From Hemiscyllium ocellatum (taxonomy: Eukaryota), in the NCBI RefSeq assembly GCF_020745735.1, contig NC_083438.1, positions 38,359,949 through 38,423,948 of the forward strand: DNA of 64,000 nucleotides, in the 5' to 3' direction. This document shows positions 1 to 64,000 of the stretch, piece by piece. Each line of letters starts with the position of its first letter. Position 1 is the first letter of the stretch. The translations under genes were made by a program, and so were the position numbers. The notes below the pieces were generated by a model. It searched no databases and was not told the origin of the DNA. It saw only the letters and a program-made list of their open reading frames with translations.

Positions 1-228
1 AGGGATGTATAGGTTAGATGCATTAGTTAAGGGCTAAATATAGAGTAAGAGGGAAACATGGCTGAGTGAGCTACTCTTCTGGGGGTTGGTGGGACCTTGC
101 TCAGCTGAAGGGCCTGTTTACACACAGTAGATATTCTATGATGATAATCGACGATGATGAATATCTCCTTTTTTTTGTCACTAACCACGTTTATATTGCA
201 CCCAAAACATAGACTTCTCAATCTCCCG

Positions 229-905
229 TTACTGCCTGCCTTGCTGTGTTCCCCCAGCCTCCTGCCTGTCCCTCCTGATGCTGCCTGCCTTGCTGTGTTC
301 CCCCAGCCTCCTGCCTGTCCCTCCTGATGCTCCCTGCCTTGCTGTGTTCCCCCAGCCTCCTGCCTGTCCCTCCTGATGCTGCCTGCCTTGCTGTGTTCTC
401 CCAGCCTCCTGCCTGTCCCTCCTGGTGCTGCCTGCCTTGCTGTGTTCCCCCAGCCTCCTGCCTGTCCCTCCTGGTGCTGCCTGCCTTGCTGTGTTCCCCC
501 AGCCTCCTGCCTGTCCCTCCTGATGCTGCCTGCCTTGCTGTGTTCCCCCAGCCTCCTGCCTGTCCCTCCTGATGCTGCCTGCCTTGCTGTGTTCCCCCAG
601 CCTCCTGCCTGTCCCTCCTGATGCTGCCTGCCTTGCTGTGTTCCCCCAGCCTCCTGCCTGTCCCTCCTGATGCTGCCTGCCTTGCTGTGTTCCTCCAGCC
701 TCCTGCCTGTCCCTCCTGACGCTGCCTGGCTTGCTGTGTTCCCCCAGCCTCCTGCCTGTCCCTCCTGATGCTGCCTGCCTTGCTGTGTTCTCCCAGCCTC
801 CTGCCTGTCCCTCCTGATGCTGCCTGGCTTGCTGTGTTCTCCCAGCCTCCTGCCTGTCCCTCCTGATGCTGCCTGCCTTGCTGTGTTCCCCCACCCTCCT
901 GCCTG
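229..905. repeat. 49-bp tandem minisatellite (about 14 copies)
   Basis: Unit gatgctgcctgccttgctgtgttcccccagcctcctgcctgtccctcct. Its first half resembles the dispersed gatgctgcctgacctgctgtg...ccagc segment of Penelope-like terminal repeats. Confidence 0.95.
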
Positions 906-1654
906 TCTACCCTGGATTCCAGCCTGTGTAGTTTTTATCGTGTTGATTCTCAGTGGAGAGATAGCCCTTGGCACAACAGTTCTGTCCTGTTGGGGTTGGC
1001 TGTGTTACCCAGTGTACTGTGAGGCTGTCAGGGAACACTTCAGAAACCTTTAAACCACACGCAAACAGAGCGACAACCACAGTGCTAGAAACCGAACTTC
1101 ACACCCACTCACTGATGTGCATGTTCCACCCCCTAGCCGTAAAACCTGGTGGGGTTCAGAAGACAGCGAACAGATATAATTAGTCTGGCCATTTACAGGT
1201 TCAGTGCTGCACTGTTGCAAAACCCACAATGTGTCAGCTCTGTATTCCGCTGTCTAAAAGCTGACTCCCATGGTCACCAATTGCACTGTCACTTCATTCT
1301 CCCTGATCAGTCACGGGTTTGACCTTCAACAGAGTCGTGCAGCAGGGAAACTGGCCCTTCGGTCACACTCCTCCATTCCAGCCATGTTTCCCAAACTTAA
1401 ATCGTCCCGTGTGTCTGAATTTCCCCAGATTGGTCTAAACCTTTCCTATTCGTGTCCCTGTCTAGATGTCTTTTAAAAGCGATAACTGTGTCCACAGCTC
1501 CCACTTCTTCTGGCAGCTCATTCCATACACACACCACCCTCTTCGAAATCATTAAAGAGCTGGGCTCAGTTCTGTCCCTGCACTGAAAATGTTGTCCCTC
1601 ATGTCCCCTTTAAATCTTTCCCCTCTCACCTTAAAATTATGTCCTTCACATATA

Positions 1655-2160
1655 CAAGAGTCATAGAGATGTACAGCACAGAAACAGACCCTTCAGTCCA
1701 ACCCGTCCATGCTGACCCAGATATCCCAACCCAATCTCATCCCACCTTCCAGCACCCAGCCCATATCCCTCCAAACCCTTCCAATTCATATACCCATCCA
1801 AATGCCTCTTAAATGTTACAATTGTACCAGCCTCCACCACTTCCTCTCACAGCTCATTCCAAGTTGCCCCTCATTTCTCTTGTATATCTTTCCCCTTCTC
1901 ACCCTAAACCTACGCCCTCTCGTTCTGGACTCCCCACCCCAGGGAAAAGACTTGGTCTATTTATCCTATCCATGTCCCTCATAATTTTGTAAACCTCTGT
2001 AAGGTTAACCCTCAGCCTCCGACGCTCCAGGGAAAACAGCCCCAGCCTGTTCAGCCTCTCCCTGGAGCTCAGATCCTCTAACCCTGGCAACATCCTTGTA
2101 AATCTTTTCTGAACCCTTTCAAGTTTCACAACATCTTTCCGATAGGAAGGAGACCAGACC
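1655..2160 (-). mobile_element. CR1/HER1-type LINE 3' fragment
   Basis: ORF 1899-2168 (KLERVQKRFTRMLPGLEDLSSRERLNRLGLFSLERRRLR) plus the 3' tail ending in tctatgactc. Confidence 0.9.
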
Positions 2161-4797
2161 TTATCCATGGAGCAGCATTGTCACACTGCATTGACTGTGT
2201 TGCCACTCTAAGCTAATCCCATCTGCTGGTTCCTAGCCCTGTATTCCCAACCTGTTCATATGTCTGTCCAAATGTCTCTTAAATGTTATTATCATATTAT
2301 ATTGCCCACACCTTTACAGGGTCAATGATACAGCATACTAACTGATTTGAAAGCTTTCCCTTTAAGCCATTTGACAGACCCACTCCCCCTTTGAAGGAGC
2401 TGTGAACGTACACAGTTGGGTGGTCACCACTGGGCACTCTGTGCTGGCCGAGCCAGTAATATCCCCACACACCTCCCCCCTCCCACCCCAACGTGTCAGG
2501 GTGATGCACTTACATTTCAAATGATCTGCAGATAATCGAGCAAAATGATCAGGGAGTAGTTAGGGTCTGGACGACGCTGTCTGGGAATGTTGGGGGAGGG
2601 GGGGAAGCCAAGTTAGATCTAAGCGCTATTTGGAAAGGTGGGTGCAGGGACAAGGCGGGAGAGTGGGCACGCGGTGATAGAACCAGTGCCGAAACAGTTG
2701 GCCGAATGGCCTCCCAGTGTGGTTCTAGGAGGCAGGTTCCCGAGAGGTGGGTTTCTCTTGGTTCTTCCAACTGGCCGCCAGTGGCGCATTGGAAGGAGAG
2801 TTGGTGGGTCGACGCAGTGAGCCGTTCGCAGATGGTACTTGGTGTTTCAGTGGCGTGAATATGAAATATGACAATGGGGGGGGTGAGGGCATACTGATTG
2901 CCCTGTTTGCCAATCACGGGAAGGTTATGGACTGTTACTTATTGTGAAGATGAATCCATTAGAACACGTTCTCCTTGTGCTGTACAGCTCTTTGTTCTAT
3001 GTTCATCTGTGGAGCATCTGTCGAGCAGTTGATCTGAATGGCTTGTACTTGCACCATGGATTTATAGCATCACAGAGCATGGAAACAGGCCCATCATTCA
3101 TAGAACACAGAACATAGAACATTGCAGCGCAGTACAGGCCCTTCGGCCCTCGATGTTGCACCGACCTCTTATCTAAAGCCCATCCAACTATTCCATGGTC
3201 ATCCATATTAAGATTAGAGCAGTGCTGGAAAAGCACAGCAGCTTAGGGAGCATCTGAAGAGCAGGAACATCGACCTTTTGGGCAAAAGCCCTTCACCAGC
3301 CCTTCACATCCTGATGAAGGGCTCATGCCCGAAATGTCGATTTTCCTGCTCCTCGGATGCTGCCTGATCTGCTGTGCTTTTCCAGCAACACATTTTCAGC
3401 TCGGATCTCCAGCATCTGCAGTCCTCACTTTCTCCTAGAAAAGCGCAGCAGGTCAGGCAGCATCCGAGGAGCAGGAGAATCGACGTTTCGGGCATGAGCC
3501 CTTCTTCAGGAATCCTACCAGTGTGGATACTGAAGTTGAAAATTAAGTAGCCTCCTGTCACCACTGCCCATTGCTGTTCAAAGCCCATCAGCCTCACTGA
3601 GGGAAGGGAAATCTGTTTCTTTGGAATCATAGAATTCCTAGAGTGTGGGAATGGGCAAGTCCACCCCAACCCTCTGAAAAGTATCCCACCCAGAACCCAA
3701 ACTCCTGAAGAAAGGCTTATTCCCGAAACATCGATTCTCCTGATCCTCGGATGCTGCCTGACCTACTGCGCTTTTCCAACAACACACTCTCGTCTCTGAT
3801 CTCCAGCATCTGCAGTCCTCACTTTCTCCTCCTTAAAGTTGGTGAGTGTACTCCTGTTGCAGGTAGTGCCTTCCATACCCCTCCTACTCTCTGAGTAAAG
3901 AACCTACCTCTGATATCTTGCCTATGTCTAACACCCCTCAATTTAAAGCTATTTCCCCTCATGCTAGCCATCACCATCCGAGGAAAATGGCTCTCACTGT
4001 CCACCCGATCTAACCCTCTGATCATTCCAACCAGTCTTTGTCAAACTTAATCCCCAAACTAAACTCATCCCAGCTGCCTGCTCCTGGCCCATCTCCCTCC
4101 AACCCTTTCCTGTCCATGTCCTTATCCAAATCCCTTTTAAACGTTGTAACTGTCCCCACACCCCCTGACTTCCTCAGGAAGGTCATTCCACACACGGACC
4201 ACCCTCTGGGGAAAATAATTGCCCCTCCTATCTTTTTTAAATCTCTCTCCTCTCACTTTTAAATATTCCCCCTTAGTCTTGAAATTCCCCCACCCTACAG
4301 AAAAGAACAACTAATATTAACCCTATCTATACCCCTCATGAACTTATAAGGTCACCCCTCCAATGAAAAACTGTCTCAGCCTTTCATTATACCTCAGATC
4401 TTCCATTCCCAGAAAATCCTTATACTGAGTTCTGAACGGTTATGTCCCTGTTGGTTAACTATCATTGAGTTAAATCAGTGCGAGACGCCAAGGAATATAT
4501 GCATGCATTCCTGTCTTTACAGGAAACAATTAGACAATTAGCATAACGCAACAGAGGTATTGGAATCTGTGCTGTGTCTGCACCAGAAATTAATTCACAT
4601 GAAATTATTGTAATTATAGAAAGTCATTTGTGTAATGTTTTGACGAAACGGGTCTGAACAACACTTAGTTTGTTCTATTACAAATTTTATTAATAGTATC
4701 AGGGTGGGGGAGAAAAATGATTTCAAATACTAACCACAAAACCAATCAGGAAATTCTACAAACAACAGCAACAGCAACCAATACTTGTACCACATAA

Positions 4798-5105
4798 CGG
4801 GCGACACAGTGGCACAGTGGTTAGCACTGCTGCCTCACAGCGCCAGGGACACGGGTTCAATTCCCGACTCAGGCAACTGTCTGTGTGGAGTTTGCACATT
4901 CTCCCCGTGTCTGTGTGGGTTTGCTCCGGGTGCTCTGGTTTCCTCCCACAGTCCAAAGATGTGAGGGTCAGGTGAATTGGCCATGACTAAATTGCCCGAA
5001 GTGTTAGATAAGGGGTAAATGCAGGGGTATGGGTGGGTTGCGCTTTGGTGGGTCGGTGTGGACTTGTTGGGCCGAAGGGCCTGTCTCCACACTGAAAGTA
5101 ATCTA
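4798..5105 (+). mobile_element. tRNA-derived V-SINE (HE1-like)
   Basis: A box tggcacagtgg, B box gggttcaattccc, V-domain tgtgtggagtttgcacattctccccgtgtct, and a 3' end resembling the CR1 tail (gggccgaagggcctgt). Confidence 0.9.
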
Positions 5106-5174
5106 ATTTAATAAATGCTAGGCTATGACCTTCAGCAATAAGACAGAACCTAACCACTGCATCATGATTTTCAA

Positions 5175-6200
5175 TGGTGTTATCATCACTGATTTCGCCT
5201 GGGGAACATCCTGGGGGTATTATTGACCAGAAACTCAACTGGACCCACCACATAACCCCAGCGGCTCCAAGAGCAGGTCAGAGGCTAGGAATCCTGCAGC
5301 GAGTAACTCCCCTCCCGACTCCCCCCAAAGCCTGTCCCACCATCGACAAGGCCCAAGGCAGGAGGGGGAGGGAATACTCCCCACTTGCCCCTGGATGGGG
5401 GCAGCTCCAACAACACTCAAGAAGCTCGACACCATCCAGGGACAAAGCAGCCCCCGCTGGATTGGCCCCACACCCACAAACATCCCCTCCCTCCCCCCAC
5501 CGACACTCAGTAACAGCAGTGTGTACCATCCCCTCCCTCCCCCCACCCCCCCTCAGTAACAGCAGTGTGTACCATCCCCTCCCTCCCCCCACCCCCCCTC
5601 AGTAACAGCAGTGTGTACCATCCCCTCCATCCCCCCACCAACCCTCAGTAACAGCAGTGTGTACCTTCCCCTCCATCCCCCCACCAACCCTCAGTAACAG
5701 CAGTGTGTACCATCCCCTCCCTCCCCCCCACCCCCCCCCTCAGTAACAGCAGTGTGTACCATCCCCTCCCTCCCCCCACCCCCCCCTCAGTAACAGCAGT
5801 GTGTACCATCCCCTCCCTCCCCCCCACCACCCCCTCAGTAACAGCAGTGTGTACCATCCCCTCCCTCCCCCCCACCCCCCCACCCCCCTCAGTAACAGCA
5901 GTGTTGTACCAGTTACTCTCAGGCAGCACCTTCCAAACCCACGGCCACTTCCATCTGGAAGGACAAGGGGCAGCAGGTACATGGGAACCCCACTCCCCTG
6001 CAAGTTCCCCTCCGAACCCCTCACCATCCCGACTTGGAAATCTATCGGCTGTTCCTTCCTGGGACAGAATCCTGGGATTCCCTCCCTCAGGGACATTGTG
6101 GGTCTACCCTACAGCACATGGACTGCAGCGGGTCAAGATGGCTACTTCTCAAGGGGGACAACTAGGGACGGGTATTGGGCCCAGCCAACAATGTGAATAA
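5175..6200 (+). mobile_element. CR1/L2-clade LINE 3' part with an internal C-rich minisatellite (about 5500-5910)
   Basis: KLNWTHHI..AAPRAGQRLGILQRVT...EYSPLA resembles a degenerate RT C-terminus; contains an approximately 45-bp unit cagtaacagcagtgtgtaccatcccctccctccccccacccccct. Confidence 0.75.
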
Positions 6201-6249
6201 AGAAAACGAACTGTGCTCAATCTCTGTTTCTCTTTACATTTTTTATTAG

Positions 6250-6594
6250 ATGGTGCTGTTGTGACTGTGTACACCTTGGAGTCTGTGTACGGGAATCGGG
6301 ACCAGACGGTGATCCTCCCATGTCGCCTCATCGTTTCCGGTCCTGAGGTGAACGTGGTCTCTGTAACCTGGAAGGGTCCAAACGGGACCAACATTGCTGT
6401 GTACAGCCCTCAGCACGGGGTCAATTACCCAGGAGAGGGTAACTCCAGTCTCATTTCATTCCAAAACCCTTCGAAGGAAGATGCCACACTGGTGATCAGA
6501 AACTTGAGCAGAAGAGACGCCGGACTCTATGCCTGTTCCTGGACAACGTATCCGGACGGAATCTTTTCGAGTGAAACGGTGTTGACTATTTCAG
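6250..6594 (+). CDS. Gene A IgV exon (nectin/PVR-family receptor, CD226/CD96/TIGIT-like V domain)
   Basis: Acceptor ttttattag| and donor tcag|gtgagg; 345 nt, phase 1-1. Encodes DGAVVTVY...TVILPCRL...VSVTWK...IAVYSPQHG...DATLVIRNLSRRDAGLYACSWTTYPDG...VLTIS, with V-set Cys/Trp/DxGxYxC, the AX6G motif and the TYP motif of the PVR family. Confidence 0.93.
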
Positions 6595-6959
6595 GTGAGG
6601 GAAGCAACACTGGACAGCACTTTGTGCAGAGGTAACAATACGATGGCAGCATTTGAGGAATCCCTGGGTTGCTACACCAGGAACCCGTCTCTTTGGCAGA
6701 GAGCTGCAATTGCAGAGGAATTGACGGATATGTCTGGAATGTGACTGTATCAGTGTTAGTGACCATAAAATGATTATTGATCACAAGGAAAAAAAACCCT
6801 AAAGTTGGTGGTTATCAGCAGTGTTCTGTCCGATATGTAACTCCAGACCCACAGCGATGTCACTGACTCCGAGAGTCCCTCCAGTGCAGAAAGAGGCCAT
6901 TCGGCCAATCACGTCTACACCGGGACTGCAAAGAGCATCCACCTCCCTCCAACCTTGTG

Positions 6960-7515
6960 TTTCCCATGGCCAATCCACCCTAAGCTGCACATCCCTGGGC
7001 ACTATGGGACAATTTCCCATGGTCAATCCACCCTAGCCTACACATCCCTGGGCACTATGGGACAATTTCCCATGGCCAATCCACCCTAACCTGCACATCC
7101 CTGGACACTATGTGACAATTTAGCATGGCCAATCCACCCTAACCTGCACATCCCTGGGCACTATGGGACAATTTCCCATGGCCAATCCACCCTAACCTGC
7201 ATATCCCTGGGCACTATGGGACAATTTCCCATGGCCAATCCACCCTAACCTGCACATCCCTGGGCACTATGGGACAATTTAGCATGGCCAATCCACCCTA
7301 ACCTACACAACCCTGGGCACTATGGGACAATTTAGCATGGACAATCCACCCTAGCGTGCAAATCTTTGGACTGTGGGAGGAAACCAGAGCACCTGAAGTA
7401 AACCCCCACAGACACGGGGAGGATGTACAAGCTCCACACAGACAGGTGCCCGAGGCTGGAATCGAATTCGGGTCCCTGGCGCTGTGAGGCAGCAGTGCTA
7501 ACCACCGTGCCACCC
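6960..7515 (-). repeat. V-SINE with expanded 53-bp internal tandem repeat (about 7 units)
   Basis: Unit ccctaacctgcacatccctgggcactatgggacaatttcccatggccaatcca, followed by the SINE head at 7345-7515. Confidence 0.9.
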
Positions 7516-7534
7516 TGAGAGCGAGCCTGGCCCT

Positions 7535-7800
7535 CCAACAACCATGATCATCTCCCTGCGTATCAGCTATGACTCCAACCGTTCGAGACTTTGCCCCCCG
7601 ATACCCATTGAATCCAGCTTTACCAGCGCTCCGTGATACCGCACTCGGTCGAATGTGGCCTTGATGTCAAGAACTGTCACTCTCCCCTCCCCTCGCTCAA
7701 TTTAGCCTGTGGTGAGCCAAGGCTAGACTGAGGTCAGGAGCTGAGTGGTCCAGGTGGAACCCAAGCTGGGCAGGTCATTGCTGAGCAGGTGCTGGTAGCA
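7535..7800 (-). mobile_element. Degenerate LINE RT fragment
   Basis: Minus-strand translation VLDIKATFDRV..GALVKLDSMGIGG resembles the CR1/L2 RT motif LDI.KAFD.V. Confidence 0.6.
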
Positions 7801-8609
7801 GCACTGTTTTGTAATATGGCGTGCGTCAGTGTGTGCTGAATTGCCTCAAATAGAAGCAATTAAATCAGGCAATATTCAAATGCGGTTGAAGTGCATCACT
7901 TTTTCTTCCTCTATCTTAGAGTCACTTCCTTTTTTAGCTGCCAGTTCTCCCCAATATTTGTAAACACTGCAAACGCTCAATCACACTTCCTGAGTCAAAA
8001 AACCCTGATGTTACTGGAACTTCAACAGAAAGGGTATTTTCTTTTCTTTTTTTGTCACTGGCTATGCCACCATCTCTCGCCCACATTTTACCCAATTTAT
8101 AAAATGTCTGAACAAGGTAGTAGGTTAGGGGATAATAGTGGGCTACTGAATGGCCGATGCAGTGCATTGACATGGACAGCATGGAAACAGGCCCTTCGGC
8201 CCATCTCATCTGTGCTGACAAGATATCTAAATTAATCACAGAAGCCCTACAGTGTGGAAACAGGCCCTTCGGCCCAACAAGCCCATACTGGCCCTCTGAA
8301 GAGTAACACAACCAAACTCATTCCCTGATACTCTACCTTTACACCTGACTAATGCACCTAAACTAATTAAAAATCACACAACAGCTCAAACCTGTTGGAC
8401 TATAACCTGTTAGGAGAAAGTGAGGTCTGCAGATGCTGGAGATCAGAGCTGAAAATGTGTTGCTGGAAAAGCGCAGCAGGTCAGGCAGCATCCAAGGAGC
8501 AGGAGATTTGACGTTTCGGGCATGAGCCTTTCTTCAGGACTATAACCTGGTGTTGTGTGATTTTCTTAATTTTGTACACCCCAGCTCAACACTGGTACCT
8601 CCAAATTGC

Positions 8610-9200
8610 ACCAACCTGCACATCCCTGGACACTATGGGTAATTTCCCATGGTCAATCCACTCTAACCTACACATCCCTGGGCACTATGGGACAATTTCC
8701 CATGGCCAATCCACCCTAACCTGCACATCCCTGGGGACTATGGGACAATTTCCCATGGCCAATCCACCCTAACCTGCACATCCCTGGGCATTACAGGACA
8801 ATTTCCCATGGCCAATCCACCCTAACCTGCACATTCCTGGGCACTATGGGACAATTACCCATGGCCAATCCAGTGTAACCTGCACATCCCTGGGCACTAT
8901 GGGACAATTTCCCATGGCCAATCCACCCTAACCTGCACATCCCTGGACACTATGGGACAATTTCCCATGGCCAATCCACCCTAACCTGCACATCCCTGGA
9001 CACTATAGGACAATTTCCCATGGCCAATCCACCCTAACCTGCACATCTTTGGATTGTGGGAGGAAACCGGAGCCCCTGAAGGAAACCCACGCAGACACGG
9101 GGAGAATGTGCAAACCCCACACAGACAGTCACCTGAGGGTGAGATCAAACCCGGGTCCCTGGTACCCTGAGGCATCAGTGCTAACCACTGAGCCACCTAA
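8610..9200 (-). repeat. V-SINE with 53-bp internal array (about 8 units)
   Basis: Same 53-bp unit, with the SINE head at 9050-9200. Confidence 0.9.
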
Positions 9201-9204
9201 CCCA

Positions 9205-10260
9205 TTTGCTAGCAGTTGGTCTATAAACCCTTCCTGTTCATATACCCATCCAGATGCCTTTTAAATGTTGTCATTGTACCACTTCCTCTGGCAGCTCATT
9301 CCATACACGTACCACCCTCTGTGTGATAAAGTTGCTCCCCAAGTCCCTTTTAAATCTTTCCCCCCTCACCTTCAATCTAGTTCTGGACTCCCCCACCCTG
9401 GAGAAAGACTTTGTCAGTTCACCCTATCCATGTCCCTCACGATTTTATAAACCTCTATGAGGTCATCGGTTTAGATAAATGGGAGGTGTTGCGTTTTGGG
9501 TAAACGAACAAGGGCAGAGCTTATACAGTTAATGGTTGGGCCCAGGGTGGTGCTGTAGAACAGAGGGACCTGGGGTTCAGGGACACAATCCTTTGACAGG
9601 GAGGTTAACAATGGATTTAGCACACTTCCCTTCATTGCTCAGCCCTTTGAGTGTAGGAGTTGGGAACGTCACATTGAGGTTGTACAGGACATTGGTGAGG
9701 CCCCTTCTGGAATACTGTGTCCAGTTCTGGTCACCCTGTTATAGGACAGATATTATTATACTGGAGAGGGTTCAGGAGAGATTTCCCAGGATGTTGCTGG
9801 GAATGGGAAGGTTTGAGTTATAAAGAAAGGCTGGATAGGCTGGGACTTCTTTCACTGGAGCGTAGGAGGCTGAGGGGTGACCTATTAGAGGTTTATAAAA
9901 TCAGGACGGGCACGGCTAGAGTAAATAGCAGGTGTCCTTTCCCTAGGATGGAGGGCTTCAAGACTAGGGGGAGATGGGGGTTTATTTTTAAGGTGAGAGG
10001 AGAAGGATTTAAAAAAGGCATGAGGAGGAGATTTTTTTCACACAGAGGGCTTTGTGTGTGGAATGAACTTCCTGAGAAAGTGGTGGATGTAGGTGCAATT
10101 ATAATGTTTAAAAGACATTTGAATAAGGACCTGAATAGGAAAGGGTTGGAGGGACCTGGGCCAGGAGCAGGCAGGGGGGACTAGTTTAGTTTGGGCACAT
10201 GGTCAGTAAGGACTGGTTGGACCGAAGGGTCTGTTTCTGTGCTGTCTGACTCTATGACTG
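9205..10260. mobile_element. Two CR1 3' fragments in opposite orientation (about 9205-9460 minus; about 9465-10260 plus)
   Basis: [17 protein letters not shown]...ERLDRLGLLSLERRRLRGDL motifs and a 3' tail ending in ctctatgac. Confidence 0.85.
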
Positions 10261-10274
10261 GGAGAGACAATGAT

Positions 10275-10560
10275 CTAATGTTATTACCGCAATTACCACA
10301 GAGACTCAGCTAATGTTCTGGGAGTCAGGTTCAAATCCCACCATGGTGAAATTTGAATTCAGTTAAGAATCTTGAGTTAAGAGTCTAATGATGACCACAA
10401 ATCCATTGTCTGAGAAACCCATCTGGTTCACTAATGTCCTTCAGGGAAGGAAACTGCCATCCTTACCTGGTCTGGGCCTCCATGTGACTCCACACCCACA
10501 GTGATGTGGTTGACTCTTAACTACCCTCTGGGCAATTAGGGATGGGGAATAAATGCTGGG
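10275..10560 (+). mobile_element. Second SINE family (DeuSINE/SacSINE1-like by recollection); further copies at about 14095-14345 (-) and 30960-31150 (+)
   Basis: Shared core cccatctggttcactaatgtccttcagggaaggaaa...gtgactcca...gtggttgactct. The family name is an inference. Confidence 0.6.
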
Positions 10561-10741
10561 GCTAGCCAGAGGCAGATGCATCCTGAGAGTGAATAAATAA
10601 AAAATCTCTCAAAACTTACATCACGATATATTTTTGCTTGCCATGGAGATGATATTGGATACAGGACAGCCAGTGTTATATTTCACATACATTTATTCAT
10701 GGATTTCCTTCTGCCTATTGGAAATGTACTTGCTCTTCCAG

Positions 10742-10861
10742 AGGATACCCCGGTAAGATTCCGAGTGTACGTTATCCTTGCGGTCATCTGCCTGGTGCTG
10801 CTGCTTGGTCTGCTGTTATTGGCGTACGCGTTGGTGAGCTGGGTGAGCCAACACCTTCAGG
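10742..10861 (+). CDS. Gene A transmembrane exon
   Basis: Acceptor tgctcttccag| and donor g|gtaagt; 120 nt, phase 1-1. Encodes EDTPVRFRVYVILAVICLVLLLGLLLLAYALVSWVSQHLQ, a long uncharged hydrophobic stretch in frame with the V exon. Confidence 0.88.
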
Positions 10862-10992
10862 GTAAGTTGACTGTTAAATGTGAACCACGACGACAAGTTG
10901 TATCAATGCTCACAGGTTTCCCGGTGATGTCACTGACGGACACAGAGCTGCATGTTCACCTCCCGGTCAACACACAGAATGGTTATAGTTAG

Positions 10993-11188
10993 NNNNNNNN
11001 NNNNNNNNNNNNNNNNNNNNNNNNNNNNNNNNNNNNNNNNNNNNNNNNNNNNNNNNNNNNNNNNNNNNNNNNNNNNNNNNNNNNNNNNNNNNNNNNNNNN
11101 NNNNNNNNNNNNNNNNNNNNNNNNNNNNNNNNNNNNNNNNNNNNNNNNNNNNNNNNNNNNNNNNNNNNNNNNNNNNNNNNNNNNNNNN
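10993..11188. other. Assembly gap
   Basis: Run of N flanked by GATA-type microsatellite; a second gap lies at 11297-11444. Both are in gene A's post-TM intron. Confidence 0.99.
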
Positions 11189-11950
11189 AGATTTTTAGAT
11201 AGATAAACAGATAGAAAGATTTTCACAGTTTTTTTTAGATAGTTAGATTTCAAGGATTGTTCAAATACATAGATAAATAGATACATATTGACCAATNNNN
11301 NNNNNNNNNNNNNNNNNNNNNNNNNNNNNNNNNNNNNNNNNNNNNNNNNNNNNNNNNNNNNNNNNNNNNNNNNNNNNNNNNNNNNNNNNNNNNNNNNNNN
11401 NNNNNNNNNNNNNNNNNNNNNNNNNNNNNNNNNNNNNNNNNNNNTGGATAGATGGATAGGCAGTGAATAGATAGTTAGATAAATAGATAGATAGATAGAT
11501 AGATAGTGGGCGGCACGGTGGCACAGTGGTTAGCACTGCTGCCTCACAGCACCTGAGACCCGGGTTCAATTCCCGACTCAGGTGACTGTGTGGAGTTTGC
11601 ACGTTCTCCCTGTGTCTGCGTGGGTTTCCTCCGGGTGATCCGGTTTCCTCCCACAGTCCAAAGATGTGCGGGTCAGGTGAATTGGCCATGCTAAATTGCC
11701 CGTAGTGTTAGGTAAGGGGTAAATGTAGGGGTATGGGTGGGTTTCGCTTCGGCGGGTCGGTGTGGACTTGTTGGGCCGAAGGGCCTGTTTCCACACTGTA
11801 AGTCTAAGTCTAATAGATAGATATTCAAAGAATATTTTGGGTAGCTAAATATTCACAGACTTTTAGATAGGTAGATAGAAAAATAGATAGAAAGATAGAT
11901 ATTCACAGATTTCTCAGCAGATAGGTAAATAGATAGGTAGATAAATAATG
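11189..11950. repeat. (GATA)n-like microsatellite tract with a full V-SINE inserted at about 11508-11810
   Basis: atagatagat arrays on both sides; SINE with A/B boxes and a taagtc tail. Confidence 0.88.
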
Positions 11951-12224
11951 GTGACATGAGTTGCTAACTGGCCTAGATTATCATAGGTATGTGGATAGGA
12001 CAGTGAGTAATTAGGAAATTATGCACGGAAAGTTAATTATTTACCATCCATTGACACGCCGTTGAGTGTGATTGTGTATCATAGATGGTTGTATTGGGAG
12101 GGCAGACCGAGGAGCCTAGTTCAATTGAAGGGCAGGTGATGTGTTTGAGTCAGCATTGAATTATACTCAGAAGATTTGGCAATTACTAACTAGGCCCTTT
12201 AATATTCTTTTCCTTGCGGTTTAG

Positions 12225-12262
12225 TTGCTGGGAGGAACTCAAAGGAGACGGACCTGGATGAG
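12225..12262 (+). CDS. Gene A first cytoplasmic exon
   Basis: Acceptor ttcttttccttgcggtttag| and donor gag|gtatga; 38 nt, phase 1 to 0. Encodes VAGRNSKETDLDE and supplies exactly the phase change needed between the TM exon and the ITIM exon. Confidence 0.72.
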
Positions 12263-12899
12263 GTATGAACTACAAAAGTCTTTTTGATATTCCAGAGCAA
12301 TACGATGGAGCTCGGTAACAGTGTGTGGGGACTAAATCAATCAGATCATTGGTTCATAGCAGAAAAAGATAGGATCTGAATGAGCAACATTGAGGGAGGT
12401 GAGGGTGGAGATGACAGTTTATGGCTGAGGTACCATTCTGCATCCCAGGATATGCTGGGATTGCTGGTCACACCCAGCTCAGAGTTACTGCTCTCTCCCA
12501 TTTGACATTGCATGTCCCTGGGGAGGTATCTTGTCGTGTCCCTTCCTGTTGTCCAAGAGGACTGGGTTATAGTCCTGTCTGCTCCAGAGGTGGGTGCCAA
12601 CATTGCCAAACAGACAATATCTACAGCAAATCCCCTGGGGATATGAGTAGGTACCGTTCCTGAGTGCAGTTGTAAGTCAAATTGTACACAAGTTGGAACA
12701 CAGAACAGCACAGCATATAATATCTGTATAAATGGACCTTGGAAAGATGGGACCTCCTCTGTAAGTATGACCACCCCTCTGTAGGTCCACCTCTATGCTC
12801 ATGGAATTAAGTTCTGTTTGAGCACAATGTTTAAGGCTGACTTTCCAGTGGATACCCGGATGATGTTGTACCGTAGGAAGGTGACAACTTCTGGCTTTG

Positions 12900-13400
12900 A
12901 ACTGGGACCCAGTCAGCAGACTAAGGAAATTCGGCACAACCATAAAGATTCTTACCAATTTTTACAGGTGCAGCATAGAGAGTATCCTATCTGGATGTAT
13001 CATGGCTGACTATGGTAACTGCTCTGACCAGGACCATAAGAAATTACAGAGCACTGTGAACTTAGCCCAGACCATTGCATAAGCCAATCTTCCATCCATT
13101 GGCGCTGTCTACACTTCCCACAGTCTCAGGAAAGCAGCCCACATCATCAAAGGTCCCTCCCACCCCCCATTATAATCTCTTCCACCCTCTTCCGCCAGGC
13201 AGGAAAGCTTAAACACACGCATCAACAGATTCAAGAACAGCTTCCTCCCTGTTGTTATCAGGCTCTTGAATGGACTTCTCAAACTGTTCAATCTCATGTT
13301 GACCTCGCTCCTTGTGCACCTTCTCCGTAGCCATGACATTGGAGTCCTTGCTCTGCTCTATCACCCGAACACACTTTGGATGGTAGGATCTGCCTGTCCT
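12900..13400 (+). mobile_element. Rex1/Babar-clade LINE 3' fragment
   Basis: RLRKFG...LTNFYRCSIESILSGCI...YGNCS.QD.KKLQ followed by RFKNSFFP.VIRLLNG-like sequence, characteristic of Rex1/Babar RT C-termini. Confidence 0.8.
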
Positions 13401-15445
13401 GCACGCAAAACTCGATTTTTTTTGTTTAGTGAGGGGCTGCTAGTGCCATTTCCCCAGTCAATTCCTGCTGCTCAGTCGCGTACAATAACAGACCAGCTGG
13501 CTCACCCTCATGAATTATTTGCTTCCTTCCGTACATTGGGAATATGACCGTGTTGAGGAAGACACCAGCATCTGTTAAGGGACAGTCACTTGTTCAGGGT
13601 GAACGACCATTTGTTGTAACTTTGCAGGGTATTGCCTGAGGCATCACTCCCACTTGTCAAATGAGATATTCCAATTGTTCTTAGTCTCATACATCTTAGA
13701 ACCGTCGACTGGAACGGAGGTCCTTTGACCCATCTAGCCTGTACTGGTGAAGCACTCTAAGTGTAAGCTAGTACTAATTTCCTGCACTTGCCCCATAGTG
13801 TTGAATGTTATGAAATTCCCATCCAAGTGTTTTTTTTTAAAAGGCCGTGAGGTTTCTCAGCTCAACTACACCCCCACTGTATTCCAGAACCCCCCCCCCC
13901 CCCGCCCCCCCCCACCATCACATACTTTCCTCAAACTCCCCTAAACCTCCTGCCTTTCACTTTGAAATGACTCCCCCTCCATCCCTCCCTTGTGATTGCC
14001 CCTTCAACGAAGGGGGCCGAGCTGCTTCCTCACCACTCTGTCCATGCCCCTCATTTTGTTTTATTCATTCACGTTTGAGGGTCTCTCTTACCGGGCCATC
14101 ATTTATTGCCCATCCCTAAATGCCCAGGGTGCAGTCAAGAGTCAACCCATGGCTGTGAGTCTGGAGTCACCTGTAGACACAGACCAAGTAAGGATGGTAA
14201 TTTCCTTCCCTCAGGGACATTAGTGAACCGGGTGGATTTTTCCAACAGTCAGCAATGGATCCCTGGTCATCATTGGACTCTTACTTCCACAGAGTTCAAA
14301 TTCCACCATCTACTGTTGCAGGATTTGAATGCAGGTCCCCAAAAGATTTACCGTGTTAACCGTTTGACTGTAATAACACTTGTTTTATGACTTAGTGTTA
14401 TTGCTAACACTTCTCCTTAGCCACCTCCATCAGGTCCCCCCCTCGACCTTCTCTGCTCCAGAGAAATTAACCCAAGCTCATCCAGCCTCTCTCTCTCCAT
14501 CGCTGAACTGCTCCGTCCCAGGGCAACACCCTGGTGCATCTCCCTCTGTACCCCCTTCCTCTACAATCACATCCTTCCTGTCATGTGGGGACCAGAACTG
14601 CACACAGTACTCCAGCAGTGGCCTCACCAAAGTTCTGTACAGCTCCAGCACTACCTCCCTGACGTTACAATCTATGCCATGACCAATGCTGAATGCCTTA
14701 TTGACCACTTCTTAACCTACTCTGCTCCATTCAGGGATCTGTGGACAGGCACTCCAATATCTCTCTGTGCCTCTCAGCTTCCTGTCCAATGAGCGCTCCC
14801 TGGCCTTGCGTTGACATGTCTACATTTTACTAACTAAGTTAAAAATCACACAACACCAGGTTATAGCCCAATAGGTTTATTTGGAAGCACTAGCTTTCAG
14901 AGCACTGCTCCTTCATCAGATGGTTGTGGAGCACACATAGAATTGATAGCAAAAGTTTACAGTGTGATACAACTACAATTATACATTGAAAGGTGCCTTG
15001 AATATTTATTCAGTCTCTCAGCTGTTAGAATGACCGTGTTGGTTTCAGTTCTTTCCGATGTAAATTGCAAAACCTTTTTTTAAAAAGTTACATTCTCAAA
15101 TACACTTCAACAATTGGTGTCTGTCAGTCCAGATAATGTATTGAAGGTGTTAGCCCCCCTGTGTGCTGCTGTCTGTGCCATTATGTGACTGTGACTGATT
15201 CTAATCTAAAAAATGAGTTGACAGAGTCTTACATAGATTCCTGCAGTTTTTGAGCTCAGAGTTCTACATGGATGTATGCAGTTTTTGAGCAAAATGCAAT
15301 GTAACTCTGCAAGTACAAATTCACCGCACACAACATGTATGTGTATGTGTGCATGTGGGTGTTAGCGAAGCTGGCATTTGAAAGGAACAATGGTACACGT
15401 TGATAAAATGTTTTCACCAAGATAAAACATGTTATTTTTCAATAG

Positions 15446-15574
15446 TGCCCCAGTGAGATTGTGTACACATCCGTGAATATACAGCAGCAGAATGTCGGAA
15501 CACCGAAGGGTTGGCACCATGAAGATAATGTCGATTCAGAGGAGATTGTCTATAGTGTTCTCAAACACAAGTAG
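15446..15574 (+). CDS. Gene A terminal exon with two ITIMs
   Basis: Acceptor gttatttttcaatag|, phase 0. Encodes CPSEIVYTSVNIQQQNVGTPKGWHHEDNVDSEEIVYSVLKHK* (TAG at 15572-15574). IVYTSV and IVYSVL both fit (I/V/L/S)xYxx(L/V/I); the tyrosines are 29 aa apart. Confidence 0.85.
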   Translation, partial: CPSEIVYTSVNIQQQNVGTPKGWHHEDNVDSEEIVYSVLKHK

Positions 15575-16789
15575 ATTTATTCTGTTCATGATGGATTGGT
15601 CAGAGATGTGTGGCTAAAATTTAGATTCCAGCTAAATAGTTTGATCACTGAGTGATTGGCCCTCTCATTGACAGGGATAACACAATCGGAACTGTCCATA
15701 CCTTTATATCCAAAGTACCTGTCGGGGAGGGGTGCAGCAGGTGGGACTTGAAGCCGGCCCTTCTGGCTCAGAGATAGGGACACTACCACCTTCCCAGAAA
15801 GTTGCAAACACACACTGAAGCCTGTGGACATTTGATACCCCGTGATCACGACATCAGCCAACGCACGCTGCCACCACATCCCAGATTGGAAAGCATCATT
15901 AATAACGACAGCAGGAACGTCAAAATAGGACAGGATTAGTTGGTCTGTTGTAACCTTTTTAGGTGGACGTCCAAGAGAATTTTTTTTTGTTTTAAATTGT
16001 GGTGTTGGGTTTTCCATTTGCCAAGATTTAAGGATTTAGCCATTTGGCCACTTGAGCCGGCACTGCCATTGGACAGGGCCATGGCTGATCCGACATTCCT
16101 CACACCCACTTTCCTGCCCTTTTCCTTGATTCCCTGACGGATCAGGAATTTCTCTATCACAGCCTTCAGTACACACGCGGACTCTGCCCCCCACAGCTGT
16201 CCATGACAGAGAGTTCCAAAGGCCCACAACTCTCTGAGAGAAGAAATTCCTCCCCATCTCGGTCTGAAATTGGTGTCCCTTTATTCTGAGACGATGCCCT
16301 CTGCTCCTAGACTCTCCCAATGGGGGGTGAGGGGGAGGGGTGGGGAGGGGGATGGGGGAGGGGAACCCTCCCTCTCAGCATGGACCCTGTCCAGCCCCTA
16401 ACGAATCCGATATGTTTCAGTGAGACCGCCTCTCGTTCTAAACTCCAGTGAGGAGAGTCCCAACCTTTGCTCAGGAGACTATCCCTCCATAGCAGCGATC
16501 ATCCTCGTGAACTATCTCTGAATTGTTCTCAATGAAATGACCCCTTTCCTTCACAGCACTCCAGAGGTGGTCTCACCGGGGCCTTGAATGGAATCATCAC
16601 TTTTTGAAAGGTCATGAAAATAATGTAGATGTTTATGATGGAAGGAGATCCTTCCGTTCGGTAACAGTCATCTAGAATCATAAAACGGAATCCCTACAGT
16701 GTGGGCACAGGCCCTGCAGCCCAACAAGTCCACATCAAGTCTCCGAAAGGTATCCCACCCAGACCTTAATACTCAACATTTTTCCCCAA

Positions 16790-18700
16790 ATCTGCACATC
16801 CCTGGACACTATGGGTAATTTAACATGGCCAATCCACTCTGACCTGCACATCCCTGGACACTATGGGACAATTTCCCATGGCCAATCCACCCTGACCTGC
16901 ACATCCCTGGACACTATGGGACAATTTCCCATGGCCAGTCCACCATGCGACAATTTAGCATGGCTAATCCACCCTAACCTACACATCCCACGACACGATG
17001 GGACAACTTACCTGGTCAATCCACTCTAACCTGCACATCCCTGGGCACTATGGGACAATTTCCCATGGCCAATCCACCCTAACCTGCGCATCCCTGGGCA
17101 CTATGGGACAATTTCCCAAGGCCAATCCACCCTAACCTGCACATCCCTAGGACACTATGGGTAACTTAGCATGGCTAATCCACCCTAACCTGCACATCCC
17201 TGGACACTATGGGTAACTTAGCATGGCTAATCCACCATAACTTGCATATCCCAGAACACTGTGGGACAATTTCCCATGGCCAATCCACCCTAACCTGCAC
17301 ATCCCTGGGCACTATGGGACAATTTCCTATGGCCAATCCACCCTAACCTGCACATCCATGAACACTATGGGACAATTTCCCATGGCCAATCCACCCTAGC
17401 CTGCACATCCCTGGACACGATGTGACAATTTCCCATGGCCAATCCACCCTAACCTGCACATCTCTGAACACTATGGGACAATTTCCCATGGCCAATCCAC
17501 CCTAGCCTGCACATCCCTGGACACGATGTGACAATTTCCCATGGCCAATCCACCCTGACCTGCACATCTCTGGGCACTATGGGACAATTTCCCATGGCCA
17601 ATCCACCTTAACCTGCACATCCCTGGGCACGATGGGACAATTTAGAATGGCCAATCCACCCTAACCTGCACATCCCTGGACACTATGGGACAGTTTCCCA
17701 TGGCCAATCCACCTTAATCTGCACATCCCTGGACACTATGGGACAATTTAGCATGGCTAATCCACCCTAATCTGCACATCCCTGGACACTATGGGACAAT
17801 TTAGCATGGCTAATCCACCCTAACCTGAACATCCCTGGGCACTATGGGACAATTTCCCATGGCCAATCCACCCTAACCTGCACATCCCTGGGCACTATGG
17901 GACAATTTCCCATGGCCAATCCACCCTAACCTGCACATCCCTGGGCACTATGGGACAATTTAGCATGGCCAATCCACCCTAACCTGCACATCCCTGGGCA
18001 CTATGGGACAATTTCCCATGGCCAGTCCACCCTAACCAACACATCCCTGGACACTATGGGACAATTTCCCATGGCCACTCCACCCTAACCTGCACATCCC
18101 TGGACACTATGGGTAACTTAGCATGGCTAATCCATTCTAACTTGCATATCCCTGAGCACTATGGGACAATTTCCCATGGCCACTCCACCCTAACCTGCAC
18201 ATACCTGGGCACTATGGGACAATTTCCCATGGCCAATCCACCCTAACCTGCAGATCCCTGAACACTATGGGACAATTTCCCATGGCCAATCCACCCTAAC
18301 CTGCACATCCCTGAACACTATGGGACAATTTCCCATGGCCAATCCACCCTAACCTGCACATCCCTGGACACTATGGGACAATTTCCCATGGCCAATCCAC
18401 CCTAACCTGGACATCCCTGGACACTATGGGACAATTTCCCATGGCCAATCCACCCTAACCTGCACATCCCTGGGCACTATGGGACAATTTCCCATGGCCA
18501 ATCCACCCTAACCTGCACATCCCTGGGCGCTATGGGACAATATCCCATGGCCAATCCACCCTAATCTGCACATCTTTGGACTGCGGGAGGGAACTAGAGC
18601 ACCCGGAGGACTTCCACACAGACAGTCTCCCGAGGGTGGGATCGAACCTGGGTCCCTGGTGCTGGGAGGCAGCAGTACTAACCACTGAGCCACCGTGACG
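16790..18700 (-). repeat. V-SINE with a very large 53-bp internal array (about 33 units)
   Basis: Continuous units at 16790-18570, SINE head at 18570-18700, SINE tail remnants at about 16670-16790. Confidence 0.95.
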
Positions 18701-19439
18701 ATCCCATTGCATTCCACCCACAGTTTGGTACGTTGTAACGTTTCAGGTGAATATCCAAGAGATTTTTTTCTGTTCTAAATCGTGGTATTAGGTCTTCCGT
18801 TTGCCATGATTTAAGGCAATGCTTTTCACATTCCTGTCACCCTCCTGATGGTCCTCAAATTCACTTAAATCTTACTCAAATCTTACATTTTGTACCTCAT
18901 GGTTATTGAACTCTCTGCAGTGGCCCATTGATGTCATCATCAATATGTTGTTGTGGAAAACATTCCTGCTATCCTTTAAAATAACTTCCTTCTAGGTGAC
19001 ATGTTGCCTGCCAGAACTAATTGCAAATAATGTATTAACACAGTTGTATAGTCCTTTGGATATATATTAAACCACAAACATTGCACTGTTGTGATATTAT
19101 TTCCTTATTGCCTATTCTGTTTGCATTCTGTCAGTTTTATTAATGTCATAATCTGTTCTAATTCTCTATTATACTACCCCTTGTTGGCTATTTAATTGGA
19201 TGTAGTTCCTACTTGCAATCCTCCTGATCGTCTTCACCCCCCCCTCGAAAATGTGATGTCCGGAGTTAAACCAGCCTTCCAGAGTGGTCAAACAAATTGC
19301 TTACCAAAACGCCCGCGTTTGCCTATTCCATTGTCTCTATGGACAACGCATTGTCACAAAGTTGGCATGTGAAAGATGGTAGAATTGTAAAATGAATTCA
19401 AACGCAGTGCATGGTCCCTTTCAGAGATGGTGCTTCTGC

Positions 19440-19985
19440 AAAGTTTGTGAAGGTTTGTAGCTCAGGTTGAGGTTTAGGGTGTAGGTTTGCTATCCAGACA
19501 TTTCATTACCTGGCTAGGTAACATCACCAGTGGAGATCTCCAAGTGAAGCGAAGCTGGTGTCTCCTGCTTTCTATTTATATGTTTGTCCTGGATGGGGTT
19601 CCTGGGGTTTGTGGTGATGTCATTTTCTGTTCGATTTCTGAGGGGTTGATAGATGGCATCTAGATCTATGGGACAACACATCCATCCCGGGACAGGCTGA
19701 GCAAAGACATGCCAGAGAATTCCTAGAGGCCTGGCACTCCAACCACAACGCCATAAACAAACACATAGATCTAGATGCCATCTATCAACCCCTCAGAAAA
19801 TGAACAGGAAATGACATCACCACAAACCCCAGGAACCCCATCCAGGAGAAAGATATAAATAGAAAGTAGGAGACAACAGCTTCGCTTCACTTGGAGGTCA
19901 CCACTGATGATGTTACCTAGCCAGGTAATGAAACGTCTGGATATCAAACCTACAGCGCAGCGAGCAAAACCTATGGCCTAGATTG
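19440..19985 (+). mobile_element. Penelope-like element 3' end with inverted terminal arms
   Basis: Arms at about 19481-19670 and 19764-19963 are reverse complements. The central and right part translates WDNTSI.GQAEQRHAREFLEAWHSNHNAINKHIDLDAIYQPLRK*, a GIY-YIG C-terminus. Confidence 0.88.
19901..19940 (+). ncRNA. Minimal type-I hammerhead ribozyme motif
   Basis: cca-CTGATGA-tgttacct/agcc/aggtaat-GAAAC-GTC-tgg: intact core, stem II ttacct:aggtaa, stem I cca:tgg. Confidence 0.75.
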
Positions 19986-20429
19986 TGTTTTGGGTGTGCT
20001 TGGAAGTTTACAAGTGTTGTGCGAAATTGGTGGACCAAAAGACTCTTCAGTTAGCAGGCACAAGCAACATTTTTCGCCAGATATCAGTTTAAATTCAGCC
20101 AATTACTTTTAAAAGGCACATGAGACTAAATCAAAGCACAGTTGGTCAGGCAACATTGAGGGGCAGCAGAGTCAACGTTTCGGGTATAAGCGCTTCATCA
20201 GGAATGTCCGAAATGTCGATTCTCCTGCTCCTCGGATGCTGCCTGACTTGCTGTGCTTTTCCAGCGCCATTCTCTCGACTCTGATCTCCAGCATCTGCAG
20301 TCCTCACTTTCTCCAGTGAGGAGACAAAGGATGAATTGAATTTAAATATGTTGGATTTCACTATCTCGAACTAATCTGATTGCAAAGAAATTAACATATA
20401 ATCATGGGATACAAGATGTGTAGGAGAGC

Positions 20430-20820
20430 AGCAGGAGGATGGAAGAACACAGCAAGGCAGGCAGCATCAGGAGGGACAGGCAGGAGGCTGGGAGAACACA
20501 GCAAGGCAGGCAGCATCAGGAGGGACAGGCAGGAGGCTGGGGGAACACAGCAAGGCAGGCAGCATCAGGAGGGACAGGCAGGAGGCTGGGGGAACACAGC
20601 AAGGCAGGCAGCATCAGGAGGGACAGGCAGGAGGCTGGGAGAACACAGCAAGGCAGGCAGCATCAGGAGGGACAGGCAGGAGGCTGGGGAAACACAGCAA
20701 GGCAGGCAGCATCAGGGGGACAGGCAGGAGGCTGGGGGAACACAGCAAGGCAGGCAGCACCACGAGGGACAGGCAGGACGCTGGGAGAACACAGCAAGGC
20801 AGGCAGCACCAGGAGGTGGA
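20430..20820. repeat. Same 49-bp minisatellite in reverse orientation (about 8 copies), adjoining a Penelope-like fragment
   Basis: Unit aggagggacaggcaggaggctgggggaacacagcaaggcaggcagcatc. It runs into a Penelope-like terminal region at about 20820-21170. Confidence 0.93.
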
Positions 20821-22149
20821 GAGGTCAACATTTCGGGTGGAACCGTTCTTCCGAACTGATGGTGGGGGTGAGGGGATCTGCAGATAAAGGGGTGGGCGGA
20901 ATGGGGTAGGGTTTTGTGTGGAGAGGAGGCAGCATGGTGAGGTAGGGATAGGTGGCCACAGGTCGAGGGTACAGCCTGGTTGGTCGCTGGGCGGAATGAA
21001 TCCAATTGGTCGCTGAAAGGATCAGTTGATGAGGGGAGTGGAAGGGAGAGGAGGGGGCTGGGCAGCAAACTGGCGGCTGGGAGGGAAGGTTATTTGAAAT
21101 CGGAGAACTCAATGTTGGGTCCTCCGGGCTGTAGTCTGCCCAGGTGTTGTTCCACCAATCTGTGGGCATTTGGAAATCAAGGGAAGGCAACTATCTCTGG
21201 GGAGTAAAGATTGAGCTCTCACAGAAATCTTTAAGCCCTGATTAAGCATCATCTAGAAGTGCTCAGCACTCTTAATTAATATTGCTGACAGCAGAATTCA
21301 GCTTAGAAAGGCTTGTGATGTGAACTCAACAGGGGGAGGATTGGAGATAAAGTGGAGAAGACGTAGCTTGTGAGAATTCAGTTTTATCGTTTTTTTTCTT
21401 TATTGGGTTTATATAAATGGGAATTGTGTTTATCTGAACAACTTTCATCCCAGTAAAGTTCGTGCGTAGTTAGTGCTTCAGGGAGATTGTTCAGTTTGCT
21501 AGTAATTTTGTTAATTTGCTCACTGCTGGAGTTAGGTGAATGAATTGCTACTTGTTAGTTGTGGAGGGGGTTAAAGGATTCCGTTTAATTTCCCAACTCC
21601 GTGATAACAGATTGAGGGTAGGTGTGTGGTTATTCCCCCTCGTCATGTTTCTTTATCAGATTAGGAGGTTGGCGTTTCGGGTTTTAATTATCAGGGCGGG
21701 GGTCGAACTCTCCTTTGTAGTGTCCATAAACTCAGTGTTTATGTTTCCAATCAGCTCAGAAGGCTGGAGTAGTTGGCTTATGTTGGCTCAACTTTGTGAA
21801 CTCAATTCCCACATCGATGCAGGACTCTCCTTGTCAGACTCTCCCCTTGCCTGAGGTGTGGTGACCCTCCAGTTAAATCTGTTGCCCCTCTCTCAATGCT
21901 CGGGAAGTCCCGGGGGGTCTCAGAGCTAAGCTACTTGCAAATGCATCCTGTTCAATCTCGAATGCTTTCAGTTCTGACTGTCTCAGCCTGCTTTCACACG
22001 TTTCCGTTCCCTGCAATTCACTGTGTATCTTGCACTCTCTCTTGCTAAACAGTGTATAAATTCTTCTCCCTGTTTCCTGTTCCTATCCTGAGCCTGGCCC
22101 TGCCCCCACTGTTTCAGCCTCTCTGATTCAGTCCTTGGTCACAGAGAGA

Positions 22150-23315
22150 TTACTCATTGTTTGTTTTGTTTTTACTAACCCCACCCTACCGCCTAACTGC
22201 GGTAGTGCTTATTTTTCCCCAGCACCCATGGCGTGTGTGTGCAGGTGTGAGACACAGTGAGAGACACAAAGAGCACAAATCTTTATTCAATTTCCACCAC
22301 CAGGAAGATAGGAAAACACCCGAGTGGCCAGTGACAAGCAGTGCCCTTCACATCAAAGAGGGCAATGCTGTGTGATCAAACAGTGAAGGGGAGGGCAGGG
22401 ACTAAATCAAAATAGCGTTGGAGGGGGAAATGATGCACTCCACTCCCTGCGGCGCCCACCTCTCCCTGAGCAACTCCAGGTGGACACCACGTGCTCCTTC
22501 TCCAAGTACACCCGGGCCCTAACATAACCGCGGAAGAGGGGCAGGCAGTCGGCCCTAATGACCCCCTCCACGGCCCGCTGCCTGGACCTGTTTATGGCCA
22601 GTTTGGCCTGGCCCAGGAGCAGACCCACGAGGAGGTCTTCAGACCTGCCCTCCCTCCTCCATCATTGCTTGCTTTTTTTTTAATGCTGTGTGATCCCTTC
22701 CCTGTTTTTTTCTTTTTTTTCTCTTTTGTGACCAAGCACTTCTATTTTTTCTTTTTTTATTTTTTTTATTTTTTACTTTTTTTCATTTCCCCCACACTAC
22801 CGCCTAACTGCGGTAGTGCTTATTATTTTTTTTCCCCAGCACCCATAGTGTGTGTTTGTGTGTGCAGGTGTGAGACACAGTGAGAGACACAAAGTGTACA
22901 AATCTTTATTCAATTTCCACCACCAGGAAAAATAGGAAAACACACGAGTGGCCAGTGACAAGCAGTGCCCTTCACATCAAAGAGGGCAATGCTGTGTGAT
23001 CAAAACAGTGAAGGGGAGGGCAGGGACTAAATCAAAATAGCATTGGAGGGGGAAATGATGCACTCCACTCCCTGCGGCGCCCACCTCTCCCTGAACAACT
23101 CCAGGGTGTTGGTGGACACCGCGTGCTCCTTCTCCAAGGACACCCGGGCCCTAACGTAACCGCGGAAGAGGGGCAGGCAGTCGGCCCTAACGACCCCCTC
23201 CACGGCCCGCTGCCTGCACCTGTTTATGGCCAGTTTGGCCAGACCCAGGAGCAGACCCACGAGGAGATCTTCAGACCTGCCCTCCCTCCTCCGTCATTGC
23301 TTGCTTTTGAGTGAA
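22150..23315 (-). mobile_element. Two tandem 5'-truncated Tx1-like LINE 3' ends
   Basis: Both translate GLLLG.AKLAINR.RQRAVEGV.RADCLPLFRGYVRARV.LEKEH; they share a 3' UTR with the hairpin ctaccgc-ctaact-gcggtag and are separated by an A-rich tail. Confidence 0.8.
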
Positions 23316-23559
23316 TAACACTAATTGCTCATCCAATTAAAACACAATTTACAAACAACGAGTCATTGCTGATGCTCTGGGAAGAGACCGTACAGCTCAG
23401 GACTCCACCTGGTGCTCAAAGTAACATGCTGCAGTCTTTGTATTCAGGGGAAAATGATACTCACCAAGATATAAAAGTAAAGTCACCCACCTTCACATAA
23501 ACCAAGGGTCCTTCGGTAGTGCCAGAGCTATAAGCTCGCAAATAGAATCATTCAGAAAA

Positions 23560-36496: not shown

Positions 36497-37030
36497 AGTG
36501 GCTCAGTGGGTAGCACTGATGCCTCACGGCGCCAGGGACCCGGGTTCAATCCCACCCTCGGGTACCAGCCTGTGTGGAGCTTTCACATTCGCCCTGTGTC
36601 TGCGTGGGTTTCCTCTGGGTGCTCCAGTTTCCTCCCACAGTCCAAAGATGTGCTGGTTAGGGTGGATTGGCCTTGGGAAAATGTTCCATAGTGCCCAGGG
36701 ATGTGTAGGTTAGGGTGGATTGGCCATGGGAAATTGTCCCATAGTGTCCAGGGAGGTGCAGGTTAGGGTGGATTGGCCATGGGAAATTGTCCCATAGTGT
36801 CCAGGATATGCAGGTTAGGGTGGATTGGCCATTGGAAATTGTCCCATAGTGCCATGGGATGTACAGGTTAGCGTGGATTGGCCATTGGAAATTGTCCCAT
36901 AGTGCCCAGGGATGTGCAAGCTCGATGGGTTAGCAGTTGGAAGTGTAGTGTCACGGGAATAGGGTCGGGGGAAAGTGTGCTTTTCTGATGCTCAATGTGG
37001 ACTCAATGGGCAAATAGCCTGCTTCCACTT
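36497..37030 (+). repeat. V-SINE with 53-bp array (about 5 units)
   Basis: Head at 36497-36650, units at 36650-36920, then a degenerate tail. Confidence 0.85.
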
Positions 37031-37193
37031 TGTAGGGAATGATTCAACACAGCTGATTATTTGGACAGGAACATTCTGAGTGGGCAGTAATCAATCCAAA
37101 TTGAAATGATGCACTATTGAATACCTGTAATGAGTTGAAGTAGCAGTCGATATATAAGAAAATGCTTCCATGTTTCAGTGTGAAAGTATTTAC

Positions 37194-37304
37194 CTGCTGA
37201 CTTGTGTCGTTTCTGGATGAGTAGAGCAATTGTCAATGCAACCACAGCGATCACCAGCACTCCCACTATCACCCATGGAATGATGAGCTTGCTATCGGTA
37301 TGAC
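37194..37304 (-). CDS. Gene B transmembrane exon
   Basis: Acceptor ctttgtgttttcacag| and donor gcag|gtaaat; 111 nt, phase 1-1. Encodes GHTDSKLIIPWVIVGVLVIAVVALTIALLIQKRHKSA: an uncharged TM helix followed by a basic stop-transfer stretch. Confidence 0.9.
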
Positions 37305-38619
37305 CTGTGAAAACACAAAGAGAAGGGAATGGGGAGTGAACAAGGCAATTGGACACCGACTGGCAAGAATCTCCTTTATAAGGTTCCTCCACATAAGCGT
37401 GTTTCGGTTCTCAATGTTCCTGTTTCCTCTGATGGCCCATTGCAGTGGACAGCTGTCATTTCCCTTAATATGAAGACCCTCATGGCACTCAGTGATTGAG
37501 CGAGACACACAACACGTGTTGGAAGCAGTGATTGCAATGTGCAGACACAGATGTAGAGGGGGGAGCAGCAGTGACTGTGGACAGGCAATGCTCGTGGATA
37601 AAGGTGTTCAACTCGGGTGACGAATACTGGGAGATTACCATCATCTTGACATCAGTGATGTGACGGATGTTGCACTTCGGAAAGTCAAAACAACATTGGA
37701 CTTATACAGGAAAGACTGAGGAGTGTTGTAGAACAGAGGGACGGGGGACTTCAAGTTTATAGTCAGTTGAAAGTGGTGTCACAGGTAGACAGGGCAGTGC
37801 AGAAGGCAGTTGGCATGCTGGCTTTCATTGGTCAAGGCATTGAATATCGGAGTTGGGATGTGATGTTACAGTTGTATCAGTCAGCGGTTTTTGAGATGAT
37901 TTGTGTCTCAGGTTGATGATATGGATGTAGGTTAGCTCGTTGAGCCGGAAGGTTTGTTTTCAGACGCTTCGTCACCGTGACCTCATCAGTGAGATCCTTC
38001 GGTGAAGTTGTGTAAGCTGTTGGTGAGGCCACACATGGATTATTGTGCATCGTTTTGGTCACCCTGTTACAGGAACGGTATAGTTAAACAGAAAAGAATG
38101 TAAAGAAGATTGATGGGGCTATTGCCTGAGTTACAGGCAGAGGTTGGCCAGTATCGGATTTTATCCTTCGACCGTCGGAGAATGAAAGGCGATCTTATTG
38201 AGGTGTATAAAACATGAGGGGCACTGATAGGATGTATGCAGATAGTTTTTTTTTCCCAGGAATGGGGATTTGGAAACTTAAGGGCACTGGGTAAAGGTGA
38301 GAAGGGAAGCATTTAAGAAGGACATCAGGGGCAAATTCTTTATGTAGAGCGGTGCGTGTATGGAATGGGCTGCCAGAGAAAGTGGGTGAGGCAGGTACAA
38401 CAGCAACATTTCAAAACCATTTGGACAGACACCTGGATGGGAAGGGATTAGAGGGATATGGAGCAAATGCGGGCAATTGGAACTAGCCGATTGGGCCAGC
38501 ATGGACCAGTTTGGGCTGAACGGCCTGTTTCCATGCTGTATTACTCTAAGACTCTAAACAGTAAGGCAATAAGCAAGATTGCTTTCCATACATATCCCAA
38601 GAATGTGTTTTTCCATGTA

Positions 38620-38930
38620 CAGGTACATAATCCCTGATCAGAAACCCTTGGGGCCAGCTGGTGTTCGGAATTCAGAATTTTTTTGGGATTTCGGAATAAG
38701 TGACAGCTTAACAGTGAAAGTTGAAGAAATCTTACCGAACAGCAGACCCACCTGTGAGCACGGTGACCCCTGAGACAGGATTGATGCCTGCCTGGGTCAG
38801 GTGGGTGTGGAGTTGGGTTAACTGTTTGCAAACCAAACAACCTTGTTATAGAGAAAAACCTTCACAAGGAAAATTTCAGATTCCGGATCTCTTTGGATTT
38901 CAGGATTTCGGATAAAGGATTGTGTATCTG
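38620..38930. mobile_element. Tc1/mariner (Tigger/pogo-type) MITE
   Basis: TA|caggtacataatccctgatcaga ... tcggataaaggattgtgtatctg|TA: imperfect 23-bp terminal inverted repeats (TIRs) with TA on both sides; 311 bp, non-coding. Confidence 0.78.
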
Positions 38931-39204
38931 TACCGTTTATTGCTACTGATTCATTGTCACATCTTGTATCTGCCCATTAACGTACGACTGGGGCTCCTGT
39001 GGTATAGTGGTAATGCCACATCTCTGAGCCAGAAGGACTGTGTTCAAATCCCCTACACAAGTGTGTAATACCACCACTGATCAGGGAACAAATATCATAC
39101 AATACTTACAGTGCAGAAAGAGGCCATTTGACCCATCAGGTCTGCATCAACCCTGCAAATACCATCTTCCCAGATCACCAATCTGTACATTCCCAGACAT
39201 CACA

Positions 39205-39742
39205 GGGCACGGACAATCCACCCTAACCTGCACATCCCTGGACGCTATGGGATAATTTCCCATGACCAATTCACCCTAACCTGCACATCCCTGGGCATTG
39301 TGGGACAATTTCCCATGGCCAATCCACCCTAACCTGCACATCCCTGGACACCATGGGAAATTTAGCATGGCCAATTCATCCTAACCTACACATCCCTGAG
39401 CACTATGGGACAATTTCCTATAGCCAATCCACCTTAACTTGCACATCCCTGGACACTATGGCACAATTTCCCATAGCCAATCCACCCTAATCTGCACATT
39501 CCTGGACACTATGGGACAATTTCCCATGGCCAATCCACCCTAACCTACACATCCCTGGACGCTATGGGATAATTTCCCATGGCCAATCCACCCTAGCCTG
39601 CACATCCCTGGACACTATGGGACAATTTCCCATGGCCAATCCACCCTTACCTGCACATCCTTGGGATCTGTGGGACAATTTCCCATGGCCAATCCACCCT
39701 AACCTGCACATCCCTGGGCACTAAGGGACAATTTCCCATGGA
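39205..39742 (-). repeat. 53-bp SINE-derived array (about 10 units)
   Basis: Same unit; truncated by the Penelope-like insertion at 39745. Confidence 0.9.
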
Positions 39743-39744
39743 GA

Positions 39745-40575
39745 TAGTGAGGTCTGCAGATGCTGGAGATCAGAGCTGAAAATGTGTTGCTGGAAAAGCA
39801 CAGCAGGTCAGGCAGCATCCAAGGAGCAAGAGAATCGACGTTTCGGGCATACGCTCTTCTTCAGGAATGAGGCTGGTGTGCCAGGCAGGTTGAGATAAAA
39901 TGTGGGGAGGGAGGGAATTTGGGGGAGGGGCGTTGGAAATGCGATAGGTGGAAGGAGGTTAAGGTGAGGGTGATAGGCCAGAGTGGGGGTGGGGGCGGAG
40001 AGGTCAGGAAGAAGATTGCAGGTTAGGAAGGTGGCGCTGAGTTCGAGGGTTGGGACTGAGACAAGGTGGGGGGAGGGGAAATGGGGAAGCTGGAGAAATT
40101 TGAGTTTCGTCTCTTGTGGTTGGAGGGTTCCTAGGCGGAAGATGAGCCGCTCTTCCTCCAACCGTCGTGTTGCTATGGTCTGGCGATGGAGGAGTCCAAG
40201 GACCTGCATGTCCTTGGTGGAGTGGGAGGGGGAGTTGAAGTGTTGAGCCACGGGGTGGCTGGGTTGGTTGGTCCGGGTGTCCCAGAGGTGTTCTCTGAAA
40301 CATTCCGCAAGTAGGCGACCTGTCTCCCCTCTACAGCCTATCATCCTCTCCCTCACCTCCTTCCACCTATTGTATTCCCAGTGCCCCTCCCCCAAATTCC
40401 CTCCCCCCTATCTTTGATCTCATCTTGCTTGGCACACCAGCCTCATTCCTGAAGAAGAGCTTATGCCCGAAATGTCGATTCTCGTGCTCCTCGGATGCTG
40501 CCTGACCTGCTGTGTTTTCCCAGCAACACATTTTTCAACTCTGGTCTCCAGCATCTGCAGTCCTCACTTTCTCCC
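39745..40575. mobile_element. Penelope-like (GIY-YIG) fragment with inverted arms of about 240 bp
   Basis: Minus ORF contains GETGRLLAECFREHL...HPVAQHFNSPSH...RRLEEERLIFRLGTLQP; arms at about 39745-39980 and 40335-40575 are reverse complements. Confidence 0.85.
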
Positions 40576-41460
40576 AGAAACTCAACTGGACCAACCACAT
40601 AAACACAGCGGCTCCAAGAGCAGGTCAGAGGCTGAGAATTCTGCAGCGAGTAACTCCCCTCCTGACTCTCCCCAAAGCCTGTCCCACCATTGACAAGGCC
40701 CAAGGCAGGAGGGGGAGGGAATACTCCCCACTTGCCCCTGGATGGGGGCAGCTCCAACAACACTCGAGAAGCTCGACACCATCCAGGGACAAAGCAGCCC
40801 CCACTGGATTGGCCCCACACCCACAAACATCCCCTCCCTCCCCCCACCGACGCTCAGTAACAGCAGTATGTACCATCCCCTCCCTCCCCCCACCGACGCT
40901 CAGTAACAGCAGTGGGTACCATCCCCTCCCTCCCCCCACCGACCCTCAGTAACAGCAGTTTGTACCATCCCCTCCCTCTCCCACCCCCCCCCAGTAACAG
41001 CAGTGTGTACCATCCCCTCCCTCCCCCCACCGACACTCAGTAACAGCAGTGTGTACCATCCCCTCCCTCTCCCACCCCCCCTCAGTAACAGCAGTGTGTA
41101 CCATCCCCTCCCTCCCCCACCACCCCTCAGTAACAGCAGTGTGTACCATCCCCCCCCCAGTAACAGCAGTGTGTACCAGCTACAAGATGCTCTGCAGAAA
41201 CTCACCAAAGACCCTCAGGCAGCACCTTCCAAACCCGTGACCTCTCCCAGTCAGACAGGGGCAGGAGGTAGCTGGGAACAGCTCTCCCTCCAGGTTCCAA
41301 CAGCCAATGTATCGCTGTTCCATCGTTCCCGCTGCTCCAACAGCCTGGATGTGAGCATGCCCACACGGCTTGTACAGCAGTATTACAGACAGCCAACCGA
41401 CCCTCACCTTCTCCAGGAATACATAGGGAAGGGGAATAAATGCTGGGTCATAGAGAGGCA
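40575..41460 (+). mobile_element. Second copy of the CR1/L2-clade element with C-rich minisatellite
   Basis: Colinear with 5230-6200 and 61070-62400. Confidence 0.85.
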
Positions 41461-41519
41461 CCCACGTTCATGTGAACGGAAAGACATTGTTTCTTCAGGC
41501 TGGCCAGGAGGTTTCAAAG

Positions 41520-44005
41520 CATAGAGTCATAGAGATGTACAGCACGGAAACAGATCCTTCGGTCCAACCCGTCCATGCCATCCAGATATCCCAACCCAAT
41601 CTAGTCCCACCTGCCAGTACCAGGCCATATCCCTCCAAACCCTTCCTATTCATATACCCATCCAAATGCCTCTTAAATAATGCAATTGTACCAGCCTCCA
41701 CCACTTCCTCTGGCAGCTCATTCCATACACGTACCACCCTCTGCGTGAAACGTTGCCCCTGAGGTCTTTTTTATATCTTTCCCCTCTCACCCTAAACCTA
41801 TGGCCTCTAGTTCTGGACTCCCCGACCCCAGGGAAAAGACTTTGTCTATTTACCCTATCCATGCCCCTCATAATTTTGTAAACCTCTATAAGGTCACCCC
41901 TCAGCCTCCGACACTCCAGGGAAAACAGCCCCAGCCTGTTCAGCCTCTCCCTATAGCTCAGATCCTCCAACCCTGGCAACATCCTTGTAAATCTTTTCTG
42001 AACCCTTTCAAGTTTCACAACATCTTTCCAATAGGAAGGATACCAGAATTGCACACAATATTCCTACAGTGGCCTAACCAATGTCCTATAAAGCCGCAAA
42101 TTACCTCCCAACTCCTGTACTCAATACTCTGACCAATAAAGGAAAGCATACCAAACACCTTCCTCACTATCCTATCTACCTGCGACTCCACTTTCAAGGA
42201 GCTATGAACCTACACTCCAAGGTCTTTTTGTTCAGCAACATTCCCCAGGACCTTACCATTAAGTGGATAAGTCCTGCTAAGATTTGCTTTCCCAAAATGC
42301 AGCACCTCCCATTCATCTGAATTAAACTCCATCTATCACTTCTCAACCCATTGGCCCATATATAAGTGACAAAAAGTAGAGGACCCAGCACCGATCCTTG
42401 TGGCACTCCACTGGTCACAGGCCTCCAGTCTGAAAAACAACCCTCTACCACCACCCTCTGTCTTCTACCTTTGAGCCAGTTCTGCATCCAAATGGCTAGT
42501 TCTCCCTGTATTCCATGCGATCTAACCTTGCTAATCAGTCTCCCATGGGGAACCTTGTCAAACGCCTTACTGAAGTCCATATAGATCACATCTACTGCTC
42601 TGCCCTCATCAATCATCTTTGTTACTTCTTCAAAAAACTCAATCAAGTTTGTGAGACATGATTTCCCAAGCACAAAGCCATGTTGACTATCCCTAATCGA
42701 TCCTTGCCTTTCCAAATACATGGACATCCTGTCCCTCAGGATTCCCTCCAACAACTTGCCCACCACCGAGGTCTGGCTCACTGGTCTATAGTTCCCTGGC
42801 TTGTCTTTACCGCCATTCTTAAACAGTGGCACCACGTTTGCCAACCTCCAGTCTTCCGGCTTCTCACCTGTGACTATCGATGATACAAATATCTCAGCAA
42901 GAGGCCCAGCAATCACTTCTCTAGCTTCCCACAGAGATCTCGGGTACGCCTGATCAGGTCCTAGGGATTTATCCACCTTTAACCGTTTCAAGACATCCAG
43001 CACTTCCTCCTCTGTAATCTGGACATTTTGCAAGATGTCACCATCCATTTCCCTACAGTCTATATCTTCCATATCCTTTTCCACAGTAAATACTGATGCA
43101 AAATATTTATTTAGTATCTCCCCCATTTTCTGTGGCTCAACACAAAGGCCGCCTTGCTGATCTTTGAGGGGCCCTATTCTCACCCTAGTTACCCTTTTGT
43201 CCTTAATATATTTGTAAAACCCTTTGGATTTGCCTTAATTCTATTTGCCAAAGCTATCTCATGTCCCCTTTTTGCCCTCCTGATTTCCCTCTTAAGTATA
43301 CTCCTACTTTCTTTATACTCTTTTAAGGATTCACTCGATCTATTCTGCCTGTACCTGACATTTGCTTCCTTCTTTTTCTTAACCTAACCCTCAATTTCAT
43401 TCGTCATCCAGCATTCCCTATACCTACCAGCCTTCCCTTTCATCCTGACAGGAATATACTATCTCTGGATTCTTGTTATCTCATTTCTGAAGGCTTCCCA
43501 TTTTCCAGCCGTCCCTTTACCTGCGAACATCTGCCTCCAATCAGCTTTCGAAAGTTCTTGCCTAATACCGTCAAAATTGGCCTTTCTCCAATTTAGAACT
43601 TCAACTTTTAGATCTGGTCTATCCTTTTCCATCACTATTTTAAAACAAATAGAATTATGGTCGCTGGCCCCAAAGTGCTCCCCCACTGACACCTCAGTCA
43701 CCTGCCCTGCCTTATTTCCCAAGGTCAAGTTTTGCACCTTCTCTAGTAGGTACATCCACATACTGAATCAGAAAATTGTCTTGTACACACTTAAGAAATT
43801 CCTCTCCACCTAAACCCTTAACACTATGGCAGTCCCAGTTGATGTTTGGAAAGTTAAAATCCCCTACCATAACCACCCTATTATTCTTACAGATAACTGA
43901 GATGTCCTTACAAGTTTGTTTCTCAATTTCCCTCTGACTATTGAGGGGTCTATAATACAATCCCAATAAGGTGATCATCCCTTTCTTATTTCTCAGTTCC
44001 ACCCA
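41520..44005 (-). mobile_element. Large CR1/HER1 LINE (endonuclease end plus RT, disrupted)
   Basis: ORF 42194-43183 has NYRPVS, QHGFV.GKSCLTNL, DFSKAFDKVPH and GVPQGSVLGPLLF; the FADD region is deleted near 42360; endonuclease remnants at 43459-44020; frameshifted. Confidence 0.95.
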
Positions 44006-44139
44006 AAGCAACTGAAACACCCACAGCAGGATATCCCCCCTCAGAGAAAATTCAGGAGAAATACGAAACTGTGGAACAAGCCTTTATGTCCCACCCTTCA
44101 TGATCTTATTGACAACGCAGGGTGACAGAAAATAAAATG

Positions 44140-45195
44140 AAGGATAAGAGAGGGTGATGGTAGAGGGTTGTTTTTCAGACTGGAGGCCTGTGACCATGGA
44201 GTGCCACAAGGATCGGTGCTGGGCCCTCTACTTTCCATCATTTGTACAAAGGATTTGGATGTGAACATGGGAGGAATGGTTCGTAGGTTTGCAGATGACA
44301 CCAAAATTGGAGGTGTAGTGGACAGCGAAGAAGGTTACCTCAGAATACAACGGGATCTTGATCAGATGGGCCAATGGGTTGAGGAGCAGCAGATGGAGTT
44401 TAATTTAGATAAATGCGAGGTGCTGCATTTTGAAAAGGCAAATCAGGGCAGGACTTATACACTTAATGGTAAGGTCCTGGGGAGTGTTGCTGAACAAAGA
44501 GACCTTGGAGTGCAGGTTCATAGCTCCTTGAAAGTGGAGTCTCAGGTAGACAGGATAGTCAACAATGCGTTTGGTATGCTTTCCTTTATTGGTCAGAGTA
44601 TTGAGTACAGGAGTTGGGAGGTCATGTTGTGGCTGTACAGGACATTGGTGAGGCCACTTTTGGAATACTGTGTTCAACTCTGGTCTCCCTGCTACAGGAA
44701 AGATGTTGTGAAATCTGAAAGGGTTCAGAAAAGATTTACAAGAGTGTTTGTGGGTCTGAGCTACAGGAAGAGGCTGAACAGGCTGGGGCTGTTTTCCCTG
44801 GAGCGTCAGAGGCTGAGGGGTGACCTTATAGAGGTTTATAAAATCATGAGGGGGCAAGGATAGGATAAATAGACAAAGTCTTTTCCCCAGGGTGGGGGAG
44901 TCCAGAATAAGAGGGCATAGGTTTAGGGTGAGAGGGGAAAGATATAAAAGAGACCTAAGGGGCAACTTTTTCACCCAGAGGGTGGTACGTGTATGGAATG
45001 AGCTGCCAGAGGAAGTTGTGGAGGCTGGTACAATTACAACATTTAAGAGGAATTTGGATGGGTATATGAATAGGAAGGGTTTGGAGGGATATGGGCCGGC
45101 TGCTGGCAGGTGGGACTAGATTGGGGTGGGATATCTGGTTGGCATGGATGGGTTGGACCGAAGGGTCTGTTTCCGTGCTGTCCATCTCTATGACT
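44140..45195 (+). mobile_element. CR1/HER1 LINE RT C-terminus and 3' UTR
   Basis: ORF 44168-44863 has GVPQGSVLGPLL and RRFADDTKIGG; the tail ends in ctctatgactc. Confidence 0.95.
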
Positions 45196-46091
45196 CTGTG
45201 AACAGCCCAGTATTATTCGGCATGGTGAGGGTTAATGCCACGGGGTGAAGGGTCACTGAGAGAAGTGTGTGCACATACCAGAGGGATATCGGAGAGCAGG
45301 AAGTGGAAGACACAAAGAATTACCTTTGTCCCCGGCTCTGATAAACGGATGAGGGAAACAGGGGACCCTGAGTCTGTGAGTGTTTGAGATAAACCGCAGT
45401 TAGGTAACGGGGAGTCACCGCACAGTTTCAGGTCAGAACTCAAAGCCCTGTCAGTGCAAGTCCATAAACCTTTTTAACAGAAGTCCCGGACACTCACTGG
45501 GATAACTTCAGATCAAATTCCACAGGTCAGTGGTCAGGTTTGTAGCTTCGAACCCATCAGGTTACTAAATGTCACTTAGTGACAGCTAATTAGACAGCGA
45601 AGTCTTTAAACCACCGTGTAATCCTGTGGGAAAATACATTCACTTTCAACTGCTTCCAACTTGGAGAGATTTCGCTTCAAATACCTGTGTCTGCTGAACT
45701 GTAGGGAGGTTGTATTTTGGACGTTATTTGGCCTCCTGAACAGTCAGATTTAAAGATTAACTTTGTACGTGTCACATGTTCTGACTGGTTAGTGATAGAT
45801 CAGTTACCCTCTGGGAATGGGGGCTCGTGCTTGTACTTTGTGAGTAAAAGTCACCGCTGTTTAGTAACTCAGCTTTGAGCTGTTCCCCGGAGCCATGTGA
45901 ACAGACCACAGCTCCCTGGGACCTGCCCTGCTCAGGGTCAGACGTTGGATTCTTTAACTCGGTTCCTCTCCACCTTTTGGCCAAATGCACCACCCTCTTT
46001 GATTGGTCAATGCTCACTGTTGACCACATCCCTGTTGGTTAGCAGAATGAAAGCCCAGTGATGCGCTCCGAGAGACTGCGGTGTGGTGTAC

Positions 46092-46240
46092 CTGTATCGC
46101 TCGGTCTCAGCAAAACTTCCAACCGGCCCACTCCTGTCCCAATTGTGTTGGTAGCTTCACATGTCCAGTTGCCGTTTGCCTGAGCGCTCATTTCCCCAAT
46201 GATGGCCACTTCATCTCTGATCACCGCTCCTTCTGGTAAC
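46092..46240 (-). CDS. Gene B D3 second half exon
   Basis: Acceptor cctttgtaattcacaag| and donor acag|gtacac; 149 nt, phase 2 to 1. Encodes LPEGAVIRDEVAIIGEMSAQANGNWTCEATNTIGTGVGRLEVLLRPSDT, with the CEATN.IG motif; the split D3 is typical of nectin genes. Confidence 0.88.
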
Positions 46241-46289
46241 CTTGTGAATTACAAAGGAAGATAATCACAGCGAATCCACATTTAAACTC

Positions 46290-47150
46290 ACAGGGACATA
46301 CAGACCCTTCGGCCCAACTCGTCCATGCCAACCCAGATATCCTAATCTCATCTAGTCCCACTTGCCAGCACCTGGCCCATATCCCTCCAAACCCTTCCTA
46401 TTCATATACCCATCCAGATGCCTTTTAAATGTTGTCATTGTACCAGCCTCCACCACTTCCTCTGGCAGCTCATTCCATACACGTACCACCCTCTGGGTGA
46501 AAAAGTTGCCCCTTAGGTGTCTTTTATATCTCAAGCTAAACCTATGCCCTCTAATTCTGGACTCCTCCACCCCAGGGAAAAGACTTTGTCTATTTACACT
46601 ATCCATGCCCCTTATGATTTTATAAACCTCTATCAGGCCACCCCTCAGCCTCCCACGCTCCAGGGAAAACACCCCCAGCTGATTCAGCCTCTCCCTCTAG
46701 CTCCAAACCTCCAACATCCTTGTAAATCTTTTATGAACCCTTTCAGGTTTCACAACATCTTTCCGGTAGGAGGGAGAGTCGAGTTGAACGTTGTATTCTG
46801 AAAGTGACCTCACCAATGTCTTATCCAGCCACAATGTGACCTCCCAACTCCTGTGAGAAGTTTGAAGAGTGAGGGGAAATCTTACAGAAACATATAAAAT
46901 GATGAAGGGAGTAGATAAGGTAGAAGCAGGGAGGATGTTTCCACTGGTGGGTGACGCTAGAACTAGGGGCATAGCCTCAAACTCAGGGGGGAGTAGATGG
47001 GAGCCGACTGAGTTAAGGAGGAATGGCTTCACCCACAGGGTTGTGAATCTGTGGGATTCCCGGCCCAGGGAAGCAGTTGAGGCCACCTCATTGGCTGTTT
47101 TCTAGGTCAAGATAAGTAGACTTTTTGGGACAGGGAAGGAATGAAGGGTT
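46290..47150. mobile_element. CR1 3' fragments (46290-46860 minus; 46860-47150 plus)
   Basis: FSLERGRLRGGLIEVYKI and FTHRVVNLW motifs. Confidence 0.85.
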
Positions 47151-47219
47151 ATGGTGAGAGAGCGGGCAGGGAAACGGAGGAAGAGAAAGTGAGTACGGCA
47201 TATTCTGGGGATCAAAGTG

Positions 47220-48450
47220 CGGTGCTGGAAAAGCACAGCAGGTCAGGCAGCGTCCGAGGAGCAGGAGAATCGACATTTCGGGCATGATCACTTCATCAGG
47301 GGTGTGGTGCTGAGTTCATGAAAAGATCAGCCATGATGTTATTGAAAGGTGGAGCGGGCTCAATGGGCAATTCCAAATCCATCTTCTTATGTTCTTATCC
47401 TCAATACTCTCGGACACCTCCCTCCCTTTCCTGTACCTCTTCAACACCGTTTCTTGTGACTGACTCAACATGGACGTCTACTACTAACCCACTGACTCCC
47501 ACAGCTACCTGGACTGCACCTCCTCCCACCCTGCCTCCTGTAAGAACGCCACCCCTTATTCCCAATTCCTCCACCGCATCTACTCCCTGGAGGACCAATT
47601 CCACCATTGAACATCTCAGATGGTCTCCTTCTTTAAGGACCGCAGTTTCCCCTCCCACATGGTCAACAATCCCCTCCAGCACATCTCCTCCACTTCCCAC
47701 ATCTCTGCCCGCGAACCCCATCCCTCCAAGTGCAACAAGGACAGATCCTCCCAGGCCTCACCTTTGACCTCACCAACCTTCGGATACAACGCATCATCCT
47801 CCACCATTTCCACCACCTACAAGCAACCCCACCATCAGGGATCCATTTCCCTCCCCACCCCTATCTGCATTAGGTCCATGTCCCCCACTAACCCACACTC
47901 CATTCCTGGCACCTTCCTTTGCCACTGCAAGATGTGTAAAACCTGCGCTCCACTCCTCCCCCCAATTCCATCCAAGGCCCCAAAGGATCCTTCCTGCTGT
48001 ACATCTGCACACCTCATCCACTGTGTCTGTTGCTCTCGATATGGTCTCCTAGATACTGGGGAGACAGGATACCGCTTGTGGGCCGTTTCAGAGAACATCT
48101 CTGGGACACACACACTAAACAACCCCACCATCCTGTGGCTGAACACTCCAGCTCCCCCTTCCACTCTGCCAAGGACATGCAGATCCTGGGCCTCCTCCAT
48201 CGCCAAACCCTTACCACCTGACGCCTGGAGGAAGAACGCCTCGTCTTCCGCCTTCAATCACAAAGGATCGATGTCAAGTTTCCTAATCTTTCCCTCCCCC
48301 CACCTTATCCCAGATCCAACCCTCCAACTCAACGCCGCCCTCTTGAACTGTCCTATCTGTCCATTTTCCTTCCCTATCCACTTCACCATCCACTTCAACC
48401 TATCACCATTATCCCCCAGCTTCATCCACGGATCGCATCTGCAAATCTTT
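47220..48450 (+). mobile_element. Degenerate Penelope-like GIY-YIG region
   Basis: Remnants of TSAHLIHCVCCSRYGLLDTGETG and FREHLWDTHTKQPHHPVAEH, similar to 39808-40395. Confidence 0.75.
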
Positions 48451-49110
48451 GAGACGTTTTGTAGCTCAGGTTGAGGTTCAGGTTGGTTATGTTGCTGAGT
48501 TGGCAGGATCATTTTCAGATGTTTCGTCACCATGCTTGGTGACATCATCAGTGAGCCTCGGTGAAGCGTTGGTGTTATGTCCCACTTTTTATTTGTGTGT
48601 CTTGGTCTGATACAATGGGGGAGGGGGTATCATTTCTGGGTCTTTTTCTCAGAGGTTGGTAAATAGGGTCCACATCGATGTGTTTGTTAGTGTAGTTCTA
48701 GTTTGAAGTTCTTTAGGAATTCCCATGTGTGTCTCTGTTTAACCTGTCCTAGAATGGATGAGTTATCCCAGTCGAACTGGTGTCCTTCATCATGTGTGGA
48801 AGAAGATGAGTGATAGCTGGTCATGTCTTTCGGTAGCGAGTAGGTGTTTGTGTATCCTGCTGGCTAGTTTCCCACCTGTTTGCCTGATGTAGTGTTTGTA
48901 CCAGTCCTTGCCGGGTATTTTGTAAACAATATTCGTTCTGTTGGTTGTAGGTTCGTCAGCAGCTGTTTTAATGTTCACATTGAGACCCAGAATCAGAAAT
49001 AGAAAGTGGGACAATGACATCAGGGCTTCACCAGAGGCTCACTGATGATGTTACCACGCATGGTGATGAAACGTCTGAGAACACATCGACCTGCTAAGCG
49101 AGCAAACCTA
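48450..49110. mobile_element. Penelope-like element with inverted arms and GIY-YIG remnant
   Basis: Minus ORF NIVYKIP.KD..KHYI.QTG.KLASRIHKH (VY...YIG-type); arms at about 48480-48600 and 48985-49110. Confidence 0.85.
49038..49079 (+). ncRNA. Minimal hammerhead ribozyme motif
   Basis: ctca-CTGATGA-tgttacca/cgca/tggtgat-GAAAC-GTC-tgag with a 4-bp stem I; a mirror copy on the minus strand at about 48515-48555. Confidence 0.75.
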
Positions 49111-49899
49111 CGACCTGACCTGATCACATTCCCAGCGACCTGCCCCCTAACACAAGCCCCCTCCCATTTCTCTGTCAGGCCCCTTGGGGCCCCCTTTCAT
49201 TCCTGAAGAGCTTATGCTAAAACAACTGACTCTCCTGCTGCCTGACCTGCTGTGCTTTTCCAGCGCCACACTGTCTGCAGTCCTCACTTTCTCCTACTCC
49301 ATACACTGATCAATAAAGGAAAGCATTCCAGGTGTCGTCTTCATTACCCTGTCTACCCGCGACTCCACTTTCAAGGGACTCCCCAAGGTCTGCTTGTTTA
49401 AGGGAAAGTCTGATATCTTCACAAGCTCAGGGTAATTTAAATGTTGGATCCTAGAAAGAGACCAGCTCTTCAGAGAGACCTGTGGATTCCACCAAACGCC
49501 TGATGACACTGCTGAACAATTCCAGGTCAAGTACCCACTGGGTCTATCACATGGTACGCTGCATCGGCCAATGGCGAAACTCATCCCAGGATTTCTGATG
49601 CAGTCCTTGGTTCACCAATCCAGCTCGATGTCTGAATCACTGACCGGCAGGGGCAGGATTGAGGAGGGAGCAGCCGATTGGAGACTATACCTTTATCTTA
49701 GGGCTCAATGGATCATATGGTAATGGAGACTTTGGGAGTCTGACCTCAGGGATTCCCTGAAACCTGACGTGCAGGTTCAGTTGGCAGTTAGGAAGGTAAA
49801 TGCAATGTTAGCATTCATTGCGAGAGGGCTAGAATACAAGAGTAGAGATGTACTGCTGAGGCTGTGTAAGGCACTGGTAAGGAAGGACCCTTCCTCAGG

Positions 49900-49935
49900 A
49901 TTCCTGAAGAAGGGCTCATGCCCGAAACGTCGAAT
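49900..49935 (+). ncRNA. Minimal hammerhead motif in a dispersed Penelope-type terminal repeat
   Basis: attc-CTGAAGA-agggc/tcat/gccc-GAAAC-GTC-gaat. Confidence 0.68.
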
Positions 49936-50099
49936 CTCCTGTTCCTTGGATGCTGCCTGACCTACTGCGCTTTTCCACTAACATATTTTCAGCTCTGATC
50001 TCCAGCATCTGCAGTCCTCACTTTCTCCTAAGGCACTGGTCAGAGTGCATTTGGAACACTGTGAGGAGTATTTTGGTCCTCTGTACCTTCACCATTTTC

Positions 50100-52590
50100 A
50101 CACGGAGGCTCAGTGGTTAACACTGCTGCGTCCCAGCACAAAGGACGCGGGGTCGATTCCACACTCAGTCTTTGTGAAGTTTCTATGTTCTCCCTGTATC
50201 TGCACGGGTTTCCTCCCACAGTTCAAAGATGTGCAGGTTAGGGTGGATTCGCCATGGGAAATTGTCCCATAGTGTCCAGGGATGTGTAGGTTAGGGTGGA
50301 TTGGCCATGGGAAATTGTCTCATAGTGCCCAGGGATGTGTAGGTTAGGGTGGATTGGCCAAGAGAAAGTGTCCCATAGTGCTCAGGGATGTGTAGGTTAG
50401 GGTGGATTGTACGTGGGAAATTGTCTCATAGTGCCCAGGAATGTGAAGGTTAGGGTGGATTGGACATGGGAAATAGTCCCATAGTGCCCAGGGATGTGCA
50501 GGTTAGGCTGGATTGGCCATGGGAAATTGTCCTATGGTGCCCAGATATGTGCAGGTTGGGGTGGATTGGCCATGGGAAATTGTCCCATAGTGATCAGTGA
50601 TGTGCAGGTTAGGGTGGATTCGCCATGGAAATTGTCCCATAGTGCCCAGGGATGTGCAGGTTAGGGTGGATTCGCCATGGGAAATTGTCTCATAGTGTCC
50701 AGGGATGTGTAGGTTAGGGTGGATTGGCCAAGAGAAATTGTCCCATAGTGCTAAGGGATGTGTAGGTTAGGGTGGATTGTCCATGGGAAATTGTCTCATA
50801 GTGCCCAGGAATGTGCAAGTTAGGGTGGATGGGCCATGGGAAATTGTCCCATAGTGCCCAGGGTTGTGCAGGTTAGGGTGGATTGGACATGGGAAATTGT
50901 CCCATAGTGCCCAGGGATGTGCAGGTTAGGCTGGATTGGCCATGGGAAATTGTCTCATAGTGCCCAGAGATGTGCAGGTTGGGGTGGATTGGCCATGGGA
51001 AATTGTCCCATAGTGTCCAGGGATGTGCAGGCTAGGGTGGATTGGCCTTGGGAAATTGTCCCATAGTGCCCAGTGATGTGCAGGTTAGGGTGGATTGGCC
51101 ATGGGAAATTGCCATAGAGTGCCCAGGGATGTGCAGGTTAGGTTGGATTGGCCATGGGAAATTGTCCCATAGTGCCCAGAGATGTATAGGTTGGGGTGGA
51201 TTGGCCATGGGAAATTGTCCCATAGTGCCCAGTGTTGTCCAGGTTAGGGTGGATTGGACATGGGAAATTGTCCCATAGTGCCCAGGGATGTGCAGGTTAG
51301 GGTGGATTGGCCATGGGAAATTGTCCCACAGTGCCGAGGGATGTGCAGATTAGGGTGGATTGCCAATGGGAAATTGTCCCATAGTTCCCAGAGATGTGTA
51401 GGTTGGGGTGGATTGGCCATGGGAAATTGTCATAGAGTGCCCAGGGATGTGCAGGTTAGGTTGGATTGGCCATGGGAAATTGTCCCATAGTGCCCAGTGA
51501 TGTGCAGGTTAGGGTGCTTTGGCCATGGGAAATTGTCCCATAGTGCCCAGGGATGTGCAGGTTAGGGTGGATTCGCCATGGGAAATTGTCCCATAGTGCC
51601 CAGGGATGTGCAGGTTCGGGTGGATTCGCCATGGGAAATTGTCTCATAGTGCCCAGGGATGTGTAGGTTAGGGTGGATTGGCCAAGAGAAATTGTCCCAT
51701 AGTGCTCAGGGATATGTAGGTTAGGGTGGATTATCCATGGGAAATTGTCTCATAGTGCCCAGGAATGTGCAGATTAGGGTGGATGGGCCATGGGAAATTG
51801 TCCCATAGTGCCCAGGGATGTGCAGGTTAGGGTGGATTCGCCATGGGAAATTGTCCCATAGTGCCCAGGGATGTGCAGGTTCGGGTGGATTCGCCATGGG
51901 AAATTGTCTCATAGTGCCCAGGGATGTGTAGGTTAGGGTGGATTGGCCAAGAGAAATTGTCCCATAGTGCTCAGGGATGTGTAGGTTAGGGTGGATTATC
52001 CGTGGGAAATTGTCCCATAGTGCCCAGGGTTGTGCAGGTTAGGGTGGATTGGCCATGGGAAATTGTCCCATACTGCCCAGGGATGTGCAGGTTGGCGTGG
52101 ATTGGCCATGGGAAATTGTCATAGTGTGCCCAGGGATGTGCAGGTTAGGGTGGATTGGCCATGGGAAATTGTCCCATAGTGCCTAGTGATGTGCAGGTTA
52201 GGGTGGATTGGCCATGGGAAATTGTCATATAGTGCCCAGGGATGTGCAGGTTAGGGTGGATTGGCCATGGGAAATTGTCCCATAGTGCCCAGGGATGTGC
52301 AGATTTGGGTGGATTGCAAATGGGAAATTGTCCCATAGTGCCCAGGGATGTGCAGATTAGGGTGGATTGGTCATGGGAAATTGTCCCATAGTGCCCAGGG
52401 ATGTGCAGGTTAGGGTGGATTGGCCATGGGAAATTGTCCCATAGTGTCCAGGGATGTGCAGGTTAGGGTGGATTGGCCGTGGGAAGTGTGGGGTTAAAGG
52501 GGCATAGATAGGACTTGGGGTGGGATGGCCTTCAGAGAGTTAGTGCAGGCTTGATGGGCCAAATGGCCTGTTTCTTCTCTTTAGAGATTC
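50100..52590 (+). repeat. V-SINE with the largest 53-bp internal array (about 42 units)
   Basis: Head at 50100-50230, array at 50230-52490, tail at 52490-52590. Confidence 0.95.
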
Positions 52591-53313
52591 TAATCTAAGG
52601 AAGGATGCGCTGTCTGTGGAGGGGACCTGGAGTAGGTTTACTAGACCAATCCCAGGGATGAAGGGCGTGTCTTCCAAGGAGAGGCTGAGGACACTGGGCC
52701 TGTATTTGATAGAGTTGTGAAGGGTGAGGGGGGGGATCTGGTTGACCCTTACAGAACACTGAGAGGGTCTGGATAGAGTGGTCACGGATAAGATGTTCCC
52801 ACCAGGAGGAGAGACCAGGGCCCGAGGGCACAGCCTCAGGGGGGAAGGGACAGCCGTTTGGAACTGAGATGGGGAGGAATTTCTTCAGCTGGAGGGTGGG
52901 GAATCTGTGGGACTCGTTGCTGCGGAGGGCTGTGGGGGAACGCGTCACTGAGTGTGTTTAAGACAGAAATAGATAGGTTGCTGATTAGAGAGGGGGGTCA
53001 AAGGTTATGGAGAGAAGTCAGGAGAATGGGGTTGAGAAACATGTCAGCCAGGATAGAATGGTGGGGTATCCCCAATGGGCCAAATGGCCTCATTCTGATC
53101 CTTTACCTTTGGCTCGACTGAGAAAGCAGCAACTGGGTTGGGTGATCAACCATGATCACAATGAAGGTGCAGGACAGGCTCGATGGGCAGAGTGGCCTAC
53201 TCCGATATTCCATGTTCCCAGATCACAAATAGTTTGTGAACATACAATTACCCGATATTTACCGAAAACCTGTCAGCTGACTTTCGGAATGAATTCCGCC
53301 CGTTGTAACTTAC

Positions 53314-53431
53314 CCTCGCCACGTGTACGTTGTCGCTGGAGGATTGGCATCTGCGTGACATGTCACAGCAACATTGCGGCTGTTTACACTACAGCTCTGA
53401 TCATATCCCGTTATAGTCACCTCTGGGGGGT
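53314..53431 (-). CDS. Gene B D3 first half exon
   Basis: Acceptor cctttctctttgtag| and donor gagg|gtaagt; 118 nt, phase 1 to 2. Encodes YPPEVTITGYDQSCSVNSRNVAVTCHADANPPATTYTWRG, matching the nectin D3 pattern Y.PEV.I.G(Y/F)D...C.ADANPP. Missed by the ORF track. Confidence 0.9.
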
Positions 53432-54229
53432 CTACAAAGAGAAAGGTTCACAGGGTCAGGACATCTCAGCCCGGTCGTTAAAAGGAGCCAGAACTATGAT
53501 TGAATTGGGTGGTGTCACAGTGGGAGAAATAGTTAGACTTGTGTCTTTGTGACAATTGACAGAGTCATAGATTCCCACAGCAAGGAAACAGACCCGTCAG
53601 CCCATCCAGTTCATGCTGACCCTAACCCCAAACTACCCTAGTCCCCCCCTGCCTGCTCCTGACCCATCTCCCTCCAAACCTTTCCTGTTCATGTCCTGAT
53701 CCAAATATCTTTTAAACAATCCACTACACGGTGATTCCACCAACAAATCACTCTCTGTGTTTCAATAAAAATTGCCCCCCTTCACATCTTTACAAAAATC
53801 TCTCTGCTCTCACCGTAGAAATGTGCCCCCTGTCTGAGGGAAAAGACAACTCCCTTTAACCCTATGTATACCTGAAGGATGGAGATGGAGGCAGCCAGGA
53901 GGACCCAATGGGCTGAATGGCCTGCTTCCTCCCTGCAGGGATTCTGTAACCAACCCAAACTGAACAGCGTGAGGGTGACTGGAGCGTTCACAACAGGGAA
54001 GCACTGTCTTGGAACCAAAGGATGTTGCACTCAATCCACGTTCTTGTCTGCTCCGGAAACGTGGAAATATCCGGCTTGGAAGTGGATGAACGATGGAAAT
54101 GCCCCCCATTTCCTTCAGACAAAGGAAGGAGCGTTTGAAATTCACTTTAAAATGATGCCCCACTTTGTTCATGACCCTTCAACTAAGTTGCTGTGGCAAT
54201 CTGCCCATGCCCCTCAGAATAGTCACTGA

Positions 54230-54765
54230 GTCATAGAGATATACAGCACGGAAACAGACCCTTCAGTCCAACTCGTGCATACCAATTAGATACCTCTAAA
54301 TTAACCTCATCTCATTTGTCAGCACTTGGCTCATATCCCACCAAACCCTTCGTATTCATATCCCCATCCAGATGCCTTTTAAATGTTGTCATTGTACATC
54401 CTCCACCACTTCCTCTGGCAGCTCATTCCATACATGTACCACCCTCTGTATGAAAACGTTGCCCCTCAGGTCCCTTTTATACCTTTCCCCTCCCACCCCA
54501 AACCTTTGCCCCTCTCGTTCTGGACTCCCCGACCCCAGGGAAAAGTCTTTGCCTATTTATCCTATCCATGTCCCTCATGATTTTATGAACCTCTATAAGG
54601 TCACCCCTCAGCCTCCGACACTCCAGGGAAAACAGCCCCTGCCTGTTCAGCCTCTCCCTGTAGCTCAGATCCTCCAACCCTGGCAACATCCTTGTAAATC
54701 TTTTCTGAGCCCTTTCAAGTTTCACACCATTCTTCCTACAGCAGGGAGACCAGAATTGCAGACAC
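54230..54765 (-). mobile_element. CR1/HER1 3' fragment
   Basis: ORF 54477-54725, MKLERAQKRFTRMLPGLEDLSYRERLNR. Confidence 0.9.
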
Positions 54766-55199
54766 TCTAAGTCGAAAGAATCATGGATTTAAAAAAATTT
54801 TTGAATATGTTCAGCTGGAGTTTATAAATAGATGGATTCAATCAAATCAAATCAGTCTTACCCACATTCAAAAACACAAGTAACCTGTTACACAGGTACC
54901 TGGAAGAAACCAACTCGTCCCACGGGTTAAAGTTGAGTTCTTCTCCAGTTTAGGAAGAGTTTGTTCCCTGTTTTCCAATGGGACAATCCAGAACGTGGGA
55001 TCATAGCTTTAGGATGATAGAGGGAGGCAGATTTACAACAGAGATGAGGTGGAATTACTGCTCTCAAAGGGTCGTGAATCTGTGAAATTCACTCCCCTCT
55101 GAATAGGTTTAAGGAGAATTTGTTTTTTAATGAATACAGTGGGGAAGGAAATGCGGAGGAAGGTGGGTTGAGGCTGAGATTAGATCAACCGCAGTTAAG

Positions 55200-56150
55200 G
55201 TGGCACAGCGGCTCAGTGGTTAGCACTGCAGCCTCGCAGCGTCAGAGAACCAAGTTCGATTCCAGCCTCCGTTTATGTCTGTGTGGAGTTTGCACATTCT
55301 CCCCGTGTCTGCGTGGGTTACCTCCCACAGCCCAAAGATATGCAGGTTAGAGTCGTTTGACCAAGCTAAACTGTCCCATAGTATCCAGGGATGTGCAGGT
55401 TGGGGTGGATTGGCCATGGGAAATTGTCCCACAGAATTCAAGGATATCTTAGCCTGCCTGGCACACTCTCCTCATTCCTGATGAAGGGCTCTGGCCCGAA
55501 ATGTCGAATTTCCTGTTCCTTGGATGCTGCCTGACCTGCTGTGCTTTAACCAGCAACACATTTTCAGCTCTGATATCCAGCATCTGCAGACCTCACTTTT
55601 TACATGGGAAATTGTCCCATAGTGCCCAGGGATGTGCAGGTTAGGGTGGATTGGCTATGGGAAATTGTCCCATAGTGCCCAGGGATGTGCAGGTTAGGGT
55701 GGATTGGACATGGGAAATTGTCCCATAGTGTCCAGCGATGTGCGGGTTAGAGTGGATTGGCCATGGGAAATTGTCCCATAGTGTCCAGGGATGTGCGGGT
55801 TAGGATAGATTGGCCATGGGAAATTGTTCCATAGTGTCCAGGGATGTACAGGTTAGAGTGGATTGGCCATGGGAAATTGTCCCATAGTGCCCAGGGATGT
55901 GCAGGTTAGGCTGGATTGGCCATGGGAAATTGTCCTATAGTGCCCAGAGATGTGCAGGTTGGGGTGGATTGGCCATGGGAAATTGTCCCATAGTATCCGG
56001 GGATATCTCGGCAATGTGGGCTATCCATGGGGAATGCAGGGTTATCAGGATAAAGTAGGGGAATGACTCCAGGTGGGATGCTCTTCGGAGGGTTGCAGTA
56101 CAGTTGATGGGCCAAATGGACAGCTTTCATTCTGTAGGGATTTTATGATT
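55200..56150 (+). repeat. V-SINE with 53-bp array interrupted by a Penelope-type terminal repeat (about 55465-55600)
   Basis: catgggaaattgtccca occurs on both sides of the insert; units continue to about 56000. Confidence 0.85.
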
Positions 56151-56232
56151 GAATTGACTGGCTTATCAAGGAGCTGATGGTGCCCCCTACTCATCTTCTC
56201 AGCTACAGTCTGTCTTTCCATGTGGGACTTAC

Positions 56233-56526
56233 AGGAGATCTCCAGTTGTAAGCGGTATGTCTTGCTGCTGTCTGTTGCTGGGTGAGTGATAAAACACTCC
56301 ACAGTTTGACCATTGTCTGAACGACGTGGTCTCAGCTTGTACAGGCTGCTGACAGTCACTGTCCCGTTGCTGTTGGCCGTCTGGATGGTGGTGTGGTTCC
56401 CATGGAGACTGGATTTCCAGGTGATATCTGCTGCTGGTTTCCCAAAGGCCGCAATACACTGAGCCACAGGGACCTCGGAGAGTCCAGCCTTTACTGGGAC
56501 CGATGTCGCTATGTTGGTGGGAACCG
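56233..56526 (-). CDS. Gene B D2 Ig (C2-type) exon
   Basis: Acceptor tttatccctgacag| and donor cct|gtaagt; 294 nt, phase 1-1. Encodes AVPTN...VAQCIAAFGKPAADITW...NSNGTVTVSSLYKLRP...VECFITHP...LEIS, a typical nectin D2 (C.A..GKP....W, NGTVTV.S). Confidence 0.93.
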
Positions 56527-57763
56527 CTGTCAGGGATAAACAGGAAATTAGTTCAATGTCTGCTTCCATCAAAGAGTGATCCTTCACATTAAAACAGCAA
56601 CAGCAACCTGCTCCAATTCCATTTCCAGGCCGATGTAATCGTGGGTGAGGGTTTCCTCATCATCCTGATTCAGAAATGGTCCTGCACACCACTGGAGCAT
56701 GCTGGGACTTGAACCTTCGACTCCTGGCCCAGAGCTGGTGACATTACCCCCAAACTGCTGAAGAGTAAGGCTCACTTACAGATGTTTATAAATCAACCCA
56801 GTTCAAGCCATTTCCAGCACAGCTCCCAACCTGGAGCTTCCAATTAAATCACAGGATATGGTTGTCATGGGCTGGGCCGGTGTTTATTCACCAGCTCTGA
56901 TTACCCAGAAGGGAATAAAGAGTCCAGCACATCGCTGTGAGTGATCGAGACATTGAGAGAGAGGGGTGAGTGGACAGACGAGGACAGGGACAGAAATTGA
57001 ACAGAGACAATACTGGACCTGAAGCAAAGAATCTCTTTGGGACTGAATCTGATTCTATTTTTTTATGAATAATTAAATGCCTGTTAACCGCACTGCCTTG
57101 TTCGGTCAATGGGTCTGCCAACTGATAGTCATCCACCCCTGTCTCCATCCTGGCAACATTGAACATTGACATGACATGACGATGAGACAAAGACGGGGCA
57201 GGGTCTGCCCTACAGCACATGGACTGCAGCAGGTCGAGAAGGCACCTCCCCCCACCTTCTCAATGTGGGGGGGGGGCAACGAGGGACAGGGCAGTAAATA
57301 CTGGGCCCAGCCAGTGATGCCCACGGCCCAGGAGTGAACCACTAAAAAGACCACAGGTCATTCAGACGTACTGTGAAAAGTGAGGATGGGAGCACTGACC
57401 ACAGAAACACAGAGAGGAAAAGACAGATGGGAAGAGAGGGGGGAGTTGACAGGAGCGGGGAAAGCGAAGACACGGCACTTTGAAAGGAAGGATGGATCAT
57501 CTGAAAGTAGGGGAGTGGAAGAAAGAGAGAGAGAGAGAGACACAGAGATACCTTGGAAGGCCTATGAAAGGTACTGTCCCATAAGAATAGAACTGATCTT
57601 CAGACAGGTACAATTTTTAACCTCTGATGGTAATTGTTGGGAATGTCAAATGCACCCCTCGGAATCAAACATTCACCTTGATGCCCCTCTGTTTACATTC
57701 ATTCACGTTCCTTCTCACAGATTAATCGCCAACATGAACCGTGAGTCCATGTAGGGTACTTAC

Positions 57764-58102
57764 CTAGAATCGTTAAATGGACAGTTTTTCTCAGTTTTCC
57801 TTGAGGGAATATTGCAAGATCACATGTATAATTCCCCTCATCCTGCACTTCCAACGCTTTTATTCGGATTGATCCATCCTGGACAGATTGGTTTCTCAAC
57901 TCTATCCGTCCGGAATAGTTTTCATTTGGGACAGTAAGCCCAAGCCTCGGGCTATACACAGCGATGGGCTTCTCCTGATGGTCTTTTTCCCAGGAAAGTA
58001 GTGTAAACCTCCCCCTCTCTGGTGTCAGCTGGCACGGGATCAGTACCTCGGTCCCAACAAGAGCCGTGAGGAAGACCTTGTTTCCAACGACGCAAGTTGG
58101 AA
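57764..58102 (-). CDS. Gene B D1 IgV exon (nectin-like)
   Basis: Acceptor cctttcctag| and donor ctag|gtaagt; 339 nt, phase 1-1. Encodes VPTCVVGNK...EVLIPCQL...LLSWEK...IAVYSPRLG...DGSIRIKALEVQDEGNYTCDLAIFPQG...HLTIL, with AX6G and an FP.G motif. Confidence 0.93.
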
Positions 58103-58437
58103 CTAGGAAAGGCAACAGGAAAAGTCACATTTGGGAAAGACATTGGAAGACGGACATATCCTCAAAGTGAGTCAGAGATACAGAGTCTGAACAAAACACA
58201 AAATCCAAAATGTATAAGAAATAGTAACAACGAAGGCCGTTCAGCCCCTCAGGCCTGCTGTTATTCAACAGGATCAAGGCCTAGCCAACATTCCTGAAGT
58301 CCACATTCTTGCCTTTTGCCTGTAATCCTTGATTCCCCGACTGATCAGGGATTGATCTATCTCACATTTAAGTATACAGAAGGACTCTGCCTCCCCCACA
58401 GTTGTCTGTGACAGAGGCTCACAACTCTCCCGACTCA

Positions 58438-59418
58438 GGCGACTGACTGTGTGGAGTTTGCACATTCTCCCCGTGTCTGTGTGGGTTTCCTCCGGGTGCT
58501 CCGGTTTCCTCCCACAGTCCAAAGATGTGCGGGTCAGGTGAATTGGCCATGCTAAATTGCCTGTAGTGTTAAGTAAGGGGTAAATGTAGGGGTATGGGTG
58601 GGTTGCGCTTCAGCGGGTCGGTGTGGACTTGTTGGGCCAAAGGGCCTGTTTCCACACTGTAAGTAATCTAATCTAATCTAAAAAAAATCCCTCCCTGTCT
58701 CAGTCTGAAATTGGCTCCTCTTTTTGTTCAGAGACTGTGCCCTCTGCTCCTAGAACTCTCCCATGAGGGGGGACCCATAGTCGTGAGTCTCTGGAATTCT
58801 CTACCACAGAAGGTGTTTGAGGCTACAACATGGGACGGTTTAGGAAGAGTTGGATGGAGTTCTTAGGGCTAAAGGGAACACAGGATATGGGGGAAGGAGG
58901 GGAGAGCTGGCACTGAGATGGATGATCAACCGTATCCAATGGAATGTGGAGCAGGTTCGAAGGGCCGAATGGCCTTCTCCTGCTCCCATTTTCTTGGTTT
59001 CTGAACCCTCTACTTCACCAGCAAGGAAGCAACATCTCCAACCAGAGTCTCAGGAGGATTGGAGACATCGGCTGCCACATAATGAAGACGAGACCCCAGC
59101 AGAATTAGATTAGATTACTTACAGTGTGGAAACAGGCCCTTCGGCCCAACAAGTCCACACCGACCCGCCGAAGCACAACCCACACATACCCCTACATTAA
59201 CCCCTTACCTAACACTACGGGCAATTTAGCATGGCCAATTCACCTGACCCGTACATCTTTATGACTGTGGGAGGAAACCGGAGCACCCGGAGGAAACCCA
59301 CACAGACACGGGGAGAACGTACAAACTCCACACAGTCAGTTGCCTGAGTCGAGAATTGAACCCGGGTCTCAGGCACTGTGCGGCAGCAGTGCTAACCACT
59401 GTGCCACCGTGCCGCCCA
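58438..59418. mobile_element. Two young V-SINEs in opposite orientation (58438-58680 +, 59105-59418 -)
   Basis: Near-identical V-domains and (taatc)n tails. Confidence 0.88.
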
Positions 59419-59637
59419 AAATGTGCCATGCGGATTTGGGAGCATTCAGGGGAGTGGCCGGGGAGGATGGGAGAGCACCTCAGATACTATTGCAGATATA
59501 GCTAACCGAGCGCAGTGCCCCATATTCTGTAGCGCCTCTCACAAGTTAACATGAATCATTTCCTTTCACATTCTGCTGGTGTGAGGAAACGCTGGCAGAT
59601 TTCCTGTCCAGATCACCGTTCCTAAAAAAAAACTTAC

Positions 59638-59658
59638 AAAGTTCATCTCGCCTCTCCA
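59638..59658 (-). CDS. Candidate 21-nt cassette exon of gene B (VERRDEL)
   Basis: Strong acceptor ttagttcctctttcag| and donor ttt|gtaagt; 21 nt, phase 1-1, stop-free, located between the leader and V exons. No expression evidence. Confidence 0.4.
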
Positions 59659-59859
59659 CTGAAAGAGGAACTAATGTTGCATTTGAGAAGACTTGACACT
59701 TCAGTGCGGCAGTGGATTAATATTGTGAAGACAGAAAGATAAGACTGCTTATGGAGAGAAGCTGATGTTTTAACCCAATGTGAGATACTCACAAAATAAC
59801 TGCCCCTTCGTAACCCCCAGAGGTCCCAGAGACATTCACACTCAATGGCAAATATTTGC

Positions 59860-60560
59860 TACAGGAAGGATGTTATTAAACTGGAAGGAATGCGGAATAA
59901 GTTGTTGTCAGGACTCAACGGTCTGAGTTATAGGGAGAGATTGGACAAGCTAGGAGTGTTTTCCTTAGAGCGTAGGAGACTGAGGGGGGACCTTATAGAG
60001 GTGTAGAAGATCATGAGAGGCGTGGATAGGGTGAACACACTCAGTCTTTTCCCCAGGGTTGGGGAATCGTGGATTAGAGGGCATCAGTTTAAGGTCAGAG
60101 GGGGGAAAGAATAAAAGGGAGCCTGAGGGACAACGTTTTTACCCAGAGGATGGTACGCATATGGAATGAGCTGCCAGCAGAAAGGGTTGAGGCGGGTACA
60201 TCAACAACGTTTTACAGGCACTTGGACAGATACCTGGATAGAGAAGGATTAGGAGGATATGGGAGGAGAAAGTGAGGTCTGCAGATGCTGGAGATCAGAG
60301 CTGAAAATGTGTTGCTGGAAAAGCGCAGCAGGTCAGGCAGCATCCAAGGAGCAGGAGATTTGACGTTTCGGGCAGGGCTTCGAATCTGCTGCTCCTTGGA
60401 TGCTGCCTGACTTGCTGCGCTTTTCCAGCAGCACATTTTCAGCTCTGAAGGATGTGGGCCAAGTGCAGGGGAAATGGAGATTAGCAAAGGCTAATTTTGG
60501 ATAGCATGGACCAGTTCGGGCCGAAGGAGCTGTGTTTGCGCAATAGGATGCTATGACTCG
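59860..60560 (+). mobile_element. CR1 3' fragment containing a palindromic Penelope-type insertion (about 60265-60450)
   Basis: gagcgtaggagactgagggggga...; inverted arms ctgaaaatgtgttgctggaaaagcgcagc and gctgcgcttttccagcagcacattttcag. Confidence 0.8.
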
Positions 60561-61069
60561 AAGGTTTGTGAGTGAGGGGACTTTTCACCAAGCAGGGAAT
60601 CCATCACTCAATATCCCCCTCCCCTTCGTCCCCGCACCCCCAGACTGTTTCCATCGAAGGCTCCCCTCTTCTACACACTAGCTGTGAAACGATCTCCCAG
60701 AAACCTTTCAGGCAGCACCCCCGCCCAGATCATCACATCTCGCTGTCTCTCAGAACATCCCCCTTCCACCCCCACATCTTGGTGCCTCTTCCTCATTCTA
60801 TCTCATCTGCGTTCCTCTGGTTACTGACCATCCCGCCACTGGGATGAATTCCGAGAATGATCCTAGGAATGACGGATTTTAGATAGAAGGAAATATGACA
60901 GGGCCGTGTAAATCGTAAGGCTCCCACCACAGAGAGATTTCCAGCACTCACTCACGTTTGTATGTCAGTTTTAATATCTCAATAGGACCATAGGATTAAA
61001 CACTCACAGCTCGTAAATGAAAGAGCAGCCCATCGAATCTCGAGGACTGCGGTGATGTTACTTGTTATA

Positions 61070-62400
61070 AGAGCAGGTCAGAGGCTGGGAATCCTGCAGC
61101 GAGTAACTCCCCTCCTGACCCGCACCCCCAAAGCCTGTCCCACCATCGACAAGGTCCAAGGCAGGAGGGGGAGGGAATACTCCCCACTTGCCCCTGGGTG
61201 GGGGCAGCTCCAACAACACTCAAGAAGATCGACACCATCCAGGGACAAAGCAGCCCCCGGCTGGATTGGCCCCACAGCCACAAACATCCCCTCCCTCCCC
61301 CCACTGACGTTCAGTAACAGCAGTGTGTACCATCCCCTCCCTCCCTCCACTGACGCACAGTAACAGCAGTGTGTACCATCCCCTCCCTCCCCCACCCCCC
61401 CTCAGTAACAGCAGTGTGTACCATCCCCTCCCTCCCTCCACTGACGCACAGTAACAGCAGTATGTACCATCCCCTCCCTCCCCCACCCCCCCTCAGTAAC
61501 AGCAGTGTGTACTATCCCCTCCCTCCCCCACCGACGCTCAGTAACAGCAGTGTGTACAATCTGCTCCCTCCCCCCACCGACGCTCAGTAACAGCAGTGTG
61601 TACCATCCCCTCCCTCCCCCCACACCCCTCAGTAACAGCAGTGTGTACCATCCCCTCCCTCCCCCCACCCCCCTCAGTAACAGCAGTGTGTACCATCCCC
61701 TCCCTCCCCCACTTCCCCTCAGTAACAGCAGTGTGTACCATCCCCTCCCTCCCCCCATCTCCCCTCAGTAACAGCAGTGTGTACCATCCCCTCCCTCCAC
61801 TGACGCTCAGATACAGCAGTGTGTACCATCCCTCCCTCCCCCCACCCCCCCTCAGTAACAGCTGTGTGTACCAACTCCTCCCTCCCCCCACCGACGCTCA
61901 GTAACTGCATTGTGTACCAACCCCTCCCTCCCCCCACCGACGCTCAGTAACAGCAGTGTGTACCATCCCCTCCCTCCCCTCCCCCCACTCAGTAACAGCA
62001 GTGTGTACCATCCCCTACCCCCCCACCCCCCTCAGTAACAGCAGTGTGTACCATCCCCTCCCTCCCCCCACCCCCCTCAGTAACAGCAGTGTGTACCATC
62101 CCCTCCCTCCCCCCACCCCCCCTCATTAACAGCAGTGTGTACCATCCCCTCCCTCCCCCACCCCCCTCAGTAACAGCAGTGTGTACCAGCTACAAGACCC
62201 ACTGCAGAAACTCACCAAAGACCCTCAGGCAGCACCTTCCAAACCCACGGCCCCTTCCATCTGGAAGGACAAGGGGCAGCAGGTACATGGGAACCCCACC
62301 CCCCTGCAAGTTCCCCTCCCCTCACAATCCTGATTTAGGAATATATCAGCCTTCAGTGTCGCTCGGTCAGAATCCTGCAACTCCTACCCTCGCAGCACTG
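61070..62400 (+). mobile_element. Third copy of the CR1/L2-clade element with a C-rich minisatellite (about 61310-62190)
   Basis: Colinear with the copies at 5230 and 40575; about 19 units. Confidence 0.85.
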
Positions 62401-62607
62401 TGGGTGTCACCCCACCACATGGATGGCAGCAGTTCTCGATCACTCGGGGTGTGGAATAAACGGGAATATTGCCAGCCCAGTCTCTGGTCAATGTCAAAAA
62501 TTATCCAATATTCTGCATCAGGATATAGGAAGCGTGGGCTTGGTTTGAAAGCAGAAGGCTGGCAGAAAACATCTCTCAAAGTCGAGTGCTAAAGCTTGCA
62601 AACATAC

Positions 62608-62656
62608 CAGAGATTAGCGTGATGTACGCAGTTATCATCCAAATCATTAATGGCAT
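62608..62656 (-). CDS. Gene B leader (signal peptide) exon
   Basis: gcgggATG start with an in-frame TGA 36 nt upstream. Encodes hydrophobic MPLMIWMITAYITLIS, then G|gtatgt phase-1 donor, compatible with the V exon. Confidence 0.68.
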
Positions 62657-62849
62657 CCCGCACTGAGAATTCCTGTCTGTGGGTCTTTGTCAAACAGAAC
62701 CTGACCCTCCTGACAATAAAGCACTCGTTCCCAAACCAAGCAGACTGCCTCTCTCTGACAAATCATGTATAACCTCTTGTGTTTGCAAAGGAAAGCAGAA
62801 GTGACTTGAAATAGCAAATGATATGGGGAAGAGGTTCCTTAGTATATAA

Positions 62850-63410
62850 ATTGTGCTGGGATTGCAATCTGCTATAGTTCTACTTTGTGCTGGGAATATA
62901 ATCTGCTGCTGTTTACTTTGTGCTGGGATTACAATCTGCTGTTGTTTTACTTTGTGTTGGGATTGCAATCTGCTGTTGTTTACGTTGTGTTGGGATTGCA
63001 ATCTGCTGTTGTTTACGTTGTGCTGGGAATACAATCTGCTGTTGTTTTACGTTGTGCTGGGATTGCAATCTGCTGTTGTTTACGTTGTGCTGGGAATACA
63101 ATCTGCTGTTGTTTTACATTGTGCTGGGATTGCAATCTGCTGTTGGTTACATTGTGCTGGGATTGCAATCTGCTGTTGGTTACGTTGTGCTGGGATTGTA
63201 ATCTGCTGTTGTTTTACTTTCTGCTGGGAATGCGATCTGCTGGTGTTTTACGTTGTGCTGGGAATATAATCTGCTGTTGTTTACGTTGTGCTGGGATTAC
63301 AATCTGCTGTTGTTTACGTCATGCTGGGAATACAATCTGCTGTTGTTTACGTTGTGCTGGGATTGCGATCTGCTGTTTTACGTTGTGCTGGGATTGCGAC
63401 CTGACATCCC
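62850..63410. repeat. 32-33-bp VNTR (about 17 units) immediately upstream of gene B
   Basis: Unit tgtgctgggattgcaatctgctgttgtttacgt. Confidence 0.93.
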
Positions 63411-63539
63411 ATTTTGATCCCATCATCCAGTTGCCAGGATGAATCTAATCACTGAGCAACTGTAATTAAATCCTGATAAATGTGAGTTGATGGTCTCTGG
63501 AGAGTGGTACGGGCGACGTCCGCAATCTTGCGTTCAGTT

Positions 63540-64000
63540 GGGGTCTTGCACCAGTATCAAGACATTGTGAAACTTGAAAAGGTTCAGAAAAGATTTACAA
63601 GGATGTTGCCAGGGTTGGAGGATCTGAGCTACAGGGAGAGGCTGAACAGGCTGGGGCTGTTTTCCCTGGAGCGTCGGAGGCTGAGGGGTGACCTTATAGA
63701 GGTTTATAAAATCATGAGGGGCATGGATAGGGTAAATAGACAAGGTCTCTTCCCCCTGGGGTGGGAGAGTCCAGAACTAGAGGGGCATAGGTTTAGGGTG
63801 AGAGGGGAAAGATATAAAAGGGACCTGAGGGGCAACATTTTCATACAGAGGGTGGCCCGTGTATGGAATGAGCTGCCGGAGGAAGTGGTGGAGGCTGGTA
63901 CAATGACAGCATTTAAGAGGCATGTGTTGGGTATATGAATAGGAAGGGTTTGGAGGGATGCTGATAGGTGGGACTAGATTAGGTGAGATATCCTGACTCC
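63540..64000 (+). mobile_element. CR1/HER1 3' fragment
   Basis: ORF 63504-63938, KLEKVQKRFTRMLPGLEDLSYRERLNRLGLFSLERRRLRGDL. Confidence 0.92.

Follow-up and report, generated by a model that had tools for sequence, protein, structure and literature searches.

A predicted ITAM/ITIM paired receptor on a nectin/PVR-type scaffold within a three-gene cluster kept across sharks

Genes A, B and C make up a hitherto undescribed immune-receptor cluster of three genes, conserved across sharks, and the window, by which we mean the whole 64,000-nucleotide stretch of Hemiscyllium ocellatum chromosome CM036696.1 analysed here, holds two of them. In this nectin/PVR-type cluster we consider it probable that B and C form a paired couple and that A takes part in the same network. 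Gene structures, motifs, ectodomain family, the existence of the twin gene, concerted evolution and gene order were all computed directly.

Results

Gene A, on the forward strand, encodes a single V domain followed by a TM segment and a pair of ITIMs. In gene B, on the reverse strand, a V-C2-C2 ectodomain and a TM segment precede a YINV motif and then an ITAM, YTSL-x7-YNEI, that spans two micro-exons. The two genes lie tail to tail with 15.9 kb between them, and their exon junctions are based on RefSeq models, conservation and splice sites that are canonical throughout (GT-AG models). The rebuilt gene B model is identical to RefSeq XP_060708596.1 ("nectin-1-like"; P0166) at 402/402 amino acids, and that of gene A reproduces the last 209 of the 232 amino acids of XP_060708626.1 ("uncharacterized"; P0001), its leader exon lying outside the window, 5.27 kb upstream of position 1. 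Exact models and motif positions thus bear out the preliminary description, which had read the locus as spliced nectin/PVR-family genes of these architectures, tail to tail and with opposite tyrosine motifs. Since both models equal the RefSeq models, tails included, the sequences themselves are not new: both were already predicted RefSeq genes, and the novelty claimed for them falls by the preliminary description's own standard.

Four N gaps interrupt the window, each intronic or intergenic, and the reading frames cross none of them. Those at 10993-11188 and 11297-11444 lie in the gene A intron between exons 10742-10861 and 12225-12262, that at 31595-31970 in the last intron of gene B (between 32287 and 31464), and that at 28999-29735 is intergenic or 3' of gene B. 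Because the same exons are joined, with no extra sequence between them, in orthologues that come from independent assemblies (Chiloscyllium P0165; Rhincodon P0177), no hidden exon is expected in the gaps. No neighbouring genes were found within the 10-kb flanks.

The V-domain exon of gene A (6250..6594, plus strand, phase 1-1; Pfam V-set E 8.5e-11), a 100% match to the RefSeq protein, contains VVSVTW (6354-6371), the AX6G motif AVYSPQHG (6396-6419) and TYPDG (6546-6560). It is followed on the same strand by a frame-preserving 120-nt stalk/TM exon (10742..10861, exact model) with an uncharged TM helix (10765-10836), by a small cytoplasmic exon, VAGRNSKETDLDE (12225..12262; splice model, 100% tblastn match to XP_060708626.1 residues 178-190), and by a terminal exon (15446..15574, exact model) that carries both ITIMs, IVYTSV (15458-15475) and IVYSVL (15545-15562), and the stop codon. 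This tail is kept in Rhincodon, Stegostoma, Heptranchias and Cetorhinus. Gene A is accordingly built like TIGIT and PVRIG, from a single PVR-family IgV domain, a TM segment and a short cytoplasmic tail with ITIMs; it differs from them by its two ITIMs and by lacking an ITT-like YxN motif. Its V exon matches nectin-1 in the PDB (E 2e-12; profile E 6e-18), and the profile scores fall from nectin-1 (68 bits) through nectin-2 (60) and CD226 (49) to TIGIT (~36). With a V domain nearer to nectin-1/2 and CD226 and a tail without YxN, gene A appears not to be a TIGIT orthologue, even though NCBI names its whale-shark orthologue 'TIGIT-like'. The comparison with nectin/PVR receptors drawn earlier is not borne out for TIGIT, CD96 or CD226, the A V domain being closest to nectin-1/2, and we describe gene A as a predicted TIGIT-shaped inhibitory receptor with a nectin-like V domain.

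Gene B, read on the minus strand, begins with a leader exon (62608..62656, ATG at 62656) that has no DNA similarity to the gene C leader. Its V-domain exon (57764..58102; Pfam V-set E 1.8e-14; 94% DNA identity to the gene C V exon) contains FTLLSW (57990-58007), the AX6G motif AVYSPRLG (57939-57962) and IFPQG (57798-57812). The first C2 domain exon (56233..56526; Pfam C2-set_2 E 8e-16) is 99% identical to that of gene C at the DNA level, within ~1.2 kb at 94-95% identity that includes flanking intron. The second C2 domain is divided between two half-exons 7 kb apart, one at 53314..53431 (96% DNA identity to gene C over 1.3 kb) and the other at 46092..46240, around which a homology block runs from 47280 to 44149 (93% over 3.2 kb). 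The stalk/TM exon (37194..37304; 111 nt, frame-preserving) has no similarity to gene C and encodes a TM helix without a charged residue (37216-37287); a putative RNA run, X1, contains 7/7 sampled words of 37192-37308, which covers this exon.

The cytoplasmic part of gene B opens with an exon (34982..35028) encoding EEHYINV, a pYxN motif of the Grb2-type, ITT-like kind (YINV, 35009-35023). Y[IV]N[VI] is kept in several shark orders, in Chiloscyllium, Stegostoma, Carcharodon, Cetorhinus and Pristiophorus, and the exon boundary in loci L005 and L007. Two micro-exons follow, the first (32429..32458; DSPEINATYT) of 30 nt in phase 0-0 and the second (32287..32330; SLKLGEQSVYNEIQ-) completing the ITAM; retention of the intron after it would stop the frame at once (QR*). 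The terminal exon (31437..31464; (R)CDAGKDTN and stop) has the same type of ending in Chiloscyllium P0165. After splicing, the motif reads YTSL-KLGEQSV-YNEI and fits Yxx(L/I)-x6-8-Yxx(L/I), with a spacing of 7 in every orthologue across several shark orders and the same division over two micro-exons in Stegostoma and Cetorhinus. The Pfam ITAM model, the motif being short, gave no match to the gene B tail. Because the translation of a 53-bp satellite, 'YGTISHGQSTLTYTSL', fits the ITAM pattern many times, motif regexes alone are no evidence here; the motifs of genes A and B are backed beyond regex by splicing and cross-species conservation.

The gene B ectodomain belongs to the nectin/PVR family, with Pfam V-set, C2-set_2 and Ig_3 domains in V-C2-C2 order; in gene A, membership extends to the V domain only. 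The gene B V exon matches nectin-1 in the PDB (E 1.3e-15) and retains the canonical cysteines, and the ectodomain aligns with nectin-1 end to end (residues 27-311, E 4e-51, 177 bits), the next matches being nectin-3, PVR and nectin-2. The submotifs (V/I)(S/T)Q, AX6G and T(F/Y)P of the V domain define the PVR/nectin docking family (PMC8981293). AX6G is found in A, B and C; the T(F/Y)P position reads TYP in A and IFP in B; and the AX6G and (F/Y)P-x-G of both V domains align with those of nectin-1. The first submotif is degenerate in Hemiscyllium, having lost its Q (VSV in A, FTL in B), and its position reads ITQ/LTQ in relatives from Stegostoma, Chiloscyllium and Carcharodon. Neither B (...CDAGKDTN) nor C (...IKHHWRS) ends in the afadin/PDZ-binding C-terminus E/A-x-Y-V, and the similarity behind the RefSeq name 'nectin-1-like' is confined to the ectodomain. 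The V domains of A and B are ~33% identical and fall into separate clades, A and B/C, with 99/99 support each; A and B are thus not recent duplicates, as had been judged by eye. Our searches, with the family taken as V identity of ~45% or more, turned up members in sharks only, and we found no paper describing it.

The twin of gene B is gene C (XP_060708648.1), which lies 17 kb outside the window, in head-to-head orientation with B. Their ectodomains are 87-97% identical (V 87%, C2a 97%, C2b 93%), but identity drops to 47% over stalk/TM and to 29% over the tail; the gene C tail, ITIM+ITSM, is, like its TM segment, unrelated to that of B. DNA identity is ~94-96% over the ectodomain exons and kb-scale flanking introns, with no detectable similarity in the leader, TM and tail exons. 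ITAM/ITIM twins occur in four species: Hemiscyllium, Stegostoma, where the pattern is the same (96/99/98 for V/C2a/C2b versus 36/28 for stalk/TM and tail), and Cetorhinus and Pristiophorus, which likewise combine similar ectodomains with divergent stalk/TM and tail regions. In the ectodomain tree the twins pair by species with 99-100% support, Hoc_B joining Hoc_C to the exclusion of Chiloscyllium B, and the tail label requires a maximal 5 changes. Ectodomains that cluster by species and tails that cluster by type indicate gene conversion; over the same exons, dS is 0-0.065 between twins versus 0.5-1.3 between species. We see no clear sign of the positive selection that pathogen-driven evolution should leave on the V domain (dN/dS ~0.9 for B-C and 0.3-0.7 between species).

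The order A>, <B, C> is kept in several sharks. Stegostoma and Cetorhinus retain both the head-to-head ITAM/ITIM arrangement and A tail to tail with B, which upholds the A-B linkage proposed earlier. In the whale shark the locus reads A>, a decayed-looking <B remnant, and C>, and gene B went undetected in Heptranchias, so the activating partner appears to be dispensable in some lineages.

Discussion

Linkage, near-identical ectodomains and opposite tails, found together in four species, lead us to interpret B/C as a predicted classic paired receptor on a nectin/PVR scaffold, comparable to CEACAM1/CEACAM3; A and B, with their dissimilar V domains, do not form such a pair. The preliminary description had proposed A and B as an inhibitory/activating module. 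Its linkage stands, but gene C, which adjoins B beyond the window's edge and combines a near-identical ectodomain with an ITIM+ITSM tail, displaces A as the main inhibitory counterpart of B and leaves that module incomplete. Near-identical ectodomains joined to ITAM versus ITIM+ITSM tails suggest an activating/inhibitory couple for the same ligand. Gene B would be the activating receptor, with its uncharged TM segment and its Grb2-type YINV ahead of a canonical ITAM, and gene C its opposite number; recurrent gene conversion over the ectodomain exons would keep their ligand-binding parts alike and leave the ancient tail exons separate. Phosphorylation, adaptor recruitment, ligand identity and cell types are the parts of this model that we infer. 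On ligand binding, Src-family kinases may phosphorylate the tails, upon which B would recruit a Syk/ZAP-70-type kinase via its ITAM and Grb2 via pYxN, and C would recruit SHP-type phosphatases. Gene A, we infer, most likely sits in the same recognition network, where it would either be a counter-receptor of B/C or compete with them for ligand.

Known systems offer partial parallels. CEACAM1 and CEACAM3 pair an ITIM/ITSM member with an activating member that carries its own ITAM, their ectodomains near-identical through gene conversion; paired receptors have also been described for Xenopus CEACAMs, and the family is linked and fast-evolving (PMC5112662, PMC2832619, PMC7042247). B/C resemble this inhibitory/activating couple in how they would work and differ in an ectodomain of nectin/PVR type, a V domain with the canonical Cys pair followed by C2-set_2 domains. 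Membership of gene B in the CEACAM family was considered and rejected: CEA scores 50.8 bits over the C2 region only, versus 177 bits for nectin-1, and no CEACAM chain is among the top V-domain matches. Gene B shares with PVR (CD155), nectin-2 and the classical nectins the V-C2-C2-TM layout, end-to-end similarity and the AX6G and (F/Y)P motifs, although it lacks the afadin-binding C-terminus of the classical nectins. To our knowledge, an ITAM or an ITAM/ITIM twin occurs in no nectin or PVR. As gene B does, PVR, which is reported in placental mammals only, carries immune tyrosine motifs and has no PDZ-binding end (PMC7286890). TIGIT's ITT-like motif recruits Grb2 (PMC8981293), and the conserved Y-I/V-N-V of gene B, a pYxN site with putative Grb2 binding, recalls that of CD226 and TIGIT; in gene B, however, a full ITAM follows it, and the molecule is of the three-domain, ligand type.

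How gene A relates to B/C can be read in two ways, each of which we hold only tentatively. A and B may be a cognate receptor-ligand pair whose V domains dock onto each other by lock-and-key contacts of AX6G and (F/Y)P and which signals in both directions, inhibiting the cell that bears A and activating, via the ITAM, the cell that bears B; this could coexist with B/C pairing, in which case A would bind C too. Both V domains carry the nectin-1-aligned motifs, among the submotifs that define the docking family (PMC8981293), the tail-to-tail linkage recurs in Stegostoma and Cetorhinus, and the ESM Atlas places A, by features, nearest a 'TIGIT-like' cluster. Conserved linkage may, however, merely mean an unrearranged cluster, Hemiscyllium A and B both lack the Q of (V/I)(S/T)Q, and the whale shark and Heptranchias have kept A, with a B that is decayed or undetected, so A does not depend on B specifically. 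TIGIT, CD96 and CD226 compete for PVR, and nectins bind each other heterophilically. With about as much reserve, A, B and C can be imagined to compete for a shared third ligand, such as a conventional nectin or necl displayed by target cells: each of the three has a nectin-like V domain and B/C ectodomain identity implies a common ligand, but an A V domain so distant from that of B, in its own clade, does not imply the same specificity.

That B and C are ordinary adhesion molecules whose tyrosine motifs serve as YxxPhi endocytic or sorting signals strikes us as improbable. YTSL and YNEI fit the YxxPhi pattern too, the ectodomain is nectin-like and the Pfam ITAM model finds nothing, yet the spacing of 7 residues that separates the two YxxL/I does not vary across shark orders, the afadin/PDZ-binding C-terminus is missing, and an ITIM+ITSM twin with concerted ectodomain evolution is the signature of an immune paired receptor. 

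Returning to the paired couple, we offer as speculation that sharks have a PVR/TIGIT-like axis in which the PVR-like 'ligand' is the gene-converted ITAM/ITIM pair B/C, bound by A, in a three-gene cassette that predates the galeomorph-squalomorph split; the shark checkpoint axis would then be wired unlike that of mammals, every contact signalling in both cells. The TM exons are frame-preserving and relatives have predicted TM-less isoforms, a further likeness to PVR, nectin-2 and the classical nectins.

Gene A and gene B encode immunoreceptor tails and are already annotated

The octapeptides that the preliminary description had used to recognise two V domains lie where it placed them, AVYSPQHG at 6396-6419 (+) in gene A and AVYSPRLG at 57939-57962 (-) in gene B, and the open reading frames around both are V-set domains (Pfam E 8.5e-11 for A and 1.8e-14 for B); Pfam also marks a CD80-like C2-set domain at 56233-56526 (-). 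The window (64 kb, GC 46.8%, four N gaps) corresponds to approximately 38,359,949-38,423,948 of CM036696.1 in assembly GCA_020745735.1. Used as a protein query, the A V exon led to the 232-aa Hemiscyllium ocellatum protein XP_060708626.1 (P0001), named "uncharacterized protein LOC132833951", and the B V exon led, by exhaustive HMMER and then a word search, to the 402-aa XP_060708596.1 (P0166) from that species, named "nectin-1-like". We rebuilt GT-AG models of both genes from the window: the ten exons of B translate exactly to P0166 and the four exons of A exactly to residues 24-232 of P0001, the leader exon of A lying 5.27 kb upstream of the window. Gene A runs from its leader through a V exon, a transmembrane (TM) exon and a small exon to a last exon that encodes both IVYTSV and IVYSVL. 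Gene B has a leader, a V exon, a C2 exon and a second C2 domain as two exons 7 kb apart, followed by an uncharged TM segment, a 47-nt exon carrying EEHYINV, two micro-exons of 30 and 44 nt whose joining yields the ITAM YTSL-x7-YNEI, and a final exon of 28 nt. The genes end tail to tail, with 15.9 kb between their stop codons.

No reading frame crosses the N gaps, which lie in the gene A intron after the TM exon (10993-11188 and 11297-11444), in the last intron of gene B (31595-31970) and between the genes (28999-29735), and the orthologues P0165 and P0177, from other assemblies, splice together this set of exons and include no additional one. RefSeq already has models of both genes, tails included, and the sequences are not new; the preliminary description had itself named such prior annotation as what would remove their novelty. 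The present analysis does correct the automatic names "nectin-1-like" and "uncharacterized".

Transcript support and isoforms

In a probable RNA run of H. ocellatum, seven of seven sampled words of the B TM exon were present, together with 15% of the genomic stretch spanning V-C2; in RNA runs of a second organism, 43% of TM-exon words were present. Otherwise, the junctions of A and B are supported by RefSeq models, canonical splice sites and conservation, the YxN exon having the same boundary, and the ITAM being divided after "Y-x", in Stegostoma (L005) and Cetorhinus (L007) as well. A Pfam search of the B tail returned no ITAM-family match, and a regular expression applied to single exons misses the genuine split motif while returning dozens of false matches in a 53-bp satellite and proline-rich repeats. 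The first ITAM micro-exon (32429-32458; 30 nt, phase 0-0) could be skipped to leave a lone, ITIM-like SVYNEI, and no isoform annotated in Hemiscyllium or Stegostoma skips it. The TM exons of B (37194-37304, 111 nt) and A (10742-10861, 120 nt) preserve the reading frame, so soluble forms are possible; RefSeq predicts isoforms lacking the TM segment in several relatives (P0155, P0007, P0171, P0178 and P0017).

Gene B has a putative inhibitory twin with a closely matching ectodomain

A second "nectin-1-like" protein of H. ocellatum, XP_060708648.1 (P0176, 418 aa), is the product of gene C, whose tail (...ETIVYASLDL...ESTVYADIKHHWRS) carries an ITIM and an ITSM. Since gene C starts 17.0 kb beyond the start of B on the opposite strand, the two genes stand head to head with C outside the window. 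Their amino acid identity is 87% in V, 97% in the first C2 domain and 93% in the second, against 47% in the stalk and TM segment and 29% in the tail. At the DNA level, identity is 94-96% over the ectodomain exons and over adjoining intron for hundreds to thousands of bases, with synonymous divergence (dS) of 0-0.065, and blastn detected no similarity in the leader, the TM exon or any cytoplasmic exon; these searches were made exon by exon, the unfiltered run being dominated by satellite. Such likeness might be an artefact of assembly, a reading that we reject as the copies differ by approximately 5%, their introns differ, and four assemblies made independently show the same pattern.

ITAM/ITIM twins also occur in Stegostoma tigrinum (P0154/P0152, ectodomain identity 96-99%), Cetorhinus maximus (P0168/P0172) and Pristiophorus japonicus (P0169/P0173). 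Across species, ectodomain identity is only 41-65% and dS over the same exons is 0.5-1.3, and the tails are recognisably orthologous (51-64% identity for ITAM tails, 45-62% for ITIM tails). A maximum-likelihood tree of the ectodomains groups each species' twins together (support 99-100%), placing Hemiscyllium B and C together to the exclusion of the ITAM gene of Chiloscyllium, and the tail label requires five changes on this tree, the maximum. Old tails joined to young, species-specific ectodomains thus point to concerted evolution of the B and C ectodomains by gene conversion, a hallmark of paired activating and inhibitory receptors. Crude Nei-Gojobori dN/dS was approximately 0.9 between the B/C twins and 0.3-0.7 between species; the underlying codon maps have gaps in several V exons and cannot be relied on for tails, and the values indicate fast evolution without clear positive selection.

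The ectodomains belong to the nectin/PVR family

Against solved structures, the V domains of A and B both match nectin-1 best (E 2e-12 and 1e-15, respectively), then nectin-2 and nectin-3, with PVR, CD226 and CD96 lower down and TIGIT for gene A only; their AX6G and (F/Y)P-x-G motifs align with the nectin-1 counterparts. The whole B ectodomain matches nectin-1 with E 4e-51 (177 bits), followed by nectin-3, PVR and nectin-2. We considered whether B and C might be shark CEACAMs, whose inhibitory and ITAM-bearing members they resemble in arrangement, and rejected this on sequence, as the CEA match reaches approximately 50 bits over one C2 domain versus 177 bits for nectin-1. The afadin-binding C-terminus of true nectins is absent from both proteins. 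Given the end-to-end match to nectin-1, the low CEA score and the lack of an afadin-binding end, B and C are nectin/PVR-family ectodomains on immunoreceptor tails, neither nectins proper nor CEACAMs.

Orthologues of gene A (Rhincodon "TIGIT-like" P0177, Stegostoma P0178 and the N-terminal half of the Heptranchias model P0006) form one clade with support 99/99, apart from the B/C clade. This separation confirms the earlier judgement that A and B do not stem from a recent duplication. Scored with a profile built from A-type V domains, nectin-1 ranks first (68 bits), followed by nectin-2, nectin-3, CD226, PVR and CD96, with TIGIT about level with CD96 at approximately 36 bits. In the ESM Atlas, the nearest neighbour of gene A is a "TIGIT-like" cluster by features and nectin-2 by structure, which we treat as a lead only. 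A is TIGIT-shaped in architecture, a likeness that does not establish orthology to TIGIT. PVR-family proteins have three submotifs, (V/I)(S/T)Q, AX6G and T(F/Y)P (PMC8981293). The preliminary description had credited both V domains with AX6G and a (F/Y)P.G motif. AX6G occurs in A, B and also C; T(F/Y)P occurs in A, and the corresponding residues of B are IFP. Hemiscyllium A and B have both lost the Q of (V/I)(S/T)Q, which relatives keep.

Gene order and taxonomic spread

The gene order of the A/B/C cluster is conserved. Stegostoma has C(-), B(+), A(-), with the heads of C and B 5.9 kb apart and the tails of B and A 8.4 kb apart. In Cetorhinus, C and B stand head to head, 5.2 kb apart, with an A-like exon beyond B on the opposite strand; this terminal exon (OZ077480.1, L007 31584-31697, -) lies approximately 4 kb beyond the end of the ITAM gene, where the annotation calls no gene, and carries two ITIMs (EIVYSSLN...GIVYGILKQK). 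Rhincodon has A(+), a minus-strand B-like remnant and C(+). The remnant (Rhincodon typus NC_063378.1, L010 221-5289, -) keeps the ITAM micro-exons and the exons of the second C2 domain, which has an in-frame stop; V and first C2 exons were looked for there and not found, and the activating partner may have been lost. In Heptranchias, an A-like and a C-like gene share a strand, with no B detected in the interval, and RefSeq joins them in one model, P0006 (L011, Heptranchias perlo; 688 aa, 'nectin-2-like'), in which an A-like part (V, TM, two ITIMs) is fused to a C-like part (V-C2-C2, TM, ITIM/ITSM), probably an annotation artefact. The 10-kb flanks of all loci contain no more family members.

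In our searches, V-domain matches of at least approximately 45% identity come from sharks only (Orectolobiformes, Lamniformes, Carcharhiniformes, Heterodontiformes, Hexanchiformes and Pristiophoriformes); the next best, at no more than 39%, come from frogs and teleosts ("nectin-like" proteins) and from a catfish (CD226). Rays and chimaeras are absent from the matches obtained, which does not imply their true lack of the genes.

A proposed model and its significance

Pathogen pressure is recurrently answered by paired activating and inhibitory receptors, and we know of none on the nectin/PVR scaffold, which in mammals is the source of ligands for the TIGIT/CD226/CD96 checkpoint axis. Our finding is a set of paired immune receptors on this scaffold with a linked TIGIT-shaped gene. 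We propose that B and C would form a receptor couple with one common ligand, B signalling by way of an intrinsic ITAM plus a Grb2-type pYxN site and C through its ITIM/ITSM. ITAM spacing is seven residues in all B orthologues examined, a constancy that favours tandem-SH2 binding over a plain YxxPhi sorting role. Gene A would be an inhibitory receptor linked to this couple; it may bind B/C in the way that TIGIT binds PVR, or it may compete with them.

The closest working analogue of B/C is CEACAM1/CEACAM3, an inhibitory receptor and an ITAM-bearing decoy between which gene conversion, under pressure from pathogens, maintains similar binding domains (PMC5112662, PMC2832619, PMC7042247). Our full-text literature search found no paper on ITAM/ITIM nectin-like twins or the A/B/C cluster in sharks; a study of nectin evolution lists shark with nectin-1, nectin-3, necl-1 and necl-2 only and PVR in placental mammals only (PMC7286890). 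If the cluster is as we read it, nectin-family recognition already served immune regulation in cartilaginous fish, where ligand-type molecules bore signalling motifs of their own. With three genes, clear motifs and several genomes, the cluster offers a testable system for the origin of checkpoint axes and decoy receptors.

Repeats and transposon remnants

Arrays of the 53-bp satellite (up to 43 copies) lie on both strands in introns of A and B and in intergenic sequence (6960-7364, 8613-9047, 16941-18581, 36647-36918, 39214-39741, 50228-52485 and 55603-55994), and the same unit occupies approximately 21 kb of a gene C intron (L002); its translation, 'YGTISHGQSTLTYTSL', resembles the ITAM pattern and contaminates motif scans. 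A 49-bp repeat forms two arrays in opposite orientation, 20 kb apart on either side of gene A (232-907, 97% matches; 20431-20816, 95% matches), and is a source of long spurious ORFs. A tandem repeat rich in C, with a unit of 45-46 bp (91 bp for the doublet) and probably internal to a transposon, occurs at 5481-5881, 40828-41157 and 61285-62188, one site directly upstream of the A V exon and one in the first intron of B. Between A and B, an AT-rich 20-bp array of approximately 5 kb (23554-28755; approximately 165 copies, 66% matches) extends up to the N gap at 28999. In the divergent B-C intergenic region, approximately 200 bp upstream of the B ATG, a 33-bp array of 16.5 copies (62851-63397) could be relevant to shared regulation of B and C. 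Two LINE reverse-transcriptase-like ORFs, at 42194-43183 (-, 329 aa) and 44168-44863 (+, 231 aa), lie within the 7-kb intron that splits the second C2 domain of B, and related LINE 3' fragments ('RRRLRGDLIEVYKI...') occur at approximately 9717, 24570, 41650, 46352 and 63504.

Follow-up and report, generated by a model that had tools for sequence, protein, structure and literature searches.

A compact single-V nectin-family receptor gene with a tandem-ITIM tail, conserved in sharks

Whether cartilaginous fish possess compact inhibitory receptors of the nectin family, and how such receptors relate to TIGIT, is the question raised by a locus in the epaulette shark, Hemiscyllium ocellatum, which we analysed within a 64,000-nucleotide stretch of genomic DNA (the window). 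TIGIT, CD96, CD226 and PVRIG are nectin-family checkpoint receptors and drug targets. A 2026 survey placed CD96, CD226 and TIGIT in a group restricted to amniotes (PMC13262535); a study of the nectin family leaves the immune receptors untreated (PMC7286890). The original prediction for this locus, made from the DNA letters alone, described a TIGIT/PVRIG-shaped receptor with a CD226/CD96-like V domain and two ITIMs. We find that the locus holds a real gene, conserved in sharks, which encodes a nectin-family receptor with one V domain and a tandem-ITIM tail and lies next to multi-domain paralogs bearing ITAMs or ITIMs. A literature search found no paper on this compact shark receptor; databases already predict the gene.

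Exon structure of the receptor gene

The receptor gene has four coding exons on the + strand, all with canonical splice sites. The features of the locus are as follows, with a slash marking each splice boundary:

6250–6594, + strand: V-domain exon; acceptor tttattag/AT, donor CAG/gtgagg; phase 1/1; 114 full codons
10742–10861, + strand: stalk and transmembrane exon, 120 nt; from ccag/AGGAT to CAGG/gtaagt; phase 1/1; product EDTPVRFR followed by an uncharged hydrophobic span and a short juxtamembrane stretch
10993–11188 and 11297–11444, no strand: two assembly gaps, separated by 108 bases of low-complexity sequence
12225–12262, + strand: cytoplasmic mini exon, 38 nt; from gtttag/TTGCT to GATGAG/gtatga; phase 1 in, phase 0 out
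15446–15574, + strand: last coding exon; acceptor caatag/TGCCCC; 42 codons plus stop TAG at 15572–15574
15458–15475, + strand: ITIM-type motif 1, IVYTSV, in the last exon
15545–15562, + strand: ITIM-type motif 2, IVYSVL, in the last exon

Joined, the four exons give 630 nt in one frame, encoding 209 residues, preceded by a split codon. The V–transmembrane–tail architecture had been put at 210 residues without the leader, a figure that includes the mini exon and equals the 209 codons with either the stop or the split codon added. Splicing the transmembrane exon straight to the last exon would break the frame, so the mini exon, which we located through similarity to the whale-shark protein and which encodes (V)AGRNSKETDLDE, is required. 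The proposed joining of the 15446–15574 exon to the transmembrane exon runs through this mini exon in the NCBI model, and Chiloscyllium and Rhincodon share these exons and splice sites. Our exon model is identical to NCBI protein P0153, a 232-aa "uncharacterized protein LOC132833951" of H. ocellatum. The annotated gene covers 20.8 kb and the window shows no leader peptide, which puts the leader exon upstream of the window, as had been guessed.

Both N gaps fall inside the intron between the transmembrane and mini exons, with an (ATAG)n border at 11467–11500. They leave the frame unaffected, since it is carried by splice phase and not by gap continuity, and the orthologous whale-shark intron is N-free, with no extra exon in its NCBI model. 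On the + strand between positions 1 and 16 kb of the window no additional Ig exon was found, and no C2 exons for the compact receptor were found.

A nectin/PVR-family V domain conserved across sharks

The V exon encodes the Ig core residues Cys24, Trp40 and Cys95 together with three N-x-S/T sites, matches the Pfam V-set (42.8 bits, E 6.9e-11) and is modelled by AF2 with pLDDT 82–94 across the domain. In profile searches of the PDB it scored highest with nectin-1 (72.7 bits), followed by nectin-2 (64.6), CD226 (54), PVR (53.8) and nectin-3 (53.8), with CD96 (41.5), MPZ (36) and TIGIT (34.7) lower; the best 27 matches were all nectin-1, -2, -3, PVR or CD226. Foldseek aligned the domain to the V domains of nectin-1, nectin-2, PVR and TIGIT with TM-scores of 0.8–0.9 and an r.m.s.d. 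of 1.6–2 Å. Sequence, profile, fold and the tree, which was built without any verified TIGIT sequence, all place the V domain inside the nectin/PVR family, as originally proposed. The narrower label CD226/CD96-like stands at the level of the family only, because the whole V domain is nearest to nectin-1 and nectin-2 D1, ahead of CD226 and CD96.

Family docking motifs are partly retained. The AX6G motif (C′–C″) is present as AVYSPQHG at residues 49–56, its A, P and G invariant in the 8 shark orthologs, and the T(F/Y)P motif of the F–G loop is present as TYP at 99–101, with T99 and P101 invariant in the 8 orthologs and Y or F between them. The (V/I)(S/T)Q motif of strand C is not kept: V35-V36-S37 aligns with I-T-Q of nectin-1, and the orthologs have VVS or VVD.

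Orthologs occur in 8 sharks from five orders (Rhincodon, Stegostoma, Chiloscyllium, Cetorhinus, Carcharodon, Heterodontus, Pristiophorus and Heptranchias). They form a single orthologous lineage across sharks, a clade with UFboot 96 but SH-aLRT only 18, within which branching follows the shark orders. A fragment from the ray Narcine is the long-branch sister of this clade, and the same lineage is probably present in rays too. The gene is under purifying selection, with dN/dS ~0.3 for the V domain and likewise for the tail (Hemiscyllium versus Rhincodon). The last exon is 83% identical to that of whale shark, compared with 66% for the V domain, and its final 81 nt are identical in Chiloscyllium. 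Database names for this one orthologous gene range over uncharacterized, TIGIT-like, nectin-1/2/3-like and myelin P0-like, and need correcting.

The tail, the neighbouring genes and a proposed mechanism

The V domain is joined to the membrane by almost no stalk, as predicted: the final beta strand of the AF2 model reaches residue 137 and is followed by a helix spanning residues 142–182, leaving at most 8 residues. The transmembrane core, VYVILAVICLVLLLGLLLLAYALV, contains no charged residue for pairing with an ITAM adaptor and has a hydropathy of 3.29 over P0153 residues 146–164. Behind it is a tail of 63–68 residues, depending on where the transmembrane helix is taken to end. IVYTSV and IVYSVL are confirmed near the C terminus, their tyrosines 29 residues apart and the second 6 residues from the end. 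Both [IVLT]xYxx[ILV] motifs are kept in 7/7 tail-bearing orthologs, with a spacing of 24–31 and the second motif 6–7 residues from the C terminus. An ITT-like YxN motif is absent from the tail, and neither ITIM-type tyrosine is followed by x-N.

Tyrosine motifs ~22–30 residues apart, which suit tandem SH2 domains, are found in tandem-ITIM SHP-2 binders such as MPZL1/PZR, PECAM-1, SIRP-alpha, LAIR-1 and the ITIM–ITSM receptors PD-1/BTLA, whose V domains, unlike that of the shark receptor, belong to other families and do not present the AX6G/T(Y/F)P lock-and-key face.

The window contains the compact receptor gene and one nectin-like neighbour only, a convergent V-C2-C2 gene identified by tblastn:

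57762–58070, − strand: V exon of the neighbour; PDB best match nectin-1, E 3e-15
56539–56237, 53426–53283 and 46239–46090, − strand: further exons of the neighbour

The neighbour's V domain falls in a tree clade separate from that of the compact receptor. The receptor gene belongs to a shark cluster of nectin-like immunoreceptor genes, in which its neighbour is an ITAM-bearing V-C2-C2 paralog; in the ortholog flanks, no other genes lie within 10 kb. Multi-domain ITIM paralogs (the second half of Heptranchias P0002, and Heterodontus P0069) belong to the same cluster and also have a nectin-family V domain. Their tail plan matches that of the compact receptor, with ~60–67 residues and the second motif 6–8 residues from the C terminus, and the first tail motif of four other shark orthologs takes the paralogs' (E/Q)x(I/V)VYAxL form, in place of which the Hemiscyllium gene has EIVYTSV. 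The paralogs differ in having one or two C2 domains and V domains that form a separate clade, ~33% identical.

Structure prediction of a complex between the V domains of the compact receptor and its neighbour gave an ipSAE of 0.72, versus 0.00 for the best of 3 controls, with partner pLDDT of at least 88 and at least 98% of contacts common to the runs. The mark used for this score was passed by 51/78 solved complexes and 2/108 mismatched pairs. The predicted interface lies on residues 36–41, 47–60 and 96–104, the sites of the three family motifs, and its 19 residues have a dN/dS of 0.18, compared with 0.33 in the remainder of the V domain (Hemiscyllium versus Rhincodon). The pass may reflect no more than likeness to solved nectin-family V–V complexes, and does not specify which family member is bound.

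Together these features make it probable that the gene encodes a functional type I membrane protein of ~232 residues, comprising a leader, a nectin/PVR V domain, a stalk no longer than 8 residues, an uncharged transmembrane segment and a two-ITIM tail, for which we propose an inhibitory mechanism based on SHP-1/2 docking. In this mechanism, the V domain would bind another nectin-family V domain through its front face (strands C, C′, C″, F and G), which carries the AX6G 'lock' and the T(Y/F)P 'key'. Src-family kinases would then phosphorylate the two ITIM-type tyrosines, and the phosphorylated pair would dock the tandem SH2 domains of SHP-1 or SHP-2, dampening activating signals. A SHP-1/2-recruiting inhibitory receptor for nectin-family ligands is the most likely function; the ligand, phosphorylation, SHP recruitment and cell type are what we infer. 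The reading as an inhibitory checkpoint is not the sole one, as ITIM pairs also occur in SHP-2 scaffold and adhesion proteins (MPZL1, PECAM-1). Cartilaginous fish would in any case have a nectin-type V domain wired to inhibitory signalling as a design, whether by common descent or convergence, and the compact, easily expressed ectodomain offers a handle for finding its ligand.

Relation to TIGIT and other known receptors

In TIGIT, an ITT-like YxN motif stands directly before one ITIM. The shark gene might be the true ortholog, in elasmobranchs, of amniote TIGIT or of the ancestor of TIGIT, CD96 and CD226, with a tail that changed from or predates this ITT-like plus ITIM arrangement, although we think this unlikely. 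The two share the same leader–V–transmembrane–tail build, human and mouse TIGIT ranked first and second when the whole protein was compared with Swiss-Prot models by Foldseek, the Atlas feature cluster closest to the shark protein carries the name 'TIGIT-like' (0.97, 210/256 features) and NCBI automatically named the whale-shark ortholog 'TIGIT-like'; yet names, architecture and language-model features are no tests of orthology. The F–G stretch DAGLYACSWTTYPDG retrieved TIGIT first among Ig proteins at an E of only 0.27, and the proposed match at TYPDG is indeed exact in TIGIT chains, but when the V domain is taken whole these chains rank among the weakest matches in the family, at less than half the nectin-1 score. 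The tail argues against orthology as well: it has no YxN, its two motifs are 29 residues apart and not adjacent, and its layout and VYASLNL core (in four other shark orthologs; VYTSVNI here) resemble the multi-domain ITIM paralogs of the nectin-like cluster within which the gene lies.

TIGIT is like the shark receptor in having a leader, one nectin/PVR-family IgV domain, a transmembrane segment and a short ITIM tail, with AX6G and T(Y/F)P motifs and a V fold at TM-scores of 0.87–0.91; it is unlike it at 21–23% identity, and the shark protein has two ITIM-type motifs, the short stalk and a replaced glutamine in (V/I)(S/T)Q. Nectin-1 and nectin-2 D1 are the closest V sequences (30–34% identity), carry the same docking-face motifs and resemble the receptor's nectin-like neighbours, whereas a nectin has a V-C2-C2 ectodomain and a long tail that binds afadin in place of a lone V domain and an ITIM tail. 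CD226, CD96 and PVRIG are likewise immune receptors with nectin/PVR-family V domains. CD226 differs in having two Ig domains and an activating role, and CD96 in having three Ig domains; PVRIG shares the single V, transmembrane segment and ITIM-like tail, and no PVRIG chain was among the best 60 PDB sequence matches, though PVRIG complexes are in the PDB. We describe the compact receptor as a TIGIT/PVRIG-like functional analogue; TIGIT orthology is unproven, given the missing YxN motif and the place of TIGIT among the weakest matches in the family when the entire V domain is compared.

A broader proposal, which we put forward only tentatively, is that the lineage represents, in cartilaginous fish, the counterpart of the TIGIT/CD96/CD226 group, paired with the adjacent ITAM-bearing nectin-like gene through direct binding or competition for ligand. 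If so, nectin-family checkpoint receptors were present in the common ancestor of jawed vertebrates and are not amniote-restricted, and the pair would represent an ancient TIGIT/CD226-style balance.

It is considerably more doubtful that the protein is an adhesion or SHP-2-scaffold molecule of the MPZL1/PZR or PECAM-1 type, whose ITIMs would serve positive SHP-2 signalling in adhesion or migration in non-immune tissue. MPZL1 also has a V–transmembrane–two-ITIM build, MPZ and MPZL1 models ranked 3rd to 25th in the whole-protein Foldseek search, an MPZL1 cluster came second in the Atlas features search, a Heterodontus isoform is called 'myelin protein P0-like' by NCBI, and nectins are themselves adhesion molecules. 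Despite the similar whole-protein shape, a P0-type V domain is not the best match: by sequence the domain is of nectin/PVR type (MPZ 36 bits, half the nectin-1 score) and carries AX6G and T(Y/F)P. Evolution is also fast for an adhesion protein, with 66% V-domain identity between two orectolobiform sharks, and the gene adjoins ITAM- and ITIM-bearing paralogs, as is typical of paired immune receptors.

That the locus is a decaying pseudogene or an artefact of gene prediction, with joinable exons that form no single mRNA, is highly improbable: transcript-derived (Logan) sources hold no full-length identical protein, but the frame is intact, the canonical sites are kept in Chiloscyllium and Rhincodon, orthologs in five shark orders keep the motifs, dN/dS is ~0.3, and read data fit splicing. 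Those data offer a hint of expression. Run X1 (150 Mb, from the same sample as the assembly), which we only guess to be RNA, contains 100% of V-exon words but only a 0.41 share of a half-intron, half-exon probe, whereas DNA runs contain 0.93–0.98 of the same probe, a pattern that fits a spliced transcript.

Gene model, orthologs and expression

The compact receptor gene, LOC132833951, is built in the window sequence from four plus-strand exons, all bordered by canonical AG/GT sites and compatible in phase:

6250-6594, plus strand: V exon, phase 1 at both ends
10742-10861, plus strand: stalk/TM exon, 120 nt, phase 1 at both ends
12225-12262, plus strand: mini exon, 38 nt, phase 1 in and phase 0 out
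15446-15574, plus strand: last exon, terminating in TAG

Spliced together, these exons make a single 630-nt reading frame that encodes 209 residues, and its translation matches, letter for letter, the mature part of the 232-aa NCBI entry 'uncharacterized protein LOC132833951 [Hemiscyllium ocellatum]' (P0153). The mini exon, found through similarity to the whale-shark protein, explains the count of 210 residues in the original prediction, and it is essential because the TM exon spliced straight to the last exon hits a stop; that direct junction (G+TG CCC CAG TGA) is out of frame and was ruled out. The leader of the 232-aa protein, MKSAITLFLLISVWLDLNTTTR, is absent from the window and the annotated gene spans 20.8 kb, which together place the leader exon a few kb 5' of the window, where the original prediction had expected it. 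Two N runs (10993-11188 and 11297-11444) are assembly gaps amid (ATAG)n repeats in the intron between the TM and mini exons, and their continuity is immaterial to the protein because splice phase carries the reading frame. Either gap may conceal an alternative exon, none being required; the whale-shark counterpart of this intron is N-free, and the NCBI model there has no extra exon. In Chiloscyllium punctatum the three downstream exons recur with the same splice sites, and the final 81 nt of coding sequence are identical to those of Hemiscyllium. 'Hypothetical protein chiPu_0020919' (87 aa; Chiloscyllium locus L004, BEZZ01003102.1) is a truncated ortholog model limited to the TM, mini and tail exons, and the L004 stretch examined, 45% of it N, yielded no V exon.

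Skipping the 120-nt TM exon (10742-10861) preserves the frame because both its ends are in phase 1, and the zebra-shark NCBI model and horn-shark isoform X2 (P0005, P0006) lack exactly this exon; the TM-less form is possibly a secreted V-domain isoform that still bears the 'cytoplasmic' tail. A tandem-repeat scan of the window up to 11500 found three intronic arrays, one repeating a 46-bp unit 8.6 times and two sharing a 53-bp unit at about 8 copies each:

5481-5881: tandem array
6960-7364: tandem array
8613-9047: tandem array

NCBI predictions already include the gene and its orthologs, under names that are inconsistent across sharks.

Database names of predicted shark orthologs
Whale shark: 'TIGIT-like'
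Zebra shark: 'nectin-1-like'
Bamboo shark: 'hypothetical protein', truncated
Basking shark, white shark: orthologs predicted
Horn shark: 'myelin protein P0-like' and 'nectin-3-like'
Sawshark, sevengill shark: 'nectin-2-like'

No description of the family was found in the literature searched, with most subscription journals beyond reach. In a 2026 survey CD96, CD226 and TIGIT are grouped as restricted to amniotes (PMC13262535), and a 2020 study of nectins notes nectin-1 and nectin-3 in shark and leaves such receptors untreated (PMC7286890).

Sequencing run X1, from the assembly's own sample (150 M letters, guessed to be RNA), contains all sampled V-exon words and 0.41 of a probe made half of intron and half of last exon, against an exon-only expectation of about 0.46 and 0.93-0.98 in DNA-like runs. 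This pattern fits a spliced transcript, short of proving the junctions. Runs X2-X5 were set aside as expression evidence: they are DNA-like, and same-study sister runs contain 0.98 of the intron-containing probe. That the gene is an artefact or pseudogene is barely credible.

A V domain of the nectin/PVR family

The V exon encodes a V-set domain by Pfam, and a profile of eight orthologs ranks nectin-1 first among all PDB sequences.

Best family scores, ortholog profile against PDB sequences (bits)
Nectin-1: 72.7
Nectin-2: 64.6
CD226: 54
PVR: 53.8
Nectin-3: 53.8
CD96: 41.5
TIGIT: 34.7
Nectin-4: 32

The AlphaFold2 (AF2) model has pLDDT 82-94 across the V domain and superposes at 1.6-2 Å on the V domains of nectin-1, nectin-2, PVR and TIGIT. 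Two of the three docking-face motifs of the nectin family, AX6G (as AVYSPQHG) and T(Y/F)P, are present with key residues invariant in all orthologs; the third, (V/I)(S/T)Q, is not kept, and VVS or VVD stands in its place in the compact receptor and its orthologs. Pfam assignment, PDB ranking, fold and motifs therefore place the V domain firmly in the nectin/PVR family. Judged by sequence over its whole length, the domain resembles nectin-1 and nectin-2 more than CD226, CD96 or TIGIT, so that the original description of a CD226/CD96-like V domain holds for the family and fails for the closest relatives (nectin-1 72.7 bits versus 54 and 41.5). The TYPDG match to TIGIT given there is exact, and TIGIT is the top Ig-protein match of the F-G stretch searched alone, at an E value of 0.27 that is not significant by itself. 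A 21-residue C'-C'' fragment had no PDB match.

A V-domain tree of 91 rows, covering nearest representatives only, joins the orthologs in one group (UFboot 96, SH-aLRT only 18) whose internal order tracks the shark orders, and a truncated electric-ray protein is its long-branch sister. Homolog searches with protein P0003 and with the ortholog alignment retrieved shark orthologs, a single marsupial nectin-2-like protein and nothing else; TIGIT, CD226 and PVRIG were absent from the hits.

Divergence between Hemiscyllium and Rhincodon
V domain: 66% amino acid identity, dN 0.222, dS 0.739, dN/dS about 0.3
Tail exon: 83% amino acid identity, dN 0.114, dS 0.375, dN/dS about 0.3

On 19 predicted docking-face residues dN/dS is 0.18, versus 0.33 in the rest of the V domain, a comparison with small underlying numbers. 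Across the V and TM exons (6252-6593 and 10744-10860, against 12857-13198 and 20806-20922 of the whale-shark locus L005) dS is about 0.73, some 2.5 times the divergence of flanking orthologous introns (21-25% different, JC about 0.25-0.31); gene conversion from paralogs, CpG effects or small-sample noise are possible sources of the excess.

Tail architecture and a putative inhibitory role

Much of the predicted TIGIT-like shape was borne out. In the AF2 model the final strand ends at residue 137 and the helix begins at 142, so that the near-absent stalk is at most 8 residues, and the hydrophobic core of the TM segment is uncharged. Neither an Ig pattern scan nor tblastn with a V-C2-C2 protein found a further Ig exon on the nearby plus strand, ruling out hidden Ig exons there. 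The two ITIM-type motifs, IVYTSV and IVYSVL, are confirmed in the joined frame, with tyrosines 29 residues apart and the second 6 residues from the C-terminal end. Both tyrosine motifs occur in all seven tail-bearing orthologs, spaced by 24-31 residues, with the second 6-7 residues from the C terminus. A cysteine just 5' of the first ITIM (15446-15448; DEC-x-x-E-[IVL]-V-Y) is likewise invariant in all tail-bearing orthologs.

We consider the compact receptor to be probably an inhibitory immunoreceptor that would combine nectin-family ligand docking with SHP-1/SHP-2 recruitment, the best-supported reading. The V domain would dock a nectin-family ligand through its canonical face, and the two phosphotyrosines, spaced for tandem SH2 domains, would recruit SHP-1 or SHP-2. 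By analogy, the receptor is predicted to work like TIGIT or PVRIG, with no claim of TIGIT membership. True orthology to the TIGIT group is unlikely. Whole-protein structure comparison puts human and mouse TIGIT at the top and the MPZ/MPZL family next, and the closest Atlas feature cluster is named 'TIGIT-like', but both results describe shape and do not establish descent. The TIGIT tail consists of an ITT-like YxN followed by an ITIM, a layout that the compact receptor does not share, and over the whole V domain TIGIT is among the weakest family matches. An MPZL1-like scaffold or adhesion protein is more doubtful still, and the V-domain profile scores against PDB rule out membership of MPZL1 itself.

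The neighbouring gene and paralogs

The window contains one other gene, of nectin-like V-C2-C2 type, which lies on the minus strand and is convergent with the compact receptor gene:

58070-57762, minus strand: V exon (tblastn, PDB match)
about 56.5, 53.4 and 46.2 kb, minus strand: C2 exons (tblastn)

The predicted complex of the compact V domain with the neighbour V domain scored ipSAE 0.72, versus 0.00 for the best of three controls, with partner pLDDT of at least 88 and at least 98% of contacts common to runs. Of 78 solved complexes 51 attain the mark it passed, as do 2 of 108 mismatched pairs, and the predicted interface coincides exactly with the three family motifs. As modelled, the compact receptor shows a docking face of nectin-family type; because many nectin-family V-V complexes have been solved, the pass indicates such a face and not binding of these two proteins.

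In the sevengill shark Heptranchias perlo, the 688-aa NCBI 'nectin-2-like' model (P0002, XP_067831298.1) fuses a compact receptor (residues 1-232) to a downstream V-C2-C2 gene carrying TVYASL and TVYADI motifs. A second leader, MTLVIWISSACIALLSV, is visible inside this read-through; in Heptranchias the three-domain ITIM gene therefore sits downstream of the compact receptor and on its strand, whereas the neighbour in the window is convergent. Compact and multi-domain ITIM genes have a common tail plan, and a VYASL(N/Y) core is common to the sevengill, horn, saw and basking shark compact orthologs and the multi-domain paralogs (VYTSVNI in Hemiscyllium). These sequence likenesses hint at a shared origin of the two gene types within the cluster; their V domains fall in separate clades of the V-domain tree.

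P0045 (Mustelus asterias) and P0020 (Rhincodon typus) represent a second, separate line of small shark V receptors of the nectin family and form a starred clade adjoining, and outside, the compact-receptor clade. P0045 is a V-TM protein with IEYAAL and TVYATV (ITIM plus ITSM-like), and the whale-shark chromosome record that carries P0020 also carries the compact receptor. Outside the shark clade, P0138 (loci L001-L003) adds a further compact ITIM receptor of the nectin family, a V-TM protein of 245 aa encoded by transcript contigs of about 1 kb in three runs (SRR22387073, SRR22387074 and SRR22387080). It has ATFPAG and an ITQ motif, and its tail carries VVYSEV and VTYSEV.
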